From: an uncultured Lachnospiraceae bacterium
Lineage (GTDB): Bacteria; Bacillota; Clostridia; Oscillospirales; CAG-272
Direction: 5' to 3'
Length of the DNA: 64,000 nt
NCBI GenBank assembly: GCA_964498965.1
Contig: CAZCJU010000001.1
Span: 38,008-102,007, forward strand
Shown: piece by piece, positions 1-64,000 of the stretch
Layout of the letters: each line of letters starts with the position of its first letter
Position numbering within the stretch: position 1 is the stretch's first letter
Notes under the pieces: generated by a model
What the model was told of the DNA's origin: nothing
Databases searched by the model: none
Seen by the model: only the letters and a program-made list of their open reading frames with translations
Made by a program: the position numbers and the translations under genes

Positions 1-74
1 TAGTTTATCATTCGTCTGTTCGCACCGGATACCTCGTACAACGGTTCATTTACCTTTTTTTTGTTTTCAGCCAT
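1..74 (-). CDS. 5' end of an unidentified gene, partial (runs off window start)
   Basis: ATG at 74..72 with a purine-rich GAGGGAAAGGG upstream, 20 nt after the stop of the TadZ-like gene. The frame stays open to base 1 (MAENKKKVNEPLYEVSGANRRMIN...). Too short to identify. Confidence 0.3.
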   Translation of the reverse strand, partial: MAENKKKVNEPLYEVSGANRRMIN

Positions 75-94
75 GTTTTTTCACCCTTTCCCTC

Positions 95-1150
95 TTACAT
101 GAGCTGTCCGAACACATCGGACGTGGCAAGCTGTCTTGCCAACTGTGCCGAACCGACAGCCTGATACATCGGGAACGAGCCGAGCAAGCGTATGTCGTGT
201 TGACCTATGCCGCCGGCGGGTGACTTATTACAAAGCAGCCAAGCCTTCGGCAGTATTGCGAGTTCGGCTTTTTCGTCGATTATCTTAATACACGACAAAG
301 CTCTGTCCGTCTTGTCGCATGCCGCATCGGTGCCGTCCGTCACCAACACTATCGAGCTGCAATATCCGAAAAACTCGAATTCCGCCTGCGTTCTCGGAAA
401 TTCCGCGTCTATCACTACGTAATCGTAACAACCGAGCAATTTCAACTCGTTTTGAAGCGTTATGTAGTCCTTTGATCCCATTTCCATCATGTCAAGCGGC
501 ACTCTGACCGAAGAATAATAGTTTACTCCGCACGTATCGTGCTTGACCGTGCTTTGCAACTTCATCGTCCGGTTCGTCTTGTTACTCTTTACGGCATATA
601 TCACGTCGCTGAAATCGAATTGACCGTCACAGGAAAAATACATATCGGCATTTCCGTATATCTGTGCATTGAGGTACAGCACTCTCTGTCCGGCATTCGC
701 AAGAGCGATCGCCGATGCCGCCGCAACCGTCGATGTGCCGACGCCGCCGCACGGTGAGGTAAAAACGATCGTTTTCATCGCACCGTTCTCGATTGCCGCC
801 GCACCCGAAATATTCGGAATATGCTCGGAATATATGCTCAGTATCTGCTTGTATATAAGCTCGCCCTTTTGAAATTTACATATTGCCTTATGCTTGTCGA
901 CAAAGCTTATATCAAGGCTTTCCACCAAATACGCAAAACCGCACCTTTTGGGCAACATATTGGATTCTATTTTGAAATTGTCGCTTGCCAAGAACACGTC
1001 TATCTTTTTCTCTTCAAGGCAGGCACTCGCCGCATCGAGATCGGTAAACGAGTATATTTCCAGCTCGTCGGCGTATTTGTTATTAAACATCGGAACGACA
1101 CGGCGAAGATACGTAGTATCGCTTTCAAGTATCGCAAGCTTGATCTTCAT
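95..1150 (-). CDS. TadZ/CpaE-like protein: receiver-like N-domain fused to a MinD/ParA-type ATPase
   Basis: 351 aa. The N-terminus resembles a response-regulator receiver (KIKLAILESD...IDVFLASD). The central region carries a deviant Walker A (FTSPCGGVGTSTVAAASAIALA) typical of the MinD/ParA/CpaE family. AAGGAGGA RBS upstream. Lies next to a CpaF-type ATPase gene. Confidence 0.7.
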   Translation of the reverse strand: MKIKLAILESDTTYLRRVVPMFNNKYADELEIYSFTDLDAASACLEEKKIDVFLASDNFKIESNMLPKRCGFAYLVESLDISFVDKHKAICKFQKGELIYKQILSIYSEHIPNISGAAAIENGAMKTIVFTSPCGGVGTSTVAAASAIALANAGQRVLYLNAQIYGNADMYFSCDGQFDFSDVIYAVKSNKTNRTMKLQSTVKHDTCGVNYYSSVRVPLDMMEMGSKDYITLQNELKLLGCYDYVVIDAEFPRTQAEFEFFGYCSSIVLVTDGTDAACDKTDRALSCIKIIDEKAELAILPKAWLLCNKSPAGGIGQHDIRLLGSFPMYQAVGSAQLARQLATSDVFGQLM

Positions 1151-1344
1151 ATTTTATTCTGTCCTCCTTTTCACTGCGAAAGCATATGCTTTGCAACCGT
1201 ATTTTTGTAATTATATAATTAACGGCGGTTTAAATGCGGTATTTCGTCAAAATTCGCCCCTCCGATGTAAAAAACAGCTTAACGCACATTAGATACGCTT
1301 TGCCTCGCCCGCCGTACTTTATATGTTAGCCTGTGCGAATTCCT

Positions 1345-1460
1345 TCGTCTTATCCGCCATGCTACCGCATGTCCCCTCTGCCCCTAAAGGGAAAGGCTGT
1401 TTTGATTTTGCCTTTCCATTTTCGGGGAAGGTGTCGGCGAAGCCGACGGATAAGGGCATC
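1345..1460. repeat. REP-like GC-rich hairpin element (inverted pair)
   Basis: Contains cctttccattttcggggaagg followed by gtcggcgaagccgacggataagggc, with an inverted partial copy (cgtcttatccgcc...cccctaaagggaaaggc) just upstream. The same word family occurs at 8 or more other intergenic sites in the window. Confidence 0.7.
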
Positions 1461-1469
1461 GCTCCGTTA

Positions 1470-2702
1470 TCATATTACGGTTTGTATTCCCGACAATTTC
1501 AGTTTAAAATCGTTTTTAAGCTCGTTTTGGGTCCGAACAAGGCTCCCCGAAACCCTTTCGAGTGTGCTGTTTTTATCTTCTTTGAAAACGTACAGCGGAT
1601 TAAGTAAGATTTTTCCGTCCCGACATCCGACCACTTCCGTTATTTCAACGGTTCTTCTCGATTTATCACGCATTCTCGACAAATGGATTATCACATCTAT
1701 CGCCGAGCCTATCTGCTGGCGTATCGCTTCGAGCGGAAGTCCCGAAGCGCCCTGCAACACCATGGTTTCGAGTCGGCTCAACATATCTTCCGTCGAGTTT
1801 GCATGACCGGTCGAAAGAGAACCGTCGTGACCGGTATTCATCGCCTGAAGCATATCGAGTGCTTCCTCGCCTCTTACCTCTCCGACAACGATACGCTCGG
1901 GACGCATACGCAATGACGCTTTTATGAGTTCTCTTATCGTGACCCGCCCCGCACCCGATGCGTTCGCATTACGCGTTTCGAGGCTTACGAGATTATCTAT
2001 GCCCGTTATCTGAAGTTCCGCCGAGTCCTCTATCGTAATGACACGCTCGTCTTTCGGGATAAAATTGGACAATGCGTTGAGGAACGTCGTTTTACCGGAG
2101 CCTGTTCCGCCGCTGATGAATATATTGTATTTCGCTTTGACAAGCAATTCCAGCTTTTCGGCGATCTCCTCGGTTATCGATCCGTATTCGATAAGCTTTT
2201 CTATCGTCATGGGATTTTTGGAAAACTTTCTTATTGTAAGTATCGGGCCGCAAAGGGATATGGGAGGAAGCACGACATTCACACGGGAGCCGTCGGGCAG
2301 ACGTGTATCACATATCGGATTCGCACGATTGACCTCACGTCCCGCCATTCCGACTATACGTTGTATTATGTCTTCCAATTTTCTTTGGCTTTCGAACGCC
2401 GCATCCAGCTTTATAAGTCTTCCGTTTCTTTCTATAAACACGTTTTCCGGGCCGTTTATCATTATTTCCGTGACCGTTTCATCGCCGATTATCGTATCGA
2501 GCAAGCCGAAGCCCCTTATCGAGCTGTACACCTGCTGAACGAGATCCACTCTTGCCTGTACCGAATAATACTGTCCTCTTATATTCTCCTCTACGATGTC
2601 CTCGATCCCCGCCGTCAGCTCTTCGTCGCTAAGCTTACTCAGCTGCAGCTCCTCGGTGACTATTTTCTTTAATTTCGAAACTAAGTCCTTATCGAATTCC
2701 AC
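1470..2702 (-). CDS. cpaF: Tad/Flp-type secretion ATPase (CpaF/TadA family)
   Basis: Walker A GGTGSGKTTFLNAL. Also carries the type II/IV secretion NTPase signature VGEVRGEEALDMLQAMNTGHDGSLSTGHANS. The likely start is GTG at 2702, 8 nt after a GGAGGTG RBS; the maximal ORF starts at TTG 2726. Confidence 0.9.
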   Translation of the reverse strand: MEFDKDLVSKLKKIVTEELQLSKLSDEELTAGIEDIVEENIRGQYYSVQARVDLVQQVYSSIRGFGLLDTIIGDETVTEIMINGPENVFIERNGRLIKLDAAFESQRKLEDIIQRIVGMAGREVNRANPICDTRLPDGSRVNVVLPPISLCGPILTIRKFSKNPMTIEKLIEYGSITEEIAEKLELLVKAKYNIFISGGTGSGKTTFLNALSNFIPKDERVITIEDSAELQITGIDNLVSLETRNANASGAGRVTIRELIKASLRMRPERIVVGEVRGEEALDMLQAMNTGHDGSLSTGHANSTEDMLSRLETMVLQGASGLPLEAIRQQIGSAIDVIIHLSRMRDKSRRTVEITEVVGCRDGKILLNPLYVFKEDKNSTLERVSGSLVRTQNELKNDFKLKLSGIQTVI

Positions 2703-2718
2703 AGACGCTTCACCTCCG

Positions 2719-3486
2719 TTATTCAACCTGTATAACTATAAGCGTGGCATTATCTCCGCCGTTTTTCTTATCGACCTCGGCGAGTATTCGCTTAACAGCC
2801 TCGAAAGCGGTATTTTCCCTGAGTATCCCGTACATTTCTCCGATATTCAGTACGTCGGTAACTCCGTCCGAGCAAAGGACATACATATCTCCCGCACGGA
2901 TATCGCCCTTTGAGATATACGGCAATATGCTCATCTCGGTTTCGTCTATTCCGATATATTGAAGCAGAACGGGCTTTTTTCTTATTCCCATTGCCGTCAA
3001 TATCCGCTCGTCCGTATGATCCTCGGAAATACAGATCATTTTTTTGTCCCTTATTCTGAATATCCTGCTGTCACCGACATTGCAGGCGACCACTTCGTCC
3101 TGTAAAAACCAGACGGCGGCAACCGTCGTACCGACGGCGGACAATTGCTTGCTCTCACGCAGCAGATTCACCTCGTTATTTGCTCTTTCACAGGCGGAAA
3201 ACATAAATTCTCTGCCGGACATCGCCCACTCTTCGAGCTTTTTGTATTCCTCGCCGAACACCTTACTCGAAAGGCAGGATGCCTCCGCACCGCAGCATTC
3301 TCCTCCCATTCCGTCGAACACGGAAAACAGCACCGGCTCGTCCGTCGTACTGCTGCATTTAAGCGGATTTTTCAAACCCGTATTCGGGATCGGAAGTCGC
3401 TTTTTGTTAAAATAGAAATTGTCTTCGTTATTTCCCCGTCCGCAGCCGACAAACGAGCCGCAGGAGGCATTTAAGGTTAAGACCAT
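2719..3486 (-). CDS. PP2C-family Ser/Thr protein phosphatase
   Basis: 255 aa with PPM motifs: GRGNNEDNF, FSVFDGMGGECCGAEAS, NVGDSRIF, LCSDGVTDVL, GGDNATLIVI. Confidence 0.85.
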   Translation of the reverse strand: MVLTLNASCGSFVGCGRGNNEDNFYFNKKRLPIPNTGLKNPLKCSSTTDEPVLFSVFDGMGGECCGAEASCLSSKVFGEEYKKLEEWAMSGREFMFSACERANNEVNLLRESKQLSAVGTTVAAVWFLQDEVVACNVGDSRIFRIRDKKMICISEDHTDERILTAMGIRKKPVLLQYIGIDETEMSILPYISKGDIRAGDMYVLCSDGVTDVLNIGEMYGILRENTAFEAVKRILAEVDKKNGGDNATLIVIQVE

Positions 3487-3502
3487 AGCTTCAACACCGT
3501 TT

Positions 3503-3673
3503 TTAAATCTTCAATAAGGAATTTTCCCCGTCATTAAGCTCGGCAAGCAAATCCGGTATGGGATCGTATCCTCTGCCGAATGACGAACAAAACGCATCGT
3601 CCGAGAGGCGAGGCTTCTTGCCTAAGCTGCGGGTTTCATATATTTCGAGAATAAAATTTTTTAAAGATCGCAT
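3503..3673 (-). CDS. Possible 56-aa small protein between the kinase and the phosphatase
   Basis: Not in the ORF track (below 60 aa). ATG at 3673 lies 8 nt after the kinase stop, and TAA at 3505..3503 lies 16 nt before the PP2C ATG. Translation: MRSLKNFILEIYETRSLGKKPRLSDDAFCSSFGRGYDPIPDLLAELNDGENSLLKI. There is no clear SD, but it fills an otherwise empty 195-bp gap inside an operon. Confidence 0.25.
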   Translation of the reverse strand: MRSLKNFILEIYETRSLGKKPRLSDDAFCSSFGRGYDPIPDLLAELNDGENSLLKI

Positions 3674-3681
3674 TTTTCAAG

Positions 3682-5541
3682 TCAAAATCGTGCGAATATA
3701 TCGGAAGCGACAAGTATTATCGACGCTACCGCACCCGCTCCCGCCGTCACGCACGTTATTACGTACATTATCAGCTTTACGCCGTGCGGCTTCTCGCCGC
3801 TTCTGTAGCCGTATGCCCACACAAATGCGGTAAGAGCGGCTATATCGTAAAATACTTGCCACAATCCCGTTTCAAACGCTCCGTTTGCAAGGCAGTACAC
3901 GTTAAAAAGCCACTGCAGTGCGATCGCATAAACACACAGCACACCGCCGAGCCGCACTTCTCTTTGCGAGATTATGACTATGCCGCCGAAAAGCGTAAGC
4001 GCACCAGCCGCAAGCACGACTATGGCATCGAACGGTATTTCCGTTCTCACGCCGCCGTCAAGCATTGCCGTCGCACCCGTGACCAGCTTACCGAGCGAGA
4101 GAGCCGAAAGAGCCGTGCCGACCGCAAATTTGTTTCGGTCCGATGCCGCTATTGCGAATCCGACGGACAAAAGCGACACACAAACGGATATTTCCGTCGA
4201 GGTCATATCTCCGGTCACCGCAAGCACGACTCCGAGAACGCAAAGCACCGCCGCCATAAATACCGCCGCTATTCTGCATGCCTTGCTCGATTTCGAGGTA
4301 AGGTATGTATCGCTCTGTTTCGAATCGCTTATCGGCAATATCGTCCGCCGTCCGCCCGACGAGCGAACCTCGCCGACTTGATCCCCTTGTCCGTTCGGAT
4401 AAGTCGCACGGCTTCGAGCGTTCTGCGGCACATTCGCATAAGAAACCCGTCCCGCATTCGGGTACGGCGGGGAAGTCATACCGTCCTGTCCGAGGACCGT
4501 TGTGCCGCTGTCAAGCTCATCCACCACAAGACGTCCGTTTGCCGTCATATCGTTCGTCGTGCTTTGGAATATACTGACCGTATCGTTATAACACATTGCT
4601 TCCGATCCGATCTTTCCGTTATCGCCTGTTTGAACGAGTGTATTCCATTCCTCTATCAGTGCGTTCTTAAATTCCGAAGCCGAACGGTATCGCTGTGACG
4701 GTTCGAACGAGCAAGCTTTGACGATGACCTGCCCCAGAGAAGCATTTGCGTTGCACGGCAATTCGAGCGGCTTTCCCGAAAGCCTTTGTGTCAGTGCCTC
4801 CTCGTTGTCCTTATACGAGATCGGTTGCGGATATTTCGGTAAAAACGCCGTTCTGTTATTGTTCAAAAGGGTGTAAAGGACAAGACCGAGGGAATAAATA
4901 TCGACACTTGAGCCGTATTCCTCGCCCTTGTACACTTCCGGAGCCATATAATTCAGCGTACCCTTTCTCGAAAGGTTTGCGTGCGTCGCCTCAAGCTTTC
5001 GCGCTATGCCGAAATCGCCCAGCTTGTATTCTCCGAAGCGTGATATAAATATATTGTCCGGCTTGATATCTCTGTGAACGATATAATTCCGTTCGCATAT
5101 TTCAAGGGCGGAACATATGTCCAAGCCGAGCTTGATCACGTCTTTTTGGGAAAAGCTCGGATTCGATATAAAGCTGTCAAAAGGTGTCAAAAGCTCCATT
5201 CGGATAAATATATCCCACCCGAGTTCTCCCTCATGCTCGACTATCTTGTAATCTTCTATGCCGACTATGTTTTTCGCGCCCTTAAGATTATCCATAAGGG
5301 TTATTTCGTTAAGCAGATTGTCCACGATCCCTCTGAAATAATCGTACACTTCGCTGTCGCTCATGCCCTGCGTTTTGGCGTATTTGATCTCCTGTTGGCT
5401 TTTCGGAATCGTAATGACCTTGACGGCAGACCAAAACGTTCTGCCGTACTCAACTCTTTTAGCACGGTATACCTTGCCGAACGAGCCTTCGCCGAGGACG
5501 CATTCCTCGTTCCACTCCGGCCACACCTGATTTATATTCAT
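3682..5541 (-). CDS. Hanks-type Ser/Thr protein kinase with a polytopic C-terminal membrane domain
   Basis: Kinase motifs GEGSFGKVY, VAVK-like AVKVI, HRDIKPDNIF, DFG and GTLNYMAPE. The C-terminal ~200 aa contains about 6 hydrophobic segments. The preferred start is ATG 5541 (GAGGAAA RBS); the maximal ORF starts at 5574. Confidence 0.9.
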   Translation of the reverse strand: MNINQVWPEWNEECVLGEGSFGKVYRAKRVEYGRTFWSAVKVITIPKSQQEIKYAKTQGMSDSEVYDYFRGIVDNLLNEITLMDNLKGAKNIVGIEDYKIVEHEGELGWDIFIRMELLTPFDSFISNPSFSQKDVIKLGLDICSALEICERNYIVHRDIKPDNIFISRFGEYKLGDFGIARKLEATHANLSRKGTLNYMAPEVYKGEEYGSSVDIYSLGLVLYTLLNNNRTAFLPKYPQPISYKDNEEALTQRLSGKPLELPCNANASLGQVIVKACSFEPSQRYRSASEFKNALIEEWNTLVQTGDNGKIGSEAMCYNDTVSIFQSTTNDMTANGRLVVDELDSGTTVLGQDGMTSPPYPNAGRVSYANVPQNARSRATYPNGQGDQVGEVRSSGGRRTILPISDSKQSDTYLTSKSSKACRIAAVFMAAVLCVLGVVLAVTGDMTSTEISVCVSLLSVGFAIAASDRNKFAVGTALSALSLGKLVTGATAMLDGGVRTEIPFDAIVVLAAGALTLFGGIVIISQREVRLGGVLCVYAIALQWLFNVYCLANGAFETGLWQVFYDIAALTAFVWAYGYRSGEKPHGVKLIMYVITCVTAGAGAVASIILVASDIFARF

Positions 5542-5572
5542 AAATTTCCTCGTTTCTTTTGCCTGCATAGAC

Positions 5573-5630
5573 ATTTTAACCTAAAAAACGCCTGTTTTCA
5601 CGCAAATGTAATTTTCCGACCCGTAAATGT
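5573..5630 (-). promoter_or_regulatory. Candidate LytTR-regulator box plus promoter upstream of the kinase/PP2C/cpaF genes
   Basis: Minus strand reads ACATTTACG-GGTCGGAAAATT-ACATTTGCG: two 9-bp direct repeats (5630..5622 and 5609..5601) with a 12-bp spacer and 21-bp period. These are followed by a weak -35 (GTGAAA) and a -10 TAAAAT (5578..5573). The layout matches the known ComE/AgrA-type binding-site architecture, and a LytTR regulator gene lies immediately upstream. Confidence 0.45.
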
Positions 5631-5648
5631 AATTTTTCATCGATTTTT

Positions 5649-6953
5649 TTACTGTTCCTTCATTGACAGTACCGCCGTTGCCGTAAAAATTCCGTTTTGA
5701 GCGGAAACTATGAAGTCGCCTCTGTATTTTTTCGCTATTCCCGCAATGATGGGCATTCCGAGTCCGTGAGTTTGGCTTTTCGATTTCGTCGTTTCTATTC
5801 TGTCCGTGCTTTCTACGACCATGCCTATCTTGCACGAATTAAGGACACGCACCACCAAATACCCGTTTTTTTCGAATATTTCTATTATCATCTTCGGGTG
5901 CGACTGCTCACTGCAAACGCAGCCGCGTATGGCATTGTCGAGCAGATTGCCTATTACCGTGGACAGGTCGAAGTCCGATATCGGTATGTTATCCAGCCGC
6001 TCCTTTACTTTTATACGGGTTTCTATGTTCTTTGCCTCGGCTTCGCTCTTTTTGTTGGACAGCATAATATTAACGACCGGGTTATCGCAGTACATCATCT
6101 GATCCACCAAAGCATATCTTGCTTTCAGCTCGTTTATCAGCTCCAATCCCTTTTGATCCTGACCGTTGCCGAACAGCGAATACACCGTCTGAATGTGATT
6201 TGAAATATCGTGCTTGATCTCACGCAGTTTTTTTTCGTTCTCCACGCTCATTTCATAGTATTTGTATTCCATACTGCTTATTTCACGCCCGTAGTCCATG
6301 CCCGTGGACATGGTGACACGCCGCACAAGGTACGGTGCGACAGTACCCACGGAAAGGTTCGCTCCGATCATGCATACCGTTGCCGCAAGGGAAAGAGGAG
6401 AAAAATCGATTTCCTCCGCACCGCCCGCCGCCCTTCTCATCGCAAGCACCGCAGTTATCTCGGCGACACCCGTAACGGCAAGAGTTCCCAGCACCCACGG
6501 CTGTTCCACGCTTCTTCTCGGTCTTGTGAACTGAAAAATAACGGAGGTCGTGACCGAAAGCAGTATTAGGTATAATATATTACAATATATCGGATCGGTC
6601 GGTGTTTCCGCCGCCGAAAAAGTCACTTTACCGCTCAATGCCGCCGAATACAGGACGAATGCAAGTGCCGCCGAACCGAATGATGCGGCAAGCCTTATCA
6701 AAAGTACCCGTATTTTCTTTTTCGGCTTATCTTCGTACATTAAGAAAATAAATACGAACTCCGCTACGGTCGTTACGACGCAACGTATCAAAAACAGATC
6801 GCTTAAGGCGAGTATTATCGCCGCACATATCTCCCCCCAAAGCGTCAGCAGTAAAGGTCTGCCGTATTTCGCCTGCAGCATATTCGCCGTAAACGCACCC
6901 GATATCACCGCTTCAAGCACGAAAACAACGATCGAGTAAATATATTCGCTCAT
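5649..6953 (-). CDS. AgrC/ComD-like (HPK10-type) membrane sensor histidine kinase
   Basis: 434 aa. The N-terminal half has about 6 TM segments. H-box KHDISNHIQTVYSL and a GHKL ATPase C-terminus (GNLLDNAIR, THGLGMPII). Its start overlaps the stop of the LytTR regulator gene by 4 nt. Confidence 0.85.
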   Translation of the reverse strand: MSEYIYSIVVFVLEAVISGAFTANMLQAKYGRPLLLTLWGEICAAIILALSDLFLIRCVVTTVAEFVFIFLMYEDKPKKKIRVLLIRLAASFGSAALAFVLYSAALSGKVTFSAAETPTDPIYCNILYLILLSVTTSVIFQFTRPRRSVEQPWVLGTLAVTGVAEITAVLAMRRAAGGAEEIDFSPLSLAATVCMIGANLSVGTVAPYLVRRVTMSTGMDYGREISSMEYKYYEMSVENEKKLREIKHDISNHIQTVYSLFGNGQDQKGLELINELKARYALVDQMMYCDNPVVNIMLSNKKSEAEAKNIETRIKVKERLDNIPISDFDLSTVIGNLLDNAIRGCVCSEQSHPKMIIEIFEKNGYLVVRVLNSCKIGMVVESTDRIETTKSKSQTHGLGMPIIAGIAKKYRGDFIVSAQNGIFTATAVLSMKEQ

Positions 6954-7660
6954 TGTTCTTCACCGAGATATGATATAAATTTGATCTTCGCATCCTTTAA
7001 ATTCGGCTTACTTATCGGAAGAACGCTTCCGTCCGACAGATAAAACTCCTTGTTCGTCCTCTCGGTGATGTATTTCATGTTTATCAAAAAGCTCTTATGA
7101 CTTCGTATAAAAGTGCCTCCCAGCTGCTGCTGAATAACGTCCATTTTTTCGTAGATCTCGTTCTTTTTACCGTCTGCCATGTACAGTATGAGTTTTCGTC
7201 CTCGGCTTTCCAGATACATTATCTCCTTGCGGTACAATATCAGCTCCGAACCGTTCGTTTTTATGACTATAGCGTCGGCTCTGTCCGCCTCGATCTCGCA
7301 GCTTACCTTGGTTATTGCCGCACTCAAGCTGTTTTCGTTTATCGGTTTGAGAAGAAAATATGCCGGATTCGTTTCGAAAATAGTTGTCGCATAGCTGATA
7401 ACACCCGTCAGATAAATGACCTTGAGCTTCGGATAGTATTTCTGCAGACGCTTGACGGTTTCTATGCCGTTTCCGTCCTTCAGATTTATATCCATAATAA
7501 GAAGATCGGGAACATGTTCGTTAATCTCGATCATACCGATAAGCTCACCGCAACGGTTCATCGTGATGACCTTGTACTTGTCCCCGAAGTGCTTCATTAT
7601 GAAAAATTTCAGAAATTCCGTTATATTGATGTCATCGTCACATACAAAAATTTCGAGCAT
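6950..7660 (-). CDS. LytTR-family response regulator (AgrA/ComE-like)
   Basis: 236 aa. Receiver domain (MLEIFVCDDD...DLLIMDINLKDGNGIE) plus a C-terminal LytTR-type DNA-binding domain (FIRSHKSFLINMKYI). Confidence 0.9.
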   Translation of the reverse strand: MLEIFVCDDDINITEFLKFFIMKHFGDKYKVITMNRCGELIGMIEINEHVPDLLIMDINLKDGNGIETVKRLQKYYPKLKVIYLTGVISYATTIFETNPAYFLLKPINENSLSAAITKVSCEIEADRADAIVIKTNGSELILYRKEIMYLESRGRKLILYMADGKKNEIYEKMDVIQQQLGGTFIRSHKSFLINMKYITERTNKEFYLSDGSVLPISKPNLKDAKIKFISYLGEEQ

Positions 7661-7714
7661 GATCTTTTACTTCTTTCATTAATGCTGTGTCTGTGTGGTT
7701 TTTTTCGCATCGCC

Positions 7715-7800
7715 GACCTCCGCACTTCCCTCTTCGGGGTGAAGCATCGGCTGCAGCCCTTCCCGCAAAGCCTTCCCTTTTTGAGGGAAGGCTTTGGCTC
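7715..7800. repeat. REP-like GC-rich hairpin element
   Basis: Perfect hairpin aaagccttccc-tttttga-gggaaggcttt at 7767..7795, preceded by cttccctcttcggggtgaag. Lies between the giant surface-protein gene and the LytTR regulator gene. Confidence 0.7.
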
Positions 7801-7842
7801 AGAAGCGACGGGTGTAAAACACCCGAGAAGAGAATTTGTTGT

Positions 7843-10800
7843 TTATGCGTTCTTCTTTTTCTTCTTTTTTCTCGAAACGATAAGCAATACGAGTGCTGTC
7901 AATGCGAGTACCGCACCGCCTATCGAGCCGTAAAGTAAGGGCTTATTCGCGTAATAGATTACCCAACGGCTTTGCGATACCGTTACCTTTGTGTATTCCG
8001 CATTATACTCGTTTGCGTGTCCGTTTCCGTCATCGGACGAGTCACAGCATATTATTCGCACTCGGTTTTCAAGCCCTTCGGGAACGGTAAACGTGACTTT
8101 TCCTCCGTTTTCGGACAAGTATGTCAAAAATTCATCGCCCGATTTTTCGAATCTTACGCTGATATCGTTTCCGTTTTCATCGCACAACGGCTCCCCGTCC
8201 GAGGTAAGCACTACGGCTTTAAAGCTGTACAATCTGCCTCCGTCGTCATTGGGTATTGCCGTTACCGTTTGTTCGCCTACACGATAGCGACCGCCGTTTT
8301 CGATTCCGCTCACGGTAACGGTCGGAGCTGTTTTATCGACGGTAAACGCCGCATTCAGTCCTTTAACGTCACTGTAAGCCGCCGCACCTGCCTTATCGGT
8401 GCTTTCCACCGTAATGCGGTATTCGCCCTCTTCGGCGAACAGATCCTTTGAGATCACATATATACGTTTGCTCCACTCGTTTTCGCTTTGCGTCAAGCTC
8501 GATATATAGTCGCTGCCCTCCGCAAGCTCTTTTCCGTTGAGCTTAACAACGTATGTGTCAACGGGGTCCGTATTGACTTCTTCTATCACCATATCCTCGT
8601 TGACGCCGTACACATAGTATTGCTCAAGCAGCTTATCCGTGCTTTTATCCGCGGTAAATGCCGATCCGTTTCTGTTTACGGAGAAATCAACTTCCTCATA
8701 TGCTATTCCGTCATCGAGGGTAAGTGTCGAGCAGGTGTTTCCCGCAAGATCCTTTACCGTGCAGACAAGGGCGTATACACCGTCGTCCGCAAGGTTTTCG
8801 AGCTTAAGCTCGTATGTATTTCCCTCCCTGACGCACTTCATATCGGCGAACGGCACGTTTTTCTTTTCATATGTTCCGTCCTTGCCGGCGACAAGTACCG
8901 TAAGGCTCGGCAAAAACGTATCACCGTTTATATTCGCATCGTCTGCCGTGATCGTAATACCGAGCTTTTCTCCTTTGTTTGCCGAATTTTGCTTCGGTCC
9001 GCTCATTTTTACGGTCGGTGCGACCGTATCCAGCGTCAGCCGCTCGGAAGTATACGATTCCATTTTGTTATCGGATCTGTCGGTATACTCGACCGTCACC
9101 GTATAATTTCCGTCATCGGTGAGTTTGAATGTGCCGTTATGTACATCGGCACTTTCGTTTTCCCACTTGACCCCGACATTTTCGCCGTTCACCTTAACGT
9201 CCACGTCTTCCGAATAGAAGTTAGCTTCGTTTATGACGAGCTTTACCTCGATATCCGACGAATAATATTTCACTCCGTCCGAAGCATACACCGGTTCGTT
9301 ATACACGACGTTCATCGTCGGTGCTATATTATCCACTATGACGCGGTGCTTGTCCGCTTTTTCCGCACTGTTTTCGGCTCGGTCATACGCCGTAAATCTT
9401 ACCGTGCCGTTGAATTGGCTTTCCGTTTTCATCGCATCCTTCGGTACGACGAAGGTTGACGAATATTTTTTACCGTCCGTTATGATATCCGCTTCCTTTA
9501 CGACGGCGTTTATCATTTCCTCGTTTACGTCGCTTACACCGGCACTCTTAACATACGAATATGCAAAGCCGTACACTCCCGAGGTTTCGTCCTCCGCACT
9601 CACCGTAACGGTCACCTCGGCGTTATAATAGCCGAATGTTATCGCTTCAAGCACTCTGTCGGTAACGCTTCTGCTGTATGTAACGGTGAGCTTTTCGGGC
9701 GGAGTCGTATCGACCGTGAATTTATCCTCGCCGTATTTCGCCGCCGCATTGCGTGCCGTATCCGAGTACGAATATCCGAATGTATAATTCGCATCGGCGG
9801 AGAAGCGTACGGTTACGGTGTGCGTATCTCCGTTTTTATTCCAGTTGGCTTCGTTCGACATATACGCCGCAAAATCCGATATTTTAACGTCGTTGCCGAG
9901 AACGTTTTTCGCCGTGACGGTCGCCGCAAAATCCGACGCACGGAAATTATGTTCCGTCACCGTCACGGTAACACTCTGTTCCTTATCGAAATATTTTCTT
10001 CCGTCGATCTCGTTCACCGCATTCGTATTGCCGTAGCGAACGCTTACGATCGGTGCGGTTTTATCGACGGTGAAAATGTCGGACTTATAATATTTCCTTG
10101 CCGTGCCGTTATCGTAAGACGATATATCGGCTTCGTTGCCGGACATATCCGTGTATTCCAGCTCCAAAACGTAATCGCCGTCTTTATCGAAGCTTATTAC
10201 GAGGCTGTGCCGATCACCGTCGCCGGACCAGTTAAAATATTTTTTCACGGCGTTTTCGTATTTGCCCAAGCTGCCCTCGGGCAGATACTCATAAACGGTT
10301 TTTCCGCCGTCGTTATTTGTTTTTGTGAGTTTTATTCCGATATTGTGTATCACGCCGTCCGACGCACGCATTCCCTCGAAGAAGCTCGCCTCGTTCACCG
10401 TGATCGTCGCTTTAATATTGCCGTTATAGTATGCATGTGTCGCTTTATCGAGCGTACTTACATCTTTTCCGCTTCCGTCCGTAAAGCGAGCTTTTGTATT
10501 TACGCTTTCCGTTTCGTATTTAATACCCACAACGGGCGAGATGCTGTCAACTACGATGATCTTCCTGTTCTTCTCGTTTTGCTCCGTGTCGTTTCCGGCT
10601 TTATCCGTCGCTTTTACGGTTATATAGCCTCTTGCCTGCGCGTCGACGGTAAACGTCGCACTCGCAACGGTTCCGTTTTCGTCGTATGTAATATCGTCCG
10701 CACCTATTCTTCCGCTTTTGCCCGAGGAATAAGTACCGCTTACGCCGTCCTGCCTTACATAGCTCCATTCGAACGAGTCAACACCCGAAATACCGTCGTT

Positions 10801-13800
10801 TGCCGTTACGGTCACGGTCACCTTATGCTTATAGAAGCCGAAGCTTACCGCTTCTGTTAATTTATCCGACAAAGAACTGCCGTATTCTATTTTAAGTCCC
10901 TCGGGTGCCGTTTTATCGACAATGACCTTTTTCCCGTAAGCCGTTCTCGTACCGTTCACCGTCAATCCGTTTCCGCTCTCGTCGGTAAAGTCAAGCAGCA
11001 GCTCGTACTCGCCCTCGTTCGACAGTGTATATTCGGCGATCCAAACTCCGTTTTCCCCGTCGTATTCCCATGTAAGAGCCGTAAATGCGTCGTTCACCTT
11101 AAAGCTCGGCTCGCTTTGACGCAGGTCGAAGTTGTCCTCTTTGATTTTGAATACGACCAGCACGTCATCCGAACCGTAGATCACGTCGCCGAGTAGCTCT
11201 TTGCCGTTTACGCTGTACTCCGTTTCGAGTATCGGCGACAGTGTATCGACGACGAGGATGCGATCCGTTTGCACGCAGTCCGAGCTTGATCCCGCCTTGT
11301 CCGTTGCGGTCATTTTCACTCTGTTTCTGAATTGTGCCGGAATATCGAAGCTGTATTCGACGCTTCCGTCCGCATTTACCGTGCAAGCATCCGCATTCAC
11401 CGTTACCTCGCCGTTGCCGATATCGTACGTCAGGTGATCTATACCCGAGGTCGCATCAAATGCTTTGAGCGTTACGGTAACGGTATCCGAACTGTATATA
11501 CCGAATGTGAGCGATTCGAGTATTCTTTCGACAAAGCCCTCCGAATACGTTATTTCGAGATTTTCGGGTGCTTTTCGGTCTATTTTTATGTTTTCGATCT
11601 CTATCGCCTGCGAGATGTTGCCGTCCTTTTTCAAATATACCGTGATATTGTTTATTCCGTCGTCACCGAGTACAAGCGACTCGGACCACTCGTTTCCGTT
11701 CAGCTTGTCCGACGTGCTTATTTCCCAGCCTTCGGGAGGGATAACGATCGCTTCTCCGACATACCATTCCGATCCGTCGTTTCTTTCGCCCGAAACGGTC
11801 GGGGTCGGTACTTCCTCCTCATTTATGTAAGAAACCGTCAGCATAAAGCTTTTTTCCAGCTCCGAATACCGTTCGTCGGCTGTTCTTTTGACCGTAACGA
11901 TAACCGAACCGACCTTGCCCTCCGAATCGACGAGCGTAATTTTTCCGTTTTCGTCGACACTTGCTCCGATATCGTTTTCTCCGACGAGATATGTATACTT
12001 TCCGTCGTTGTCCGATCTATCGTCCGTCTTGATCTCGTACTCTGTCATGCCGTATTTCAATTCCGCGTCGGACACGTAAAATTCGGGAACGGCACGCAAA
12101 ACGGTAAGCGTATATTCGACCGTGATCGCTTTATACCTATCGTCCTCCGCTTTTGTCACTCCGATCGTTATTTCGCCCGCTTTTTTCGTTAAGATTTCGC
12201 CCGTTTCGCTGTCTATTTCGGCAACATCGTCGCCCGAAACTATTTCATACGACAATTCACCGTCGCCGCTTCCGCCGCTGACGGTAAGCACGCTTTGTTT
12301 TTCATTATTGTATACGACATCTCCGGCGACGGATACGTCCGGCTTCTCCTGCTCCGCCTTTGTTACCTCAAGCGTATACTCCGCACTGCCCGCCTCATAT
12401 GTGTCGTCCGCCTCTTTTGTCACCTCTACGGTAACAAAACCGGCTTTTTTGATCGTAAGCTCACCCGTTTCGGGGTCTATATCGGCAACATCATCACCCG
12501 AGGTTATTTTGTACGTCAGCTTTCCGCTGCCGCCCGCATTCACGGGCGTGTACGTATATGTCAAGCCGTCTTTGTAAGTGACCGTCGGGTCGGGACGTTC
12601 GAATTTGAAATCGGGACTTTGATCTTTTCTTACCGCACTGACCGTATATCGTGCCGTTGCCGACTTATATTTGTCGGTTTTGGCTATCGTCGCTTCCACC
12701 GTCGCCTTGCCGGACTTTTTGAAAACAAGCGAACCCGTTTCTTCGTTTATCTCCGCAATTTCTTCGCCCGAGATCAGCTTATACGTCACCTTGCCGTCGG
12801 AGCTTTCCGAAGTTGCCTTGTTCGTGTACTCGTCACCGACAAACACGTCGTCCGGGTCCTCGTCCCCGAATTTCAGATCCGTCAATTCCTTCAGCGGTTC
12901 AACCGAATACAGCTGTGTTGCCTCGTCGTATACGGCACCGTAAATTTCGTTATCGATATACCCGCCTACGTCCGATGCGAATTTTCCGCCGATTATGCCC
13001 GTAACATTATCGACATCATCGGTCTGCGTAAGCTTACCGAACGTACCGTTTGATATATCAAGGAATATTTTGCCTTTTACCTCGTCTGTGTTTTCGAGAT
13101 GTACGTTTCCGATCTTGACGTTTTCCCCTCCGCAGATTATATATGCGTCGTTTCCGTTAAGCGGATCGACCGAGATCGCAAACGACGTTCCGGATCTGTC
13201 GGAATAGCCGTTATAAACCTCCGTGCTTCCGGAAAGTGCGAGCTTGCACCTGTTATTTACGGTGAAACGTGTTTTATCTCCCGTTTTCAGCTCCGCACCG
13301 TCAAGCGTCAGCTCACCGTCGTTTTCGATACCGTATTTAGTGCCGCAAAGCACCGTGCCGTTTTTAATGCAAAGCTTGCTGTTTTTCCTAACGCACGCAC
13401 CTGTATTTCCCGCCGTGCAAAGAGTGAGTTGTTTGCCGTTCAGCTCGAAAACCATATTTTTCGGCTCTTTTCCGTAGTAATCGCCGATATCAAGCTCCTT
13501 TTCAAGTGCGATATTATCCGCAAGACGTATCGTGACGGGCTTTTCGGGACGTTCGCCGTCACTTCCGGCGTTTGCCGCAGCTATGAGGCTTTCGAATTCG
13601 CCTGCGTCGTAAGCTCCGAAAGTACCTCCGTCTATCTCAAACTCCGTATCGACCGAGCTGTTTCCGTCCTCTATGATCCTGTCGAAGCTGCCTGCGGAAA
13701 TGTCTAACTTTACCTTGCCTTTATTGTCGCTCGTTCTCGCATATCTTTCTATCTGAACCGTGCCGACGCTTACTTCTTCGCTGTCGCAGATCAGCGACGC

Positions 13801-14457
13801 ATCGACATCGTATGTATAATACAAATTGTACGGGTCAAGCGTAACGGCGATAAAATCGTTCTTGCCTACACTCTGCTCCGTCTTGCCGTTTTCGATACTC
13901 GTTTTTCCCGAAAGCGTGAGTTTACCTCGATTGTTTACGGTGTATATCGTCATCGCACCCGACTTTAATGTAACGTTCTCAAGCGACAGCTCTCCGTAGT
14001 TTGCGATTCCGACCTTTATATGCGACGCTTCATCGTCGGGACATACCAGCGTACCGTTTTCGATATGCAGCTTGCTGTACGCCAAGACACGTATACCGTT
14101 TGTTTCCGTTCCCTTGGAACCGACGGCGGGACGAAGCGTAAGCGTATTTCCGCCGAGGTCAAGCTCTATGTTTTTTGTCACCGAGCCGTTCGCCAGTCCG
14201 ACATCGAACCCGCATTCCGTATTTGCCGTAAGTTCGATCCTCGTCGGACTGTCCGGAAGGACACGGTTCTCGCCCGACTGTGCCGCATTTATCGCTTCGG
14301 ACAGTGTTTCGTAGCTGTTATCGCCTATTTTCGCAACGCCCGTTTCCGCTTTTACGTTGACGAAAAGCACTGCCGCAGGCACCGAGCCGACGGCGATCGC
14401 CGCCGCCAGCAGTATTGCCGACAGTTTTATCGGCAGACTGTTTTTAAATTTTATCAT
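7843..14457 (-). CDS. Giant (2204 aa) secreted, C-terminally membrane-anchored, repeat-rich surface protein (putative adhesin)
   Basis: N-terminal signal peptide (KLSAILLAAAIAVGSVPAAV). Two beta-helix-like modules (GGNTLTL...NG.RV...KL.I.NGT). Four Big_2-like Ig repeats (e.g. KVTYKLISGEEIAEINEETGSLVFKKSGKATVEATI). Three ~280-aa super-repeats (LEITYSEGFVERILESLTFGIY / LKIEYGSSLSDKLTEAVSFGFY / LTVTYSRSVTDRVLEAITFGYY). C-terminal TM segment plus SRKKKKKKNA tail. ATGA overlap with the upstream gene. Confidence 0.85.
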   Translation of the reverse strand: MIKFKNSLPIKLSAILLAAAIAVGSVPAAVLFVNVKAETGVAKIGDNSYETLSEAINAAQSGENRVLPDSPTRIELTANTECGFDVGLANGSVTKNIELDLGGNTLTLRPAVGSKGTETNGIRVLAYSKLHIENGTLVCPDDEASHIKVGIANYGELSLENVTLKSGAMTIYTVNNRGKLTLSGKTSIENGKTEQSVGKNDFIAVTLDPYNLYYTYDVDASLICDSEEVSVGTVQIERYARTSDNKGKVKLDISAGSFDRIIEDGNSSVDTEFEIDGGTFGAYDAGEFESLIAAANAGSDGERPEKPVTIRLADNIALEKELDIGDYYGKEPKNMVFELNGKQLTLCTAGNTGACVRKNSKLCIKNGTVLCGTKYGIENDGELTLDGAELKTGDKTRFTVNNRCKLALSGSTEVYNGYSDRSGTSFAISVDPLNGNDAYIICGGENVKIGNVHLENTDEVKGKIFLDISNGTFGKLTQTDDVDNVTGIIGGKFASDVGGYIDNEIYGAVYDEATQLYSVEPLKELTDLKFGDEDPDDVFVGDEYTNKATSESSDGKVTYKLISGEEIAEINEETGSLVFKKSGKATVEATIAKTDKYKSATARYTVSAVRKDQSPDFKFERPDPTVTYKDGLTYTYTPVNAGGSGKLTYKITSGDDVADIDPETGELTIKKAGFVTVEVTKEADDTYEAGSAEYTLEVTKAEQEKPDVSVAGDVVYNNEKQSVLTVSGGSGDGELSYEIVSGDDVAEIDSETGEILTKKAGEITIGVTKAEDDRYKAITVEYTLTVLRAVPEFYVSDAELKYGMTEYEIKTDDRSDNDGKYTYLVGENDIGASVDENGKITLVDSEGKVGSVIVTVKRTADERYSELEKSFMLTVSYINEEEVPTPTVSGERNDGSEWYVGEAIVIPPEGWEISTSDKLNGNEWSESLVLGDDGINNITVYLKKDGNISQAIEIENIKIDRKAPENLEITYSEGFVERILESLTFGIYSSDTVTVTLKAFDATSGIDHLTYDIGNGEVTVNADACTVNADGSVEYSFDIPAQFRNRVKMTATDKAGSSSDCVQTDRILVVDTLSPILETEYSVNGKELLGDVIYGSDDVLVVFKIKEDNFDLRQSEPSFKVNDAFTALTWEYDGENGVWIAEYTLSNEGEYELLLDFTDESGNGLTVNGTRTAYGKKVIVDKTAPEGLKIEYGSSLSDKLTEAVSFGFYKHKVTVTVTANDGISGVDSFEWSYVRQDGVSGTYSSGKSGRIGADDITYDENGTVASATFTVDAQARGYITVKATDKAGNDTEQNEKNRKIIVVDSISPVVGIKYETESVNTKARFTDGSGKDVSTLDKATHAYYNGNIKATITVNEASFFEGMRASDGVIHNIGIKLTKTNNDGGKTVYEYLPEGSLGKYENAVKKYFNWSGDGDRHSLVISFDKDGDYVLELEYTDMSGNEADISSYDNGTARKYYKSDIFTVDKTAPIVSVRYGNTNAVNEIDGRKYFDKEQSVTVTVTEHNFRASDFAATVTAKNVLGNDVKISDFAAYMSNEANWNKNGDTHTVTVRFSADANYTFGYSYSDTARNAAAKYGEDKFTVDTTPPEKLTVTYSRSVTDRVLEAITFGYYNAEVTVTVSAEDETSGVYGFAYSYVKSAGVSDVNEEMINAVVKEADIITDGKKYSSTFVVPKDAMKTESQFNGTVRFTAYDRAENSAEKADKHRVIVDNIAPTMNVVYNEPVYASDGVKYYSSDIEVKLVINEANFYSEDVDVKVNGENVGVKWENESADVHNGTFKLTDDGNYTVTVEYTDRSDNKMESYTSERLTLDTVAPTVKMSGPKQNSANKGEKLGITITADDANINGDTFLPSLTVLVAGKDGTYEKKNVPFADMKCVREGNTYELKLENLADDGVYALVCTVKDLAGNTCSTLTLDDGIAYEEVDFSVNRNGSAFTADKSTDKLLEQYYVYGVNEDMVIEEVNTDPVDTYVVKLNGKELAEGSDYISSLTQSENEWSKRIYVISKDLFAEEGEYRITVESTDKAGAAAYSDVKGLNAAFTVDKTAPTVTVSGIENGGRYRVGEQTVTAIPNDDGGRLYSFKAVVLTSDGEPLCDENGNDISVRFEKSGDEFLTYLSENGGKVTFTVPEGLENRVRIICCDSSDDGNGHANEYNAEYTKVTVSQSRWVIYYANKPLLYGSIGGAVLALTALVLLIVSRKKKKKKNA

Positions 14458-15008
14458 TTTCGATCTTCCCCCTTCGTTTCGGAGCTTTTCGCACGTTCTT
14501 TTTTCATTTCGCCGAATATTTTTTCTTTATTCGTAATATAATAAAATATTTTTCCGTTCAATGTGCAGTGCATACAAAACGACAGCACGAACAACGACAG
14601 CAGAATGTAGCAGATATAGCCGGTGCCTTTCGTCAATATCAAAGCCGCAACGAAGCCCGCCAAGTTCAGTACCGCGGCGATATCGGCACACACCGCACCC
14701 GGGTTTTCGAAAAACGATATGATCCCCGGTCTTCTTTTCACTCTTGACCGCCGTATACGGTTTTCGGCGTACCACGCCTTTCTTTTATGCGACAAAACGC
14801 ATTGAACGATCGCCGTCCCGACAAGGCATGACCAAAACATGATCCCCGCCGCAAACGTGTAGACCGAAATGCCGTTCACCGCTTCCTTGCCGTCGATGGG
14901 CATGAGCGAAAAGCTTGCCGACAGTCCCGTGAAAAGCAATATCGATATTGCGAACAATATGTACTCGCTTCGCTTTCCCTTGGCTTTGTTTTTCGCTGTT
15001 CGGCTCAT
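14454..15008 (-). CDS. Small polytopic membrane protein (about 4 TM), function unknown
   Basis: 184 aa with four hydrophobic segments. ATGA start/stop overlaps with both neighbours indicate translational coupling. Confidence 0.6.
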   Translation of the reverse strand: MSRTAKNKAKGKRSEYILFAISILLFTGLSASFSLMPIDGKEAVNGISVYTFAAGIMFWSCLVGTAIVQCVLSHKRKAWYAENRIRRSRVKRRPGIISFFENPGAVCADIAAVLNLAGFVAALILTKGTGYICYILLSLFVLSFCMHCTLNGKIFYYITNKEKIFGEMKKERAKSSETKGEDRK

Positions 15009-15589
15009 TGTACCGCCTCCGCGTAGATTATCTCGTCGGTATGTATGTACGTTATCTCGTATTCTATCTCAAACACCTCCGCACACGGAGTGCCGAGTAT
15101 TGTCGTTTCGGAGGTCGGGTGAGCGTCGAGATCGAGCGTACCGACGGCAAACGAGTCAAGCAAAGTTGTTTCCGAAGCGGGGCTTTCGTCGAGATCTACG
15201 GTCGTTTTTCCGTATGCGTCGAGCAAGGTCGTTTCGTCGCTCTCGCCGTTCGGCATCGTATATGCTCCCAAGCTCTGCGTGCCTATTTTCGATGTACCTG
15301 CGGCGTGAGTCTGCGTTCCGTGCCTTTGCACGACCTCGCCCGAGGACGAGATCTTATCGGTAAGCTTACCTCTCGCCTCATTAAACGCACTGCCCTTGTA
15401 ATTTTTTTCGCCCGTTTCCTCGTTTCGGCGGCGAATGTCCTTTATCGCCTTTTTCGCCGTTGCTCCCGAAAGATCGCCCATCACCTTAGGTATTTTAAGT
15501 GCGATGAAGATTATCAGCGTTGCGGCGAGCGATATTCCGCACAGAACGGCGGAGCCGATAAATATGTATCTGTAAATTTCGTATGTCAT
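15005..15589 (-). CDS. N-terminally anchored membrane protein with a triple ETT(L/I)L repeat
   Basis: 194 aa. Single N-terminal TM (IFIGSAVLCGISLAATLIIFIAL). The C-terminus carries repeats of about 21 aa: DETTLLDAYGKTTVDLD / SETTLLDSFAVGTLDLD / SETTILGTP. GGAGGA RBS 6 nt upstream. Confidence 0.6.
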   Translation of the reverse strand: MTYEIYRYIFIGSAVLCGISLAATLIIFIALKIPKVMGDLSGATAKKAIKDIRRRNEETGEKNYKGSAFNEARGKLTDKISSSGEVVQRHGTQTHAAGTSKIGTQSLGAYTMPNGESDETTLLDAYGKTTVDLDESPASETTLLDSFAVGTLDLDAHPTSETTILGTPCAEVFEIEYEITYIHTDEIIYAEAVQ

Positions 15590-15601
15590 TTCCGTCCTCC
15601 G

Positions 15602-17269
15602 TTACGGATTGACGGATTCGGCTTTTTTCACCGTTTCCGCAATCTTCGTTTTAAGTGTGCTTATGTCTTCCTCAAGCACCGATATGTTTATTTTTTCGGC
15701 TTCCGACAGTATCAGATTCAGCAGCTGCGCAACTTCTCCCGGTTCGGTAACTTCAAGCAACGGTGCTATATCCGATTCCGCCATGTCGCTTATCTCGTTC
15801 CACACCTGAAGCTTGGCGTCCACTCCGTCGAAGCCGTCGGCTTTTTCTTTCAGCTCGCACATCATGCCCCACAACCGTTTGTATTCCTCGTACATCTTTT
15901 CCGTCTGCTTTATCTTCGAGCCGTTATATTGATTTATCAGCTCAAGACAGCTTGAAATGTCACAGTAGATCCCGGCTATCGGATACTTTTCGCGTGCTTC
16001 GGCAAACCAATTATACGCATTGGCATACCTGTCGCCGGTGCTTTTGCCGTCATAGTAGAACAAAAACGACCGACCTATCTCGTAGCACACGTCGCAATAT
16101 CCGTCGCCGTCGGATTTTTTCAGTTGTTTTAAGACTTCCCTGCTCTGCGAAAAGCCGTCGTCGTCCTTTTCGTCAAGCCCTATCCGAAGCTTGGTCAGCT
16201 GCTGTCCCTCCTCCGGTGTCAACAGAAAATCGTCCGTAAGAAATTTATTCAACTGCAAATACGCTTCCGTTTTCGTCGGGTCGGTCAGTATCGCTTCGTA
16301 ATAGTCCTCCGTCGAATCGGCGGATCTTAAAATAACCTCGTAATTTTCGCTTTTCTTGTTCTCCGAGCATATATAGCCCCAAACGGAAACGGCGGCGAGG
16401 ATAAGCGTGAGGATCGCCGTAAATATGAACAGTCCGAGCTTTCTTTTCTGCTTCTTCTTATGTATGTCGTCTATTTCCTCGTAATGCTCGAGTGCGTACA
16501 TAAGCTCCGCACACGACTGATATCTGTCCGCGGGATTTCTCTGCGTGCATTTTTGTATTATCCGCTCCAAGCCTCCCGACAATGTGGGGTTTATTTCCCT
16601 TATCGGCTTAAGCTCGTAGGGCGGTTCGCTCGGATTTCTGCCGGTCACCAAATGATACAGCGTCGTTCCCAAACAGTATATATCCGTCCTTGCATCGGTT
16701 TGTCCCATACCGCCGAATTGCTCCGGTGCGGCATATCCGACCGTGCCTAAGCAGGTCGTATCCGCCAGATTTTTTTCCTTGTACTCTCTTGCCGTACCGA
16801 AATCTATGAGCATTATGTTGCCGTCGGGTTTGAGCATTATGTTTGCCGGCTTCATGTCCCTGTATATGATCGACGGCGAACGACTGTGCAGATAGCCCAA
16901 TACGTCGCACAGCTGTTTTGCCCAGAGGATCACGGTTTCCTGAGGTTGCGCTCCGAATTCCTCCAACGTTTTGTTCAGCGAATTTCCCTGAATGTAGTCC
17001 ATTATGATGATAAACGAGTCTTCCGTGTCTATAACGTCGATAATACTCGGCAGATTCGGGTGATCCAGCTTTTTCAAAATGTCGGTTTCGGCAATAAGTC
17101 CCTGCTTGACCGATTCGAAATCAAGCACACCGTCCTTTCGTACCTCCTTGACCGCCCATTGTTTATTCGCCTTTTCGTTCATGGCGAGATAAACAACGCT
17201 CATTCCGCCTTGACCGACCTTGTTCAGTATCTTGTATTTTCCGTCGACAAGCGATCCTATTTCAAGCAT
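15602..17269 (-). CDS. Hanks-type Ser/Thr protein kinase, single-pass, with a helical extracytoplasmic domain
   Basis: 555 aa. Motifs GQGGMSVVY, WAVKEV, YRDMKPANIML, DFGTA and GTVGYAAPEQ. One TM segment (LGLFIFTAILTLILAAVSVWGYI), then ~230 aa of helical-repeat-like sequence. No PASTA repeats recognised. Confidence 0.9.
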   Translation of the reverse strand: MLEIGSLVDGKYKILNKVGQGGMSVVYLAMNEKANKQWAVKEVRKDGVLDFESVKQGLIAETDILKKLDHPNLPSIIDVIDTEDSFIIIMDYIQGNSLNKTLEEFGAQPQETVILWAKQLCDVLGYLHSRSPSIIYRDMKPANIMLKPDGNIMLIDFGTAREYKEKNLADTTCLGTVGYAAPEQFGGMGQTDARTDIYCLGTTLYHLVTGRNPSEPPYELKPIREINPTLSGGLERIIQKCTQRNPADRYQSCAELMYALEHYEEIDDIHKKKQKRKLGLFIFTAILTLILAAVSVWGYICSENKKSENYEVILRSADSTEDYYEAILTDPTKTEAYLQLNKFLTDDFLLTPEEGQQLTKLRIGLDEKDDDGFSQSREVLKQLKKSDGDGYCDVCYEIGRSFLFYYDGKSTGDRYANAYNWFAEAREKYPIAGIYCDISSCLELINQYNGSKIKQTEKMYEEYKRLWGMMCELKEKADGFDGVDAKLQVWNEISDMAESDIAPLLEVTEPGEVAQLLNLILSEAEKINISVLEEDISTLKTKIAETVKKAESVNP

Positions 17270-17281
17270 TACCCATCCCCC

Positions 17282-18049
17282 TTAAAACGTTCTTATCGTT
17301 ATGACGGATATGTTGTCGCGTTCGCCGCGTTGCTTGTTCAATTCGATAAGCCCGAATCCGCCCCTGTCCATGGCAGCTCTGTCGGTCAGTACCTCCGGTC
17401 GCAGAGCCTCGAATATCTCATCGGGGCTTATCTCGTGCCTGAAGCCGTCCGAGCAAAGCATATAAGTGGCGTTTTGAAGCACATGACCGGTGAAAAAGTC
17501 GGGATATACCTCCTGCGACGCTCCTATGCATTGCAGAAGCACGCTTCTTCTTTCGTCGATCTCCGCTTGCTCGGGTGTCATATTGCCCAATGCGACCTCG
17601 CGTGCGACAAAAGTCTGATCGTACGTCAATTGCGTGAGCGTCGAGCCTATTTCATAGGCCCGGGAATCTCCGACGTTCATTATGCAGTAATCCGTTTGCG
17701 TGAGAAGCATTGCGACGGCGGTCGTGCCGAGCCTTACACCTTGTCTGCCGCCGTAGGTCCCTATCACGTTGTTTTGACCGATGAGTATTCTCTCCCACTG
17801 TGCCTTGATCGTGTCGGCATCTATTCCGTTCCGACATAACGTCGGCAGCTCGTCGATCACCCATCGATCGAATGCCCTTATTACCGATGCACTCGCCACC
17901 TCGCCTTTCGCAAGTCCGCCCATTCCGTCACATAAAACAGCAAAAGACAGCCTGCCCGCCGCAGTGTTTATCACCTTGACGGATAAGCTGTCCTGATTTG
18001 TACTTTTCACGTTTCCGATATCCGTATTCGCCGAAACAATAAAATCCAT
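17282..18049 (-). CDS. PP2C-family Ser/Thr protein phosphatase
   Basis: PPM motifs TDIGNVKSTNQDS, VLCDGMGGLAKGEVAS, NVGDSRAY, LCSDGF and ERDNISVI. Start taken as ATG 18049 (MDFIVSANTD...). The 34-codon upstream extension in the ORF track lies in a repeated non-coding cassette. Confidence 0.85.
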   Translation of the reverse strand: MDFIVSANTDIGNVKSTNQDSLSVKVINTAAGRLSFAVLCDGMGGLAKGEVASASVIRAFDRWVIDELPTLCRNGIDADTIKAQWERILIGQNNVIGTYGGRQGVRLGTTAVAMLLTQTDYCIMNVGDSRAYEIGSTLTQLTYDQTFVAREVALGNMTPEQAEIDERRSVLLQCIGASQEVYPDFFTGHVLQNATYMLCSDGFRHEISPDEIFEALRPEVLTDRAAMDRGGFGLIELNKQRGERDNISVITIRTF

Positions 18050-18140
18050 CGTTTGTGCCTTTCTTCGCATGATATTATACGGTCGGCAATTCTCGATATT
18101 CGTTGTACGCATCGTGAGCGTCAATATGTTTATACGTCCG

Positions 18141-18230
18141 TACGCCATCATACGCCATCATACGCCATCATACGCCATCATACGCCATCGTACGTCATCA
18201 TACGTCATCATACGACATCGTACGACATCG
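18141..18230. repeat. Tandem array of nine 10-bp units (TACGNCATCR)
   Basis: tacgccatca x4, tacgccatcg, tacgtcatca x2, tacgacatcg x2. Exact 10-bp phase. Lies about 90-180 bp upstream of the PP2C start codon. Confidence 0.95.
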
Positions 18231-18361
18231 ATCGACAATCGCCGATAACATTATACATTTTATGAATTTAAAAAAATATATATGTTAAAAAAGGACCTTA
18301 TTTTGTAAAAAACGGATCATATCGACAACGTATTCGGCACGCATTCGAATGTAAACGCAAC

Positions 18362-18384
18362 AAAAAAAGGCAACATTGCCTTTT
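18362..18384 (-). terminator. Rho-independent terminator (minus strand) inside repeat copy A
   Basis: Minus strand reads AAAGGCAA-TG-TTGCCTTTTTTTG: a 7-bp stem followed by a T7 run. Lies downstream of the acyl-CoA synthetase gene. Confidence 0.7.
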
Positions 18385-18469
18385 CGTAAATATGTATTTC
18401 ACCTTTAGCTTTTCCGTTCCGTACGCCTTTCCTTCATAAAGCTTTTCCGCTCTCCGTCCGTAAAGCTTT

Positions 18470-18540
18470 CTCCTTCGGGTACGGCGGCGATCGCCGCTCC
18501 TCCCTCGCAAGCCTTCCCCTGCCGGAGAAGGCTTGCGGAG
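18470..18540. repeat. REP-like GC-rich hairpin element
   Basis: ggcggcgatcgccgc palindrome followed by the hairpin gcaagccttc-ccctgccgga-gaaggcttgc (18507..18536). Confidence 0.7.
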
Positions 18541-18552
18541 CGTGGGAGATAT

Positions 18553-20202
18553 TTATTTCACATATTCCTTTGCTTTATTTCTGATGATCTTATCCGACGA
18601 GGTTTTCGGCAAGGAATCGACATACACTATACGTCTGGGGTATTTATACGGGGCGGTGCTTCTTTTTACATAAGCTTGAAGCTCTTTAGTCAGCTCATCG
18701 CTTGCGACGTAGCCTTTATTAAGTGCTATGACGGCACACACTATCTGACCTCTCACGGGGTCGGGTGCTCCGACTATGGCACTTTCCTTTACCGCCGGGT
18801 GGGCATTGAGGATACTTTCTATTTCAAACGGTCCTATTCTGTAGCCCGAGCATTTTATCATATCGTCCACTCGTCCGACGTACCAGAAATAGCCGTCCTC
18901 ATCGGCATACGCCGTATCGCCGGTATGATATATTCCGTCTGCGGCGGGATCGGTTCTTTTTCCGTCGAGGCAATAGCAATCGAGCAAGCCGAGCTGATTT
19001 TTTCTGTCGTGTATCCTCATCACTATTTCGCCCGTTTCGCCCGTTCTGCACAGGCTTCCGTCGGGGTGTACCAGCACGGTATCGTACAAGGGCGAGGGCT
19101 TACCCATTGAAGCGGGGCGGACATCGAGCCACGAGAACGTACAGGTTATGGGAGTACCCTCGCTTTGACCGTAGCCCTCGTGTATATAGTGACCCGTAAG
19201 GGCTTTGAATCTGTCGTTCACCTCGCCCGACAGCGGTTCGCCCGCCGTCGAGAACCACTTTACGGACTTAATATGTTTTTTTTCAAGTCCGTCACGAAGC
19301 AAAAATCTGTACATCGTCGGCGGTATACATATCGAGGTGGGCTTATATTTTTCCGTTATCGCCATCATATTCACGGTATTGAATTTGATCGGGTCGTATG
19401 CGAGTACGGCACTGCCGCATATCCACTGACCGTAGATATTGCCCCAACCGAATTTTGCCCATCCCGAATCGGTCTGAGTCAGGTGCAGACCGTTATTCCG
19501 CACTCTTTGCATAAATTTCGCCGTAACTATATGACCGAGCGGGTACAGTCGGTTGTGTATTGCCATTTTGGGATATCCCGATGTACCGGATGTGAAGTAG
19601 ATCACCATTTCGTCGCTGTTTTCGGCATTTCGTTCCTCCTCGTACAGAGGAGAGCCTGTCATTTCCGCATCGAAGTCGTCATACGGTGTATCGCTTTGTT
19701 TGTTGACTGCCGCAATGCGGACAAGTGAGGGACAAAGTCCGCTTATCCCGTCTATCTGCTTCATCACGAACTCGTCGTCGAGGGCTATGAGCATTTTTGC
19801 CTGTGCCGAATTTATTCTGTATGCGATATCCTTGGTCGTCATCTGTATCGACGAGGGAGCGACGACCGCACCTATTCTCGCACAGGCAACGGCGATGACC
19901 CAATATTCCCATCTGCGTCTGAGCAGGGTGACCACTCTGTCGCCACGACCTATACCGACACACGTGAAATACGATGCCGCTTTTTTCGACAACTCCGAAA
20001 TATCCGAAAACGTGAACACTCTCTCGTCACCGTCGTCGGTGCAATAGACGAGGGCCTTTTTTTCGGGTTCTATCTTCGCCCATTCATCGACGATATCGCG
20101 TGCAAAATCGAAATTTTCGGGTATATTTATTCTGAAATTCTTTTTAAATTCCTCATACGAATCGAACTCGTACTCGGGCAGATATCTTTGCAAAAGCTCC
20201 AT
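18553..20202 (-). CDS. AMP-forming acyl-CoA synthetase (acetyl/medium-chain acyl-CoA ligase family)
   Basis: AMP-binding motifs IYFTSGTSGYPK, YGQSEG, YHTGD and a C-terminal PKTSSDKIIR. Start set to ATG 20202 because the predicted promoter -10 (20252..20257) overlaps the longer ORF start at 20253. Confidence 0.85.
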   Translation of the reverse strand: MELLQRYLPEYEFDSYEEFKKNFRINIPENFDFARDIVDEWAKIEPEKKALVYCTDDGDERVFTFSDISELSKKAASYFTCVGIGRGDRVVTLLRRRWEYWVIAVACARIGAVVAPSSIQMTTKDIAYRINSAQAKMLIALDDEFVMKQIDGISGLCPSLVRIAAVNKQSDTPYDDFDAEMTGSPLYEEERNAENSDEMVIYFTSGTSGYPKMAIHNRLYPLGHIVTAKFMQRVRNNGLHLTQTDSGWAKFGWGNIYGQWICGSAVLAYDPIKFNTVNMMAITEKYKPTSICIPPTMYRFLLRDGLEKKHIKSVKWFSTAGEPLSGEVNDRFKALTGHYIHEGYGQSEGTPITCTFSWLDVRPASMGKPSPLYDTVLVHPDGSLCRTGETGEIVMRIHDRKNQLGLLDCYCLDGKRTDPAADGIYHTGDTAYADEDGYFWYVGRVDDMIKCSGYRIGPFEIESILNAHPAVKESAIVGAPDPVRGQIVCAVIALNKGYVASDELTKELQAYVKRSTAPYKYPRRIVYVDSLPKTSSDKIIRNKAKEYVK

Positions 20203-20251
20203 TTTTCCACAGCTCCGTGTTTTTTTCGTTATTTCATGACCTTTTCTTTGC

Positions 20252-20280
20252 ATTATACTATAATATTGCCGTTAAGTCAA
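20252..20280 (-). promoter_or_regulatory. Sigma-A-type promoter for the acyl-CoA synthetase gene
   Basis: Minus strand: TTGACT (20280..20275), 17-nt spacer, TATAAT (20257..20252). Confidence 0.6.
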
Positions 20281-20371
20281 GGACATTTTTTTCACATTTA
20301 GTATGAATTTTTTAAAACACGGAGAAAATGCGGGGTAAAACGGCAGCTTGTGTCAAAGCTTTATACCGTAT

Positions 20372-20397
20372 GGCGTGCGGTTTTCGGTCCGCACGCC
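20372..20397 (-). terminator. Stem-loop downstream of the last phage-like gene (possible terminator, no U-tract)
   Basis: 9-bp perfect stem ggcgtgcgg / ccgcacgcc with an 8-nt loop, 17 nt after the stop at 20414. It lacks a T-run, so its function is uncertain. Confidence 0.35.
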
Positions 20398-20413
20398 GCA
20401 TCGTTTCGGTCCG

Positions 20414-21358
20414 TCAATCGAAATAATCGATATCTACGCCCGATTTATACAGATCGAGAGCCGTATTCAGCTGTTCCATCGTATATCTCGGATTTTTGGA
20501 GGCGACGATGTTTTTGTATATATTCGCGAAATCGCGTGCGTAATCGTTTGAATCACGCAAGGTTTTCACTATTTCCTTTACCCTGTCGTCATAGCTTTCC
20601 GATTTCTTTTTGGACGTTATCTCCTTGCGGAATTTATTCACCATGGACGAATATCTCGAACTTCCGAATATGCTTTCTGCGTTTTCGGCGTTCACGCCCG
20701 TCACGGATTGATATATCCGTTGCATCTCGTCCGAGGTCTTTGCCTTTTCGAATTCCGTAAGCATTCTGTTATACAGCTCCGTTCTGTACGCCTCGATCGT
20801 TCCGCCGTCCGACGTGCCGGAGCCGGAGGAGGAGTAGGTGCCGTATTTTTTATCGGATTCCGCTTTTTTGAAGTTCAGCTCTTCTCTTTTCAAAGCGTTT
20901 TCCTCCTCGTCGCTTTGAGCCTTGTAAAGCTCGTCCGCAAGCTCTTTATCCGCTTGAAGCTGTGCTTCCGCCCGCTTCGCCTCGATGTCGGACAGTTTGC
21001 CGTTTCTTTCCGACAAAAGCGTGTCGAGTCGGCTCTTGCTGTCGCGTCCGAGCTGTGCCAGATCGGAATTATACGTAAGCTCGCTTTTAAGCTTCATATC
21101 GGTTTCCAATCCGCTTCCCGAATAGCCGTTATTCGTAATGTAGTAATTGAGATACCTACTCGCTTTCGCCTTGTTTGCGGCAAGAGCGTTTTTTTGTTTC
21201 TCGTAAGCGTCGTTTTCCGTTTTGACTTCGCTGTCGTAGCTTTCGTTCGCCACCGCCGCCAAAGCGTTGTACGCTCGGTCTATATTCTCCTTTTTGTCGC
21301 TGTTCAACAGCTGTGCCAGCTGCTTATATGCCTTGTATGCATTGCTTTCGCCCGCCAT
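20414..21358 (-). CDS. Phage-like coiled-coil protein, function unknown
   Basis: 314 aa, rich in K/E/A/S heptad-like sequence (LQADKELADELYKAQSDEEENALKREELNFKKAESDKK). Last gene of the cluster. No catalytic motif recognised. Confidence 0.45.
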   Translation of the reverse strand: MAGESNAYKAYKQLAQLLNSDKKENIDRAYNALAAVANESYDSEVKTENDAYEKQKNALAANKAKASRYLNYYITNNGYSGSGLETDMKLKSELTYNSDLAQLGRDSKSRLDTLLSERNGKLSDIEAKRAEAQLQADKELADELYKAQSDEEENALKREELNFKKAESDKKYGTYSSSGSGTSDGGTIEAYRTELYNRMLTEFEKAKTSDEMQRIYQSVTGVNAENAESIFGSSRYSSMVNKFRKEITSKKKSESYDDRVKEIVKTLRDSNDYARDFANIYKNIVASKNPRYTMEQLNTALDLYKSGVDIDYFD

Positions 21359-21370
21359 TCGATCCCTCCT

Positions 21371-22129
21371 TTAATCGACCGTTCGCTTGTATCCGTAAAC
21401 GAATACCGCACCGCCGCCTCCGCTTACTTCGCCCCAGCCGCCTCCGCCGTAGCCCGACGGATTTTTAACATCGTCCCTTACGGCTCCTCCTACCGCACCC
21501 TTGCCGTAGGTCAGGCAGTCGCCGCCTTTGCCGTAATCGTCAGTGCCGTCGCCGTAAACGCTGTCCGTGCCGTATATTCCGCTTCCTCGTGCGATCTTGG
21601 AATATTCGCTTCCGACGCCGCCGCCCGAGGCGATGCCGATGTATTCCTCTCCGTCCTCGCTCATAAAGCTCGTCGTTTCGCCGACTTGACCGACGCTTCC
21701 GCCTCCTCCGACGGTCACCGTATAACGTCCGGACAGCGATACTCCGTTTATGAGCGACGCATCGCCTCCGCCGCCGCCGAGCGTTACCGTGCCGACGTAG
21801 CCGCCGCCACCGCCGCCTATAAGCACGATATCGTACAAGCCGTTGTAGCTTTCGTATTCGTCCGTGTCGAAAACATATTCGCCCGTCTTGGTAAACGAGG
21901 CAAGACGCACTCTCGTCGGAATGTATTTGTACCCTCCGTCGCCGAGTACCGTGTTCGCCAGCTCGTCCAAAATGCACGGAATGAGCGTGTCGTTTATGTA
22001 ATTTTTGATTATGTTTCCGCTCTCGTCGAATTTCGCCTTGAGTGCCTGCGGCGTGTAGTCCGGGCTTGCGGGCGAATCGGGCAAAGCGGAAATTATGTCC
22101 ATGCTTTTTTTCAGCTTTTCAATTGCCAT
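21371..22129 (-). CDS. Glycine-rich tail-fibre-like protein
   Basis: 252 aa. The N-terminus (ISALPDSPASPDYTPQALKAKFDESGNIIKNYINDTL) resembles N-termini of Firmicutes phage tail fibres. The C-terminal half carries poly-Gly blocks (LIGGGGGGYVG, LGGGGGDA, VGGGGSVG, GYGGGGWGEVSGGGGAV). Confidence 0.55.
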   Translation of the reverse strand: MAIEKLKKSMDIISALPDSPASPDYTPQALKAKFDESGNIIKNYINDTLIPCILDELANTVLGDGGYKYIPTRVRLASFTKTGEYVFDTDEYESYNGLYDIVLIGGGGGGYVGTVTLGGGGGDASLINGVSLSGRYTVTVGGGGSVGQVGETTSFMSEDGEEYIGIASGGGVGSEYSKIARGSGIYGTDSVYGDGTDDYGKGGDCLTYGKGAVGGAVRDDVKNPSGYGGGGWGEVSGGGGAVFVYGYKRTVD

Positions 22130-22204
22130 TCGATTTCCTCAAATTCTTTTTTCGAGATCTCAAAATTTTCATTGTTCGGTTGTAAACCTTTTCCTTTTAT
22201 GTGA

Positions 22205-22340
22205 AGGCTTCTCGGGAAGCTTCTGTGCGATAACGCCCTCATCCGTCAAGCCTTCAAATCGCCGCCTCCCCCGAAAGAGGACGACTTACGGGGGCGGTTA
22301 CCGCCTTCCCCCGGAGGAGGAAGGCTTACGAAGCGGGGTC
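22205..22340. repeat. REP-like GC-rich hairpin element inside the phage-like cluster
   Basis: gccttccccc-ggag-gaggaaggc hairpin (22303..22325), plus cctcatccgtcaagccttc and ccccgaaagagg words of the family. Lies between the endolysin and fibre genes. Confidence 0.7.
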
Positions 22341-23376
22341 AACGGTTTACTTTTATCAAATGCTCCGTTGCACACCAGGTAGACAGCGATGAGCCGATCT
22401 CGCCCGTTTTTCTGTTCACCTTTCTGCCGAGCAGCACGCACTCCGCACCGTTTTTCAGCACCTTATTACCTCGGGAATCGGCTGTTTTTTCCGCAATATA
22501 ATCGTAATCCCGCACCCATTTCGGAAAATTCGCACTGCCGGGTGCATACGAGCTTTTATCCTCTCGAAGCCGCACGACATCTCCGACCTTTATCGTCGTT
22601 TTTTCATTCGGTATAAGAAGCTTTTGACCGACGAATATCAGATTCGGGTCGGCTATACCGTTATATTCGGCAAGGCACTTATACTCCGTACCGTATTTTT
22701 TCGCCACGGCGTAAAGGGTATCGCCCTTTTTCACGATATACTCCGTCGTTCTCCCGTCTGTTTTTTCATTTTCCTTAAGCGACAGCCTAAAGTACTCGGC
22801 TATAGCCTCCGCTTCGGCTTTTGCGACGAGCTTCCTTTTTTCTCCGTCCGCCATAAATCCGCACTCGGCTTTGTTCGTATGGAAGCCGTGTTCGATGATA
22901 TACGAGTATTTCAAGCCGTTTTTCACGCTTGAGCGGATAACGCCGTAATAATCGAGTATTTCGCCGTTATTCCCCTCATATGTCCTCGTCATAACGCCTC
23001 TCAAATATGTTTTGGACGTATGCTTTCGCATTACCGTCGCTACCGCCTCGCCGAGCTTCACGCCCAGTTTGTCGCTCTCGTAGTTTTTTATGCTTCTGAA
23101 AACGGACACGCCGTGAGCCTTTTCGCTGTTTGCGGCATTCGTATGTAACGATATGAACAGCTCCGAGCCGTTATCCCTCGCTGTCTTTCCTCTTTTTTCG
23201 AGTGTCGGGTCGTCATCGACGCTTTGTCTTGTGACGTAAACGTTCACGTCGGCGTATTTTTCAAGCTCTGCTTTAAGCTCGTATGCCAGCTCGAAAACGG
23301 CACTGCCCTCGTAATAGCCGTCAACGATGCCCTTATTCGTATATCGACCGTGACCGGGATCGAGAGTTATCGTCAT
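22339..23376 (-). CDS. Endolysin: N-acetylmuramoyl-L-alanine amidase (Amidase_3) + LysM + C-terminal binding domain
   Basis: 345 aa. Amidase_3 start ITLDPGHGRYTNKG...ELFISLHTNA...EHGFHTN. LysM motif YIVKKGDTLYAVAKKYGTEYKCLAEYNGIADPNLIFVGQKLLIP. SH3-like tail. Confidence 0.9.
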   Translation of the reverse strand: MTITLDPGHGRYTNKGIVDGYYEGSAVFELAYELKAELEKYADVNVYVTRQSVDDDPTLEKRGKTARDNGSELFISLHTNAANSEKAHGVSVFRSIKNYESDKLGVKLGEAVATVMRKHTSKTYLRGVMTRTYEGNNGEILDYYGVIRSSVKNGLKYSYIIEHGFHTNKAECGFMADGEKRKLVAKAEAEAIAEYFRLSLKENEKTDGRTTEYIVKKGDTLYAVAKKYGTEYKCLAEYNGIADPNLIFVGQKLLIPNEKTTIKVGDVVRLREDKSSYAPGSANFPKWVRDYDYIAEKTADSRGNKVLKNGAECVLLGRKVNRKTGEIGSSLSTWCATEHLIKVNR

Positions 23377-23645
23377 TATTTTCCGTCCTCCGTATCCGTA
23401 ATGTCTTTAATAAGCTCGAACGAGCCGTTCGACGAGAGCGACACAAAAGCTCCGTTCACAAAGCACAGTACAAGCTCTCCCGACGAATACGAGCCGGTAA
23501 AAAAAGCGGCAAGCACGAGAAGCGTGACCGCAACGCCGTAGCTCAGCAATCTTGTCGGGATATGAACGGGAACAAGCTCGTCGAAAAGCTCTTTAAGCAG
23601 CTGCGTAAGCAGTGTGACCGCAACGCACGCTCCCGAAAAGCTCAA
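23376..23645 (-). CDS. Holin-like small membrane protein
   Basis: 89 aa with two hydrophobic segments (ACVAVTLLTQLL; LLSYGVAVTLLVLAAFF) and an acidic tail. Sits between the xhlA-like and amidase genes, and its stop overlaps the endolysin start. The true start is uncertain: TTG in the track, and the frame is open 21 codons further upstream without a canonical start. Confidence 0.5.
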   Translation of the reverse strand: MSFSGACVAVTLLTQLLKELFDELVPVHIPTRLLSYGVAVTLLVLAAFFTGSYSSGELVLCFVNGAFVSLSSNGSFELIKDITDTEDGK

Positions 23646-23739
23646 TATACCGCTCCAATCGGTAAAATTCGCAACATCCGCGATATTCGTAATACTATTC
23701 GTAATATTGATTTCCTTTCTTTATAAACGTCCGACAAGC

Positions 23740-24030
23740 TCACAGCCGAGCGGCGAAAAAGCCTATCAACGCCGAGGTGAGAGCGGAAATTATCGCATTT
23801 ACGAATTTTTCGCTTCGCCTCGTCGGAACGCTTTCGAGCCTGTCTATACGCCCGCCATGCTCGCTTATCGTTTTATTCGTATGCTTCAGCTCCGAGGTCA
23901 GCGTGGTCAATGCCGTATTCATCACTCTAAGCTCCTTTGTCAGTTCCTTTATCTCGTTTATCTGGTGCTGTAAGGATTTAATGCTTTGGGATTGACAGCT
24001 TAACGTGACGGAAATCTCCTCCTCCGTCAT
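23740..24030 (-). CDS. xhlA: XhlA-family protein (lysis-associated, coiled coil + C-terminal TM)
   Basis: 96 aa. Coiled-coil N-terminal part (IKSLQHQINEIKELTKELRVMNTALTTLTSELKHTNKTISEHGGRIDRLE) and a C-terminal TM segment (NAIISALTSALIGFFAARL). The order XhlA-holin-amidase matches the PBSX lysis cassette. Confidence 0.6.
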   Translation of the reverse strand: MTEEEISVTLSCQSQSIKSLQHQINEIKELTKELRVMNTALTTLTSELKHTNKTISEHGGRIDRLESVPTRRSEKFVNAIISALTSALIGFFAARL

Positions 24031-24043
24031 ATGCTCACCGTCC

Positions 24044-25786
24044 TTACGTGCTTGCGAAAAGCACTATTTCGTTCACCGTACATCGTCCGTCCGCCTCATC
24101 GTTTTCCATTCTCAGCTTAACACTGTCGACACCTCGCAGATTCAGTCGCCGTTCGACCGACGACGGTCTGCCCTCACACTCAAACGAAAATCTGTTGAAA
24201 TCCATTGCGGAAAAATCGAATGCCTCACAGCAAAAGCACCCGTCCTCGCCGCATACCTTAGGCACGCCGACATTCGGCGAAACGGTTATTTTGACGTTCG
24301 TATGCGGCTCCGGAATGAGCGAGGCGGAAAGTCGGTAAATGTTTTTTCTGCCGTTCACCCCGAGATCCGCAAACGAGCTTTCCCATACCGCCTTGTATGC
24401 TCGCCCGTCGTCGGTGTACGTACCTTCGCCGAAGCGGTACAAGCCGTTTTCGTTCGAAAAATACACCGTTCCGTCGCAATCGTAAAACCTTTCGGCGTTT
24501 ATCCCGTCGTAAAAATACCACGCCGCACGCCTGTAGTTATATACGCAGATCGTGCCGCCGTAGGCGAGCCACGCCTCGCCCGCACCGGTTGCGTCGAAAA
24601 CGGTACAGTTTTCGAGAAACTCCCTCGTCAGCAGACGATCTACGGGAGATGAGATACGCTGTGCGTTTTTTTCGTCACGCACGTTCGTACCGCTCCAAAC
24701 GTAAACGCCGTCGGGGCTTACGGTAAGCGGTATGTTGTTGACCGGCACGCCGCCGTCCCTTATACAGCCGACCTTGCCGTTGAGCGGAAAGATCGGATAT
24801 GCGTTTTTCGTGTAATCGCCGTCCTCGACGCTCGATTGGGAAATGTACCATGCGTCCTTTTCGGTAAATACCGCAAGCGTCGAATAATGACGCACGAGCG
24901 AGGTGACCGGCGTGCCGTCGCCGACACGAATGAAGTTGTTTACGGGAAAATACATACAGTCCGCTCCCTTGTCCGTCACATCGGAGTAATATATCACATT
25001 GTCGCCGCCGTATACGAAAAGTGCCGAGTCGGTTCGAGAACCGAACGCACAAAAGCTCTTTTCGTAAAACAGACTCCTGTCGGGAAAATTCGGGTCCTTT
25101 AGCGAAAAAGTCACCTCAAGCCCGTCGGGAACCGACGAGGACGGAATGTGCATGAGCGTAAGCGTTCTCTTGCTCCTGTCGTAGCTGTAGCCGTCGGCGG
25201 GCAACGCAAGTCCGTTTTCTACCACGCCGACCACCGATAACGCCTCGGAGGGAAGCACGAAATTCGAGCTTGTGCCGTTCGGCGAATACGAAATTCGAGC
25301 GTAGGGCGACAGGCGGTTGAGCGATTCGAGTGCTATGCCGCCGCCCTCGTTCGGTGCGGTCACCGCCACCTTCGGTATGTACGGCTCGCATTTTCTTATG
25401 TTGTACCCGTCGAAAGTCAGGATATCCTCGCCTCCGACGATGTAAAGCGTGCCGCCGAAAACAAAACAGCTTCTTTTCGTCGTTTCACCCGTGTCGTATT
25501 CGACCGTCGAACCGTCGTCAAGGCTTTTTGCGATCACCGTCGTTCCCGATTGATAAACATACTTGATTCCCCTGCCCATACGTCCGCAATACAGCCCGTT
25601 TGCGTCCGAAATTTCCGCCACACGCTCGTAGCCGCTTCGCTTTTTGAGCTTTCCGTCGTCCGTTATTCGCCAATTACGCATATAAACGGCGTTTTTTACC
25701 TGCGAACCGAGGCGTCGGGTGCAATCCGTGCCGCCGAAATCGTCAAGCGTCATTCTGACGCTCGGCGTTTTTTTGAACAGCATCAT
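24044..25786 (-). CDS. Phage-like structural protein (580 aa; tail/nozzle-like, beta-rich)
   Basis: Position is downstream of the capsid and adaptor-like genes. Beta-rich repetitive sequence with many G/Y/V/T. No enzyme motif recognised. The function is inferred from context only. Confidence 0.45.
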   Translation of the reverse strand: MMLFKKTPSVRMTLDDFGGTDCTRRLGSQVKNAVYMRNWRITDDGKLKKRSGYERVAEISDANGLYCGRMGRGIKYVYQSGTTVIAKSLDDGSTVEYDTGETTKRSCFVFGGTLYIVGGEDILTFDGYNIRKCEPYIPKVAVTAPNEGGGIALESLNRLSPYARISYSPNGTSSNFVLPSEALSVVGVVENGLALPADGYSYDRSKRTLTLMHIPSSSVPDGLEVTFSLKDPNFPDRSLFYEKSFCAFGSRTDSALFVYGGDNVIYYSDVTDKGADCMYFPVNNFIRVGDGTPVTSLVRHYSTLAVFTEKDAWYISQSSVEDGDYTKNAYPIFPLNGKVGCIRDGGVPVNNIPLTVSPDGVYVWSGTNVRDEKNAQRISSPVDRLLTREFLENCTVFDATGAGEAWLAYGGTICVYNYRRAAWYFYDGINAERFYDCDGTVYFSNENGLYRFGEGTYTDDGRAYKAVWESSFADLGVNGRKNIYRLSASLIPEPHTNVKITVSPNVGVPKVCGEDGCFCCEAFDFSAMDFNRFSFECEGRPSSVERRLNLRGVDSVKLRMENDEADGRCTVNEIVLFAST

Positions 25787-25799
25787 AGTTTTCCTCCCG

Positions 25800-26174
25800 T
25801 CAAGAATATACGTCCTTTATCTGCGATATGTCGGCGGGAAGCGAGGCTATGTACCTCGCCCTCGCCGCCTCGTATTCGCTTCTGAGCCTGTCCGAAAGTG
25901 CGGGATTTTCGTCCGCACACAGCAAATACGCAAGCTTTATCGAACATAGCCAGCCAAGCGGCTCGTCAAGCGGAAACGCACCGTCAAGCCCCGAAAACGG
26001 CGACGGCAGTACCGCCGTCCCGCTTTCGCCCGTCGTCCTTTGCAAAACGGACAGCTCGCTTATCACCGCCCGCAGGAGCAATGGCGTCCTCTCCCTCAGC
26101 TCCCGTGCGTTTGCCGTCGTGCTGTCCTCGGAAATGTACGCACAAGCCGTATCGAATATGTCGGACAGCAGCAT
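25800..26174 (-). CDS. Small phage-like head-completion/adaptor-like protein (124 aa)
   Basis: Start ATG 26174 lies 2 nt after the capsid-gene stop (TAA-AA-ATG). The longer track ORF overlaps the capsid gene. Function assigned from position only. Confidence 0.4.
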   Translation of the reverse strand: MLLSDIFDTACAYISEDSTTANARELRERTPLLLRAVISELSVLQRTTGESGTAVLPSPFSGLDGAFPLDEPLGWLCSIKLAYLLCADENPALSDRLRSEYEAARARYIASLPADISQIKDVYS

Positions 26175-26176
26175 TT

Positions 26177-27010
26177 TTACGCCTCCTCGCCGAGCGTAAC
26201 GTCCAAAAGCATAAGCTCCTTGGGGTAAACTATCTTCGCTCCGTAAAGGTGAAGCCCCTTCACCGCATCGGCAAATCTCTTCTCGGGGCGGTATGCCTCG
26301 ACCTCGTTTATCTGCTCCGCAAAGGCTATGGCTCGCTTCGTTCTCGCAAAACATTTATATGCACCGCCGTTTTTGACGATATTGTTCGAAACGTATACCT
26401 TGAAGCCCAAAAACGTACCGATACAGCCTTTGTCAAGCTCGCTCTCGTTGCTCGTGCCGTTCATTATCTTCGCCTTGATTATCTTTGCGGCAACGGCGGG
26501 CGTAACCTCCAAAATTATCTCCTCGTTACCGGCTACGTTGTTTTCGAGCAATGCCCGACGTACCCCGAGGAGCAGATCGATAACTCCGTCCGACGTGAGA
26601 GAATCCGCTTTTACCGTGTTCTCCGCGGATACCGAAGAATAAAGCGAATAAATGTATTTGTCCGCTTCGTCGGATAATGCGGAAGCGGCAATGCTCATCG
26701 CCTCCTGCATGAGCTTGGGCGTGGATTGTGCTTTGTCTATGTCGTCTATCAAAAAGTTGAAGCCCTTTGCCCTGTCGATAACAAGCGAACGCTCCGAATC
26801 CGAAAGCTCCTCCGGAGCTTCCATGTCCGTGTTCTTTTCGTAGTCGAATACACTTATCGGATTGATTCCGATTATCTTTACCGTGTCGCCGATGCTCTTG
26901 ATGTCACCCTCGAAATCCCGACTGCAATTTTTCACGCCGATGTATTCCTTTTCAAGCTCTCTGTAAAGCGTTTCGCTCCATATTTTGGGTATAAAATAAG
27001 AAAGTGCCAT
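26177..27010 (-). CDS. Major capsid-like protein
   Basis: 277 aa. The N-terminus MALSYFIPKIWSETLYRELEKEYIGVKNCSRDFEGDIKSIGDTVKI resembles small P22-coat/HK97-fold capsid families of Firmicutes phages. Sits after the portal and scaffold-like genes. Confidence 0.6.
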   Translation of the reverse strand: MALSYFIPKIWSETLYRELEKEYIGVKNCSRDFEGDIKSIGDTVKIIGINPISVFDYEKNTDMEAPEELSDSERSLVIDRAKGFNFLIDDIDKAQSTPKLMQEAMSIAASALSDEADKYIYSLYSSVSAENTVKADSLTSDGVIDLLLGVRRALLENNVAGNEEIILEVTPAVAAKIIKAKIMNGTSNESELDKGCIGTFLGFKVYVSNNIVKNGGAYKCFARTKRAIAFAEQINEVEAYRPEKRFADAVKGLHLYGAKIVYPKELMLLDVTLGEEA

Positions 27011-27039
27011 TTTTTATCTCCTTTTAAATTTAATTTCAT

Positions 27040-27140
27040 TAAGCCTTCCCCCTTGGGGAAGGTGTCAGCCGAAGTCCCCACTTCGTAAGGCTTCCCCCTT
27101 GGGGGGTAGGTGTCGATCCGAAGGCTTGACGGATGAGGAC
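27040..27140. repeat. REP-like GC-rich hairpin element inside the phage-like cluster
   Basis: ccttcccc-cttg-gggaagg (27044..27062), aaggcttcccccttggggggtagg, and gtcgatccgaaggcttgacggatgaggac, which recurs almost verbatim at 61782..61810. Confidence 0.75.
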
Positions 27141-27153
27141 ATTATCCCGCCTC

Positions 27154-27209
27154 ACATCGATCGTCGATCGTCGAACGTCAATCGTCGAACGTCGAACGTC
27201 AATCGAAAA
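27154..27209. repeat. Tandem array of about eight 7-bp units (WCGTCRA)
   Basis: acatcga tcgtcga tcgtcga acgtcaa tcgtcga acgtcga acgtcaa tcgaaaa. It starts at the stop codon of the 114-aa gene. Confidence 0.85.
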
Positions 27210-27543
27210 AGCCGCCTTGCTCCATGCTTTCGACTATCGCGATATAATTTTCTCTGACCTCTTTATCCGTCATGCACGCAACCTGCTTTGCCGTAAAAAA
27301 GCCGTTTTTGCCGCCGAGGCTTATTTTGCCCGAGCTTTCCCGGCGGTTTTTGCCGTTCACACGCTCCGCCACGCCTCCCAAGCTGTCTTTGTCTATCAAA
27401 TATCTCGCATACGCTTCCTTAAGCGAGCCGCCGTCGGCTACACTTCGCCACACCGTATCGGGTATTGCGTCGGGATCGACCTCGGGATATGCGTCGAAAA
27501 GCTCCTCGATGCTTTTCGATATTTTATCTTCCTTATCGCTCAT
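27199..27543 (-). CDS. Scaffold-like small acidic protein
   Basis: 114 aa, acidic N-terminus. The C-terminal motif FTAKQVACMTDKEVRENYIAIVESMEQGGF resembles phage scaffolding-protein C-termini. Lies between the portal and capsid genes. Confidence 0.4.
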   Translation of the reverse strand: MSDKEDKISKSIEELFDAYPEVDPDAIPDTVWRSVADGGSLKEAYARYLIDKDSLGGVAERVNGKNRRESSGKISLGGKNGFFTAKQVACMTDKEVRENYIAIVESMEQGGFFD

Positions 27544-29116
27544 TTATTGCGTTTCCTCCGTTTTCCGCTTTTTCTTCTTTATTTTTCTCAAGCTCCTCGA
27601 GTAACCCGCCTCTGTCGGGTATTATTCCGTCCGGCAGACGCGACAGATACTGCTCGAAGCTTATAAAACCGCCCGAAAGGAGCTTATCGAGCGTATTTAC
27701 CGTCACCGCAAGCGAATATCGTACTCCCGCACCGACATCGACCTTGCAGCCGATGAGCGAATCGGCGAACGCACGCTTGTCGGGCAAGTGACCTCCCGTA
27801 TGCTCGCCGTTTTCGGTATACGGCAGCAATCGCTCGGGCGGACAATATTCTATAAGCATTTCCGACCAGCTCAACGCCACGTCCTCTATCGCCGCATACA
27901 GGCTCTGACGCAGGCTTTCAAGCGGTATGTCGCTCGCCTCCTGCAAAGCTATTATGGCACTCGTATTATTCGGGCTTACCTCGCCCAGTGCCGTATCCGT
28001 CGCTCCCATAAGCTCTTTCGTGTCACGCATCGTCATCGAAATTATTTCGAGAATGCCGCTCTGCATTTCTCCCGTTCCGATCACCGATGCCGCCGAACGT
28101 ACATCGCCGCCCCGCACGCCTATCGCCTCGCCGACCTCGTTGCTCCACTCGGGTATGAGGCTTTTATCGTATACGACCTTGGAAAACGCCGTATCCGTCA
28201 TGTGCTTCATCACCATGGCGTATGCTTTGTTGATGTATTTCTGATTTTCGATAAGCGACGTTACGGGGGCTTGTCCTATATAGCTGCCTTTCGTCCGCTC
28301 CCATGCGAAAACCGCTATCGGATATCGCTTAAGTCCCGTAGTGCATTCGGCTATCACCGCCTGCCTCGTGCTTTTTTGCCATACGACATGCCCGTTTTCA
28401 TCACGCGAAAACCTTATGAGGTACGTGCAGTTGCTCTCCGTTCCGCTCTCCGTATCGAACAGCTCCCCCGCACCTCTGCCCTCCGGTCTGTCGGCGGTTA
28501 TAAGCGACAAGGTATGCTCATCCGCTCCGTTCCCCTTCGCCTCCCTGCGAAGCGATTCCACCGATGCCCGTCCGCTTATCATCACGTATTCCTGCGACTG
28601 TATATCGTCGCTGTTCACACTTGCCACAAACAGCTCCGTGCTGTCACACAGCACCGTTTTGATATCGCCCGAAAACGGCTGTCCCGTCTGCACATCGGCA
28701 TCCCAATACGTATAAAATACGCCGTTGCCGCTTATCGCCGCATCGAGCAACGCATTTCGTATAAGCACCTCAAGCTTCGATTTGTCGAAGCGATATTCGG
28801 CGTTTTTGTTTAATAACGCTATCCCCTCTCGCCGCTGACGCTTGTAACCGTCCTCCTGCGTGCAAAACAACGCCTCATCGCTGTAATTTATATGTATCGG
28901 CTGTGCCGAAACGGAGCTTATCATGTAATTTATAACACGCTTTATCACGTTGAATACGGGCTTGGGAAGCTCCGCCGAATTTACCCCCGCCCACTGCTCG
29001 CCCCGATAAAAGCGTTCGTTTTCCCGCACACGGGAATACAGACCGAGCTTACGCTTGTATTCCGTTCCCGCTTCGTATTCCTCCCATGCACGTGTCAGCT
29101 TTTCGTTACCGCTCAT
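27533..29116 (-). CDS. Portal protein
   Basis: About 527 aa from ATG 29116 (GGAGAAGG RBS). The N-terminus EYKRKLGLYSRVRENERFYRGEQW is portal-like. Sits immediately after TerL. The 84-codon upstream extension in the ORF track overlaps TerL and is rejected. Confidence 0.7.
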   Translation of the reverse strand: MSGNEKLTRAWEEYEAGTEYKRKLGLYSRVRENERFYRGEQWAGVNSAELPKPVFNVIKRVINYMISSVSAQPIHINYSDEALFCTQEDGYKRQRREGIALLNKNAEYRFDKSKLEVLIRNALLDAAISGNGVFYTYWDADVQTGQPFSGDIKTVLCDSTELFVASVNSDDIQSQEYVMISGRASVESLRREAKGNGADEHTLSLITADRPEGRGAGELFDTESGTESNCTYLIRFSRDENGHVVWQKSTRQAVIAECTTGLKRYPIAVFAWERTKGSYIGQAPVTSLIENQKYINKAYAMVMKHMTDTAFSKVVYDKSLIPEWSNEVGEAIGVRGGDVRSAASVIGTGEMQSGILEIISMTMRDTKELMGATDTALGEVSPNNTSAIIALQEASDIPLESLRQSLYAAIEDVALSWSEMLIEYCPPERLLPYTENGEHTGGHLPDKRAFADSLIGCKVDVGAGVRYSLAVTVNTLDKLLSGGFISFEQYLSRLPDGIIPDRGGLLEELEKNKEEKAENGGNAINER

Positions 29117-29175
29117 TGTTCCTTCTCCCCCCGTCCTCGGGCTGTACCGTAAAGCCGTCGGACTAATGACTATGA

Positions 29176-30483
29176 CTAATAGTATATTATACTGCTTCTG
29201 TTCTCGGCCCGTTTTCGCCTCGCTTCGTACCGCTCCCTTTCCGTCCGAGCCTTTTCCGGTCTTGACATCACAAGATATCTCAACGCCTCCGGCAGGTGCG
29301 TTATCGAATGCGGCTCGCTCGAGCAGTCCTCCGTCCTCGTCTTGTCGTAGGTAAGCAACGACAGACAACGGTACAGCTCGGGACAGGCTCTCGAAATGTA
29401 CAGCTTGCCGCTTCCGCCGTGTATGTATTCTCTAAGCACACGCCAGCCCGGCACACGCCTGTCGTCGGCTCGTATCAGCGGTGCTATGCCGTCAAACGAT
29501 GCCATTATCTCAAAGCCCGACCGACCCGTGTCCTGCCGCCTGTTCCAAAGGTCCGGCGAGGCGGCTATGTATTCGCAGGCGTAAACGGAGCAACGCCTCG
29601 ATATTTCCTCCGCCGCCTCCGATAACGTCAGCCCCGAACGGTAATACTCGTGTATTATGTACAGATTTCCGTCGCTGTCCGCCGTGCCTACGATAAACGC
29701 AAGCATATCAAAGCCGTAGTCAAGACCGCCGAACATTCGCCAATGCTTAGGCGGCGTGAACGGCTCGCAAAGGTGCGTTTCGCCGAGTGAGGGAAAAAAC
29801 TGTCCCTCGAATACGTCCCATTGCCCGTACAACCACGCACGGCGAAGTCCCTCGGGCAAACTCTCCAATTGCTTTATATATTCTCCGTCCTTTTCAAGCA
29901 GTGCTTTGTTGTCGTAGGCACTTGCCTGTATAAACCCGTATTCATCTCCGTCCTCGCCCTGCAAATACCGCCTGTCGATAAATAATCGCTTCACCCACGC
30001 ATGACCGACTCCGCCCGGATTGCACGTCAGATACATTCGCTTCGGAAAACCGTTCGTGCCTCGTAAACATGCCTTGAGCGTCGAAAACTGATACTCCGTC
30101 AGCTGCGTTGCCTCGTCAAGGGCTATAATGTCGTATTCCTGACCTTGATATTGAAGCGTGTCTCCGTCGTCGTTCATGTAGCCCGGCTTGAGCAACGAGC
30201 CGTTCGGAAATCTGAAGCATTTCTCCGTTTCCGAATATTTCACACACCCGCCAAGCTCCGCCCGAAGCGGCATTATGTGATTGTACCTAAGCTCCGGATA
30301 ACTCCGTCGTATTATAAGACACCGTATGCCCGGATAGCGAAAGCATAACAATATCAGCTTTCGCCGCAATGCCCAGCTCTTGCCGCCCCCTCTGCTCCCG
30401 CCGTATGCCGTGTACTTTTTCTTCGAAGCGAAAAACAGCTTTTGCTTCTCGTTCGGCTCGCCCGCCAGTATAAGCTCTCGCAC
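29176..30483 (-). CDS. terL: Terminase large subunit
   Basis: 435 aa. Walker A YGGSRGGGKSWAL, Walker B-like YDIIALDEAT, and a C-terminal RNaseH-like nuclease region (GLDYGFDM...). Confidence 0.9.
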   Translation of the reverse strand: MRELILAGEPNEKQKLFFASKKKYTAYGGSRGGGKSWALRRKLILLCFRYPGIRCLIIRRSYPELRYNHIMPLRAELGGCVKYSETEKCFRFPNGSLLKPGYMNDDGDTLQYQGQEYDIIALDEATQLTEYQFSTLKACLRGTNGFPKRMYLTCNPGGVGHAWVKRLFIDRRYLQGEDGDEYGFIQASAYDNKALLEKDGEYIKQLESLPEGLRRAWLYGQWDVFEGQFFPSLGETHLCEPFTPPKHWRMFGGLDYGFDMLAFIVGTADSDGNLYIIHEYYRSGLTLSEAAEEISRRCSVYACEYIAASPDLWNRRQDTGRSGFEIMASFDGIAPLIRADDRRVPGWRVLREYIHGGSGKLYISRACPELYRCLSLLTYDKTRTEDCSSEPHSITHLPEALRYLVMSRPEKARTERERYEARRKRAENRSSIIYY

Positions 30484-30484
30484 C

Positions 30485-30814
30485 TTATTCGTAATCCCCG
30501 TGCGAGCATATCACATTGATGTCGCCGCCCGTATCCTCGCCGACACCGTAGCCGAACCGCTCCTTCATGTAAAGATTCAAAACGGACGACGATATCCTTT
30601 TCGTGTTCGCATTCAATGCCTCGTCCTCGAATACGGAGTCTATAAGCTCCGCTTCCTCCTTGTTTCTTCGGCAAAGCTCGTCGAATTTTTCACGCGTCAG
30701 GTGCATATATCTCAAATACCCCGCACGGTTCGGTATACGCTCCCGCTCCGCACACGCCTCAACATAATTCTCCACACTTTGCAAAAACCTTTTTCCGCTC
30801 ATCGCCGCATTCAT
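30485..30814 (-). CDS. terS: Terminase small subunit-like protein
   Basis: 109 aa, directly upstream of TerL with a 1-nt gap. The HTH-like N-terminus (FLQSVENYVEACAERERIPNRAGYLRYMHLTREKFDEL) is typical of small terminases. Confidence 0.6.
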   Translation of the reverse strand: MNAAMSGKRFLQSVENYVEACAERERIPNRAGYLRYMHLTREKFDELCRRNKEEAELIDSVFEDEALNANTKRISSSVLNLYMKERFGYGVGEDTGGDINVICSHGDYE

Positions 30815-31005
30815 AATATCCCTCCGTCACAGATAAACTCAAAAAGCCTCTCGGCAAAGCTCTCTAACCCCTCCTCGTCCGCAAGCTCGGCTAAGTCGCT
30901 TACGCACAGCTCGTTTACACATTCTCTGCATATGCCGCCCGTGCAGGTTCGAAGCACGTCCTCTTCGTCCGATTCCCTACAGCAAATCTGACACCTGTTC
31001 GTCAT
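30811..31005 (-). CDS. Cys-rich (zinc-finger-like) 64-aa protein, first gene of the phage-like cluster
   Basis: ATG 31005 with an AAGGAG RBS 6 nt upstream. Sequence MTNRCQICCRESDEEDVLRTCTGGICRECVNELC... contains CxxC...C...CxxC. ATGA overlap with terS. Confidence 0.5.
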   Translation of the reverse strand: MTNRCQICCRESDEEDVLRTCTGGICRECVNELCVSDLAELADEEGLESFAERLFEFICDGGIL

Positions 31006-31045
31006 TTTCACTCCTTTTCGAAATTTCAAAATCGATCCCAAACAC

Positions 31046-31059
31046 CGAACATTTGTTCG
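31046..31059. promoter_or_regulatory. LexA (Cheo/SOS) box
   Basis: CGAACATTTGTTCG is a perfect match to the Firmicutes LexA consensus CGAAC-N4-GTTCG. It lies 41 nt upstream of the first phage-like gene. Confidence 0.75.
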
Positions 31060-31074
31060 GCTATAATTTTCAAC

Positions 31075-31285
31075 CGCCCCTCGCCTTCTCCCGAAGCCGC
31101 TCTCTCATAGCCTTCCGCCCTCTTGGGAAAGATGCCGGCGTAGCCCCCTCCCGTAAGCTTCCACGTAAACCTTCCCTCTCGGGGACGGTGGCAATCGCAC
31201 CCCTTCGTAAGCCTCCCCTACCCCTCGTAAGCCTCCCCTTCGGGGAAAGGTGTCGGCGTAGCCGCCGGATGAAGGCGGTTTTTCT
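31075..31285. repeat. Cluster of REP-like GC-rich hairpin elements in the leader of the phage-like cluster
   Basis: Several family words: gccttctcccgaagc, ccgccctcttgggaaaga, ccttccctctcggggacgg, cctccccttcggggaaagg, and tgtcggcgtagccgccggatgaaggc. Confidence 0.7.
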
Positions 31286-31286
31286 C

Positions 31287-31300
31287 CGAACAAATGTTCG
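31287..31300. promoter_or_regulatory. LexA (Cheo/SOS) box
   Basis: CGAACAAATGTTCG, a perfect consensus in inverted orientation. Confidence 0.75.
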
Positions 31301-31313
31301 GTTGTTATTTTGT

Positions 31314-31327
31314 CGAACATCTGTTCG
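31314..31327. promoter_or_regulatory. LexA (Cheo/SOS) box
   Basis: CGAACATCTGTTCG, a perfect consensus, 27 bp centre-to-centre from the previous box. Confidence 0.75.
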
Positions 31328-31339
31328 CCAATCCTACCC

Positions 31340-31368
31340 TTGACAAGTTTACATTTTTATGATATCAT
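31340..31368 (+). promoter_or_regulatory. Candidate plus-strand sigma-A promoter (thrE-like operon), facing the phage-cluster promoter
   Basis: TTGACA (31340..31345), 17-nt spacer ending in TGA (extended -10), TATCAT (31363..31368). Confidence 0.5.
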
Positions 31369-31388
31369 ATATCGTGATTGCAGCATTG

Positions 31389-31402
31389 CGAACATTTGTT
31401 CG
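31389..31402. promoter_or_regulatory. LexA (Cheo/SOS) box overlapping the start of the phage-cluster transcript
   Basis: CGAACATTTGTTCG, 12 nt downstream of the minus-strand -10 hexamer. Confidence 0.8.
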
Positions 31403-31414
31403 TTTGCATTATAT

Positions 31415-31443
31415 ATTATACCACATTTTTCCGATTTTGTCAA
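31415..31443 (-). promoter_or_regulatory. Consensus sigma-A promoter driving the phage-like cluster
   Basis: Minus strand: TTGACA (31443..31438), 17 nt, TGG-TATAAT (extended -10, hexamer 31420..31415). Near-identical to the cassette at 37205..37233. Confidence 0.75.
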
Positions 31444-31498
31444 TACTTTTCAGTCAAAAATCGAAAAAACGGATTTCAACCGATCATTCGGAGAAAAT

Positions 31499-32317
31499 AT
31501 GGAAAAATACGATTTCACCGAAATAACCGACCTCGCCGCCTATGCGGGCAAGCTTTTGCTCGCCTCGGGAGCGGATATCGTGCGTGTCGAGGACACGGTA
31601 CGTCACATCATGCACTCCTACGGTGTAGACGATTTCGAGGTATTCACTCTGACCAACGGAATATTTTTGTCCTCTCGGGGCAAGACGGTATCGCTCGGCA
31701 AGGAGATCGAGAGTGCCGACGCGATACGCGATTATTTACGCGTTCGCAACGTACATTTATATTCCACGGATCTCGGCAAGATAGACCGCATAAACACGCT
31801 GTCCAGGCGACTTGAGGGCGGCGGGGTATCGCCGTCGGAGGCATATGCGGAGCTTGAGCGTATCGAGGCGTTGCCGCACCATTCCGTGCTTTTGCGTTTA
31901 CTCGCTTCCGGAGTGGCATCGGGGGCGATATGCTATATGTTCGGCGGCAGTGCGATCGACCTACTGTCGAGCTTCGCCGTAGGCTTCGTCTATTACATTT
32001 TGGCTATAGTGCTTGACGAAACCAAGCTGTCAAGACTGCTGACGAACATAATATGCGGCTTTGCCATAGCCGTATCGGCATACGGGCTTCGCTTTTGCGG
32101 AGTCGATGCCGACGTTGACATGGTCATAATCGGTGCGATAATGCCGCTCGTGCCGGGTGTATCATTCACCAATGCGGTACGGGATCTGGCTTCGGGCGAT
32201 TATATTTCCGGCACGGTACGAATGACGGACGCACTCATAGTCGCCGTCGGAATAGCCGTCGGTGTCGGCAGTGTCGTCGGTCTGCTCGGATTTTTACCCG
32301 GAGGAGGCGGCATATGA
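31499..32317 (+). CDS. Threonine/serine exporter family protein, ThrE-type N-terminal subunit (DUF1212)
   Basis: ATG 31499 with a GGAGAAAAT RBS. MEKYDFTEITDLAAYAGKLLLASGADIVRVEDTVRHIM is typical of the family. Polytopic C-terminal half. Confidence 0.75.
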   Translation: MEKYDFTEITDLAAYAGKLLLASGADIVRVEDTVRHIMHSYGVDDFEVFTLTNGIFLSSRGKTVSLGKEIESADAIRDYLRVRNVHLYSTDLGKIDRINTLSRRLEGGGVSPSEAYAELERIEALPHHSVLLRLLASGVASGAICYMFGGSAIDLLSSFAVGFVYYILAIVLDETKLSRLLTNIICGFAIAVSAYGLRFCGVDADVDMVIIGAIMPLVPGVSFTNAVRDLASGDYISGTVRMTDALIVAVGIAVGVGSVVGLLGFLPGGGGI

Positions 32318-32790
32318 GCGTATTTACGGAATGTCTGCTTCAGGCGTTTGCCGCTTTTGCGGCGACACTTGCGTTTTGCGTGCTTTTCAACGTTCCGTTT
32401 CGCCAATATGCGTTTTGCGGAGCGAACGGAGCGGTAAGCTGGGTCATATACTACTTTTCGGTGAAGCCGTTCGGAGCTTTCGCCGCCACATTTGCGGCAA
32501 CCGTTGCGATAGTGCTTATCTCCCGCATTTCGGCGATATATCGCAAAACGCCCGTCACCGTACTGCTGATACCGGGCATGATACCTCTCGTACCGGGTGC
32601 GGCGATATACCACACGGCATATTATTGCTTCACGGGCGACGTATCCGCCTTTGCCGAATACGGCTTCATGACCGTTAAGATAGCGTTCGCCATAGTTCTC
32701 GGCATAGTCGTCGTGTTCGCACTGCCGTTAAAGCGGCACAATTTCGCAAAGCGTTCCGACATTTCAAAGGGAGGTGATCGAAACGGTTGA
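32314..32790 (+). CDS. Threonine/serine exporter family protein, small subunit (DUF3815-like)
   Basis: 158 aa with 5 hydrophobic segments. ATGA overlap with the preceding gene, the usual pairing. Confidence 0.7.
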   Translation: MSVFTECLLQAFAAFAATLAFCVLFNVPFRQYAFCGANGAVSWVIYYFSVKPFGAFAATFAATVAIVLISRISAIYRKTPVTVLLIPGMIPLVPGAAIYHTAYYCFTGDVSAFAEYGFMTVKIAFAIVLGIVVVFALPLKRHNFAKRSDISKGGDRNG

Positions 32791-33568
32791 TTTTCACATA
32801 CATTCGTGCTTTTCGTTCGATATAATACGGACGGGAGCGTTTCCGCAGGTTCTCGTATCGGCGGCGGAGGAAAAGGGACTCGAAGCCGTATTTCTCACCG
32901 ACCACCTCGAGATAAACGGCGAAACGGAGGGCATATACGCTCCGTTTTGCTTCGCCGAACGAAAAAGGGCGTGCGTTGCGGCAAAAAGATCGGCGAATAT
33001 CCCCGTGATCATCGGAATAGAGCTTGGGCAGGCGACGCAATACCCGTCCTTTGCCGAAACGATCGTAAAGGAAGCCCGCTTCGACTTCGTTTTAGGCTCG
33101 TTGCACAACATCAAGGGTATGCCCGATTTCGCCCTGATCGATTATTCCGACCTCGCTCCCGACGGTTACAACGGGCTGTGGAACGACTATCTCGACGAAT
33201 ATCTCGCCATGACAAAGCTGAAATACATCGATTCCTTCGCACACTTGACATATCCGTTGCGGTATTTTGCGAAAAACGGCTTCGAGCTTGACATACGGCA
33301 AAGCGAAAGCAAGCTGATAAAAATACTGAAAAGCATCATCGCCCGAAAAAAAGCGTTGGAGCTTAATTCCTCGGGCTTTCGGCAGTCGCTCGGCGAAAGT
33401 ATGCCGAACGAATACGTCATAAGCCTTTATTCGCAGCTCGGCGGCAGACTCATAACCACCGGCTCTGACGCACATACCCCGTCCGATATTGCCGCCGATT
33501 TCGACAAACTGGAAGAATTATCGAAAAAATACGAGCTTAAATTACTCGATTGGAGAAAATTTATATGA
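32774..33568 (+). CDS. PHP-family histidinol-phosphatase-like hydrolase
   Basis: MIETVDFHIHSCFSFD is the PHP-domain metal motif. Later motifs SLHN, FAHLTYP and GSDAH. Confidence 0.75.
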   Translation: MIETVDFHIHSCFSFDIIRTGAFPQVLVSAAEEKGLEAVFLTDHLEINGETEGIYAPFCFAERKRACVAAKRSANIPVIIGIELGQATQYPSFAETIVKEARFDFVLGSLHNIKGMPDFALIDYSDLAPDGYNGLWNDYLDEYLAMTKLKYIDSFAHLTYPLRYFAKNGFELDIRQSESKLIKILKSIIARKKALELNSSGFRQSLGESMPNEYVISLYSQLGGRLITTGSDAHTPSDIAADFDKLEELSKKYELKLLDWRKFI

Positions 33569-34041
33569 ACGAGTTGCTTAAATTGCTTGAAAACGACGGA
33601 CGGCTCACACCCGAAATGCTTTCCGTTATGCTGAACAAGGAAGTCGGGGATATAAAAGCCGCCGTCGAAGCCCTTGAAGAGGACGGCACGATAGTCGGCT
33701 ATCAGGCGATCATCGACTGGGATAAGACCGACAGAGAATACGTGACCGCACTCATAGAGCTTAAAATAACGCCGCAAAGAGATCTCGGTTTCGACCGCGT
33801 CGCCGAAAAGATCTATAACTACCCCGAAGTGAAAAGTCTGTACCTCATGTCGGGCGGCTTCGACCTCGCCGTGATCATCGAGGGCAAAACGATGAAAGAG
33901 GTCGCTTATTTCGTTGCCGAAAAACTCGCCCCCATGGAATCGGTCGTTTCGACGGCAACGCACTTCGTGCTTCGCAAGTATAAAGACAAAGGTCTTGTGT
34001 ACGGTCAAAGCGAGGTGGACCTGAGAGGTAATTGTATCTGA
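33565..34041 (+). CDS. Lrp/AsnC-family transcriptional regulator
   Basis: MNELLKLLENDGRLTPEMLSVMLNKEVGDIKAAVEALEEDGTIVGY (wHTH) followed by an RAM-like domain. Confidence 0.8.
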   Translation: MNELLKLLENDGRLTPEMLSVMLNKEVGDIKAAVEALEEDGTIVGYQAIIDWDKTDREYVTALIELKITPQRDLGFDRVAEKIYNYPEVKSLYLMSGGFDLAVIIEGKTMKEVAYFVAEKLAPMESVVSTATHFVLRKYKDKGLVYGQSEVDLRGNCI

Positions 34042-35219
34042 TGGACTATTCCGAAATGTTATCGAAAACGGCGGTCGAGCTTAAGCCGTCTGGCATACGC
34101 AAATTTTTCGATATGCTCGAAGGCATGAAGGACGTTATCTCCCTCACCGTCGGTCAGCCCGACTTTCCCACCCCGTGGCATATAAGAGAAGCGGGAATAA
34201 TATCCCTCGAAAAAGGCTATACCTATTATACGTCGAACAGCGGAACGATGCAGCTGCGTGAGGAGATATGCAAATACCTCTCCCGCCGCTTCGATATGAG
34301 CTACGACCCGAAAAGCGAGATCATAGTCACCGTCGGAGGAAGCGAAGCGATAGACCTCGCGATCAGAGCGATCGTCGAACCCGGAGATGAAGTCATTATA
34401 CCCGAGCCGTGCTTCGTATGCTACGATCCGCTCGTGCGTTTGGCTCACGGCGTCCCCGTACCCGTAAGCACACGTGCCGAGGACGGTTTTATGCTCACCG
34501 CCGAGCAGATCCGCCGAAAGCTCACGAAACGCACCAAAGCGGTGATATTGCCGTTTCCGAATAACCCGACCGGAGCCGTCATGAGCAAGGAGGAGCTTGA
34601 ACGTATCGCACGTCTGCTCGACGGCACGAATATCGCCGTTTTGTCGGACGAGATCTATGCCGAGCTGACCTACGGCAAAAAGCATATCTCACCCGTTCAT
34701 ATCGACGGAATGCGTGAACGGACGATCATCGCAAGCGGATTTTCGAAAGCGTACTCCATGACCGGGTGGCGGCTCGGCTATACTGCGGCCCCCGCCGAAA
34801 TAACAAAGCAAATGCTTAAAATACACCAGTTCGCCGTGATGTGCGCCCCCACCGCAAGCCAGCTTGCCGCCGTTTCGGCAATGCAAAACGGCGACGACGA
34901 TATCGAAATGATGAAAGCCGAATACGACCGCCGCAGACGCTATATAGTAAAAGGTCTGTGCGATGCGGGCTTGCCGTGTGCCGAACCGCAGGGAGCGTTT
35001 TACGTGTTCCCCGACGTGAGCGGCTACGGTATGAGCAGCGAGGAGTTTTGTCAACGCCTGCTGAATGAAAAAGGCGTAGCCATAGTCCCCGGAACGGCGT
35101 TCGGCGAATGCGGCGAGGGCTATGCGAGGATTTCATATGCTTACAGCGTCAAGCATATCTCAAAAGCACTGGAACGTATTGCGGATTTCACCGCCTCGCT
35201 TCGCTCAGAGCGTTCTTAA
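34041..35219 (+). CDS. PLP-dependent class I/II aminotransferase (aspartate/alanine aminotransferase-like)
   Basis: Motifs NPTGAV and the PLP-lysine region SGFSKAYSMTGWRLGY. About 392 aa. Confidence 0.85.
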   Translation: MDYSEMLSKTAVELKPSGIRKFFDMLEGMKDVISLTVGQPDFPTPWHIREAGIISLEKGYTYYTSNSGTMQLREEICKYLSRRFDMSYDPKSEIIVTVGGSEAIDLAIRAIVEPGDEVIIPEPCFVCYDPLVRLAHGVPVPVSTRAEDGFMLTAEQIRRKLTKRTKAVILPFPNNPTGAVMSKEELERIARLLDGTNIAVLSDEIYAELTYGKKHISPVHIDGMRERTIIASGFSKAYSMTGWRLGYTAAPAEITKQMLKIHQFAVMCAPTASQLAAVSAMQNGDDDIEMMKAEYDRRRRYIVKGLCDAGLPCAEPQGAFYVFPDVSGYGMSSEEFCQRLLNEKGVAIVPGTAFGECGEGYARISYAYSVKHISKALERIADFTASLRSERS

Positions 35220-36968
35220 GCGTTGTGCGAGCCTGTCCGTGTAAAAAGCTTTTATGCACGCCTCGTTCGGGTATAACCCGTCGGGCGTGTATTTTTCTTT
35301 GAGTTCGTCGATCTCGTTTATAGGCGGCAGCAGCGGTGCGAAATCTATGTATTCCACACCCCATTTTTCCAAGATCCTCTTAAACAGCTCCCTGCGTTCG
35401 CTCCGTTCGGCGGCAGGCAACGATATAAACGCCATGCAAAGCCGCTTTTCGGGATATTTCATAACAAGCATATATAAAAACTCCTCAAGACCGCCCGCCG
35501 AGGTCGATATATCGTTGTCCGTACCGTATGAATCGCTCATTTCACCGAGAACAGCCGAATTTACATAGTCGCATATGCCGTCGTCAAACAGTATCGTATC
35601 CCCGTCTACATCGCCCTTGATAACTCGCTCCGTGTATGAACGACGTGCGGACACGTCGGCATATCCGTTGCCGTCGGTGAGAAATTCTTCGTATTCCGCC
35701 CCCGCCGATATCGCCGCAGCCCTTGCCCATGAGTCCGGACAACAGGAAAAACAGAATACCTTTTTGCCGTATAAAGGCGAAACGAGATTTACGTCCGCTC
35801 TGTACTCAACCTCAATATCGTTGCCCGAACAGGATATAACGTCCGACTCCGATCTCAATTCGCCGAGCGAACAGGCACATTCCTCCTCGACAGGCTGCGT
35901 GTACTCGTAGTAGATCTTAAGTCCCTCGCCGCTTTCGTACTTCGATACGCAAAACGACTTGAATTCGCTTACCCCGTCGCAGCCCGCCTCGCCAACGGTG
36001 AAATATACATAATCGTCCGATCCGCCGTACATCATGCCGGCTACCGCCTTTTCCGGATCCCGTGCATCGGGCGTGGTGACGAAATCGGGTGAAGCAAAAC
36101 ACCCCGTCACCGATATCTTCGAAAACGACCTCTTGTTTACTTTGACGCATTCCGTGTTCTTGTATTGTCCGTCACCGTGCGAAACTATGTTAAACGTCCT
36201 CGTGCTTCGCCCGTAAACACCGTCGGCGTGGTACAGCGAACCGCCGTCGCATATGACCTCGCCCGACGATATGCGACGCATCAGCTTGCCCGATACCGCA
36301 TCGTAGGTGTCGCATACACCGCCGAGAGAACGTAATACGACCTCCCGCTCAAGCGGATATTCGACATCGCCCGCAGTCACGGAATCTATGACCGAAGCCG
36401 TTCCGCTTCCGCTTCCGAAAACTATAAGCTTCGTCGGCTTGCACGGAAATACCCCTCCGCTCGGTGCGACCCGCTTGCCGAACGCACGACGATAATATGC
36501 GTTCGAATATTTCGTAAGCTCCTCGGTGCTTATCTTGCTCTCGTCGTATCGCTCGCTCAATTCCCGACAGGCGGCAGTGCTTTTTTCGCATTCGCTCACC
36601 GCCGCCTCGCATAGCTGCGTAAGCTGCGTGTATACCCCGTCCTCGGGTAAAAGTAACTCGCCCTCACCGTCGATAACACCCGGCTCGCACCTGACCTCGA
36701 TCGCCGTGCTTGTACGCAAGCCCGCCGCATATACGCCGACGGTTATACTCGGCGGGTATATTATCCCGCAAGGTACTTTCGCCTCGCCGTCCTTGTTCAA
36801 TACGATGTCAACGTATTTCCCCCCGTTCGATATGCGTGCGGTCTTTATCCGACCGTCCCATTCTCCGTCAAACGAAAATGCGAATACGTAGTCGCCGTTG
36901 CCCGAAACTATCGCTTCGTTCCCCTCCCGACTTATCCGCTTCTGTGCAATATTGAATTTTAATACCAC
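35205..36968 (-). CDS. Tail-fibre/tailspike-like protein with a C-terminal SGNH/GDSL-type esterase-like domain, SOS-box controlled
   Basis: 587 aa. GTG start 7 nt after an AAGGAG RBS. The N-terminus (FAFSFDGEWDGRIKTARISNGGKYVDIVLNKDGEAKVPCGIIYPPSITVGVYA) resembles the Ig-like N-domain of Firmicutes phage fibre/baseplate proteins. The C-terminal part has SGNH-like blocks (VFCFSCCPDS..., ILFDDGICDY, YTPDGLYPNEA). The gene ends 15 nt inside the convergent aminotransferase gene. Confidence 0.55.
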   Translation of the reverse strand: MVLKFNIAQKRISREGNEAIVSGNGDYVFAFSFDGEWDGRIKTARISNGGKYVDIVLNKDGEAKVPCGIIYPPSITVGVYAAGLRTSTAIEVRCEPGVIDGEGELLLPEDGVYTQLTQLCEAAVSECEKSTAACRELSERYDESKISTEELTKYSNAYYRRAFGKRVAPSGGVFPCKPTKLIVFGSGSGTASVIDSVTAGDVEYPLEREVVLRSLGGVCDTYDAVSGKLMRRISSGEVICDGGSLYHADGVYGRSTRTFNIVSHGDGQYKNTECVKVNKRSFSKISVTGCFASPDFVTTPDARDPEKAVAGMMYGGSDDYVYFTVGEAGCDGVSEFKSFCVSKYESGEGLKIYYEYTQPVEEECACSLGELRSESDVISCSGNDIEVEYRADVNLVSPLYGKKVFCFSCCPDSWARAAAISAGAEYEEFLTDGNGYADVSARRSYTERVIKGDVDGDTILFDDGICDYVNSAVLGEMSDSYGTDNDISTSAGGLEEFLYMLVMKYPEKRLCMAFISLPAAERSERRELFKRILEKWGVEYIDFAPLLPPINEIDELKEKYTPDGLYPNEACIKAFYTDRLAQRLRTL

Positions 36969-37017
36969 GCCTTAACTCCTTAATAAATCACTTTGTATAA
37001 AAATCTTCCCGTCCTAC

Positions 37018-37031
37018 CGAACATTTGTTCG
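37018..37031. promoter_or_regulatory. LexA (Cheo/SOS) box
   Basis: CGAACATTTGTTCG, 50 nt upstream of the GTG start at 36968. Confidence 0.75.
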
Positions 37032-37040
37032 CATATTTTT

Positions 37041-37162
37041 CGAAACCGTCGCTCCCCTCGACTTATCCGTTTTTCACAATACCGAATTTCAATATCTCGC
37101 CTTAACCGACTAAACCCCACTTTGCATATAAAACCTGCCGGCTTTGCCGAACATTTGTTCGC
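37041..37162. repeat. Decayed tandem duplicate of the 5' end, RBS and LexA box of the tail-fibre-like gene
   Basis: 37041..37162 aligns with 36903..37032 at roughly three-quarters identity by eye. Shared strings: cgaaac..tcgc..tcccctc.gacttatccg...caata..gaattt.aata...cgccttaac...cacttTG.ATA.AAA.CT..CCG....CCGAACATTTGTTCGC. The upstream copy has GAG in place of the GTG start and an in-frame stop. Confidence 0.75.
37148..37161. promoter_or_regulatory. LexA (Cheo/SOS) box
   Basis: CGAACATTTGTTCG, part of the duplicated unit. Confidence 0.75.
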
Positions 37163-37180
37163 CAACTTCCCGAAGAAAAG

Positions 37181-37194
37181 AGAACATTTGTTCT
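37181..37194. promoter_or_regulatory. LexA-like box (AGAAC-N4-GTTCT) just downstream of the promoter
   Basis: AGAACATTTGTTCT: the GAAC-N4-GTTC core is intact but the flanking bases differ from consensus. It occupies the same position relative to the -10 as box 31389..31402. Confidence 0.65.
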
Positions 37195-37204
37195 CGCATA
37201 TTAT

Positions 37205-37233
37205 ATTATACCACATTTTGACGGATTTGTCAA
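37205..37233 (-). promoter_or_regulatory. Consensus sigma-A promoter, second copy of the SOS cassette
   Basis: Minus strand: TTGACA (37233..37228), 17 nt, TGG-TATAAT (hexamer 37210..37205). The string attatattataccacatttt...gat(t)ttgtcaa is shared with 31411..31443. Confidence 0.75.
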
Positions 37234-37304
37234 GCCCGAAAACAGTATTTCTTCTCGCCGTTTTTTCCGTTCTCCGTTCCTTCGCCTTGTTTTTCTCCGC
37301 CTAA

Positions 37305-37385
37305 TGTAATCGCCTTTCCGAGAAGGGAAAGGCGACGATCCGTCCCTACGCAAAGCCTTCCCGAAAAGGAAGGCTTTGCGTAGAA
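37305..37385. repeat. REP-like GC-rich hairpin elements
   Basis: cgcctttcc-gagaa-gggaaaggcg (37311..37334) and cgcaaagccttcc-cgaaaa-ggaaggctttgcg (37349..37380). Confidence 0.75.
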
Positions 37386-37390
37386 GCGAT

Positions 37391-39199
37391 TTACGAAGCG
37401 GGGGATCGATCGGGCTTTTTTGTTGTATATTCCAGCGGGATCTCGTACTCTTTTTCGTAGATCTGTCGCCAAGCGTTCTTATTTTCCTCCATCATACGAG
37501 CGACTCTTGCCGAATATTTTTCGTTTTCGCCCGGGTATATCGGCGGGCAGATATGGACGGTATACTCCTGCACATAGAATCCGTCCTCGCCCATGATATC
37601 GGAATCACGCATGGTTATGAAGCATGGCAGGACGGGAACGGAGCTTTTTGCGGCGATTATATATGCACCCTTTTGGAGCGGTTTGGGCTTTCTGTAATTC
37701 CACCACATACTCTGTTCGGGGTACATCAGCACGAAGTTGCCGTCCTTAAGCAATTTTACCGTTGCGTCCATAAATTTTGTAAGTGTTTTACCGTTACTCG
37801 ACAGCGGCAGTGTATTGCAATGTCGCATAAGGAAGCCGTAGAAGCCGGGGAACGAGGTATAATTTCCCTCTCTTATGACCCGATAAAAGGTTCTGTGCGG
37901 TTGATTTGCCGCTTCATACGCCATTTGTATCGCAAATGAATCGAACGCATTAAAATGATTACAGGTGACCACCGCACCGCATTTCAGGTTTGCGAAATTA
38001 TCTATTCCGCGTATTTCTTTGATTATGAGCTTTTTTTCCCGTATCAGCTCGCCGACGAATTTTCTCGCCATAAAATAAGCGGCTTTCGTTTTGAGCTTCT
38101 CGACGGGTGATTTTTTCAGATAATCGATATCATCGGGCAACAGCGGTTTTGTCGGCGGGTCGTCCTCGACGTCCTCGGCGAAGCGTCCGCATTTTTCGTA
38201 TTCCTCTATTTTTTTGAGTATTTCGACTCTGTCCCTCGCACGGTTCAGCTTGTTCAGGCGATTGAGGTAATTATCCTCCCTCGCCGTTTCCTTTTCGGCG
38301 GTCTTAAGCAGATTATCCGCACCGAGTGCGTCGTTTTTCCTTTGCTCGTCGGTATACGATTCGAGTTTACGTATCAGCTCTCCGTAGACGTCCGTATGCA
38401 GAGCGTACTCCCAGAATATATCGCCATAGCGGCAATCGTAGTAGTGCCACGGCTTATTCACCATTATATAATGGATTATTTTCGCCTGCTCGATAGGATA
38501 CGGGATCTCGCCGAACACCTCGGTATTCCAGCGACCGTCGAGCCAATGTACTCTGTCCTTACAGATGAGATTCAGGTAATCCTCGTCCTGCGTAACGACG
38601 AAATTGTACGTTTTGAGAAGCCTTACGAATTTATCGAAAACGCAATGGCATCTGAATTCCGCACAATTCAAAAGCATAACGCCGGCATTGAAGAAGTTAT
38701 ATCTCGACACGCCGACGACCTTCTCGGCATACGTACCGAACGTATCGACCTGCACCATTGCCTGTTCGTGGCATGCACCGAGATAGCAATCGCCGATATC
38801 CGTATCGTACAGCTCGCTTATATCGCCCGTTATCGCCGTATCGCTGTCAACGTATATCGCCTTATCGTACTCGGGGAACATATCCGCGATGAAGAACCTG
38901 TAATATGTCGTTTTGGAATAGTAATCCCGTATGGGAAGCTTATCGGAAACCGAACGCAAATGCTCGGTCACGTCGGCGAATATTATCTCCGTGTTTTCGT
39001 TTGCAAGCTCCGTCAGCCGACGCTTTTCGTCCTCGCCGATATCGGTATGCAAAACGTATATGCGATATCTGCGATCGGGCGAAGCGTTTTTTATCAGCGA
39101 ATAAGCCGAAACGACGGTGAATTTCAGAAAATTCGAATCGCAGGCATAAAAGATCGGTATTATTTCGTTTGTATTTGCGGTATTCGTCGCATTCGTCAT
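37391..39199 (-). CDS. Fusion protein: GT8 glycosyltransferase (N) + PlsC/LPLAT-type acyltransferase (C)
   Basis: 602 aa. The N-terminal part carries GT8 features (IPIFYACDSNF, YVDSDTAITGD with DxD, HYIMVNKPW). The C-terminal part carries the acyltransferase HX4D motif (CNHFNAFDSF) and YPEQSMWW/VPVLP blocks. A coiled, acidic linker joins the two. Confidence 0.75.
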   Translation of the reverse strand: MTNATNTANTNEIIPIFYACDSNFLKFTVVSAYSLIKNASPDRRYRIYVLHTDIGEDEKRRLTELANENTEIIFADVTEHLRSVSDKLPIRDYYSKTTYYRFFIADMFPEYDKAIYVDSDTAITGDISELYDTDIGDCYLGACHEQAMVQVDTFGTYAEKVVGVSRYNFFNAGVMLLNCAEFRCHCVFDKFVRLLKTYNFVVTQDEDYLNLICKDRVHWLDGRWNTEVFGEIPYPIEQAKIIHYIMVNKPWHYYDCRYGDIFWEYALHTDVYGELIRKLESYTDEQRKNDALGADNLLKTAEKETAREDNYLNRLNKLNRARDRVEILKKIEEYEKCGRFAEDVEDDPPTKPLLPDDIDYLKKSPVEKLKTKAAYFMARKFVGELIREKKLIIKEIRGIDNFANLKCGAVVTCNHFNAFDSFAIQMAYEAANQPHRTFYRVIREGNYTSFPGFYGFLMRHCNTLPLSSNGKTLTKFMDATVKLLKDGNFVLMYPEQSMWWNYRKPKPLQKGAYIIAAKSSVPVLPCFITMRDSDIMGEDGFYVQEYTVHICPPIYPGENEKYSARVARMMEENKNAWRQIYEKEYEIPLEYTTKKPDRSPAS

Positions 39200-40032
39200 T
39201 TGCTGTTCTCCCTCTCGAATTTTTCTTTGAGATAAATGTATTCGTACAGTATGTCGTCGAAAACGTAGTAGCCGAATATCTTATGCACTCGGCTCACCTG
39301 CCACTGCTTCACGTTGTCCGTATGCGGATACGGCAGCCAGAAAAGCCGCTTGGAAAAATGCCGCACGACGGTGTGCTTATGCAAAAATTTCTGGTCGTTG
39401 AAGCGTTGCGGCAAAAGCTTTTTCTTTGTCGTAGAGCGTATCAAAGCACTTTGATCGGCAAACGTAAGCTTCTTCGTTTTTATAAGCTCCCGTGCCTTTT
39501 CGAAAAGCCCCGTTTCGCGTGCTTTTTTCATGTCGAAAAGCAGTATTCCCGCATTTATGTAATGCGGATTGAGCAGATATTTTCCGTAGTGATCGTTTGC
39601 CGCCGCATATTCCGCTCCGTCAAGCGGTATGTCGTACAGCAGACGTATGTCGCGGTTGAACATCACGTCGGCATCGGAATACAGCAGTCGGTCGGGTATC
39701 TGCGGAACGAGGTCGGCGAAAAGCCGTATCAGCGTGTACGGCGAGCAGTACGCCCCCTCGTTGGGACAGGCGGCGAACTCACGCATATACAGCTCGGTCA
39801 CGTCGATCCTTTCGACCTCGTTTTTTTCGTTAAAGCTCTTGGCGACGGAAAGCAGAAATTCCGTCTGTGCGTCGCTTATCGGCACGTACTCGGGCTTCAG
39901 GTGACTTACGTCCATAGTGAATATGAATATCTTAAACGGCTCTTTTGTTTCCGTCCGCTTGAATATCGACAGCATTCCCGTCAATATTCCGTCGAAAACG
40001 AAAGAATTACCGCAATACAGCAGATTGATCAT
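39196..40032 (-). CDS. GT8-family glycosyltransferase
   Basis: 278 aa. Motifs LLYCGN...GILTGMLS, YSDADVMF (DxD), NAGILLFD and HFSKRLFWLPYP. ATGA overlap with the downstream gene. Confidence 0.75.
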   Translation of the reverse strand: MINLLYCGNSFVFDGILTGMLSIFKRTETKEPFKIFIFTMDVSHLKPEYVPISDAQTEFLLSVAKSFNEKNEVERIDVTELYMREFAACPNEGAYCSPYTLIRLFADLVPQIPDRLLYSDADVMFNRDIRLLYDIPLDGAEYAAANDHYGKYLLNPHYINAGILLFDMKKARETGLFEKARELIKTKKLTFADQSALIRSTTKKKLLPQRFNDQKFLHKHTVVRHFSKRLFWLPYPHTDNVKQWQVSRVHKIFGYYVFDDILYEYIYLKEKFERENSK

Positions 40033-40780
40033 CTTTTTTAATATACTCTATCAATTTCACTTCGTTAAGCTCGGAACGGGCGACCATTTGCCTGTATACC
40101 TCGTCCCTCAGCTTCTTTTTTCTCTCGCCGACGGGCAACGTGTCGTCGGGATAAAACGGTCCGTCGATGTAGGTAACGAGCCTCGGCTTTTTCGAATGCT
40201 TACGCCTCATGTATACGTTCGTGAAGCAGTACACCGGCACGGAAAACTTTATCGGATAGTAAAACGACTCGCAGGAGAAATTCCTTATCCGCGTGCAGTA
40301 CGGCCAAATATGCGCTTCGGGATAAATGCATACGGCGTTGCGTTTTTCGATACGCCGCTTAAGCTCGGCGTTGAAATTTCTGTACGCCGATATGTCGTCG
40401 GGAAGCGGCATAGCCCCCATGTACGGCGTTAATCTGCCGAGAAGCTTCATCGAAACGTTGTTCGGGTGTACGATCACCGAGGTGCGACGGGGAAAATTTA
40501 TCATCGCCGGATTGACTGCGTCGGCAATGTCCTGTGTGTGATTGCCGTAGATGAAATACCCCGTGTCACCGCATTTTTTCAGTTTTTCCTTGCCGACCGT
40601 GCGTCGGCGGTGAGCAAAGAAAAGATATAACGCCGCAAGCGGTGCGGCTATGAGCCGATACAGAATAAAGCTCGGCACACATCCCCTGTCGTATCTGTAA
40701 TTCCCGTCGATCGTACGAGGCTTTATGACGGCAGTCGAAAATTCGTCGTTCAGCTCGTCGGTATAATATACCGTTTTCAT
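40007..40780 (-). CDS. PlsC/LPLAT-family acyltransferase
   Basis: 257 aa. N-terminal TM, HX4D motif (GNHTQDIAD), and an IYPEAHIWPY block paralogous to the C-domain of the 602-aa fusion. Confidence 0.7.
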   Translation of the reverse strand: MKTVYYTDELNDEFSTAVIKPRTIDGNYRYDRGCVPSFILYRLIAAPLAALYLFFAHRRRTVGKEKLKKCGDTGYFIYGNHTQDIADAVNPAMINFPRRTSVIVHPNNVSMKLLGRLTPYMGAMPLPDDISAYRNFNAELKRRIEKRNAVCIYPEAHIWPYCTRIRNFSCESFYYPIKFSVPVYCFTNVYMRRKHSKKPRLVTYIDGPFYPDDTLPVGERKKKLRDEVYRQMVARSELNEVKLIEYIKKDDQSAVLR

Positions 40781-42496
40781 TTACTCCCCGCTCCCGTCGC
40801 CCCTGTTGGAGCTGTCCGCACGCTTTATCTTTTTCGACGGCGTGAGCGAAAATTCCTTTTTGCGAACATAAAACGTCCGAATGTGCTTGTATACCGCAAG
40901 ACGGGCGTTCACCGCCTTTACCTCGTTGCGTAAAAGCAGGTAAACGAGCCTGTCGTATTCGTCCTCGTCCTCGTCCTCGCCGTCGCCGTCGGACGTGATT
41001 CCCTCTTTTTCGAAATGCTTCCCGACCTCGTTTTTGTCCGGCAAAAGCGATGCGGCGACCTCTACCGTGCCGTCGTCGTTCTCGACGCCGTATACGAATG
41101 CGTCGGAAATGTACGGACTTTGGCATAAAAGCAGCTCGAGTTCCTCGGGCAATACCTTTTTTCCGTTGTTTTTGACTATCATGCTTTTCGACCTGCCGAC
41201 TATCGTGTAGCTGCCGTCGTCGTTACGCTTCGCCAGATCGCCCGTCTTGAACCAGCCGTCCTCAAACGCCCGATCCGTTTCCTCCGCATCGTCGTAATAC
41301 CCGAGCATGACGACGGGAGAACGTACCGCAAGCTCGCCCACTCCGTCGCCGTCCGTGCCGAGCAGCTTGAGCTTCACGCCGCAAAGCGGCTTGCCCGAGG
41401 TTTCGATCGAATGGTAAAAATCGTTGTCACCCATGATTATGGGCGAGGTTTCCGTCAAGCCGTAGCCGCAGTAGACCTTGAAGCCGAGCGATGTGAATCG
41501 CCGCTTAAGCTCGGGACGAAGTGCCGCTCCGCCGCATAATATCAGCCTCAGCCTGCCGCCGAATACCTCGTGTACTTCCTTGTAAATTTTTTTACGCACA
41601 TCGAGCTTCACCCTTTGCAACGCACCCGAAAGCATTCGTGCGGCGGAAAACATCGCCTTTTTTGCCTTGTCGGCTTCGATCTTGGAATTTATCTGCCTGT
41701 AGACCGTTTCCATTATGATAGGCACGGTAACGAATATCGTCGGTCGGTAATATTGCATATCCTGTACCATTCGACGAAGATTTTCATTGTACGCTATGCT
41801 TCCGCCGCTGTATAAAATTGCAAGAAATCCCGCCGTACATTCATATGTGTGCGACAGCGGAAGCACGGATAATACCCTGTCCTCACAAGTCACACTCACC
41901 TGCTTCAAAACATTCATTATGTCATAGCAAATGTTGTATTGCGACAGCATAACGCCCTTCGACGCACCGGAAGTACCCGAGGTGTATATTAAAACGCTTA
42001 AACCGTCGGAAATTATCTCATGCTCGTTGTACGGATCGAAACGCTCCGTAAGCACTCTGCCGTTGCATAAAATTTCATCTATATTAGATAAATTTATCAC
42101 TTTTACGCCAAGCTCGCCGCAACCGGTCAAGTCGACTTTTACAGCCCCGGTGCATATTATAGCCTCCGCTCCCGTCATTTTCAATATCTGACATATGCCC
42201 TCCCGCTTCATCTCTCGGTCGATCGGCACGACAACGCCCACCCCGCAGCATATCGCCAAATACGATATCGCCCAGCCGTAGCCGTTCGGTCCTATCAACG
42301 CGACCTTTGCGTTCTCGCTCACAAGACCCCGTATATATGCCGCCAACGCACGCACGTCCCGGCGTGCCTCGGCGTAGGTCTTTTCTTTTTCCTCACCGTT
42401 TTTCCGAAATAAAAACGCCGTCCTGTCGCCGTATTCCTCGACGCTCGTATCGAGCAGCTCCCTGAAATTCTTTACGAGCCTTACGTCATATACCAT
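40781..42496 (-). CDS. Long-chain fatty-acid-CoA/AMP ligase (FadD-like adenylating enzyme) with an acidic C-terminal insert
   Basis: AMP-binding motifs IYTSGTSGASKGVMLS, YGLTET and FKTGD. Acidic run SDGDGEDEDEDEYD. Start ATG 42496 or 42502 (AAAGGG RBS); the maximal ORF starts at 42544. Confidence 0.85.
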   Translation of the reverse strand: MVYDVRLVKNFRELLDTSVEEYGDRTAFLFRKNGEEKEKTYAEARRDVRALAAYIRGLVSENAKVALIGPNGYGWAISYLAICCGVGVVVPIDREMKREGICQILKMTGAEAIICTGAVKVDLTGCGELGVKVINLSNIDEILCNGRVLTERFDPYNEHEIISDGLSVLIYTSGTSGASKGVMLSQYNICYDIMNVLKQVSVTCEDRVLSVLPLSHTYECTAGFLAILYSGGSIAYNENLRRMVQDMQYYRPTIFVTVPIIMETVYRQINSKIEADKAKKAMFSAARMLSGALQRVKLDVRKKIYKEVHEVFGGRLRLILCGGAALRPELKRRFTSLGFKVYCGYGLTETSPIIMGDNDFYHSIETSGKPLCGVKLKLLGTDGDGVGELAVRSPVVMLGYYDDAEETDRAFEDGWFKTGDLAKRNDDGSYTIVGRSKSMIVKNNGKKVLPEELELLLCQSPYISDAFVYGVENDDGTVEVAASLLPDKNEVGKHFEKEGITSDGDGEDEDEDEYDRLVYLLLRNEVKAVNARLAVYKHIRTFYVRKKEFSLTPSKKIKRADSSNRGDGSGE

Positions 42497-42824
42497 TTTC
42501 ATCGCCCTTTCTCGGTCTGAACGCATAGATCGCAAGCCCCGCAAACGCAGTCAATCCGCCCGTTATCATCGCCGCACGACGCATACGCAGCCGTGCCGCA
42601 ACGGCGGAAAAATCGCCCCTCGGCTTCTTCTTCGGTTCGCCCTCCGCGGCTATGTCCCATTCCCTGTAAAAATATCTGCAATCGGTGCATTTTTTCAGAT
42701 GACGACGAACAAGACGTGCGGTAAGCTTGCCCGCACAGCCGTCCTTTATCGTCGGATACAGATCCTTTACCACATCACACGGTAATCCGTTCATATCTAC
42801 GCTTCCTCCTCCCGACACCGTCAT
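42486..42824 (-). CDS. Anti-sigma factor (zf-HC2 type, single TM)
   Basis: HLKKCTDCRYFYREW is the H-x3-C-x2-C motif. C-terminal TM segment ITGGLTAFAGLAIYAF. ATGA overlap with the sigma-factor stop; an alternative start lies at ATG 42794. Confidence 0.75.
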   Translation of the reverse strand: MTVSGGGSVDMNGLPCDVVKDLYPTIKDGCAGKLTARLVRRHLKKCTDCRYFYREWDIAAEGEPKKKPRGDFSAVAARLRMRRAAMITGGLTAFAGLAIYAFRPRKGDENGI

Positions 42825-43312
42825 TCCCGAGTGTCCTCAAGCTCTTTTCTCAGTATTTCCTTGGCTCGGTGAAATATTACCTTTGCCGAACCCTCTCTTA
42901 TGCCCAACGAAGCGGCAATGTCTGCGTACGACAGTCCCGCATATATCCTCAAGATGACCACATCTCGAAATTTATTCGGCAACGCCGCTATCGCCTGCCG
43001 TACACGTTCGGCGGCAAAACGCTTCTCCACTACCCGCTCCGGCTCCTCGCCGCCCTCCGTGTAAAATGCGAGGTCAAGCTCGACGGTCTTTATGCGATCC
43101 TTGCGTAAATACCCGAGCCATACGTTCTTGCCTATCGCCGCAAGCCATGTGAACAGCTCGCAGTTGCCGTTGTAACGGTCGAATGCGATAAAAGCCCTGT
43201 AAAACGTTTCCTGAGTCATTTCTTCACTTAATTCGGCACTGCGGCAAAGCTTGTACAAAAAAGCGTATACACGGGGGAAATATTCCTCGTAGATCTTTTC
43301 GAATTCTTTCAA
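42821..43312 (-). CDS. ECF-type sigma-70 family RNA polymerase sigma factor
   Basis: Region 2 (YFPRVYAFLYKLCRSAELSEEMTQETFYRAF) and region 4 (LSYADIAASLGIREGSAKVIFHRAKEIL). The preferred start is TTG 43312, 9 nt after a GGGAGGTG RBS; the maximal ORF starts at 43387. Confidence 0.85.
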   Translation of the reverse strand: MKEFEKIYEEYFPRVYAFLYKLCRSAELSEEMTQETFYRAFIAFDRYNGNCELFTWLAAIGKNVWLGYLRKDRIKTVELDLAFYTEGGEEPERVVEKRFAAERVRQAIAALPNKFRDVVILRIYAGLSYADIAASLGIREGSAKVIFHRAKEILRKELEDTRE

Positions 43313-43484
43313 TACCCGCCGCACCTCCCTCGCAAAACGGTTTTTCGAACGTTCGATAACGACTTGCCCCGTCAATCGACAAAGCAAGAGGTCGGTCTAC
43401 GCCTCTCTTGCCTAAGTTAGTAACAAAAATCTCCCGAAAGTTACAAAACGGGATAATTTTTTTGCTTTTCCGCGGCTCTCCCAT

Positions 43485-43615
43485 ATATCTTTCCCCCGGA
43501 GAAAGATGGCAGCCCGAAGGGTTGACCGATGAAGGCATCATTGCACCCGACGCAACGGCTTTCCCTCTCGGGGGAAAGTGTCGGCCCGAAGGATCGACGG
43601 ATCAAGGGAGCGTGT
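43485..43615. repeat. REP-like GC-rich hairpin elements
   Basis: tctttccccc-gga-gaaaga, ggcagcccgaagggttgaccgatgaaggc, ctttccctctcgggggaaag and tgtcggcccgaaggatcgacggatcaaggg. Confidence 0.75.
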
Positions 43616-43616
43616 A

Positions 43617-44204
43617 TCAATTGAATTTTTGCATTGCGGTATCGAAATCGCCCTTTACGATATATTCCAAAGCGGACAGGCACGAGCCGTAAAGCTCGGT
43701 CAGCGTTTTCAGCTCATCCCTTGTGAAATTCGACAGGACGTGGTCCGCAAGATCCTGATCCGGGTGTATTTTGCCGCCTATACCTATTTTTATTCTCGGG
43801 AACGTATCCGTTCCGAGCCGTGCTATAATGCTTTTAAGTCCGTTATGCCCGCCCGCCGAGCCTTTTTTCCTTATTCGTATTTTGCCGACGGGCAAGGATA
43901 TATCGTCCGACAGCACCACCGTTTTTTCGGGCGGGATCTTATAAAACGATGCCGCTTCGTAAACGGCACAGCCCGATTCGTTCATATACGTTTGCGGCTT
44001 AAGGAACACGCATTTATGCCCGTTAAGCTCACCCGTACCGTAATTCGAACGAAATTTGATCTTATTGAACGAAAAGCCGAGCTTATCGGCGATATAATCG
44101 CCGCAAAGGAAGCCCGCATTATGACGTGTAAATTCATATTCATCGCCCGGATTACCCAGGCAGACTATCAAAAATTCCGCACCCGACGGACGTGAAAATA
44201 ACAT
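43617..44204 (-). CDS. pth: Peptidyl-tRNA hydrolase
   Basis: FLIVCLGNPGDEYEFTRHNAGF and GGHNGLKSI motifs. ATG 44204 with a GGAG RBS. Confidence 0.9.
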   Translation of the reverse strand: MLFSRPSGAEFLIVCLGNPGDEYEFTRHNAGFLCGDYIADKLGFSFNKIKFRSNYGTGELNGHKCVFLKPQTYMNESGCAVYEAASFYKIPPEKTVVLSDDISLPVGKIRIRKKGSAGGHNGLKSIIARLGTDTFPRIKIGIGGKIHPDQDLADHVLSNFTRDELKTLTELYGSCLSALEYIVKGDFDTAMQKFN

Positions 44205-44304
44205 AATTTTATCTCCGATTCGATTCATCGCTTTTCATTATACAAAATTTCCGACGGAATTTCAAGTATTTTCGTGTATTTTCAAAAAAATAACGTTTAA
44301 CCTC

Positions 44305-44333
44305 TTGCAAAACGAAACAGAATATTATATAAT
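44305..44333 (+). promoter_or_regulatory. Sigma-A promoter for the DUF218 gene (very short leader)
   Basis: TTGCAA (44305..44310), 17 nt, TATAAT (44328..44333). The first ATG lies at 44345, only 11 nt after the -10. Confidence 0.5.
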
Positions 44334-44344
44334 ATAGTATATTT

Positions 44345-44998
44345 ATGCTTATGTTCGACACGGACATGTACGGCAACGGCGAAAAAACGGAGGTGGTCGC
44401 CACGGAACACGATTTCGTCAAAGCTCTGACGGACTATATTTTCATAAAGGACGAGCCTGTACGCTCGGACGTAATATTTATCCCCGGCTGTACCTACTAT
44501 CCGTTGCCGGAATATGCGGCGGCACTGTACGCCTCGGGGCTTGCCGATGTCATTATCCCCTCGGGCAGGTATTCGACGCTTCGGGGACATTTGACACTTC
44601 AATCACCGCAGGACAAGTACCGTTTCGATTTTCCGACGGAGGCTGAGTTTTTCGCCCACGTGCTTACGGAAAACGGCGTACCCGAGGAAGCGGTGCTGTG
44701 CGAAACGAAAAGCGAATACACGTGTCAAAACGCTTTTTTCACTGCCGAGCTCGTTGCGAAAGCGGGGATAAAAGCCGACACGGCACTGCTCGTTTGCAAA
44801 TCGTTTCATGCACGTCGTGCGTATTCCTACTACAAATGGGCGTTTCCCGACACGGACATCCGAGTTTGCCCCGTCGATACCGTCGGCGAGAGTGCGGACG
44901 ACTGGTTCGAAACTCAAAAAGGACGCGACCGCATAATGGGCGAGCTTAAGCGAATAGCCGACTATTTCGGCTCTTACCCTACCGATCGGCACGGATAA
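44345..44998 (+). CDS. YdcF/DUF218-family protein
   Basis: 217 aa. VIFIPGCTYYPLPEYAAALYASGLADVIIPSG plus LVCKSFHARRA, typical of the DUF218/ElyC-like family. Confidence 0.65.
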   Translation: MLMFDTDMYGNGEKTEVVATEHDFVKALTDYIFIKDEPVRSDVIFIPGCTYYPLPEYAAALYASGLADVIIPSGRYSTLRGHLTLQSPQDKYRFDFPTEAEFFAHVLTENGVPEEAVLCETKSEYTCQNAFFTAELVAKAGIKADTALLVCKSFHARRAYSYYKWAFPDTDIRVCPVDTVGESADDWFETQKGRDRIMGELKRIADYFGSYPTDRHG

Positions 44999-45096
44999 AA
45001 CGAAGCCTTCCGTTCAAGACGGATGGTCCGTTCAAGACGGACGGTGCGAAAAAACAAAAAATAAATAACGTTTACGGATAACGGAGATATGAAAAA

Positions 45097-46140
45097 ATGG
45101 GAGCATTCACCGGTAAAACACTTCTTATAACGGGCGGAACAGGCTCGTTCGGCAACGCAGTATTGAACAGATTTCTTCAAACCGACATCGGCGAGATACG
45201 CATATTTTCGAGAGATGAAAAAAAGCAGGACGATATGCGTCACGAATTTCAGGCGAAAATGCCCGAAGCGTCGTCGAAAATAAGGTTTCACATCGGCGAC
45301 GTACGCGACCTGCAAAGCGTTCGCTCTGCGGTGACGGGAGTCGATTATATTTTCCACGCCGCCGCACTGAAGCAAGTACCCTCCTGCGAGTTTTTCCCCA
45401 TGGAGGCCGTGCGGACGAACGTCATCGGCACGGACAACGTGCTTACGGCGGCGATAGATGCGGGCGTTAAGCGTGTTATCTGCCTGTCCACCGACAAGGC
45501 GGCATACCCGATAAACGCAATGGGAACGAGCAAGGCGATGATGGAAAAGATCGTAGTGGCAAAATCCCGAATAGCCGACCCCGACAAAACGACGATATGC
45601 TGTACCCGTTACGGCAACGTAATGTGTTCGAGAGGCTCGGTTATCCCGCTTTTCATAGACAATATCGAAAAGGGACTTCCGCTCACGGTGACGGATCCCG
45701 AAATGACAAGATTCATAATGAGCCTCGAGGAAGCGGTAGACCTCGTGCTTTTCGCTTTCGAACACGGCAACTCGGGCGATCTGCTCGTTCAAAAAGCTCC
45801 CGCCTGCACCATAGGCGTGCTTACCGAAGCGATACGCAGACTTTTCGACCCGACTGCGGAGATAAAGAACATCGGAATACGTCACGGCGAGAAGATGTAC
45901 GAAACACTGCTTACCGCCGAAGAGGCGTTGCGTGCGGAGGACATGGGCGACTTTTACCGCGTCCATGCCGATAACAGAGATCTGAATTACGATAAGTATT
46001 TCAGCAAAGGCACGGAAAGCGGAGCAACGATACCAGAATTCAATTCCGACAACACGGAGCGGCTCGATGTTGACGGAGTTATCGAAAAGCTTCTGTCGCT
46101 GTCGTACATACAAAAAAGACTTGCGGAGATGAAGAAATGA
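45097..46140 (+). CDS. capE: UDP-N-acetylglucosamine 4,6-dehydratase/5-epimerase (CapE/FnlA-type)
   Basis: GKTLLITGGTGSFGNAVL Rossmann motif, STDKAAYPINAMGTSKAMMEK and RYGNVMCSRGSVIP. The capF- and capG-like genes follow. Confidence 0.85.
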   Translation: MGAFTGKTLLITGGTGSFGNAVLNRFLQTDIGEIRIFSRDEKKQDDMRHEFQAKMPEASSKIRFHIGDVRDLQSVRSAVTGVDYIFHAAALKQVPSCEFFPMEAVRTNVIGTDNVLTAAIDAGVKRVICLSTDKAAYPINAMGTSKAMMEKIVVAKSRIADPDKTTICCTRYGNVMCSRGSVIPLFIDNIEKGLPLTVTDPEMTRFIMSLEEAVDLVLFAFEHGNSGDLLVQKAPACTIGVLTEAIRRLFDPTAEIKNIGIRHGEKMYETLLTAEEALRAEDMGDFYRVHADNRDLNYDKYFSKGTESGATIPEFNSDNTERLDVDGVIEKLLSLSYIQKRLAEMKK

Positions 46141-47279
46141 ATGTTCTCGTGACGGGTGCAAAGGGCTTTGTCGGAAAAAACCTTTGCAGAGCATTAAAAA
46201 ACATTTCCGACGGCAAGGATAAAACAAGAGCGATAAGCGGTGAGATAAACGTGTTCGAATACGATATCGATTCCGCCCCCGAGCAGCTCGACGAATATTG
46301 TGCCGAAGCCGATTTCGTCTTTAACCTTGCGGGAGTGAACCGCACAAACGACGATAACGAATTTTTCAACGGCAATTTCGGTTTCGCCTCGGTCTTGCTC
46401 GACACACTCGAAAAGCACGGCAACAAATGCCCCGTAATGCTGTCCTCATCCGTCCATGCGGCGGGCAATACACCCTACGGACGCTCGAAAAAAGCGGGCG
46501 AGGAGCTGTTTTTCGAATACGGCAGACGAACCGGAGCGAAAACCTACGTCTATCGCTTCCCGCACCTTTTCGGCAAATGGTGCAGACCGAATTACAACAG
46601 TGCGGTCGCTACGTTTTGCAATAACATCGCACTCGGACTGCCGATAACCGTGTCCGACCCCGCCGTTTCCCTCACTCTCGTTTACATAGACGACTTGGTC
46701 GACGAGCTGATAAAAGCACTGTGCGGCGAGCCGACAACGGACGGAGAATACTGCTTCGTACCCGTTTTCGCAAAGAAAACACTCGGCGAGATAACCTCGC
46801 TGCTGTACTCCTTCAAAGCGTCGAGGACCGAGTTTTGCGTGCCGAGAAGCGACGACGAATTCGAAAAAAAGCTGTACGCCGCTTACCTGTCGTACCTACC
46901 CCCCGAGGAGCTGTCCTATCCGCTTAAAATGAATTGCGACGCAAGAGGCAGCTTCACCGAAATAATAAGAACGGCGGAACGGGGTCAGTTCAGCGTCAAC
47001 GTGTCAAAACCGCATATAGTCAAGGGAAATCATTGGCATAATACAAAAAACGAAAAATTCCTCGTCGTCAGCGGCAAAGGCGTGATACGCTTCCGCAAAA
47101 TAGGCGAGCAACGCGTGTACGAATACTACGTAGACGGAAACGACCTGCGTGTCGTCGATATCCCGACCGGCTACACGCATAACATAGAAAATTTGGGCGA
47201 GGACGATATGGTAACGTTCATGTGGGCAAACGAATGCTTCGACCCCAATAAGCCCGATACATATTTCGAGGAGGTGTAA
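46137..47279 (+). CDS. capF: CapF/FnlB-type bifunctional reductase/epimerase (SDR domain + C-terminal cupin)
   Basis: VLVTGAKGFVGKNL and YGRSKKAGE (YxxxK). C-terminal cupin GSFTEI...VKGNHWHNTKNEKFLVVSGKG. ATGA overlap with capE. Confidence 0.8.
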   Translation: MNVLVTGAKGFVGKNLCRALKNISDGKDKTRAISGEINVFEYDIDSAPEQLDEYCAEADFVFNLAGVNRTNDDNEFFNGNFGFASVLLDTLEKHGNKCPVMLSSSVHAAGNTPYGRSKKAGEELFFEYGRRTGAKTYVYRFPHLFGKWCRPNYNSAVATFCNNIALGLPITVSDPAVSLTLVYIDDLVDELIKALCGEPTTDGEYCFVPVFAKKTLGEITSLLYSFKASRTEFCVPRSDDEFEKKLYAAYLSYLPPEELSYPLKMNCDARGSFTEIIRTAERGQFSVNVSKPHIVKGNHWHNTKNEKFLVVSGKGVIRFRKIGEQRVYEYYVDGNDLRVVDIPTGYTHNIENLGEDDMVTFMWANECFDPNKPDTYFEEV

Positions 47280-47281
47280 AC

Positions 47282-48424
47282 ATGGGAAAACTCAAGCTCA
47301 TGACCGTTCTGGGTACTCGCCCGGAAATAATACGTCTTTCCGAGGTAATTAAAAAATGCGATAAATATTTCGATCAAATACTCGTCCATACGGGTCAAAA
47401 CTACGATTACGAGCTGAATCAGGTCTTTTTCGAGGAGCTGGGACTGCGTTCGCCCGACTTCTACCTCTATGCGGCGGGAAATACCGTCGGCGAAACCGTC
47501 GGTGCCGTGATCTCCAAGTCGTATTCATTGATGCAAAGCGAAGCCCCCGACGCATTGCTCGTTCTGGGCGATACGAACTCCTGCCTCGCCGCATATTCCG
47601 CAAAGCGACTTCATATCCCGATATTCCATATGGAAGCGGGCAACAGGTGCTTCGACGAATGTTTGCCCGAGGAAACCAACAGACGTATCGTCGATCATAT
47701 ATCCGATGTCAATATGTGCTACTCCGAACACGCAAGACGGTATCTCAATCACGAGGGCGTGGCAAAGGAACGTACATATGTCACCGGTTCTCCGATGGCG
47801 GAGGTGCTGGCAGCTAACCTCGATAAGATCAAAGCCTCCGACGTTTTGTCACGGCTCGGTCTTGAAAAGAAAAAATATATCCTGCTCTCCGCTCACCGTG
47901 AGGAAAACATCGACAACGAAAGGAATTTCTTCGATTTGATGAATGCGGTGAATAAAATGGCGGAAAAGTACGATATGCCCGTGCTGTATTCCTGCCACCC
48001 CCGCTCGGCAAAATATATCGAAAGAAGAGGCTTCGAATTCGATAGGAGAGTTATAAAGCATAAGCCCCTCGGCTTCTGCGATTACAATAACCTGCAGATA
48101 AACGCCTTCGCCGTCGTGTCCGACAGCGGAACATTGCCCGAAGAATCGAGCTTTTATACCTCGGTCGGAATGCCGTTCCCCGCAGTGTGCATAAGAACCT
48201 CCACCGAACGCCCCGAAGCGATAGATAAAGGCTGCTTCGTCATCGCCGGCATAAACGGTGACGGAGTGCTGTCGGCGGTCGATTGTGCCGTCAAAATGAA
48301 CGAAAACGGCGATATCGGCACTCCCGTACCCGATTACATCGAGCAAAACGTCAGCACCAAGGTCGTAAAAATAATCCAAAGCTATACGGGAATAGTAAAT
48401 AAGACCGTTTGGCGTAAATATTAA
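47282..48424 (+). CDS. capG: Non-hydrolysing UDP-N-acetylglucosamine 2-epimerase (CapG/FnlC/WecB-type)
   Basis: KLMTVLGTRPEIIRLS, VLGDTNS, HMEAGNRCFD and SDSGTLPEES motifs. Confidence 0.85.
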   Translation: MGKLKLMTVLGTRPEIIRLSEVIKKCDKYFDQILVHTGQNYDYELNQVFFEELGLRSPDFYLYAAGNTVGETVGAVISKSYSLMQSEAPDALLVLGDTNSCLAAYSAKRLHIPIFHMEAGNRCFDECLPEETNRRIVDHISDVNMCYSEHARRYLNHEGVAKERTYVTGSPMAEVLAANLDKIKASDVLSRLGLEKKKYILLSAHREENIDNERNFFDLMNAVNKMAEKYDMPVLYSCHPRSAKYIERRGFEFDRRVIKHKPLGFCDYNNLQINAFAVVSDSGTLPEESSFYTSVGMPFPAVCIRTSTERPEAIDKGCFVIAGINGDGVLSAVDCAVKMNENGDIGTPVPDYIEQNVSTKVVKIIQSYTGIVNKTVWRKY

Positions 48425-48438
48425 AGGAGCAAAACGAA

Positions 48439-49905
48439 ATGAATTACGTAAGCACAAGAGGCTTAAAGGAAAATACAACGTCCGCTCGGGCGATAAAAAA
48501 AGGTCTTGCACCCGACGGCGGTCTTTATATGCCCGACGAGCTGCCGAAAATAACGCTTGACGAAATCAAAAAATATGCGAAAATGCCTTATTTCGAAAGA
48601 GCGGCGGCGGTGCTGGGTAAATTTTTGCCCGATTACGACGCAGACGAACTCAAAGAGGATTGCCGTAAAGCGTACTCCGAGGAAAACTTCAAAGGCGGTG
48701 CCGCCCCCGTGCATAAGCTGTGCGACGGCAGCTACGTGCTTGAGCTTTTCCACGGCCCGACCTGTGCTTTTAAAGATATGGCACTGCAGATAATGCCGTC
48801 CCTGCTCTCTCGCTCGCTTAAAATGACGGGCGAGGATAAAACGGCTTATATCCTCGTTGCGACCTCCGGTGACACCGGTAAGGCGGCTCTCGAGGGCTAC
48901 GCCGATAAAGCGGGAATAAAGATCAAGGTCTTTTATCCCTCGTGCGGCGTAAGTAAGATCCAAAAATTGCAAATGGCGACCCAAAACGGCGAAAACGTGT
49001 CCGTCTGTGCTATAGAGGGCAACTTCGACGATGCCCAAAACGGTGTTAAAAGAATATTCGCCGATAAAGAGGTCAACGAAAAGCTCGGCGAAAAAGGCTT
49101 CTTCCTCTCAAGTGCGAACTCCATAAACTGGGGCAGACTCGCTCCCCAAATAGTTTATTATATCTCCGCATACGCCGATCTGCTGAATGCCGGCGAGCTT
49201 TCCGAGGGCGAGAAACTCAATGTCACCGTGCCGACCGGCAACTTCGGTAATATCTTCGCCGCTTATATCGCAAAACAAATGGGTCTGCCGATAGGCACTC
49301 TCGTGTGTGCGTCCAATAAAAACAATATCCTCACCGACTTCTTCAATACAGGCACGTACGACAGAAACAGACATTTCTACCAGACCGTGTCGCCGTCAAT
49401 GGATATCCTTATCTCCTCTAACCTCGAAAGATTACTGTACCTCGTTTGCGGAAGCGAAGCCGTTAAGGAATATATGTCCTCGCTTGCCCGCGACGGAAAA
49501 TATACCGTCGACGAAAAATATATGACACAAATAAGAGCTTCGTTCTGCGGCGATTGCACCGACGAGGAGCAGACAAAAGCTCAGATCAAAAAAACTTTCG
49601 ACGAGTACGGATACCTCATAGATACACATACGGCGGTCGCATTGCGTGTCGCCGAAAGCTATAAGGCGAAAAACGGCGGCAAAATGCTCACCGTTTCCAC
49701 CGCAAGTCCTTATAAATTCGCCGCCGACGTGCTTGGCTCGCTCGGTGAAACGGCAGACGGCGACGAGTTCGCTCCTCTGTATAAATTAGCCGAAGTAAGC
49801 AATACCGAGATCCCGTCACCCCTCGCCTCTCTTAAGGAAAAGAAAATTCGCTTCGATAAGGTAATAGCTCCGTCGGATATGGCGACAGAGGTGCTTGATG
49901 GCTGA
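48439..49905 (+). CDS. thrC: Threonine synthase
   Basis: 488 aa. FHGPTCAFKDMALQ (PLP-lysine motif), TSGDTGKAA and PTGNFGNIFA. Confidence 0.9.
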   Translation: MNYVSTRGLKENTTSARAIKKGLAPDGGLYMPDELPKITLDEIKKYAKMPYFERAAAVLGKFLPDYDADELKEDCRKAYSEENFKGGAAPVHKLCDGSYVLELFHGPTCAFKDMALQIMPSLLSRSLKMTGEDKTAYILVATSGDTGKAALEGYADKAGIKIKVFYPSCGVSKIQKLQMATQNGENVSVCAIEGNFDDAQNGVKRIFADKEVNEKLGEKGFFLSSANSINWGRLAPQIVYYISAYADLLNAGELSEGEKLNVTVPTGNFGNIFAAYIAKQMGLPIGTLVCASNKNNILTDFFNTGTYDRNRHFYQTVSPSMDILISSNLERLLYLVCGSEAVKEYMSSLARDGKYTVDEKYMTQIRASFCGDCTDEEQTKAQIKKTFDEYGYLIDTHTAVALRVAESYKAKNGGKMLTVSTASPYKFAADVLGSLGETADGDEFAPLYKLAEVSNTEIPSPLASLKEKKIRFDKVIAPSDMATEVLDG

Positions 49906-50212
49906 AAATTTCAGAAACGAAAAAACAGACTTCCTGTTCGACGCGATACTTACATTGCAAACAAGAGAAGAATGCTATGCCCTGTTCGAAGACCTGTGTA
50001 CCGTCGCCGAGATCGTCGAAATGTCCAAAAGACTGCACGCCGCTCGCCTGCTCGGCAAAAACGCCGTCTATAACGATATCAGCGAACAAACGGGACTCTC
50101 TACGGCGACGATAAGCCGTGTAAATCGGTGCTTGAAATACGGCACAAACGGCTATTCCACCGTCTTGGATCGCCTCGAAGGTAAAACCGATACAGAGGAT
50201 AAAAATAAATGA
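49895..50212 (+). CDS. YerC/YecD (TrpR-like) family protein
   Basis: 105 aa. LFDAILTLQTREECYALFEDLCTVAEIVEMSKRLHAARLL...TGLSTATISRVNRCLKYG. Confidence 0.8.
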   Translation: MMAENFRNEKTDFLFDAILTLQTREECYALFEDLCTVAEIVEMSKRLHAARLLGKNAVYNDISEQTGLSTATISRVNRCLKYGTNGYSTVLDRLEGKTDTEDKNK

Positions 50213-50955
50213 ACTCCCAGTATACCTCCCTCGCCGCCTATTACGATTCCATGTGCGGCAGAAGCGACGATCGGTGGAGCGATTACCTGATCTCGTTGCT
50301 TAGGGAAAACGGCATAAAAAAAGACGAACTCGTCCTCGACTGTGCCTGCGGTACGGGTACGATCACCGCCGCATTGGCTCGTTACGGTTACGATATGATA
50401 GGCTTCGATGCCTCGCCCGATATGCTGTCGCACGCACTCGAAAATACCGCCGGCCTCGACGTGCTGCTGCTGTGCCAAAATATGACGGATTTCGAGCTTT
50501 ACGGCACGGTGCGGGCGGCTGTGTGCTGTACCGATTCGCTCAATTACTTAAAATCGACCGACGAGGTCGAAAAATTCTTTAAGCTGTGCCGAAATTATAT
50601 AGAAAAAGACGGCGTACTGATCTTCGATGTCAATACACCGTATAAATTCTCGAATGTCTATTCCGATAAGGACTTCATTTTGGAAAACGACGAGGGAAAT
50701 ATGCTCTGCTGGAGCTGCGACTACGAAAAAGAACGACATCGCTGCCGATTTTTGCTCACCGTGTTCTCCCCGTGCGAGGACGGACGGTGGGAAAGAGAGG
50801 ACGAAGAACAGTTCGAGTACGTTTACGGGATCGATGAGCTGAAAAAGCTTCTCGAAAAAAACGGCTTCATCGTGAAAAATATCTACGGCGAGCTGTCACA
50901 TGATACGCCGAACGATAACGAACAGCGTGTCCACTTCGTCTGTATCGCCGCCTGA
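50209..50955 (+). CDS. Class I SAM-dependent methyltransferase
   Basis: VLDCACGTGTIT (motif I) and GFDASPDML. 248 aa. Confidence 0.8.
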   Translation: MNSQYTSLAAYYDSMCGRSDDRWSDYLISLLRENGIKKDELVLDCACGTGTITAALARYGYDMIGFDASPDMLSHALENTAGLDVLLLCQNMTDFELYGTVRAAVCCTDSLNYLKSTDEVEKFFKLCRNYIEKDGVLIFDVNTPYKFSNVYSDKDFILENDEGNMLCWSCDYEKERHRCRFLLTVFSPCEDGRWEREDEEQFEYVYGIDELKKLLEKNGFIVKNIYGELSHDTPNDNEQRVHFVCIAA

Positions 50956-51017
50956 TCCGCCTCTCTCAAGACTTTCCCCTCACCCGCAATCATTCACCCG
51001 AATAACAGGAAGAACAA

Positions 51018-51884
51018 ATGTCTGATTCGATCTTACGTGCAATGACACGTGACGGTTCCGCACGTGTACTTGTCATAAATTCAACAAACACAGTCAACGA
51101 CTGTATAAAATACCACCGCACCCTGCCGACTGCGACCGCCGCACTCGGCAGAGTCGTTACCGCCGCCTCCCTTATGGGTACGACGCTCAAAAACAAGGGC
51201 GATACACTCACCTTGACTTTTCGGGGCAACGGCGAGGCGGGCATGGTCATGGCCGTTTCCGATTATATGGGAAACGTCAAAGGCTATATCGAAAACCCCG
51301 GCGTAGATCTGCCCCTTAAGCCGAACGGCAAACTCGATGTCGGCTCGGCGATCGGTGCCGGAACGGTAAATATCGTCCGCACGGACGGCGATAACGAGCC
51401 TTACGTCGGCATTTCCGAGATCAAAACAGGCGAAATAGCCGAAGACATCTCGTATTATTTCGCTCAAAGCGAGCAGATCCCTACCTTGCTCGCACTCGGC
51501 GTGCTTGTGGATACCGATCTGTCATGCATGGGTGCGGGCGGCGTTTTCGTGCAACTTTTGCCGTTCGCCGATCGCGAAACGGTGCTTCGGCTCGAACAAA
51601 ACGCCGAAAGCCTGCGAAATATATCCCGCCTTATCGCCGACGGATGCGACTGCGAGCGGCTGATGGCAATTGCCTTGGACGGCATCGAATACGACATCTT
51701 CGACGAGCTTGATATCGGCTACGTTTGCGACTGCGGCGAGGAAAGAACACGCCGTGCCGTAGTGTCGCTGGGCAGAGCCGAGCTTGAAAAGATTTTCTCC
51801 GAACAGGAAAATATCGAGGTCTGCTGCCGTTTTTGCGACAAAAAATACGTTTTCGACAAAAGTATAATGAAATACCTTAAGTAA
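51018..51884 (+). CDS. hslO: Redox-regulated chaperone Hsp33
   Basis: 288 aa. C-terminal zinc centre CDCGEERT...CCRFCDKKYVF. The N-terminal domain is typical of HslO. Confidence 0.9.
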   Translation: MSDSILRAMTRDGSARVLVINSTNTVNDCIKYHRTLPTATAALGRVVTAASLMGTTLKNKGDTLTLTFRGNGEAGMVMAVSDYMGNVKGYIENPGVDLPLKPNGKLDVGSAIGAGTVNIVRTDGDNEPYVGISEIKTGEIAEDISYYFAQSEQIPTLLALGVLVDTDLSCMGAGGVFVQLLPFADRETVLRLEQNAESLRNISRLIADGCDCERLMAIALDGIEYDIFDELDIGYVCDCGEERTRRAVVSLGRAELEKIFSEQENIEVCCRFCDKKYVFDKSIMKYLK

Positions 51885-51895
51885 GGAGAGCGAAA

Positions 51896-52828
51896 ATGAA
51901 CGAATCGGAATATTCCATACCGCTTTGCGATGTGATAAAGGAGTTTAAACTCGAAGAAATTTTCCTGCCCGATGACATAGCTTCAAGACAGGTGTGCAAA
52001 AGCGAGCTGAACCGCCCCGGACTTAAGCTGGCAGGCTTCGGAGAATTGTTCGACCCGAAACGATTACAGCTGATAGGACGTGCGGAATACGAATACCTTA
52101 GCAAATTCGCCGAGGAAGAGCGTGAAAAACGCTTCGAAGCCCTCGTCGCCGAAAGACCCGTCGCCATTATATTCACTACCTCACTGCCCGTTTCGCCGAG
52201 AGAAATAAGTACGTGCGAAAAATACGGCGTGCCGCTCCTCCGTACCGATTGGCTCACCTCGTCGTTCATGGCGGCGGTGATAGCCTCCCTGAATGTTTCA
52301 CTTGCCCCGAGGGTAACACGCCACGGCGTTCTGGTCGAGGTGTACGGCGAAGGTATACTCATTCTGGGCGACAGCGGCGTAGGTAAGAGCGAAACGGCTA
52401 TAGAGCTTGTGAAAAGAGGTCACCGACTGATAGCGGACGACGCAGTCGAAATAAAACGTGTGTCCGCCGTATCCCTCGTCGGAAGCGCACCGGAAATAAT
52501 CCGCCATTACGTCGAATTGCGAGGCATCGGAATAGTCGATGTCCGCCGCATATTCGGTATGGGTGCGGTCAAAGTGTCCGAAAAAATAGATATGATAATC
52601 AAGCTCGAACCGTGGGTGCAGGGAAAAATGTACGACAGATTCGGACTTGAATCGGAATATACCGAGATCCTCGGAATAAATATCCCCACGACTACAATAC
52701 CCGTCCGCCCCGGACGTAACCTCGCCATAATTTTGGAGATCGCCGCAATGAATAACCGACAAAAGAAAATGGGTTACGATACGGCGGTCGAATTCAATAA
52801 AAAACTCATGGGACAGTTCGGTGAATAG
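51896..52828 (+). CDS. hprK: HPr kinase/phosphorylase
   Basis: Walker A GDSGVGKSETAIEL and the signature ELRGIGIVDVRRIFG. Confidence 0.9.
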   Translation: MNESEYSIPLCDVIKEFKLEEIFLPDDIASRQVCKSELNRPGLKLAGFGELFDPKRLQLIGRAEYEYLSKFAEEEREKRFEALVAERPVAIIFTTSLPVSPREISTCEKYGVPLLRTDWLTSSFMAAVIASLNVSLAPRVTRHGVLVEVYGEGILILGDSGVGKSETAIELVKRGHRLIADDAVEIKRVSAVSLVGSAPEIIRHYVELRGIGIVDVRRIFGMGAVKVSEKIDMIIKLEPWVQGKMYDRFGLESEYTEILGINIPTTTIPVRPGRNLAIILEIAAMNNRQKKMGYDTAVEFNKKLMGQFGE

Positions 52829-52873
52829 CTCCTCCCGCAAGCTGACCGTAACGAAACAAGGTGAAATAATAAT

Positions 52874-54067
52874 ATGGAAATTGAATATTCGAAAAAAATA
52901 GCCGAGCTTAAGCCGTCGGCGATAAGAGAGATCTTCAAAAGCCTTACCGACCCGAGCGTCATATCGTTTGCCGCCGGAAATCCCGCCCCCGAAAGCTTCC
53001 CCGTCGATGCCTTCAACTCGTTTTGCGAAGAGATCTTCGCCACACAGTCTACTCTCGCTCTGCAATACGGTATCACCGAGGGCTACGGACCGCTGAGAAA
53101 TGCGATATTCGAAAGAAATCACCGAATTTTCGACATCGGCGGCGATAACGATACGTGTATCGTGACGACGGGCGGTCAGCAGGGCATAGACCTTACCTGC
53201 AGGATACTGTGTAACGAGGGCGATACCGTTATCTGCGAAGAGCCGTCGTTTATCGGAGCGTTGAATTCGTTCCGCTCCTACGGTTGCCGCCTCGTCGGCG
53301 TAAGCATGGACGGCGACGGAATAAATCTCGAAGCCCTCGAAAACGCAATGAAAAATAACCCGAACGCCAAATTCGTTTACCTTATCCCCACATTCCAAAA
53401 CCCCACCGGTATCACGATGAGTGCGGAAAAACGCAAGGCGTGCTATGAGCTGGCGAAAAAGTACGATATGCTCATTTTGGAGGATAATCCCTACGGCGAA
53501 TTGAGATTTTCCGGAAAGGACGTGCCGCCGATAAAAGCCCTCGATACCGACGGACGTGTCATTTATTGCAGCTCGTTTTCAAAACTGCTGTCGGCGGGAA
53601 TGCGCGTCGGATACCTGATACTGAACGAAAATATTGCCCGTAAAATATCCGTCGCAAAACAGTGTGCGGACGTGCATACGCCTATGCTGTTCCAGCTCCT
53701 GTGCCATAAATTCCTGACCGAGTACGACCTCGACAGCCATGTCGCAAATATCAAAACGCTCTATGCGAAAAAGTGTAAACTCATGCTCGACGCACTCGAT
53801 TCGTGCGTGCCGAGCGAAGTGGAATATACCCGCCCCGACGGCGGTCTGTTCATTTGGGGTAAACTGCCGAAGCATATCGATCCCAAGGCGTTTATCGCAA
53901 GGCTCGCCGAAAATAAACTCGCCGTCGTCCCCGGTGCAACCTTTATGTGCGACGGAGAAGCCGTGTGCCGCGGCTTTCGAATGAATTATTCCACCCCGTC
54001 GGACAAGCAAATAGTAAAGGGCGTGCAAATACTCGCCGATACCTTGAAAAGCGAAACGCTTAAGTAA
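52874..54067 (+). CDS. PLP-dependent aminotransferase (2-aminoadipate/aromatic aminotransferase-like)
   Basis: 397 aa. ISFAAGNPAPESFP, TFQNPTG and SSFSKLLSAGMRVGY (PLP lysine). Confidence 0.8.
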   Translation: MEIEYSKKIAELKPSAIREIFKSLTDPSVISFAAGNPAPESFPVDAFNSFCEEIFATQSTLALQYGITEGYGPLRNAIFERNHRIFDIGGDNDTCIVTTGGQQGIDLTCRILCNEGDTVICEEPSFIGALNSFRSYGCRLVGVSMDGDGINLEALENAMKNNPNAKFVYLIPTFQNPTGITMSAEKRKACYELAKKYDMLILEDNPYGELRFSGKDVPPIKALDTDGRVIYCSSFSKLLSAGMRVGYLILNENIARKISVAKQCADVHTPMLFQLLCHKFLTEYDLDSHVANIKTLYAKKCKLMLDALDSCVPSEVEYTRPDGGLFIWGKLPKHIDPKAFIARLAENKLAVVPGATFMCDGEAVCRGFRMNYSTPSDKQIVKGVQILADTLKSETLK

Positions 54068-54078
54068 GGAGCAATATA

Positions 54079-55086
54079 ATGGAAGAAAATAAAAAAACCG
54101 TCTTTTCCGGCATACAGCCGTCCGGTAACCTCACTATCGGTAATTACCTCGGTGCGTTGAAAAATTTCTCGTCGTACGGCGATGACTTCGAATGCCTGTA
54201 TTGCGTCGTGGATCAACATGCCATAACCGTTCGCCAAAACCCCGCCGAGCTGAGAAGAAGAACGTATGAAATCCTGTCGCTGTATATCGCCTGCGGACTC
54301 GATCCCGAAAAAAATATATTGTACGTGCAAAGCCATGTCCCCGCTCACGCTCAATTGGCTTGGGTGCTTGATTGCTATACCATGTTCGGCGAGCTGTCGA
54401 GAATGACGCAGTTTAAGGACAAAAGTGCAAAAAACGCCGATAATATCAATGCCGGACTGTTTACTTACCCCACCCTCATGGCGGCGGATATATTGCTGTA
54501 CCAAACGGATATAGTTCCCGTCGGCGAGGATCAAAGACAACATATCGAAATAACAAGAGATATCGCAAACAGATTCAATACCGTGTACGGCGATACGTTC
54601 AAGATCCCCGAAGCGGCGGTGCGTGCCGGTGCGAAAATTTTCTCCCTCGCCGAACCGGATAAAAAAATGAGTAAGTCCGATCCCAATCCCAACGGCTCGG
54701 TGTCCTTGCTCGATGACAGAGATACCGTGATAAGAAAATTCCGACGTGCCGTCACCGATTCCGATACCTGCGTCCGACGTGCCGAGGGTAAAGCGGGTAT
54801 AAATAACCTCATGACGATATATTCCTGCTTTACCGGTAAAACCGATGCGGAGATCGAAAAAGAATTCGAGGGCAGGGGCTACGGCGACTTTAAATCCGCC
54901 GTCGGCGAAGCCTGTGCGGATGAACTCGTGCCTATCCAAAAACGCTTCAACGAGCTTATGAAGGATAAAGCATACCTCGATTCCGTGCTTTCCCAAAATG
55001 CGAAAAAAGCCGCCTACCTCGCATCGAAAACACTCTCTAAAGTCTATCGTAAGGTCGGCTTCGTTCCCCCCGCCCGTAATAATTAA
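54079..55086 (+). CDS. trpS: Tryptophan-tRNA ligase
   Basis: GIQPSGNLTIGNYLGA (HIGH region), GEDQRQH and KMSKS. Confidence 0.95.
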   Translation: MEENKKTVFSGIQPSGNLTIGNYLGALKNFSSYGDDFECLYCVVDQHAITVRQNPAELRRRTYEILSLYIACGLDPEKNILYVQSHVPAHAQLAWVLDCYTMFGELSRMTQFKDKSAKNADNINAGLFTYPTLMAADILLYQTDIVPVGEDQRQHIEITRDIANRFNTVYGDTFKIPEAAVRAGAKIFSLAEPDKKMSKSDPNPNGSVSLLDDRDTVIRKFRRAVTDSDTCVRRAEGKAGINNLMTIYSCFTGKTDAEIEKEFEGRGYGDFKSAVGEACADELVPIQKRFNELMKDKAYLDSVLSQNAKKAAYLASKTLSKVYRKVGFVPPARNN

Positions 55087-55205
55087 CTCCGAGGTGAAAG
55101 AGATCGTGCGGATCGGCCGAGAAGGCTTATGAGGGAATAGTACGGGGTAATACCGAGCCGGAAGGCAAAAAAAGCCGCATTTCGCTTTCTCAAGGAGGAC
55201 ACCGA

Positions 55206-55235
55206 ACAAAAAAACGGGGATATCCCCGTTTTTTC
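55206..55235. terminator. Bidirectional rho-independent terminator
   Basis: AAAAAAAAA-CGGGGA-TA-TCCCCG-TTTTTTC between the convergent trpS and zinc-ribbon genes. Confidence 0.8.
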
Positions 55236-55236
55236 T

Positions 55237-56817
55237 TTATTTAAGATTTTGTACGTTGAAATTCTCCTTCAATATCGCCCTGTACGTACCCGAGAACATA
55301 CATATGAGTACACCGAAGCAGATCGTCGAAAATGCCGAAAGCCATGCGGAAGCCGTGTTCCACATAGCCGCATTGAACAGCTGACCGCAAGCGACAATGA
55401 ACAGCATTACAGCCGCAAACATCGACGGGTGTCCCCATTCCCGTCCGTCGGCAATGCTTTCGAAGTTTTTGACCGTTCCGTGTATTCTGATATTGAATAT
55501 CATATTCACAACGACTATCAAGGTGAGTATCGAAAGACCGATTATCGCCATAGTTATTTTCGTTTTTATATAATCGGAATATACAATCTCTTCATATAAG
55601 CTTTCACTCGCATAGCTCTTAAGATAATCGTAGTATTCTTTTCGTTCGTCGATCACCCGAGTAATATCCGTGACAACATATATGATCAAGAGTGCGTCGA
55701 GAACGACGTAGATTATCGAGAACACCATTTTAATTGCGGTTATTACCTTTATCGTCACTATCCCCGTAGTCGAAATACCGCTTCGTTTCTTGTCAAACGC
55801 CGAATACAGCGTCAGCCACAGACCTATTGCGACAACGATATTCGGTATCTGTCCGATGAAAGCGAAAAGCTTTGCCGTACCCGAAAACATATCCGATATT
55901 TCCTTCAAAGCACCGATAGCTTCCGCTTCTTCGGAACTTCTGTAGTACCGACTGCCGTATGCTTCCTTTTCGTATTCGGTAACGAGATCGATCGCTTTGT
56001 CGATGGCGTCCGAAACGAATGAACCGGCATCGGTTATCGCAAAGATTATCATAAGCGTAAACAGAACCGTCGCTATGATCGTTACCGGCGAGAAAACGAA
56101 TTTGCACAGCCGTTCGTTTCTGCGACAGTCAAAACGCTTACCCCAGTTAAAACCCGCTATGGCTGCGGCAGTAGGCTGTTGTGTGCCTTGCCCGGCGGAA
56201 TATTGACCGTACTGTTGACCGGGATCGTATTGTTGAGCGAAATCGTACTGTTGACCGGGATCGTACTGTTGACCGGGATTATTCCGCCGATCGAAATCGT
56301 ACTGTCGGTTCGGTGCGTATTGCGGTGTGAATTGCGTTTGCTCGGGCTGCGGAGGCTGCCGATAAGCTCCTTGTCCTGCCTGCATACTGTCTAAATTCAC
56401 GGTGCATTCATACGTATCATCGGGCGATAGGGTGTCCGTCGTTTGATCGACAAACTCTTCCGCAGACCGATCGTCAACTATAGGTTGAGCGTAAGCTTGA
56501 TCGAAATGCACGGTTTCGGACGGTGCTTCGTCAAACTCCGTATTGTCGGACTCCGTACCGCCGTCGTGCAATGCGTCGTTGCTCGGTGTATCGGCCACCT
56601 CTGCGTATTGCATAGGCTCGTCTTTAAATTCTTCCGTATGTGCTTCTTCCGTATTTCCGACCGCTGTTTCCGCGATCTGCTCCGTCACCTGCTCCGCATT
56701 CGCCTGTGCGGTTTTTCTTTCCCGAAAAGCACTGTAATCGGAAAGTTTTGTTCCGCACTCTCGGCAAAACAATGCGTCATCGTCGACTTTAGTGCCGCAA
56801 TTGGGACAATAAAACAT
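55237..56817 (-). CDS. Zinc-ribbon membrane protein with an acidic/Q-P-rich repeat linker and a polytopic C-domain
   Basis: 526 aa. MFYCPNCGTKVDDDALFCRECGTKL zinc ribbon. Repeats DPGQQYDF/AQQYDPGQQYG. About 7 TM segments, with motifs shared with the upstream paralog (KFVFSPVTII, PNIVVAIGLWLTLYSAFDKK). Confidence 0.8.
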   Translation of the reverse strand: MFYCPNCGTKVDDDALFCRECGTKLSDYSAFRERKTAQANAEQVTEQIAETAVGNTEEAHTEEFKDEPMQYAEVADTPSNDALHDGGTESDNTEFDEAPSETVHFDQAYAQPIVDDRSAEEFVDQTTDTLSPDDTYECTVNLDSMQAGQGAYRQPPQPEQTQFTPQYAPNRQYDFDRRNNPGQQYDPGQQYDFAQQYDPGQQYGQYSAGQGTQQPTAAAIAGFNWGKRFDCRRNERLCKFVFSPVTIIATVLFTLMIIFAITDAGSFVSDAIDKAIDLVTEYEKEAYGSRYYRSSEEAEAIGALKEISDMFSGTAKLFAFIGQIPNIVVAIGLWLTLYSAFDKKRSGISTTGIVTIKVITAIKMVFSIIYVVLDALLIIYVVTDITRVIDERKEYYDYLKSYASESLYEEIVYSDYIKTKITMAIIGLSILTLIVVVNMIFNIRIHGTVKNFESIADGREWGHPSMFAAVMLFIVACGQLFNAAMWNTASAWLSAFSTICFGVLICMFSGTYRAILKENFNVQNLK

Positions 56818-56834
56818 GATTTAGCTCCTTGTCG

Positions 56835-58052
56835 TTAAAATCCGGTGGGATTATTTCCGTTACCGTTATTACCGTTATTACCGTTGTATGTGTAAAAGTC
56901 GTTTCCGCCGTTATTTCCGTTGTTGCCGTTATAAGAACCGAAGCCGTTGCCGTTGTTGTCCGTGCCGTTGTACGCATAGAAACCGCCGCCGTTATTTGCC
57001 GATGTCGTGCCGCTCATGACGGTACGGAGCTGATGTATAAGTATTCCGAACAAAACGCATGTTGCGACGCCGAACAGTGCCGAAACGCTGAAAGCTATTA
57101 TTGTCGAAACAAACTGATATCCCGCCGTTACGTAACACATTATTTCAACTAAAAGCGACGGAGTATGTACTTGCTTTGTAAGCACGGTCTGCTCGAAATC
57201 TCTTGCCGTCGTGTATACCTTGTAATTATAAAATGCGGAAAATGCCATTGCGGCAAGTATTATCGCAAAAAGGATAAGGGATAACAGGAACGCTCCGAAG
57301 CCGACTTGGAAAAGAATAATGAACAGGTATATTATAAGCACGATAGCGGTAATTCCGAGGCCGACAGCCGATGAGATCGCACTTATTATCGACATTATTT
57401 TAATGACCTTAGGACCGTTTACCGATATAAAATTCTGCTTTTTGTCATACGCCGACCAAACGGTGAGCCACATTCCGACAGCCAGAACGATGTTCGGAGT
57501 GTTGAATATAAGTGCGAACACCCTTGCGGTAGTCGAAACCTCCCGGGCAAGCCACTCGAACACCTCCGCTCCGTCGGACATATCGTATTTGTAAAGCCAG
57601 TCTGCTATTGAAATTAAGAAATCGGAAGCCGCCGATCCCGCCGTAAGCACCGCTATGAGTATGTTTAACGTAAACAGACCGACGGTGATCAGAGTGAACG
57701 GCGAAAACAGGAATTTACCGAGCGTTGCGTCGGTTTGCGTAGCCCACGGCTTGTTGAGAGTGAAAAAGCCGTTTATCGCATTTTGTGCCTGACCGAATGC
57801 CGCCTTTGCCTGCTGTGAAAAATCCTGACCGTTGTGCTGCCGGGCATTCGGATCATAGGTGTTGCCGTTATATCCGTTTTGCCCTTGATTCGACGTGCCT
57901 TGATACGGTGCGTATCCGTTTTGAGTATACGTGCCTTGATTTTGCGTACCTTGGTTTTGAGTGCCTTGGTTTGCCCCCGAGAGAGGTTTACCGCAGGACG
58001 CACAAAACGCAGCACTGTCGTTGTTTTGTGTTCCGCAATTGGGACAATACAT
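56835..58052 (-). CDS. Zinc-ribbon membrane protein, tandem paralog, with QGT repeats and an N/G-rich tail
   Basis: ATG 58052 with a GGAGAAAAA RBS. MYCPNCGTQNNDSAAFCASCGKPL zinc ribbon. NQGTQNQGTQNQGT repeats. TM core (KFLFSPFTLI, PNIVLAVGMWLTVWSAYDKK). C-terminal NNGGGFYAYNGTDNNGNGFGSYNGNNGNNGGNDFYTYNGNNGNNGNGNN. Confidence 0.8.
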   Translation of the reverse strand: MYCPNCGTQNNDSAAFCASCGKPLSGANQGTQNQGTQNQGTYTQNGYAPYQGTSNQGQNGYNGNTYDPNARQHNGQDFSQQAKAAFGQAQNAINGFFTLNKPWATQTDATLGKFLFSPFTLITVGLFTLNILIAVLTAGSAASDFLISIADWLYKYDMSDGAEVFEWLAREVSTTARVFALIFNTPNIVLAVGMWLTVWSAYDKKQNFISVNGPKVIKIMSIISAISSAVGLGITAIVLIIYLFIILFQVGFGAFLLSLILFAIILAAMAFSAFYNYKVYTTARDFEQTVLTKQVHTPSLLVEIMCYVTAGYQFVSTIIAFSVSALFGVATCVLFGILIHQLRTVMSGTTSANNGGGFYAYNGTDNNGNGFGSYNGNNGNNGGNDFYTYNGNNGNNGNGNNPTGF

Positions 58053-58167
58053 GGTTTTTCTCCTTAGATATAAAATGATTTTAAAATACCGATATGATAC
58101 GGTCGGCAATTCTCGATATTCGATATTCGTTGTACGCATCGTGAGCGTCAATATGTTTATACGTCCG

Positions 58168-58227
58168 TACTACATCGTACTACATCATACGACATCGTAC
58201 GACATCGTACACCATCGTACGACATCG
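58168..58227. repeat. Tandem array of six 10-bp units (TACNNCATCR)
   Basis: tactacatcg tactacatca tacgacatcg tacgacatcg tacaccatcg tacgacatcg. Confidence 0.95.
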
Positions 58228-58358
58228 ATCGATAATCGCCGATAACATTATACATTTTATGAATTTAAAAAAATATATATGTTAAAAAAGGACCTTATTT
58301 TGTAAAAAACGGATCATATCGACAACGTATTCGGCACGCATTCGAATGTAAACGCAAC

Positions 58359-58383
58359 AAAAAAAGGCAACATTGCCTTTTCG
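58359..58383 (-). terminator. Rho-independent terminator (minus strand) inside repeat copy B
   Basis: Same AAAGGCAA-TG-TTGCCTTTTTTT hairpin as in copy A, downstream of the ylbF-like gene. Confidence 0.7.
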
Positions 58384-58493
58384 TAAATATGTATTTCACC
58401 TTTAGCTTTTCCGTTCCGTACGCCTTTCCCTCATAAAGCTTTTCCACCCCCCGTCCGTAAAGCTTTCTCCCTTTGGGTACGGTGGCGATCGCC

Positions 58494-58577
58494 GCACGTC
58501 GCACATCGCACGTCGCATGTCGCACGTCGCACATCGTATGTCGCACGTCGCACATCGCACGTCGCATGTCGCACACG
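58494..58577. repeat. Tandem array of twelve 7-bp units (GCAYRTC) with 28-bp higher-order structure
   Basis: gcacgtc gcacatc gcacgtc gcatgtc | gcacgtc gcacatc gtatgtc | gcacgtc gcacatc gcacgtc gcatgtc gcacacg. It begins 13 nt after the stop of the ylbF-like gene. Confidence 0.9.
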
Positions 58578-58589
58578 GGTATCGTATTT

Positions 58590-58985
58590 TTAATGGCAAT
58601 GATGACCGCAATGGGAGCAATCGGAGTTACAGGGACGCTCGCCGGTTATTTGGTAAGTGATCTCGCCGTTTACCTCATTCATCAGCTCGTTTACGGCGTT
58701 TTGAGCTTCCCGATACTCACACATAAGCGGATTTTCGGTTATTTCGTTATAAAGCTCGGTCATTCTGCCCTCAACGCTTGTTATTGCCGCTTCATCTCTT
58801 GCTTCGGCGGTATAAAGCTCGGTCAGGGTTTGCGATATGGCGTTATACTCGTCCACCAACGCACACAGGTTTTTATCGGCGTTATATTTTGCGGTCATTT
58901 CGTCCATTTTTTTCATTATCGGCTCTTCCTTTATTGCCCGACCCAATGCCGCAGCCAGCTCAGTTACCTTACTCATTTTTTTCAC
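58590..58985 (-). CDS. YlbF/YmcA-family regulatory protein with a Cys/His-rich C-terminal tail
   Basis: 131 aa, helical (LCALVDEYNAISQTLTELY...EAQNAVNELMNEVNGEI), typical of the YlbF family. Ends in CNSDCSHCGHHCH. Confidence 0.65.
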   Translation of the reverse strand: MKKMSKVTELAAALGRAIKEEPIMKKMDEMTAKYNADKNLCALVDEYNAISQTLTELYTAEARDEAAITSVEGRMTELYNEITENPLMCEYREAQNAVNELMNEVNGEITYQITGERPCNSDCSHCGHHCH

Positions 58986-58998
58986 CTCATGTATAATA

Positions 58999-60432
58999 TT
59001 ATATTTTTTTACCTATCAAAGCAAAGGCTCCCGCCTTTTCTATTTTAATTTTTACGGTTTTTCCGACATCGTTTTCGTCGGCATCGAAATGCACCAGCTT
59101 GCCCGTACCCGTTCTGCCGGTATACATGGTATCGTCGTTTTTGCTCACGCCCTCGCACAGCACGTCGAACACTTTGCCCACAAGCTCCCTGTTTTTTTCT
59201 TCGGAGATCTCGTTTTGCACCTCGAGCAGCACGGCGAAGCGTCTGCTTTTCGTTTCCTCGTCGAGCTGATCGGGGTATTCGGCGGCGGGTGTATTTTTTC
59301 TCGGCGAATAAATGAACGAGAATATCATATCGAAGCGAGCTTTTTTCAGCACCTCGATCGTATCGAGGAAATCCTTTTCGCTTTCGCCCGGGAAACCGAC
59401 CATTATATCGCTTGTCACCGTGATATCGGGCATTTTTTCACGCATATATTCGAGTATGGACAAATACTTTTCCGCCGTATAGCGTCGGTTCATTCGTTTC
59501 AGGACGTTATCCGAACCCGATTGAAGCGGCAAATGGAAGCTGTGAGCCGTTTTGGTACAGCGAGCCATGGTATCTATCAGCTCCCGACTTGCGTCCTTCG
59601 GATGTGAAGTCATGAATCTCAACACGAAATCGCCGGGAATCCTATCGCAATCCCTGAGCAGTGAGGCGAATGTATATTCGTCACCGTACAGGTCGCGACC
59701 GTAGGAATTCACATTTTGTCCGAGCAGGGTAATATCCCGACATCCGTTTTCGGCAAGAGCTTTGATCTCGTCGAGGATCTTTTCCTTTTCCCGACTTCTT
59801 TCTCTGCCTCTGACATACGGCACGACGCAATAGGTGCAAAAGTTATTGCACCCGTACATTATGCTCACCCACGCCTTATCTCGGCTTTTACGCTTCACGC
59901 CCAGTCCCTCGGCGACGACACCGTCGCAATCGTTCTCGTAAAAGCTTCGTTTTCCGCCGTTTTTCCTGTCGAATATTATTTCGGGAAGCATATATATCAT
60001 GCTCGTACCCACCGTGAAATCGACGTATGGGTATTTGAATTTTATATCCTCCCTGCGGTGCTGCTGCGAAACCATACAGCCGCACATACCTATGAGCAGC
60101 TCGGGATTCTTCTCCTTGAGCTTTTTATATTGCCCCGCCTGCGACAACGCTCTGAGTTCGGCGTGTTCTCTGACCGCACACGTATTTATGAGTATCAGCT
60201 CCGCTTCGCTCTCGTTCTCGCACTCGGTATAGCCCATTCTTTCGCAAAGCGAGGACAGTATTTCGCTGTCCGCTTCGTTCTGCTGACAGCCGAAGGTTTT
60301 TACGCAATAGTATTTGGTCTTTCCCGTGCCGAGGTTTTCCTCTCTTATCCTCGAGGCTATCTCGAATTGTCTGTCTATGTCCCGTTTTGACAGCCTGCGT
60401 ATGCCGTTTTCCATATTTTTCTCTCCCGTCAA
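58999..60432 (-). CDS. miaB: tRNA-2-methylthio-N6-dimethylallyladenosine synthase (radical SAM methylthiotransferase)
   Basis: YCVKTFGCQQNEADSE (UPF0004 domain), GCNNFCTYCVVP (radical SAM CxxxCxxC) and a TRAM-like C-terminus. Confidence 0.9.
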   Translation of the reverse strand: MTGEKNMENGIRRLSKRDIDRQFEIASRIREENLGTGKTKYYCVKTFGCQQNEADSEILSSLCERMGYTECENESEAELILINTCAVREHAELRALSQAGQYKKLKEKNPELLIGMCGCMVSQQHRREDIKFKYPYVDFTVGTSMIYMLPEIIFDRKNGGKRSFYENDCDGVVAEGLGVKRKSRDKAWVSIMYGCNNFCTYCVVPYVRGRERSREKEKILDEIKALAENGCRDITLLGQNVNSYGRDLYGDEYTFASLLRDCDRIPGDFVLRFMTSHPKDASRELIDTMARCTKTAHSFHLPLQSGSDNVLKRMNRRYTAEKYLSILEYMREKMPDITVTSDIMVGFPGESEKDFLDTIEVLKKARFDMIFSFIYSPRKNTPAAEYPDQLDEETKSRRFAVLLEVQNEISEEKNRELVGKVFDVLCEGVSKNDDTMYTGRTGTGKLVHFDADENDVGKTVKIKIEKAGAFALIGKKI

Positions 60433-60438
60433 CGAGTG

Positions 60439-61611
60439 TTAATTACAATACTTATGCTCGACCTTTATCACGCCGTTCAGGCGTTCGTCGTGAGCTTTAA
60501 GTCCTTCGTTTATGTCGCTTTTCAGCTGTTCGGTAAGCCTGTCGTCGAAGCTTTGCGGTACGACGACATCGAATATCACGTTTATCCTGTTTTCGCCCTT
60601 TACGATACGCAGGTCGTGTATCGAAAATTCCCCGTTTATCTCCGCCGTTACCTCGGCGGCAAGCGTTCTCAGCCTGCAGGCAAGCTCGTCCTGCGTCGCT
60701 ATCGGATCCATATGTATCACCGTCAGTATGCCGAGTTCGTCGAGTATCTTTTGCTCGGTTTCGTCGATCACTTCGTGGATCTTCAATATGTCCGAGCTGT
60801 CCGACACCTCCGCATGAACAGTCGCCATTATGCGTCCCGGACCGTAGTCATGTACTATAAGGTCGTGTATGCCGACTATTTCGCTCGGCGACGTAACGTA
60901 CCGCGTTATGTCGGCGACCGTTTTTTCGTCGGGCGGCGAACCCAAAAGCACACCTATCGTATCGAGTGCCATTTTCACGCCCGAGTACAAAATATATACC
61001 GATACGGCACAGCCGATAACGCCGTCAAGCGAAAACGGCACGTATTTGTCGAGTACGGACGACAGTATTACGGCACACGTTGCGATAACGTCGTTTATGC
61101 TGTCACGCCCGGTGTCGAGCAGCAGCTGCGAACCTATCTTTTTCCCCATTCGGCGGTTTATGTAAAAAAGCCAAAGCTTTACGAAAAGCGAAAGGAAAAG
61201 TATGATAAGCACAACGGCGTCCGTCTTGACCTCTGTCGGTGAAATTATTTTGCCTATCGAACCCTTTCCGAGCTGAAAACCGACGGAAACGACTATCATT
61301 GCGATGAAAAGCGAGGAAATGTACTCGAGCCTGCCGTGTCCGAACGGGTGCTTGCTGTCGGGGTGCTTATTCGCGAGCCGAGAGCCGATTATCGTTATCA
61401 CGGACGAGCCGCCGTCGGACAGGTTGTTGAACGAGTCCGAAATTACGGCGACGGAGGAGGACAAAATGCCCGCAATGAGCTTCGTCGCAAAGAGAAAAAG
61501 GTTGCATATTATGCCGATAACACCGGATAAAACGCAATACCTTTCCCGAACGTGACGGTCATGCACGTTTTCGCCGTCTTTTATGAATTTTTTTATAAGA
61601 AACCCGAGCAT
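60439..61611 (-). CDS. Cation diffusion facilitator (CDF) family metal efflux transporter
   Basis: 390 aa. Six TM segments with the SDSFNNLSD-type and HPFGHGRLE motifs, plus a C-terminal cytoplasmic domain. Confidence 0.85.
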   Translation of the reverse strand: MLGFLIKKFIKDGENVHDRHVRERYCVLSGVIGIICNLFLFATKLIAGILSSSVAVISDSFNNLSDGGSSVITIIGSRLANKHPDSKHPFGHGRLEYISSLFIAMIVVSVGFQLGKGSIGKIISPTEVKTDAVVLIILFLSLFVKLWLFYINRRMGKKIGSQLLLDTGRDSINDVIATCAVILSSVLDKYVPFSLDGVIGCAVSVYILYSGVKMALDTIGVLLGSPPDEKTVADITRYVTSPSEIVGIHDLIVHDYGPGRIMATVHAEVSDSSDILKIHEVIDETEQKILDELGILTVIHMDPIATQDELACRLRTLAAEVTAEINGEFSIHDLRIVKGENRINVIFDVVVPQSFDDRLTEQLKSDINEGLKAHDERLNGVIKVEHKYCN

Positions 61612-61639
61612 GGATCATCCGCTCCTCAAATTAATTTGT

Positions 61640-61815
61640 TTGTACGGCTTGCTTCACCTCAACCGCCGCGGCAAGCTGCGATCCCACCTCCCCCGAAAAG
61701 GAAGGCTCGGGTGAGAAACAAAGACGGAAGGCGGCGATCGCCGCTCCTCCCGCGTAAGCCTTCTCCCTTTAAGGGAGAGCGGCGATCCGAAGGCTTGACG
61801 GGTAAGGGCAAGGCT
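61640..61815. repeat. REP-like GC-rich hairpin elements
   Basis: cctcccccgaaaaggaagg, ggcggcgatcgccgc, ctctccctttaagggagag and ggcgatccgaaggcttgacgggtaagggc. Confidence 0.75.
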
Positions 61816-62591
61816 TAAGACAACGTGGAGAAAAAGAGTTTTTTCGCATTATTATAAGTCAACTCGCAGACGTGTTCGGCGGTCGTATTTCTCAGCTGTG
61901 CGAGGCACTGCACGATATACGTTATATTCGAGCTGTCGTTCACGCTTCCCCGTACCGGCACGGGTGACAGGTACGGGCAATCGGTTTCGACCAGCAGTCG
62001 GTCGTCGGGAACGGCACAGGCTGTTCTTTGCACGTTTTTGGCGTTTTTGAACGTGACGCTGCCCGAAAACGAGATATAAAATCCGTGTTTAACAAGTCTT
62101 TCGGCATCCTCCGCACTTTCCGAGCAGGAATGCATAACGCCTTTCGCTTTATGCTCGAGCAAAATGCGTACACAATCGCCGTGTGCTTCTCTGTCGTGTA
62201 TAACGACGGGTTTACCGAGCTTTTCCGCCAAGCACAGTTGTCTTTCGAACCATTCGAGCTGAAGCCGTTTGGGTGAAAAATCGTAGTGGTAATCGAGTCC
62301 TATTTCGCCCAAGGCGACACATTTGGGGTGGGACAGGTATTCGCCGAGCTTTTTCAGCGTCGCATCGATATCGTCGTACCTACAGCAGTCCGACGGGTGT
62401 ATTCCCGCCGCAAAATAAACGCCGTCGAAGCGTTCGGCGAGACACAGTGACCTATGGCACGTATCGAGGCTCGTACCCGCATTTATCACGTATTTCACCT
62501 CGCCCCCGAGCAGTCGTTCGAGCAGTGCCTCCGCTCCGCCGAGAGCGGAAAATTTTTCGTCGTCGTAATGGGCGTGCGTATCGAATATCAT
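61815..62591 (-). CDS. tatD: TatD-family metal-dependent hydrolase/DNase
   Basis: MIFDTHAHYDDEKF, GEIGLDYHY, VVIHDREAH, HSCSES and ETDCPYL motifs. It follows metG, as in many Firmicutes. Confidence 0.9.
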   Translation of the reverse strand: MIFDTHAHYDDEKFSALGGAEALLERLLGGEVKYVINAGTSLDTCHRSLCLAERFDGVYFAAGIHPSDCCRYDDIDATLKKLGEYLSHPKCVALGEIGLDYHYDFSPKRLQLEWFERQLCLAEKLGKPVVIHDREAHGDCVRILLEHKAKGVMHSCSESAEDAERLVKHGFYISFSGSVTFKNAKNVQRTACAVPDDRLLVETDCPYLSPVPVRGSVNDSSNITYIVQCLAQLRNTTAEHVCELTYNNAKKLFFSTLS

Positions 62592-62597
62592 TTTACG

Positions 62598-64000
62598 TTA
62601 TCTTACTCTTTCGCCGACGGGTGTTTCGGGGTCGAGGAACAGCACTCTCGGTTTTTCCTCGCCGCAAGCGAGTATCATGCCCTGCGATTCCTCGCCGCAC
62701 AGCTTTGCGGGCTTAAGGTTGCAAACGAGCGTCACTTTTTTGCCGACAAGCTCGTCGGGCGTATAATAATTCGCTATGCCCGACAGCACCTGCCTTTTTT
62801 CATATCCGAGGTCCACCGTCATTTTGAGCAGCTTTTTGCTTTTTTTCAGCTTTTCGCAGGTGATTATCTCCGCACAACGAAGCTCGATCCCCATAAAATC
62901 ATCTATCGAGATCTCCGGCATTTTTTCGGGTGCGGGCATTTTTTCCGCCGCCCTTGCCGCTTCCTCCGCTTTCGCTTTAAGCATTTCGACGGTCTTTTTC
63001 TCGTCCAGGCGGGCAAACAACGCTTCTCCGTCATGCACGGAAATGCCGCTTTCCAGCGTGCCGAAGCTCAGATCGTCGAACGTTTTCCTTTTCGTTCCGA
63101 GCGAAGCGAATATCTTTTCGCTTGCGTCGGGGATTATCGGACAGAGCAGTATCGCCCCTATACGAATGACCTCGAGCAGGTTATACAATACGGTCTTAAG
63201 TCTTTGCACTCCGTCCTCGGATCTTGCAAGCGTCCACGGCAGAGTTTCGTCGATATACTTATTGCCTCGTTTAAGCATAGCGAACACCTTGGCACACGCT
63301 TCCGCCGTTTTATATTCGTCCATAAGCCCGAAATACGCCTTTACGGTGTCATCGACTTCTTTTTTCAGCTCTTTATCGAGTTCTTCCTCCTCGCCCGGTG
63401 TCGGTATGACGGAGGAAAAATATTTTGTGGTCATTGCGACCGTACGCTTCGCAAGGTTGCCCAAATTGTTGGCAAGGTCGGTATTGTAGCGGCTTATCAC
63501 GCTGTCGTAGGTTATCGAACCGTCGTTTGCGTAAGGCATTTCGGATAGGGCGTAATGGCGACAGCCGTCCTTGCCGATAAGCTCCGTCAGATCGTCGGCA
63601 TATATGACGTTGCCCTTCGATTTGCTCATCTTATCCGTGCCGAATAACAACCACGGGTGACCGAACACCTGCTTCGGCAACGGCTCGCCCAAGGCCATGA
63701 GTATTATCGGCCAATATATGGTATGGAATCTGACGATATCCTTACCTATAACGTGCACGTCGCAGGGCCAATATTTTTTGAAAAGCTCACCCTGCTCATC
63801 TACATCGTAGCCGAGAGCGGTGATGTAGTTCGAAAGCGCGTCGATCCAGACGTATATAACGTGCTTTTCGTCATTCGGCACGGGCACGCCCCACGTAAAC
63901 GAGCTTCTCGTTACGCAAAGATCTTGGAGCCCCGGCTTTAAGAAATTGTTTACCATCTCCTTAAGCCTCGATTCCGGCTCCACAAATCCCGGATTTTCCT
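62598..64000 (-). CDS. metG: Methionine-tRNA ligase, C-terminal ~467 aa (partial; N-terminus beyond window end)
   Basis: DKMSKSKGNVI (KMSKS), the anticodon-binding helical domain, and a C-terminal EMAP/tRNA-binding domain (KVTLVCNLKPAKLCGEESQGMILA). The frame is open to base 64000 (…ENPGFVEPESR…). Confidence 0.9.
   Translation of the reverse strand, partial: ENPGFVEPESRLKEMVNNFLKPGLQDLCVTRSSFTWGVPVPNDEKHVIYVWIDALSNYITALGYDVDEQGELFKKYWPCDVHVIGKDIVRFHTIYWPIILMALGEPLPKQVFGHPWLLFGTDKMSKSKGNVIYADDLTELIGKDGCRHYALSEMPYANDGSITYDSVISRYNTDLANNLGNLAKRTVAMTTKYFSSVIPTPGEEEELDKELKKEVDDTVKAYFGLMDEYKTAEACAKVFAMLKRGNKYIDETLPWTLARSEDGVQRLKTVLYNLLEVIRIGAILLCPIIPDASEKIFASLGTKRKTFDDLSFGTLESGISVHDGEALFARLDEKKTVEMLKAKAEEAARAAEKMPAPEKMPEISIDDFMGIELRCAEIITCEKLKKSKKLLKMTVDLGYEKRQVLSGIANYYTPDELVGKKVTLVCNLKPAKLCGEESQGMILACGEEKPRVLFLDPETPVGERVR

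What the first reader, a model, noticed from the sequence alone, without database searches (positions are those of the whole stretch)
95..18049. 18-kb co-directional supercluster coupling two Hanks-kinase/PP2C pairs, an Agr-like two-component system, a giant adhesin and Tad-type ATPases
**Layout**
All genes are on the minus strand with very short or overlapping junctions. In order:
- PP2C, STK, a 194-aa ETT-repeat protein, a 184-aa membrane protein and a 2204-aa surface protein. The three junctions from the 194-aa gene onward are ATGA overlaps; the PP2C/STK and STK/194-aa junctions are 12-nt gaps containing an RBS.
- A LytTR regulator and an AgrC-like kinase.
- A polytopic STK, a possible small ORF, a PP2C, TadA/CpaF (16-nt gap containing the RBS), and a TadZ/CpaE-like protein, continuing off the window.

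**Why it stands out**
Two separate eukaryotic-type kinase/phosphatase pairs bracket an adhesin and lead directly into a Tad-family secretion ATPase. This suggests phospho-Ser/Thr control of surface-fibre or adhesin deployment, layered on a peptide-sensing-type two-component system. I do not recognise it as a described system. No PASTA or FHA domains were seen, and the TadA-before-TadZ order is atypical.
Basis: partly seen in the sequence, partly recalled or inferred. Interest (0 to 1): 0.7.

Follow-up and report, generated by a model that had tools for sequence, protein, structure and literature searches.

The report
Tad pilus locus interleaved with T7SS
The 18-kb gene chain is real and conserved, but it is the front half of a roughly 40-kb locus in uncultured gut Clostridia where a Tad pilus system sits inside a type VII secretion system, apparently linked by two kinase/phosphatase pairs that share one phospho-threonine motif.

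Summary
**Observation.** Confirmed.

**Left flank.** It is Tad: TadB, TadC, an Flp pilin and a prepilin peptidase follow TadZ.

**Conservation.** The full order is kept in relatives at 63-80% protein identity.

- In three related lineages the Tad genes run straight into a type VII secretion core: a DUF6382-FHA protein, an FHA-bearing EssC, YukD and two WXG100 proteins.
- The first phosphatase, the first kinase, the 194-aa protein and the 2204-aa "adhesin" match, by architecture, the TseF, TseD, TseH and TseI components of the T7SSe type described in 2024.

**Possible link between the parts.** An (N)ETT[V/L/I]L threonine motif occurs in the 194-aa protein (2-4 copies), in the second kinase's linker, and twice just before the FHA domain of the DUF6382-FHA protein. 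This suggests a shared phospho-threonine/FHA code.

**Transcriptional control.** A LytTR-type direct repeat sits directly upstream of the second kinase, phosphatase and CpaF unit.

**Verdict.** New variant of known kinds. Gene content is shown. Functional coupling of Tad and T7SS is inferred. Interest 0.6.

The parts
17282..18049 (-). PP2C_A: PPM/PP2C Ser/Thr phosphatase (255 aa; an alternative ATG at 18151 gives 289 aa). TseF-like.
   Evidence: Pfam PP2C_2. NCBIfam Stp1/IreP-like, 4e-45, below the curated cutoff. The DGxGG, GDSR, SDG and DN motifs are readable in the translation. Orthologs of 255-299 aa sit at the same position.
15602..17269 (-). STK_A: Hanks kinase with one TM helix (278-296) and an all-helical ectodomain of about 255 aa. 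TseD-like.
   Evidence: Pkinase 1e-48. TM prediction. The AF2 model shows residues 300-555 helical with block pLDDT mostly 80-94. More than 120 ortholog clusters at 73-90% identity.
15005..15589 (-). p194: N-terminal TM helix, basic juxtamembrane region, three ETT[L/I]L repeats and a conserved C-terminal FxIEYEITYIHT motif. Candidate phospho-threonine scaffold. TseH-like by architecture.
   Evidence: Alignment with orthologs carrying 2-4 repeats. Family of 1322 representative clusters, of which 126 of the best 150 carry 1-8 (N)ETT[VLI]L copies. No Pfam or NCBIfam model matches.
14454..15008 (-). p184: 4-TM membrane protein of unknown function with a conserved FSFCMHCxLNGK motif. Translationally coupled on both sides.
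   Evidence: TM prediction. Ortholog alignment at 40-45% identity. ATGA overlaps. Not among the published T7SSe components.
7843..14457 (-). 2204-aa surface protein: Sec signal peptide, variable N-terminal region, Ig-like repeats and one C-terminal TM helix followed by a K-rich tail. TseI-like envelope-spanning or target-recognition protein.
   Evidence: Weak Big_2, Big_3_3, Big_13 and DUF7743 hits. TM helices at 15-33 and 2177-2195. Orthologs of at least 1860 (cut by a contig end) to 3808 aa at the same position. The C-terminal half is 49-57% identical and the N-terminal 520 aa only 16-41%. No PDB sequence relative.
6950..7660 (-). LytTR-family response regulator.
   Evidence: Response_reg plus LytTR. 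77% identical orthologs. Absent from L082.
5649..6953 (-). Histidine kinase with 6 TM helices and a GHKL HATPase_c_5 domain (AgrC-type domain architecture).
   Evidence: Pfam. TM prediction. ATGA overlap with the response regulator.
5604..5634 (-). Direct repeat AATTACATTT-N11-AATTACATTT (21-nt period) in the 74-nt HK/STK_B spacer. Candidate LytTR box and promoter for STK_B, PP2C_B and CpaF.
   Evidence: the only match in the window with up to 3 mismatches allowed, against 0.01 expected by chance. Identical in the same-species contig L001. Only a single ATTACAT element is seen in L094 and L095, and a different repeat in L084.
3682..5574 (-). STK_B: Hanks kinase, a linker with invariant TTND and TTVL motifs, and a polytopic membrane C-terminus.
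   Evidence: Pkinase 5e-39. At least 4 TM helices from residue 435. Ortholog alignment shows T339, T340, N341, D342 and T358, T359, V360, L361 invariant.
2719..3486 (-). PP2C_B: PPM/PP2C phosphatase, 16 nt upstream of CpaF.
   Evidence: PP2C_2 and PP2C. 63-66% identical orthologs, always between STK_B and CpaF.
1470..2702 (-). CpaF/TadA secretion ATPase (GTG start), placed upstream of TadZ.
   Evidence: T2SSE 2e-60. TIGR03819 TadA family 4.5e-92. 85% identical orthologs.
1151..1469 (-). CpaF/TadZ spacer (113-319 nt across relatives) with a conserved T-run, TTGAC and TATAAT block. Probable internal promoter for TadZ and the downstream genes.
   Evidence: Alignment of five spacers. The 46-aa ORF here is not conserved.
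95..1150 (-). TadZ: atypical receiver domain plus a ParA/MinD-type ATPase.
   Evidence: PF21194 2e-45 and AAA_31. PDB 3FKQ at E=3e-71 over the full length.
1..73 (-). Start of the TadB-like gene, cut by the window edge.
   Evidence: Sequence. The same-species contig L001 continues with a 284-aa membrane protein, T2SSF TadC, an Flp1_like pilin and an A24 peptidase.

Best explanation
Window 1-18151 is the upstream half of a conserved, co-directional composite locus of about 38-40 kb. A Tad (Flp) pilus operon is embedded inside a T7SSe-type type VII secretion locus.

**Gene order, taken from the window plus orthologous loci.**
- T7SSe-type accessory genes: PP2C_A (TseF-like), STK_A (TseD-like), p194 (TseH-like), p184 and the giant Ig protein (TseI-like).
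- The LytTR response regulator and its histidine kinase.
- STK_B, PP2C_B and CpaF.
- The Tad genes: TadZ, TadB, TadC, Flp, the A24 peptidase, a WG-repeat protein, a Flg_new protein, a protein of 219-289 aa, a DUF5702 protein (a domain that lies at the C-terminus of TadG-type proteins in L002 and L003) and a TadE/Flg_new pseudopilin.
- The T7SS core: a DUF6382-FHA protein (TseJ-like), an FHA-bearing EssC, YukD and two WXG100 proteins.

**Proposed mechanism (inferred).**
- The two membrane Hanks kinases phosphorylate threonines in a shared (N)ETT[V/L/I]L motif. The motif is carried by the membrane scaffold p194, by STK_B's own juxtamembrane linker, and by the TseJ-like protein next to its own FHA domain.
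- FHA domains of the TseJ-like adaptor and of EssC read these phospho-threonines. That would gate assembly or activity of the T7SS and of the Tad motor.
- The two PP2C phosphatases reset the switch.
- The LytTR two-component system adds transcriptional control of the STK_B, PP2C_B and CpaF unit through a direct-repeat box.
- The 2204-aa protein would be the envelope-spanning, target-recognising component, not a free-standing adhesin.
For: **Shown.**
- Domain calls and topology for all window genes.
- Tad genes on the left flank of the same species.
- The same order from PP2C_A through the Tad genes in orthologous contigs: L084-L090 are overlapping pieces of the same contigs, and L091-L096 add further lineages.
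- 16 contigs of at least 25 kb carry both STK_A and TadZ orthologs, judged by matching contig lengths.
- The T7SS core lies directly downstream of the Tad genes in relatives with 74%, 71% and 65% TadZ identity.
- EssC keeps the GR, SxxH and NGT FHA signature. The TseJ-like FHA domain keeps SRSH and the N residues but has GK in place of GR.
- Architectural match to the published T7SSe components TseD, TseF, TseH, TseI and TseJ.
- Motif [EQDG]TT[VLI][LI]: three copies in p194 and one in STK_B out of only five hits among all window ORFs of at least 150 aa. It is invariant in STK_B orthologs. There are 2-4 copies in p194 orthologs and in 126 of 150 family representatives. Two copies lie about 30 residues before the FHA domain of the TseJ-like proteins.
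- A LytTR-type direct repeat that is unique in the window.

**From established knowledge.**
- FHA domains bind pT-x-x-(I/L/D).
- GarA and OdhI use an ETTS motif next to their own FHA domain as a phospho-switch.
- The T6SS is gated by PpkA, PppA and Fha1.
Against: - The window stops at TadZ. A T7SS core in this very genome is inferred from relatives only.
- TseH/TseI identity rests on architecture, not on sequence comparison with reference T7SSe proteins, and EssC phylogeny was not done.
- A TseK-like zinc-ribbon protein appears only in L097. p184 has no published counterpart.
- In other Clostridia (L003, L004, L014) a kinase, a PP2C, a DUF6382-FHA protein and a signal-peptide/C-terminal-TM Ig protein flank Tad genes, with no EssC, YukD or WXG100 within 10 kb. 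These "T7SSe accessory" parts may therefore belong to Tad.
- No phosphorylation, binding or transcription data exist.
- The consensus promoter and terminator scan was not above shuffles.
- The LytTR box sequence is not conserved in L084.
Confidence: 0.55

Rival explanations
1. This is a Tad-centred system. Both kinase/phosphatase pairs, p194, p184, the giant Ig protein and the DUF6382-FHA proteins form a regulatory and adhesive module of the Tad pilus. The T7SS core downstream is an unrelated neighbour.
For: - L003: a PQQ-repeat ORF cut at its start by the locus edge and 46% identical over 70% of its length to the L014 kinase (presumably its propeller part), an Ig/CarboxypepD_reg protein with a signal peptide and C-terminal TM helix, a ParA protein, DUF6382-FHA, PP2C, a zinc-ribbon protein, then CpaF, TadB and TadC.
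- L014 (Dorea): a kinase precedes TadZ, CpaF and the rest of the Tad genes, followed by DUF6382-FHA and PP2C.
- FHA-protein hits lie downstream of CpaF in 16 of the roughly 28 nearest Firmicute Tad loci, and none of the 80 loci has EssC, YukD or WXG100 within 10 kb.
Against: - In the window's own clade the T7SS core abuts the Tad genes in all three lineages examined.
- The ETTVL motif and a canonical pThr-binding FHA domain are on the TseJ-like protein and on EssC.
- The same accessory set was defined as T7SSe core at loci for which no Tad genes are reported (PMC11217815).
- The 10-kb flanks may simply be too short to reach a T7SS in L003, L004, L008 and L014.
Confidence: 0.25
2. This is an accreted neighbourhood. 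Three or four independent surface or secretion modules (a kinase-regulated surface protein, an orphan TCS, Tad, T7SS) sit side by side without functional coupling.
For: - There are four substantial intergenic gaps of 74-319 nt, and hairpins after the giant gene.
- The TCS is dispensable: it is absent from L082.
- Garrett et al. could not decide whether Tad/T7SS adjacency is meaningful.
- The upstream junction is a variable integration site.
Against: - Order and orientation are conserved across lineages whose proteins have diverged to 55-80% identity.
- A rare motif is shared by proteins of three of the modules.
- CpaF has been moved out of the canonical TadZ-CpaF order into a unit with STK_B and PP2C_B.
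- Kinase, PP2C and FHA genes intermix with Tad in several families.
Confidence: 0.13
3. The whole block is cargo of a mobile or integrative element.
For: Next to PP2C_A the window has a prophage-like block, L087-L090 have a serine recombinase, relaxase and ParB, and L091-L093 have a tyrosine integrase.
Against: - L096 has housekeeping genes (argS, murI-like, holB-like) directly upstream and no integrase.
- The mobile genes differ between genomes while the locus stays the same.
- GC content is flat at 0.46-0.50 across 1-24 kb.
Confidence: 0.05

Closest known systems
T7SSe (and the related T7SSd and T7SSj) of Garrett, Higginson & Palmer 2024, PMC11217815
   Same: - A membrane Hanks kinase with a helical ectodomain (TseD).
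- A PPM phosphatase (TseF).
- A single-TM protein with a disordered cytoplasmic tail (TseH).
- A large Ig-repeat protein with a Sec signal and a C-terminal TM helix (TseI).
- A DUF6382-FHA protein (TseJ).
- An EssC with pThr-competent FHA domains, YukD, and a pair of WXG100 proteins.
   Different: - Here the accessory genes and the core genes are separated by about 20 kb holding a LytTR TCS, a second kinase/phosphatase pair and a complete Tad operon.
- There is an extra 4-TM protein (p184).
- A zinc-ribbon TseK-like protein appears in only one relative.
- The hosts are uncultured gut Clostridia. None of the six gut-clostridial names searched (Ruminococc-, Blautia, Dorea, Lachnospir-, Eubacterium, Oscillibacter) appears in the held text of that paper's supplements.
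T7SSg and T7SSh, reported as always adjacent to Tad genes (same paper)
   Same: Physical adjacency of a T7SS and a full Tad gene set in Bacillota. The authors left its meaning open.
   Different: T7SSg and T7SSh have an EssC without FHA domains and lack the TseD, TseF, TseH, TseI and TseJ set. Here the EssC has FHA domains and Tad is interleaved rather than adjacent.
T7SSf TsfV (TadZ-like ARD plus ATPase) and TsfJ
   Same: L097 carries a ParA/AAA_31 ATPase of 349 aa and two DUF6382-FHA proteins immediately before YukD and EssC.
   Different: T7SSf has no associated kinase and no Tad genes. The ARD of the L097 protein was not demonstrated.
Tad/Flp pilus systems; Eubacterium rectale TadZ (PDB 3FKQ)
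   Same: CpaF, TadZ (E=3e-71 to 3FKQ), TadB, TadC, an Flp1_like pilin, an A24 peptidase and TadE/TadG-type pseudopilins.
   Different: - CpaF precedes TadZ and is transcriptionally grouped with a kinase and a phosphatase.
- The TadE-type pseudopilin carries Flg_new and Ig modules.
- A WG-repeat protein is present.
Threonine-phosphorylation gating of the T6SS (PpkA, PppA and Fha1 in P. aeruginosa; TssL-Fha in Agrobacterium). Own knowledge, and cited in PMC11217815.
   Same: A membrane Hanks kinase, a PP2C and an FHA reader control assembly of a secretion machine.
   Different: A different machine in Gram-negative hosts, with no repeated-motif scaffold protein.
GarA/OdhI ETTS-FHA phospho-switch of Actinobacteria (own knowledge; OdhI is the best NCBIfam FHA hit)
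   Same: An E-T-T motif lies a short distance N-terminal to the protein's own FHA domain, as in the TseJ-like proteins here.
   Different: GarA and OdhI are small metabolic regulators. Here the motif is ETTVL, it is duplicated, and it is also displayed on a membrane scaffold and on a kinase.
Archaellum regulatory network of Sulfolobus (ArnA FHA, ArnB vWA, ArnC/D kinases, PP2A; PMC7472852, PMC5300886)
   Same: Hanks-type kinases, a phosphatase and an FHA protein control a type-IV-filament machine.
   Different: An archaeal system in which control is mainly of expression and the genes are not interleaved with the machine's own genes.
Agr-type and other LytTR two-component systems
   Same: A 6-TM HATPase_c_5 kinase, a LytTR regulator, and a pair of direct repeats at a 21-nt period as candidate binding site.
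   Different: No AgrB or AgrD, and the signal is unknown. The TCS is absent from one orthologous locus.

Membership tests
Tad/Flp (type IVc) pilus system | CpaF/TadA secretion ATPase | tested here: met
   T2SSE 2e-60. TIGR03819 4.5e-92.
Tad/Flp (type IVc) pilus system | TadZ/CpaE (atypical receiver domain plus ParA/MinD ATPase) | tested here: met
   PF21194 2e-45. 3FKQ at E=3e-71.
Tad/Flp (type IVc) pilus system | TadB/TadC platform proteins, Flp pilin and a dedicated prepilin peptidase | tested here: met
   They lie off the window but are on the same-species contig L001 (TadZ 100% identical): a 284-aa membrane protein, T2SSF, Flp1_like at 3e-14 and a weak A24 hit. A24 is clear in orthologs.
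Tad/Flp (type IVc) pilus system | TadE/TadG-type pseudopilins | tested here: met
   Seen in orthologs only: TadE plus Flg_new_2 proteins. The clade's 570-580-aa DUF5702 proteins share that domain with proteins in L002 and L003 that also carry the TadE/G-like 'Tad' domain.
T7SSe (Garrett et al. 2024) | EssC/TseC ATPase with N-terminal pThr-competent FHA domains | tested here: met
   Seen in orthologous loci only: FHA, Yop-YscD_cpl and 2x FtsK_SpoIIIE, with the GR, SGHH and STNGT signature. Not visible in the window.
T7SSe (Garrett et al. 2024) | Two non-identical WXG100 proteins plus a YukD-like protein | tested here: met
   Orthologous loci L098, L099 and L100 have WXG100 proteins of 100 and 99 aa and an 83-aa YukD-like protein. 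Not visible in the window.
T7SSe (Garrett et al. 2024) | TseD: 1-TM Hanks kinase with a helical extracellular C-terminus. TseF: PPM phosphatase. | tested here: met
   STK_A and PP2C_A. This is architecture only. There was no sequence comparison with reference TseD or TseF.
T7SSe (Garrett et al. 2024) | TseH: single TM helix with an unstructured cytoplasmic region. TseI: Sec signal, Ig-like repeats and a C-terminal TM helix. | tested here: inconclusive
   The architectures of p194 and the 2204-aa protein fit. Homology to reference proteins could not be tested because no reference sequences were available. The NTTRR-F1 name reported for TseH was not recovered in NCBIfam.
T7SSe (Garrett et al. 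2024) | TseJ (DUF6382 plus FHA) | tested here: met
   Orthologous loci L097, L098 and L100.
T7SSe (Garrett et al. 2024) | TseK (1-TM zinc-ribbon protein) at all loci | tested here: inconclusive
   A zinc-ribbon membrane protein occurs only in L097. None was called in L098 or L100. p184 is a 4-TM protein without a zinc ribbon.
T7SSe (Garrett et al. 2024) | EssC falls in the TseC clade of the EssC/EccC tree, which is the paper's primary criterion | not tested
Agr quorum-sensing system | AgrB processing enzyme and AgrD propeptide next to AgrC/AgrA | tested here: not met
   Only the HATPase_c_5 kinase and the LytTR regulator are present. Flanking ORFs give no AgrB hit.
PASTA kinase / Stp1 pair (PknB/Stk1) | Extracellular PASTA repeats | tested here: not met
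   No PASTA domain in STK_A or STK_B. NCBIfam PknB_PASTA_kin matches the kinase domain only and falls below the cutoff.

The most novel reading that the evidence does not exclude
The Tad pilus and the T7SS in this clade are two arms of one contact-dependent machine. Pilus-mediated contact, sensed by the two membrane kinases, would be converted into phospho-threonines on a repeated NETTVL code. The code is displayed by a previously unnamed, widespread membrane-scaffold family (p194-like, more than 1300 clusters at 50% identity). FHA domains would read that code to fire T7 secretion and to control the pilus motor at the same site.
Probability: 0.25. Interest if true: 0.85.

Novelty: new variant of a known kind. 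Interest (0 to 1): 0.6.

Why it matters
- T7SS variants carrying kinases, phosphatases and FHA proteins were catalogued only in 2024. None has been tested experimentally, and the meaning of Tad/T7SS adjacency was explicitly left open.
- This locus gives the strongest genomic argument so far that the two machines are linked. Tad sits inside the T7SS locus, and CpaF has been relocated into a kinase/phosphatase unit.
- One rare threonine motif is shared by a membrane scaffold, a kinase and an FHA adaptor. That yields directly testable predictions: which residues are phosphorylated, and which FHA domains bind them.
- The locus also points to a large uncharacterised protein family (p194-like NETTVL-repeat proteins) as candidate phospho-scaffolds.
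- The hosts appear to be abundant but uncultured gut Clostridia. The system could bear on colonisation and interbacterial antagonism in the gut.

Tried and rejected
- Two metagenome-contig scans, using the TadE/Flg_new protein and a DUF5702 alignment to walk downstream, found nothing. Downstream context was obtained through a homolog search plus contig look-ups instead.
- The window's own 102-kb NCBI contig could not be retrieved. Only a 12.3-kb Logan contig of the same species was returned. Exact-sequence look-up gave no organism names.
- The consensus promoter and terminator scan was not above shuffles and placed no terminator in the intergenic gaps.
- NCBIfam gave only generic kinase, phosphatase, ParA and FHA names, and no T7SS-specific or NTTRR-F1 hit.
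- The PDB sequence search with the giant protein gave no hits.
- The giant protein's N-terminus is too divergent among orthologs to justify a structure prediction.
- The 56-aa ORF (3503-3673) and the 46-aa ORF (1319-1459) are rejected as genes. They have no Pfam hit and are not called or conserved in relatives, where the equivalent gaps are 10-17 nt and 113-190 nt.
- The 10-nt tandem repeat upstream of PP2C_A is not conserved in relatives.
- The mobile-element-cargo idea is rejected because L096 has housekeeping flanks.
- Literature searches for a Tad system with a Hanks kinase or FHA protein, or for DUF6382, returned only the 2024 T7SS paper.

Full report
**1.

All genes are on the minus strand:
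- PP2C_A, 17282-18049
- STK_A, 15602-17269
- a 194-aa protein, 15005-15589
- a 184-aa protein with 4 TM helices, 14454-15008
- a 2204-aa protein, 7843-14457
- a LytTR response regulator, 6950-7660
- a 6-TM HATPase_c_5 histidine kinase, 5649-6953
- STK_B with a polytopic C-terminus, 3682-5574
- PP2C_B, 2719-3486
- CpaF, 1470-2702
- TadZ, 95-1150

The 12-nt RBS-containing gaps, the three ATGA overlaps and the 16-nt gap before CpaF are all as described.

Corrections:
- CpaF starts with GTG.
- Four junctions are not short: 182, 74, 195 and 319 nt.
- TadZ is complete. The gene cut by the window edge is the next one, with its ATG at 73.

Both kinases keep the catalytic Lys, the (H/Y)RD motif and DFG. 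Both phosphatases keep the DGxGG, GDSR, SDG and DN motifs. These are readable in the translations.

**2. The left flank is Tad, and the whole order is conserved**

A Logan contig with an identical TadZ (L001) continues with a 284-aa membrane protein, a T2SSF TadC, an Flp1_like pilin and the start of an A24 peptidase.

TadZ and STK_A each have more than 120 ortholog clusters, at 63-84% and 73-90% identity respectively. Sixteen contigs of at least 25 kb carry both, judged by matching contig lengths.

Contig look-ups show the same order in several lineages:
- PP2C_A, STK_A, a protein of 172-194 aa, a protein of 169-184 aa, and a giant Ig protein of at least 1860 (cut by a contig end) to 3808 aa
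- the response regulator and histidine kinase, which are missing in L082
- STK_B, PP2C_B, CpaF, TadZ, TadB, TadC, Flp and the A24 peptidase
- a WG_beta_rep protein, a Flg_new protein, a protein of 219-289 aa, a DUF5702 protein, and a TadE/Flg_new_2 protein

L085 and L088 are overlapping pieces of one 154,827-bp contig, so the two halves are physically linked.

**3. What lies beyond the window in relatives: a T7SS**

Walking downstream from the TadE-like gene gave these results:

| Locus | TadZ identity to window | Genes after the Tad genes |
|---|---|---|
| L100 | 74% | DUF6382+FHA (558 aa), EssC (1517 aa; FHA, Yop-YscD_cpl, 2x FtsK_SpoIIIE), YukD-like (83 aa), WXG100 (100 aa), WXG100 (99 aa) |
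| L098/L099 | 71% | the same set, plus a Big_2 protein |
| L097 | 65% | two DUF6382+FHA proteins, a zinc-ribbon membrane protein, a ParA/AAA_31 ATPase, YukD, and EssC with FHA |

Garrett, Higginson & Palmer 2024 (PMC11217815) define T7SSe by these components:
- TseA1 and TseA2 (WXG100)
- TseB (YukD)
- TseC (EssC with pThr-competent FHA domains)
- TseD (1-TM kinase with a helical ectodomain)
- TseF (PPM phosphatase)
- TseH (1 TM helix and a disordered cytoplasmic tail)
- TseI (Sec signal, Ig-like repeats and a C-terminal TM helix)
- TseJ (DUF6382+FHA)
- TseK (1-TM zinc-ribbon protein)

The window's first five genes fit this set by architecture:
- PP2C_A fits TseF.
- STK_A fits TseD. It has one TM helix at 278-296, and its ectodomain is all-helical in an AF2 model with block pLDDT mostly 80-94.
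- p194 fits TseH.
- The 2204-aa protein fits TseI. It has a signal peptide and a single C-terminal TM helix at 2177-2195.
- p184 has no published counterpart.

The "giant adhesin" and the first kinase/phosphatase pair are therefore most economically read as T7SSe-type accessory components. They are separated from their core by the TCS, STK_B, PP2C_B and the Tad operon.

**4. A shared threonine motif ties the parts together**

- p194 has three ETT[L/I]L repeats. Its orthologs have 2-4 copies between a conserved TM/basic N-terminal region and a conserved C-terminal FxIEYEITYIHT motif.
- STK_B's linker contains invariant TTND and TTVL motifs.
- The TseJ-like proteins carry two ETTVL copies about 30 residues before their own FHA domain.
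- Among all window ORFs of at least 150 aa, the pattern [EQDG]TT[VLI][LI] occurs five times, and four of those are in p194 and STK_B.
- EssC keeps the canonical GR, SxxH and NGT FHA residues. The TseJ-like FHA domain keeps SRSH and the N residues but has GK instead of GR.
- p194 belongs to a large family with no matching Pfam or NCBIfam model. It has 1322 representative clusters at E<=1e-3. Of the best 150, 126 carry 1-8 copies, with the consensus (A/S/G)-N-E-T-T-V-L.

From established knowledge, FHA domains prefer pT-x-x-(I/L/D), and GarA/OdhI uses an ETTS motif next to its own FHA domain as a switch. That these threonines are phosphorylated and read by the FHA domains is inference.

**5. Transcriptional layer**

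- The 74-nt HK/STK_B spacer holds AATTACATTT-N11-AATTACATTT, a 21-nt period. This is the geometry typical of LytTR sites. It is the only such pair in the window even with 3 mismatches allowed, against 0.01 expected by chance.
- The box is identical in L001. Only a single ATTACAT element remains in L094 and L095, and L084 has a different repeat.
- The CpaF/TadZ spacer is always 113-319 nt and has a conserved T-run, TTGAC and TATAAT block.
- Two hairpins follow the giant gene.

I infer four transcription units:
- PP2C_A through the giant gene
- RR and HK
- STK_B, PP2C_B and CpaF
- TadZ onwards

The generic promoter and terminator scan was uninformative.

**6. Wider comparison**

The CpaF-anchored scan of species-representative genomes found these closest CpaF relatives:
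- Faecousia (77%)
- an unnamed MAG and a Lachnospiraceae MAG (71% each)
- Blautia caecimuris (68%)
- Dorea and Coprococcus (66% each)

Where TadZ is detected there, the order is TadZ-CpaF. The window's clade has therefore moved CpaF upstream, next to STK_B and PP2C_B.

Kinase, PP2C and FHA genes recur around these Tad loci:
- Dorea L014 has a kinase with a PQQ propeller, then TadZ, CpaF and the rest of the Tad genes, then a WG/TPR protein, DUF6382-FHA and PP2C.
- L003 has a PQQ-repeat ORF cut at its start by the locus edge and 46% identical to the Dorea kinase, presumably that kinase's propeller part. It is followed by an Ig/CarboxypepD_reg protein with a signal peptide and C-terminal TM helix, ParA, DUF6382-FHA, PP2C, a zinc-ribbon protein and CpaF.
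- FHA-protein hits lie downstream of CpaF in 16 of the roughly 28 nearest Firmicute loci.

None of the 80 loci has EssC, YukD or WXG100 within 10 kb. This is the main argument for the rival view that these accessory genes belong to Tad. The 10-kb flanks may be too short to settle it.

**7. Mechanism proposed**

Shown: gene content, order, conservation, topology and motifs.

Inferred:
- STK_A senses through its helical ectodomain, and STK_B is anchored by a polytopic domain. Both phosphorylate ETTxL threonines on p194, on STK_B itself and on the TseJ-like protein.
- FHA domains of the TseJ-like protein and of EssC dock on these sites. This gates T7SS assembly or activity and, through the STK_B, PP2C_B and CpaF unit, the Tad motor.
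- The PP2Cs reset the switch.
- The LytTR TCS controls expression of STK_B, PP2C_B and CpaF.
- The giant protein has a hypervariable N-terminal region (16-41% identity, against 49-57% for the C-terminal half). It would span the wall and recognise targets.

**8. Rivals**

| Rival | Confidence |
|---|---|
| Tad-centred module with an incidental T7SS | 0.25 |
| Mere accretion of independent modules | 0.13 |
| Mobile-element cargo | 0.05 |

The cargo idea is weak. A different mobile gene set (prophage, recombinase with relaxase, or integrase) abuts PP2C_A in different genomes, and L096 has housekeeping genes there. The junction is a variable site rather than an element boundary.

**9. Novelty and limits**

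The accessible literature gives only the 2024 T7SS survey for DUF6382 and for Tad with a kinase or FHA protein. That survey reports Tad adjacency for T7SSg and T7SSh only and leaves it unexplained. None of the six gut-clostridial names searched (Ruminococc-, Blautia, Dorea, Lachnospir-, Eubacterium, Oscillibacter) appears in the held text of its supplements.

I therefore rate this a new variant of known kinds.

Limits:
- The T7SS core is not seen in this genome itself.
- TseH and TseI identity is architectural only.
- There is no EssC phylogeny.
- There are no experimental data.
Sources call two orthologs "Ruminococcus sp." and "Lachnospiraceae bacterium" MAGs.

Noticed in passing
window 18141-18229: A 10-nt tandem repeat (TACGCCATCA, 8.9 copies, 93% matches) lies 92 nt upstream of the PP2C_A ATG at 18049. 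It overlaps the alternative ATG at 18151. It is absent upstream of the orthologous PP2C_A genes in L087, L091 and L096.
   Followed up: partly
window 7768-7794, 18509-18534, 37353-37376: The GC-rich hairpin AAGCCTTC-N(8-11)-GAAGGCTT occurs three times, against 0 expected in shuffles. Two copies sit just after the stop codons of the giant gene and of the AMP-binding gene at 18553-20253. The third, at 37353-37376, sits in the gap after the stop of the glycosyltransferase gene (37391-39199). This may be a REP-like or terminator hairpin family.
   Followed up: partly
window ~20400-31000: A prophage-like block lies next to the cluster: an Amidase_3+LysM endolysin (22339-23376), portal-like (27533-29368) and terminase-like (29176-30483) ORFs, and a glycine-rich tail-like protein (21371-22129). 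In orthologous loci the same junction holds a serine recombinase, relaxase and ParB block, or a tyrosine integrase, or housekeeping genes.
   Followed up: partly
window 15005-15589 and P0365-P0513: The p194 family is large (1322 clusters at 50% identity with E<=1e-3). It has a fixed architecture: a TM helix, a conserved basic region, 0-8 NETTVL repeats and a C-terminal IEYEITFIHT motif. No Pfam or NCBIfam model matched it.
   Followed up: partly
window 12898-14457 (N-terminal 520 aa of the 2204-aa protein): The N-terminal region is only 16-41% identical among orthologs, while the C-terminal half is 49-57% identical. Ortholog length ranges from at least 1860 aa (cut by a contig end) to 3808 aa. 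This is the pattern expected of a diversifying, exposed recognition domain.
   Followed up: partly
window 1319-1459 and 3503-3673: Small ORFs of 46 aa and 56 aa lie in the CpaF/TadZ and STK_B/PP2C_B spacers. They have no Pfam hit and are not conserved in relatives. The 195-nt STK_B/PP2C_B gap is specific to this species, against 10-17 nt elsewhere.
   Followed up: yes
L094 5537-6004: One relative has an extra 155-aa ORF between the histidine kinase and STK_B. L082 lacks the TCS altogether and has an 877-nt gap there instead.
   Followed up: no
window 55237-58151: Two adjacent proteins (526 and 438 aa) have N-terminal zinc ribbons. Their function is unknown and no link to the cluster was established.
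   Followed up: no
window 18553-20253 and 40781-42544: Two AMP-binding (acyl-CoA synthetase-like) genes are present. The one next to PP2C_A is not part of the conserved locus in relatives.
   Followed up: partly
L002-L081 (CpaF-anchored loci): A WG_beta_rep (often with TPR) protein and a DUF5702 (TadG-type) protein accompany the clostridial Tad loci that were annotated (L002, L003, L014 and the window's clade). FHA-protein hits lie downstream of CpaF in 16 of the roughly 28 nearest Firmicute loci.
   Followed up: partly

Follow-up and report, generated by a model that had tools for sequence, protein, structure and literature searches.

A conserved LytTR-type direct-repeat box with a predicted promoter between two kinase genes, and its counterparts before Tad, type VII secretion and adhesin operons, in an uncultured gut Clostridia genome

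The DNA analysed here, referred to as the window, is a 64,000-nucleotide stretch of contig C1 in the 1.81-Mb, 122-contig assembly of an uncultured Lachnospiraceae bacterium. All genomes compared below are metagenome-assembled, and some of their taxon labels (e.g. 'Bacteroidaceae' for locus L034) probably reflect mis-binning. The left part of the window carries genes for a two-component system (TCS), a Ser/Thr kinase and phosphatase, and Tad proteins, at the following window coordinates:

7766..7796, minus strand: hairpin with a 13-bp stem and no U tract, between the adhesin and regulator genes (fold z-score -4.2)
6950..7660, minus strand: response regulator of 236 aa, REC plus LytTR (Pfam Response_reg 56.8 bits, LytTR 50.8 bits)
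5649..6953, minus strand: histidine kinase (HK) with HATPase_c_5 (Pfam) and 6-7 transmembrane segments in residues 1-205, an AgrC/ComD-like architecture
3682..5541, minus strand: polytopic Hanks-type Ser/Thr kinase (STK; Pfam Pkinase)
2719..3486, minus strand: PP2C phosphatase (Pfam)
1470..2726, minus strand: CpaF/TadA ATPase (Pfam T2SSE)
95..1150, minus strand: TadZ-like protein (Pfam)

The response regulator matches the ComE structure 4cbv and is 63-90% identical to its orthologues, in which the LytTR segments are near-invariant. The histidine kinase is less conserved than its paired regulator (orthologues 50-80% identical), with His248 invariant in 30 orthologues. A sequence-only reading of this DNA had placed a cognate-looking LytTR regulator and a kinase immediately upstream of a direct-repeat box, here named P1, and kinase-PP2C-TadA genes downstream of it; Pfam assignments bear out both sides (Pkinase, PP2C and T2SSE/CpaF downstream), and the order Hanks kinase, PP2C, CpaF/TadA is the same in orthologous loci. 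That reading had also seen no agrB. Consistent with this, neither AgrB (PF04647) nor a Peptidase_C39 exporter (PF03412) gave a match in the 84%-complete genome, and the TCS is flanked instead by adhesin and Hanks kinase genes. By membership the TCS is neither agr nor com; it resembles their output stage. The surrounding island extends over C1:~20000-56400, which corresponds to window positions 1-18400 plus 18 kb to the left, and Pfam detected no DNA-binding domain in it other than that of the regulator.

On the minus strand, the 108-nt gap from the HK stop (5649) to the Hanks kinase start (5541) reads GAAAAATTACATTTACGGGTCGGAAAATTACATTTGCG-tgaaaacaggcgttttttaggt-TAAAAT, and the sequence across the repeats is ...GAAAAATTACATTTACGGGTCGGAAAATTACATTTGCGTGAAAACAGGCGTTTTTTAGGTTAAAATG... 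The elements of this gap are:

5601..5638, minus strand: full 38-nt P1 box, made up of flank, DR1, GGGTCGG spacer and DR2
5622..5630, minus strand: DR1, ACATTTACG, aligning with the DR1 of 16 homologous boxes
5601..5609, minus strand: DR2, ACATTTGCG, 21 bp downstream of DR1
5596..5601, minus strand: weak -35-like hexamer GTGAAA (promoter scan), abutting DR2 with a one-base overlap
5573..5578, minus strand: -10 hexamer TAAAAT, beginning 22 nt past DR2 and ending 31 nt before ATG 5541
5551..5546 and 5541..5539, minus strand: ribosome-binding site GAGGAA and Hanks kinase ATG

P1 is thus ACATTTACG-N12-ACATTTGCG (5630..5601) with a period of exactly 21 bp, confirming the 9-bp repeats, 12-bp spacer and 13/14-matching 14-mer described previously. 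The two 9-mers are identical at 8/9 positions, a repeat search returned a wider pair of 15-mers (5601-5615 and 5622-5636) identical at 14/15, and the complete 21-nt units are identical at 16/21. The weak -35 abutting DR2 and the downstream TAAAAT, both noted earlier, were recovered by the promoter scan as GTGAAA-17-TAAAAT (5601..5573), the sole sigma-70-like site on the minus strand in 5300..7900. The start codon preferred for the kinase was likewise correct: because all orthologues begin with M(N/D)INQVWPEW (MNINQVWPEW in the window), ATG 5541 is the true start. The pattern ACATTTRCG-N11-13-ACATTTRCG had one match in the window, none in 100 shuffles and one in the whole 1.81-Mb assembly. Direct repeats of at least 14/15 at a period of 20-22 numbered 20 non-low-complexity cases in 1.81 Mb and 0-1 in mononucleotide shuffles, most of the 20 being short-unit tandem arrays.

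Between DR2 and the -10, the gap contains a weak AAAAC-AGGC-GUUUU stem with U residues after it, as might be expected if the P1 region acted through its RNA, by terminating or attenuating transcription between the kinase genes or by providing a processing site there. We regard this as very improbable, since the fold of the whole gap is no better than that of shuffled sequence (z -1.2; 21/200 shuffles fold equally well), the terminator scan and the fold of the gap revealed no terminator between the HK gene and P1, and the conserved elements are direct rather than inverted repeats.

To place P1 in a comparative setting, approximately 20 orthologous loci were collected, the kinase having many orthologues in gut metagenomes; a scan of metagenome contigs for further orthologues yielded 2 loci. 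Within its own family the kinase was found only in the sister species G001 (search of 400 family genomes), so that the distribution of the locus is patchy. Across orthologous loci, the HK-to-STK junction measures between 14 and about 130 nt. Two contigs, which break off 31 nt (L044) and 45 nt (L045) past the kinase stop, were uninformative, and the kinase-side contig L087 was used instead. A P1-type box lies at the junction in 9/18 informative loci (the window, L087, L088, L043, L046, L047, L051, L038 and L032/L089) and is absent from G001, L034, L036, L037, L039, L040, L041, L049 and L052. The expectation that the repeat would be conserved before orthologous kinase genes therefore holds for half of the informative loci, the closest relative L087 among them, and fails for the other half, including G001, whose kinase-to-kinase junction is 31 nt long. 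P1 is accordingly placed as a predicted optional internal promoter.

In L087 (kinase 79% identical), DR1, DR2 and the -10 are all identical to the window, the alignment collapses just upstream of DR1, and four changes cluster in a 7-nt segment of the spacer; because the two loci are ~92% identical over the whole promoter and 5'UTR, this pair alone cannot single out the box. A self-repeat scan of orthologous junctions (period 19-23) picked out only the window (12/13) and L038 (10/13). The halves of the box differ too much in the other loci, so that conservation is visible between loci and not within them.

The boxes were therefore compared by alignment. A MAFFT alignment including flanks (A2) was split by gaps and was replaced by the ungapped 40-nt core (A3). 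Here 16 boxes, drawn from 10 loci, align gaplessly with the consensus GATTTTTACATTnnAAGGTCGnnTTTTTACATA, giving the family form TTTTTACAtt-N4-GGTCG-N2-TTTT(T/G)ACAta. The CA of DR1 and the C of DR2 are invariant among the 16, one spacer G and the DR2 T-tract are at least 90% conserved, and the period is 21 throughout except in L032/L089, where it is 22. This alignment overturns the earlier choice of ACATTTRCG as regulon core: what is conserved is the T-tract with ACA (TTTT(T/G)ACA) and the spacer GGTC, which explains why the genome search proposed on that basis (ACATTTRCG-N12-ACATTTRCG) returned a single match, P1 itself, and no regulon. A looser ACATTT-N15-ACATTT pattern gave matches that were intragenic or unconvincing. 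P1 carries A, not T, in the near-invariant T-tract before DR2 that the other boxes possess; with this tract missing, P1 would probably be weaker and later-firing, needing more phosphorylated regulator. The first box sites were chosen by eye, and only the later untrained matches and negative control are free of that bias.

A weight matrix built from 10 foreign sites, with no window site among them, was scanned over the whole 1.81-Mb, 122-contig assembly. The boxes recovered, with their rank, were:

58274..58311, minus strand: PA, ranks 1-2 together with PB, 38.2 bits; a copy identical to PB in a duplicated promoter cassette, TATAAT at 58252..58247
18277..18314, minus strand: PB, ranks 1-2 together with PA, 38.2 bits; DR1 18306..18298, DR2 18285..18277, TATAAT at 18255..18250
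1239..1276, minus strand: P2, rank 3, 30.3 bits; after the CpaF stop and before the TadZ-like gene, DR1 1268..1260, DR2 1247..1239, TATATA/TATAAT at 1217..1210
C1:24794-24831, minus strand, left of the window: P3, rank 5, 19.3 bits
5601..5638, minus strand: P1, rank 6, 17.8 bits

Five of the six best sites genome-wide thus lie on the window's own contig, on the same strand as the TCS. The site at rank 4, C7:16426 (18-21 bits; 21.4 in the ranking), was rejected for its wrong geometry, with TATAAT only 5 nt past the box. By matrix score P1 is the weakest family member: maxima on shuffled genomes were 11-17 bits, and the best of them (17.1) falls barely below the 17.8 of P1. The TTGACA of P2 was considered as a plain -35 and rejected, as no consistent -10 lies 17-18 nt downstream while TAnnnT at 21-22 nt is consistent. 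Elsewhere in the genome, another period-21 direct repeat, CGTATTTTTTCAAA, occurs in two to three intergenic copies at C3:9838-9895; it scores 16-17 bits with the box matrix yet is without the ACA core, and may be the site of another regulator.

A model based on box sequence alone, R1, gave P1 18.8 bits (E 0.004) and was searched over 11 genomes carrying the TCS. Matches at E<=0.01 were present in 10/11, and the significant ones cluster on the TCS-carrying contig. Sites on which the model had not been trained were found before PP2C genes (G432, G427), before tadZ (G425, G427, G428, L088), before yukD or the FHA end of essC (G001, G425, G429, G430) and at two further places in G001, these contexts being backed by Pfam. 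The same model produced no match at E<=0.01 in 12 same-family genomes without the TCS. Overall, at least nine other genomes carrying an orthologous TCS have the same boxes at the corresponding gene junctions: the box before tadZ is kept in 11/11 readable loci (window, G001, L037-L041, G425, G427, G428, L088), and orthologous boxes precede PP2C genes in G001, G432 and G427. All boxes point toward the downstream gene. Starts of TAnnnT peak sharply at 21-22 nt past DR2 (counts of 9 and 15, or 24 of 32 site counts, with 0-8 at other offsets), and the geometry from box to -10 is therefore fixed.

These comparisons largely refute the reading of P1 as a functionless local duplication of 21 bp that arose by chance or neutrally. 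The 16/21 identity of its units is what a recent tandem duplication would give, and sister species G001 has no box; against that stand the P1-type boxes at the same junction in the eight other loci named above, in several of which DR1 overlaps the kinase stop codon (GAAAATGACATTAGCGGG), the fit of P1 to a profile built from other genomes, and the conserved spacing to the -10. A functionless duplication is accordingly highly unlikely, and P1 is, as judged from its sequence, a real and conserved putative binding site plus promoter of the LytTR type, of the AgrA/ComE kind. As a class, LytTR-type cis-elements are textbook knowledge.

The box family could also be real and bound by a different protein, with the adjacent TCS regulating something else. 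The genome encodes only two LytTR proteins, and the second, on contig C62 (C62:1209-2136) with an adjacent short kinase, could be the binder, as could an unrecognised factor among the several island ORFs that lack a Pfam match. This alternative is improbable given that the boxes co-occur with TCS orthologues across distantly labelled genomes and are absent from the 12 same-family genomes without the TCS, that they cluster on the contig and strand of the TCS, and that only the LytTR type uses the 21-bp tandem format. The tandem-dimer format, the conservation of the regulator and the presence of only one other LytTR protein instead argue that the island regulator probably binds the boxes and would activate promoters with a weak -35.

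In sister species G001, two more well-formed boxes were observed outside the island (C1:225200-225231, L086; C21:1743-1778, L085), each with a -10 about 20-21 nt downstream. The former precedes a gene for a zinc-ribbon membrane protein, recalling PA, behind which lie genes for zinc-ribbon membrane proteins; no homology was detectable between the zinc-ribbon proteins at the two sites.

Behind P2 lie genes for the TadZ-like protein, TadB/C, Flp pilin, a prepilin peptidase, repeat proteins, a TadE-like protein and a DUF6382-FHA protein. P3 precedes a type VII secretion operon encoding EssC (FHA plus FtsK), YukD and two WXG100 proteins. The genes behind PB encode PP2C, a Hanks kinase, a 194-aa protein, a 184-aa protein and a 2204-aa Ig-like surface protein or adhesin. 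The regulon anticipated earlier, namely the kinase/phosphatase/Tad genes downstream of P1, is thus included and too small, for boxes also stand before the PP2C-kinase-adhesin, Tad and type VII secretion operons. Together, the boxes, numbering at least five, appear to place Tad, type VII secretion, giant-adhesin and kinase/phosphatase operons under one TCS.

PB is preceded by an intrinsic terminator (~18364..18385) that insulates it from the gene upstream. Downstream of its adhesin gene lies the hairpin lacking a U tract, followed by the RR-HK genes. The 183 nt preceding the regulator gene contain neither a box (R1 search) nor a sigma-70-like site (promoter scan); any autoregulation must therefore rest on read-through past the strong hairpin. 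Such autoregulation from PB is plausible, and since PB probably reads through into the RR-HK genes, positive feedback would follow.

Downstream of the PB and PA -10s, tandem arrays of 10-nt units, (C/T)GATG(G/T/A)CGTA, were observed on the minus strand (18141-18230 and 58168-58227). They sit in the transcribed leader and run into annotated start codons, and their copy number differs between the PB and PA cassettes.

Taken together, we assign a probability of roughly 0.78 to the reading in which the P1 repeats are the operator of an activator-dependent sigma-70 promoter bound by the adjacent LytTR regulator. In the proposed mechanism, a dimer of the phosphorylated regulator (6950..7660) would bind DR1 and DR2 in tandem, two helical turns apart, with DR2 at about -43..-35 and DR1 at about -64..-56 relative to the start site. 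The dimer would recruit RNA polymerase to a promoter whose -10 (TAAAAT) is good and whose -35 is poor. Transcripts beginning near 5566 would extend into the Hanks kinase, PP2C and CpaF/TadA genes, with P1 acting as an optional internal booster promoter. Boxes of the same geometry would govern the PB (PP2C-kinase-giant adhesin), P2 (tadZ-tadBC-flp) and P3 (essC-yukD-WXG100) operons.

Binding by this regulator might alternatively repress or modulate, with the TAAAAT promoter constitutive or with P1 acting as a roadblock to read-through from the kinase gene. LytTR regulators can repress, as does AgrA bound downstream of the bsaA promoter (PMC4227749), and no terminator separates the HK gene from P1. 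However, the P1 repeats lie upstream of the -10 and start site and not over them, the -35 is poor (4/6), as is typical of activated promoters, and the constant 22-nt interval between box and -10 across 32 boxes points to polymerase-contact geometry. These features make repression an unlikely mode of action and favour activation.

The activation model agrees with what is known of LytTR regulators, whose tandem dimers occupy a pair of 9-10-bp direct repeats spaced 11-12 bp apart, the exact repeat spacing being important (PMC4005675; PMC2766830; PMC4227749). By sequence, P1 shows the features of such a site: repeats, spacer, abutment on a weak -35, fixed orientation and a nearby LytTR regulator. 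In ComE boxes of Streptococcus pneumoniae, a tandem LytTR dimer occupies a pair of imperfect 9-bp direct repeats separated by a 12-bp linker (PMC4005675). The present boxes resemble those of the comCDE, comAB and comX promoters in repeat and linker length and in being shared by several operons, and here too the TCS operon itself is probably under box control. They differ from ComE boxes in the half-site (T-tract plus ACA), in the conserved GGTC of the spacer and in standing before pilus, secretion, adhesin and kinase genes, not competence genes. In contrast to the ComE system, the 84%-complete assembly yielded no C39 exporter and, short of a systematic survey of small peptide genes, no ComC-like gene.

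AgrA binds as a LytTR dimer to a direct-repeat pair located upstream of promoters whose core elements are suboptimal (PMC4227749). The agr P2/P3 sites of Staphylococcus aureus share with P1 the direct-repeat pair upstream of a suboptimal promoter, and the agr system shares the polytopic AgrC-like HPK10-type kinase paired with a LytTR regulator; this genome differs from agr in having no AgrB match, and the promoter-proximal repeat is predicted at about -40 here, as opposed to about -60 at agr (PMC4227749). Streptococcal regulons of the SilA/BlpR type use a direct repeat with a 21-bp period and essential exact spacing, and were found by weighted-matrix genome scans (PMC2766830). The period is the same here, and a matrix scan also worked; unlike in those regulons, which comprise peptide-induced bacteriocin genes, no bacteriocin or peptide genes were detected here.

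For the secretion genes, the relevant account is that of Garrett et al. 2024 (PMC11217815). The sections drawn on here describe type VII secretion system (T7SS) variants with kinases, PP2C phosphatases and DUF6382-FHA proteins, report that Tad genes adjoin some variants, and leave shared regulation open. Like T7SSe/f/j and the Tad-adjacent T7SSg/h of those sections, the island has EssC with FHA, YukD, two WXG100 proteins and DUF6382-FHA, together with PP2C and Hanks kinases, a TadZ-like ATPase and a full Tad set. It differs from these descriptions in having a shared cis-element before both clusters and a LytTR TCS inside the island. The common predicted operator constitutes in-silico evidence that the Tad and T7SS clusters share regulation in this lineage.

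TCS orthologues were present in 1/97 genera sampled from the family. They were also present in assemblies from goat, rabbit and other guts that carry the labels Ruminococcus, Lachnospiraceae, Acutalibacteraceae and Eubacteriales. Such a distribution suggests that the whole Tad/T7SS/adhesin island has spread horizontally. We lean, by a narrow balance, toward the broader proposal that a single LytTR TCS lacking any recognisable peptide-pheromone module acts as master switch for a 'contact island' that has spread horizontally in herbivore-gut Clostridia, and that the same 36-bp operator in this island would co-activate the Tad pilus, the kinase/phosphatase/FHA-linked T7SS, the 2204-aa adhesin and two Hanks-kinase/PP2C pairs. 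If true, Tad and T7SS clusters would for the first time be concretely linked through shared regulation, the point left open by Garrett et al. 2024 (PMC11217815). An isolated repeat has in this way become a conserved predicted operator with a position-specific model and a regulon prediction in uncultured gut Clostridia. The question of shared Tad-T7SS regulation becomes testable, as the same box stands before both clusters, the adhesin operon and two Ser/Thr kinase/phosphatase pairs. The arrangement also points to a layered circuit: Ser/Thr modules, which probably control secretion by way of FHA domains, appear to be turned on by His-Asp signalling.

Two minor features of this genome and its relatives were also observed. 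GC-rich hairpins built on AAGCCTTCCC...GGGAAGGCTT recur at operon borders in this genome and close relatives (window 7766-7796, ~18500-18535 and ~1400-1440; L045 2120-2158; L087 1-27); they look like a family of REP-like elements and may explain why Logan contigs break after the kinase gene. In several relatives, a small membrane-protein gene (66-152 aa), absent from the window, lies between the HK and Hanks kinase genes (L046 3669-4127, L047 3804-4004, L089 2025-2477, L042 1548-1617) and stands behind or in front of the P1 box; its product may be an accessory sensor or signal component.

Follow-up and report, generated by a model that had tools for sequence, protein, structure and literature searches.

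All of the relevant genes at the two loci considered here are encoded on the minus strand of the 64-kb window, that is, the whole stretch of DNA that was analysed. At locus A, a PP2C phosphatase gene heads an operon that continues with a Ser-Thr kinase gene (15602-17269), the genes of two small membrane proteins and that of an Ig-like adhesin (7843-14457, 2204 aa), successive genes being spaced by 12 nt or overlapping by 4 nt. Beyond this operon, a GHKL histidine kinase gene, a second kinase/PP2C pair and Tad-pilus genes are found downstream, and the upstream neighbour is the minus-strand gene of an AMP-binding enzyme (18553-20253). At locus B, two paralogous zinc-ribbon membrane-protein genes, the first with its ATG at 58052, have a miaB-like gene and a YlbF/YmcA-family gene (58590-58985) as their upstream neighbours. 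As the original prediction stated, two copies of one intergenic cassette lie in the same orientation between a minus-strand stop (18553; 58590) and the following start (18049; 58052). The genes and the two copies are as follows.

17282 to 18049, minus strand: PP2C phosphatase, first gene of its operon, ATG at 18049 (Pfam).
55237 to 58052, minus strand: two paralogous zinc-ribbon membrane-protein genes, 56835-58052 and 55237-56817 (Pfam Zn_Ribbon_1; the pair also occurs in contig L013).
18071 to 18497, minus strand: copy A, probably the native cassette, upstream of the PP2C-STK-adhesin operon (alignment and differences; promoter part 87% identical to contig L004).
58091 to 58495, minus strand: copy B, probably the derived cassette, upstream of the two zinc-ribbon membrane-protein genes (absent from the orthologue in L013).

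The two copies form a direct repeat of about 420 bp with a spacing of 39,997 bp, and they are the sole long repeat pair of such kind within the window. Their limits and their near-identity outside the tandem arrays, which had also been claimed, are agreed upon by a MAFFT alignment, a low-stringency blastn search of the full 64-kb window with either intergenic region as query, and a per-column list of differences. These differences are unevenly spread. None was found across a 196-nt core (18237-18432), which spans the terminator to the predicted start site, whereas the distal 65 nt have seven, six of them transitions and the other an indel (7/65 nt versus 0/196 nt, Fisher p = 4.6e-5). The arrays differ by a 30-nt (three-unit) indel and 10 substitutions, single substitutions are found at 18236 and 18076, and a 7-nt duplication, CGAATAT, is present in copy B. 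The identical core fits either constraint or a recent or continuing homogenisation of the functional part, and could instead stem from a very recent event rather than from function.

An assembly artefact was rejected because the copies differ and because the B junction recurs in an independent sample, where a 1.6-kb Logan contig (L001) has the identical zinc-ribbon protein and the identical junction. Exactly 30 nt of this contig precede the first B-specific base, presumably as expected from an assembly graph with k = 31 if that sample also holds copy A. Exact-protein look-ups with PP2C (both starts), ymcA, the AMP-binding enzyme and miaB found no other assembly of the same strain; the zinc-ribbon protein alone led to L001. 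The spurious peptide TLTMRTTNIE said to be shared by the copies was indeed found in long ORFs of both. A protein-coding cassette was nevertheless rejected, since its 70-aa ORF is without a homologue among 5.8 billion proteins, which argues against the ORF being a gene.

Read along the minus strand, each copy presents a GGCGGCGATCGCCGC palindrome with three decayed REP-like half sites (AAGCTTT...), a hairpin, a CATTCGAATG palindrome, an AT-rich promoter region and a leader. These parts, and two repeats adjoining the cassette, are located as follows.

18433 to 18497, minus strand: distal 65 nt, containing the GGCGGCGATCGCCGC palindrome and decayed half sites of REP type (AAGCTTT..); the most diverged part outside the arrays.
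18362 to 18384 (A) and 58359 to 58381 (B), no strand: putative bidirectional intrinsic-terminator hairpin, AAAAGGCAAUGUUGCCUUUUUUU on the minus strand (RNAfold; identical in the copies).
18342 to 18351 (A) and 58339 to 58348 (B), no strand: perfect 10-bp palindrome CATTCGAATG, a candidate operator between terminator and promoter (sequence reading).
18250 to 18309 (A) and 58247 to 58306 (B), minus strand: predicted promoter region (consensus scan, and conservation upstream of PP2C in relatives).
18231 to 18245 (A) and 58228 to 58242 (B), no strand: promoter-side arm of an imperfect 15-nt inverted repeat, minus-strand TCGGCGATTGTCGAT (13/15 bases).
18141 to 18229, minus strand: predicted leader of copy A, tandem array with 8.9 units of the 10-bp GATGNCGTAY (TRF, pattern search).
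58166 to 58227, minus strand: counterpart of that array in copy B, likewise in the predicted leader, with 6.2 units of 10 bp in a differing mix (TRF).
18083 to 18097 (A) and 58103 to 58117 (B), no strand: proximal arm of the same inverted repeat, plus-strand TCGGCAATTCTCGAT (13/15 bases).
18506 to 18537, no strand: complete hairpin of REP type, next to copy A and not included in the repeat (-31 kcal/mol).
58493 to 58574, no strand: tandem array with 11.7 units of the 7-bp CGCACGT, adjoining copy B without belonging to the repeat; it lies in the 3' region of the ymcA-like gene (TRF).

The shared hairpin is plausibly a moderate bidirectional terminator, with folding energies of -9.9 kcal/mol on the minus strand and -8.7 kcal/mol on the plus strand as modelled by RNAfold. 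A strong terminator had been announced for each copy; its presence was upheld and its strength was not, as the 9-bp stem is largely A-U and the hairpin failed a consensus terminator scan. The promoter and the start site of both copies are predicted from consensus matches and conservation. In copy A the candidates are TTTACA-16-TAACAT (18309-18282), whose -10 is weak, and a consensus TATAAT (18255-18250) preceded by an AT-rich stretch and lacking a good -35. The promoter-region sequence AAAATGTATAATG was found at the two copies only within the window. The repeat was said to end 20-40 bp before the start codons, and distances of 21 nt (PP2C) and 38 nt (zinc-ribbon) were measured; each gene therefore retains its own ribosome-binding site. 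The claim that a whole intergenic control region (terminator, promoter and leader) stands upstream of unrelated genes is borne out, the PP2C and zinc-ribbon proteins having no blastp match to each other at E <= 10 and belonging to different Pfam families.

The predicted leader is about 190 nt long in both copies and contains the promoter-side arm, the (GATGNCGTAY)n array, about 45 nt of unique sequence and the other arm, in that order. Thirteen matches to the array pattern were found against 0.23 expected, and the number of units differs between the paralogous copies (8.9 versus 6.2, from one sequence per locus). The 13/15 inverted repeat brackets about 135 bp and was matched by 3.7% of shuffles, which is weak on its own. 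The MFE fold of each leader (z-scores of -1.8 and -1.5) has the two arms paired in a long-range stem, and the substitution at 18236, the sole A/B change in the arm region, occupies an unpaired position of the predicted stem. Rfam gave no matches in the window at the gathering score and chance-level matches only at E <= 10.

A REP-type palindrome had been described in each copy. The true hairpin, however, lies outside the repeat and beside copy A only, whereas inside the repeat there are the GGCGGCGATCGCCGC palindrome and the decayed half sites, the latter being confined to the distal 65 nt. The hairpin belongs to a family, GTAAGCCTTCCCC...GGGGAAGGCTTAC, that matches the window 11 times where 0.67 would be expected and that occupies many intergenic regions. 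The GGCGGCGATCGCCGC palindrome recurs with its flank at 61730-61766, and one end of the cassette coincides with a dispersed REP-like GGCGATCGCC motif. The cassette resembles REP, REPIN and Correia-type repeats in that its distal end consists of REP-like motifs, but it is non-palindromic as a whole, about ten times the length of a REP and seen twice only. The usual description of REP/REPIN elements, a short palindrome of about 20-40 nt in many intergenic regions, applies to the neighbouring hairpin family and not to the 420-bp cassette.

Related sequences allow a direction of copying to be proposed. The best non-self match of PP2C is 83% identical, and one of its matches is from a Clostridia bacterium MAG; the PP2C homologues thus point to an uncultured organism of Clostridia type. 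Three contigs carrying the closest PP2C orthologue (L004, L005 and L009; 83% aa identity) open with the terminator tail, given as GGCTTTTT-GTTG in L004, and match the window at 87% over 18319-18249, the promoter region, and at 93% over 18073-18034. Between these two matches there are about 19 nt, including one GATGACGTAT unit at the position of the array, compared with 176 nt in the window. The CATTCGAATG palindrome is partly conserved in L004 as TATTCGAGTG. A more distant relative (L014, 77%) shows a weaker match to the PP2C promoter stretch. Since all four contigs keep this stretch, the terminator-promoter part appears ancestral at locus A, and its retention upstream of PP2C in relatives points to a real regulatory region. 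The closest relative lacks the expanded array and about 80 nt of distal leader, which makes this part of the cassette specific to the lineage of the window.

At locus B the situation is different. The only orthologue of the zinc-ribbon protein among 5.8 billion proteins (63% aa identity) is encoded on contig L013, which shares the two-gene arrangement. The region upstream of these genes is unrelated to the cassette and bears its own consensus promoter, TTGACA-17-TATAAT; it matches the window only over 58085-58041 (about 45 nt), just outside the repeat. Because the orthologous locus has a promoter of its own and no cassette, locus B appears to be the recipient, with its former promoter gone. 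Copy A would then be the native donor and copy B the derived recipient, as judged from one zinc-ribbon orthologue at 63% and from short contigs; the original prediction had given no such direction. An origin of the distal leader from the native zinc-ribbon promoter was also considered and rejected, the alignment with L013 being unconvincing and blastn giving no match.

The explanation preferred here, with a probability of about 0.62, is that the native terminator, promoter and leader of the PP2C operon were copied, as a unit of about 420 bp, to the zinc-ribbon pair, displacing the promoter of the latter. Ectopic recombination or gene conversion may have placed the copy before the zinc-ribbon genes, with the REP-family GGCGATCGCC motif at its distal end perhaps assisting, and the loss of their former promoter would amount to promoter capture or reuse. 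At both loci, transcription from the upstream gene would stop at the shared hairpin, and RNA polymerase would restart in the shared AT-rich region, at TTTACA-16-TAACAT and/or TATAAT. A leader of about 190 nt with the 10-bp array would be transcribed ahead of operon-specific ribosome-binding sites. The arrays themselves may be by-products of slippage that evolve fast and grew apart after the copying.

If the shared promoter region starts both operons, they would now be co-regulated, answering to one promoter and to whatever binds there. As this region is both conserved upstream of PP2C in relatives and common to the two loci, shared transcriptional control of the two operons, as originally suggested, may fairly be inferred. 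The further suggestion that the zinc-ribbon proteins belong functionally with the kinase/adhesin system went beyond what was found, having the shared promoter as its one piece of evidence; given the independent promoter of the zinc-ribbon locus in L013, any functional link would be recent and lineage-specific. Copying of the PP2C control region would represent a natural regulatory rewiring by non-coding DNA in which donor and recipient are identifiable and the old promoter of the recipient is gone. A further prediction is that the two uncharacterised zinc-ribbon membrane proteins are co-expressed with a kinase/phosphatase/adhesin operon beside a Tad-pilus cluster, which would provide a testable hint on the role of these proteins.

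Promoter-region duplication, or promoter capture, is a known kind of event, as indicated by a survey that reported more than 4000 families of putative mobile promoters, mostly pairs, with an average identity of 92% (Matus-Garcia, Nijveen & van Passel, 2012; PMC3575422). With thousands of cases of promoter reuse catalogued, the present pair should be no surprise to a specialist and is a clean but ordinary case. That survey set a minimum of 80% identity across 50 nt or more in the interval from -150 to -50 relative to the start codons of two non-paralogous genes in one genome (PMC3575422); here the -150 to -50 stretches of the two genes show 91% identity over 76 nt upstream of non-paralogous genes, with promoter function predicted. 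Similar non-coding DNA before non-homologous genes of one genome is common to both, as is the pair, the commonest family size in the survey, in which the mechanism of movement is unknown (PMC3575422). The unit described here differs in being far longer than the scored 100-nt stretch, taking in the preceding terminator as well as a leader with a VNTR, and in that donor and recipient can be distinguished through relatives. Its length from terminator to leader, its internal VNTR and this distinguishable direction make the case a little unusual.

Promoter capture proper has been exemplified by citT in the E. coli long-term evolution experiment and by IS-mediated promoter recruitment (cited in PMC3575422). 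In these cases too, a gene gains the promoter of another gene by DNA rearrangement. The known cases are junctions of tandem duplications or IS elements, whereas here a small intergenic segment would have been copied 40 kb away without flanking genes or a visible IS.

Among the alternatives, the best surviving, though unlikely, is that the cassette or its inner part of about 165 bp (array and distal leader) is a MITE-like, non-autonomous mobile promoter with more copies elsewhere. The inner part is bracketed by the 13/15 inverted repeat and flanked on both sides by GTATAAT, its absence from the closest relative resembles an empty site, and the cassette is where contigs from relatives and from the same strain break off. 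Against this, only two copies occur in the 64 kb, and both inner parts lie within the larger 420-bp duplication and are therefore not independent insertions; for the same reason the GTATAAT pair is not independent evidence of a target-site duplication. The 420-bp unit is without terminal inverted repeats, the flanks of copies A and B have no common direct repeat, and the inner inverted repeat is of a quality that 3.7% of shuffles attain. Stepwise indels fit better than a single clean insertion, as the closest relative has one array unit left at the site and the additional DNA of the window falls to either side of that unit.

The searches for further copies bear on the same alternative. The cassette motifs occur nowhere else within the window. 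A distant blastn against phages and plasmids and one scan of viral contigs yielded no match to the cassette. Scans of genome and metagenome contigs, collections from which the source genome is absent, with a 20-mer from the core returned one chance match each, in a Bryobacteraceae membrane-protein gene and its homologue. With two copies in the window, no terminal inverted repeats, no target-site duplication and no phage or plasmid match, the mobile cassette put forward in the original prediction as its second option found no support.

It is quite improbable that the duplication arose recently through recombination between dispersed REP-like repeats, as a selectively neutral by-product without any effect on regulation. 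The genome is rich in REP-like elements, the distal boundary falls on GGCGGCGATCGCCGC, a REP-family motif with another occurrence at 61730, and an identical core could be merely young. At the zinc-ribbon locus, however, a native promoter of the orthologue type is absent, so that these genes would need the cassette, or read-through, for their expression; furthermore, the uneven spread of differences (p = 4.6e-5) is unexpected for a single neutral young copy.

Other forms of control are found at the same operon in related bacteria. In three sister lineages (PP2C 75-76% identical), the orthologous operon is preceded by a segment of about 1.42 kb that encodes a tyrosine recombinase and is flanked by inverted repeats of 26-34 bp whose core is TTGCGTAGAACT. 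Two otherwise identical assemblies, L010 and L011, carry this segment in opposite orientations: in L011 a TTGACG-18-TATAAT promoter faces PP2C, and in L010 the recombinase gene and a terminator hairpin do so. The operon is therefore phase-variable by inversion in those lineages. The cassette precedes the same operon but is unrelated in sequence to this inverton of 1.4 kb with its own tyrosine recombinase. A remnant of the inverton in the window was rejected, as the TTGCGTAGAACT motif is absent from the window and blastn found no match there to the segment of the sister lineages. Regulatory turnover at the PP2C operon seems to be high, the promoter being fixed here while the sister lineages use a recombinase inverton, and the locus may be a useful small model of how gut Clostridia change the control of surface structures.

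Such turnover motivates, without proving, the idea that the array-bearing leader acts as an alternative switch. A portable leader module (a hypermutable 10-bp array within the 15-bp inverted repeat) would have functionally replaced the recombinase-driven inverton of the sister species and been copied along with the promoter to a second membrane-protein locus, forming a small, stochastically co-switched regulon; this is an improbable proposal. If it were true, expression would be set by repeat number, inversion or RNA structure. In Moraxella, AGAT repeats in the 5'-UTR of uspA2 control the expression of a surface protein through repeat number. The leader of the adhesin operon likewise contains a tandem array with differing unit numbers, but its unit is 10 bp long and the variation is seen only between two paralogous copies.

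A reading in which the conserved element is primarily RNA and owes its duplication to that RNA function is very unlikely; the RNA would be either a structured cis-regulatory leader, with the long-range stem enclosing the array, or a small RNA terminated by the shared hairpin. The same long-range stem is predicted in both leaders, with the sole substitution of the stem region on an unpaired base, and the region upstream of the terminator folds better than its shuffles (z = -3.8). This last value stems, however, from the REP hairpin outside the repeat, whereas the leaders themselves reach z-scores of only -1.8 and -1.5. No Rfam match was obtained at gathering or permissive thresholds, two near-identical copies give no covariation to test, and the closest relative is without the leader altogether.

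Least credible is an invertible 5'-UTR switch in the leader segment that phase-varies both operons with a recombinase encoded elsewhere: its position between promoter and ribosome-binding site, its size of about 135-150 bp and its imperfect inverted repeats of about 15 bp resemble Clostridial switches, and the orthologous operon is under inversion control in sister lineages, but the 49 Pfam-scanned ORFs of the window contain no integrase or resolvase domain, a single orientation was seen (window and L001), the inverted repeat is short, weakly significant and without similarity to those of the relatives, and the inverted sequence would make no obvious terminator or promoter. The known Clostridial 5'-UTR switches (C. 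difficile cwpV and flgB) have a similar position, size and inverted repeats. These switches, together with cmrRST and the invertons of gut bacteria, share with the cassette a regulatory module between the promoter and the start codon of a surface-protein operon, and differ from it in that here there is no recombinase and no second orientation, and the inverted repeats agree at only 13/15 bases.

The two copies were also considered as attL and attR of a 40-kb island, which was rejected because the interval consists mostly of housekeeping genes (including those of HPr kinase, Hsp33, threonine synthase and aminotransferases) and is without an integrase. Phage capsid and portal genes at 26-29 kb resemble a separate remnant.

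In contigs of sister lineages (PP2C 75-76% identical), the orthologous PP2C-kinase-adhesin operon is immediately preceded by an invertible segment of about 1.42 kb:

L010:2367-3856, invertible segment
L011:2367-3856, invertible segment
L017:1474-2945, invertible segment
L019:1112-2589, invertible segment

The segment carries a tyrosine recombinase gene and is flanked on both sides by inverted repeats of 26-34 bp with the core TTGCGTAGAACT. Its orientation is the sole difference between L010 and L011, which are otherwise identical. In one orientation a TTGACG-18-TATAAT promoter is aimed at PP2C, and in the other the recombinase gene and a terminator are aimed at it. The contig end L012:1 lies within the inverted repeat of this inverton, and the three contigs with the closest PP2C orthologue (L004, L005 and L009; 83% amino-acid identity), which come from independent samples, share a common end base (position 1) within the tail of the cassette's terminator hairpin. 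Since contigs from several independent samples stop at the same base, these end points suggest repeated or polymorphic DNA there in the relatives too.

The operon predicted to be under cassette control belongs to a larger surface/adhesion cluster, as indicated by the genes located downstream of the adhesin operon:

95-6953, second pair of Ser/Thr kinase and PP2C genes, histidine kinase of the GHKL type (HATPase_c_5), genes for a Tad pilus (TadA-like ATPase, TadZ-like)

Elsewhere in the window, phage-like genes and long overlapping reading frames were found:

20350-22204, overlapping ORFs, 498 aa on the plus strand and 314 and 252 aa on the minus strand
22339-23376, LysM amidase, near the capsid and portal genes
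26177-29368, genes for phage capsid-like (Phage_capsid_4) and P22-type portal proteins

The overlapping ORFs gave no Pfam matches, and either strand may be coding. No integrase was seen with the capsid and portal genes, so they are probably what is left of a prophage or else a cluster of the gene-transfer-agent type.

Several short repeats were also recognized in the window:

31046, 31287, 31314, 31389, 37018, 37148, exact CGAACNNNNGTTCG palindrome
18506-18537, 22229-22340, 27038-27146, 31090-31260, 61670-61819, GC-rich REP-like hairpins, approximately GTAAGCCTTCCCC-loop-GGGGAAGGCTTAC
27157-27205, 7-bp tandem array TCGATCG/TCGAACG, about 7 units
58493-58574, 7-bp tandem array CGCACGT, 11.7 units

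The six exact palindromes (0.33 expected) form two clusters and bear a putative resemblance to the Firmicute LexA (Cheo) box. The REP-like hairpins are grouped in intergenic regions, their half-site matching 11 times in the window against 0.67 expected. Both 7-bp arrays are likewise intergenic, each immediately adjoining REP-like sequence. Motifs resembling this hairpin family were also noted at the start of L004 and of L013, the contig with the zinc-ribbon orthologue (63%).
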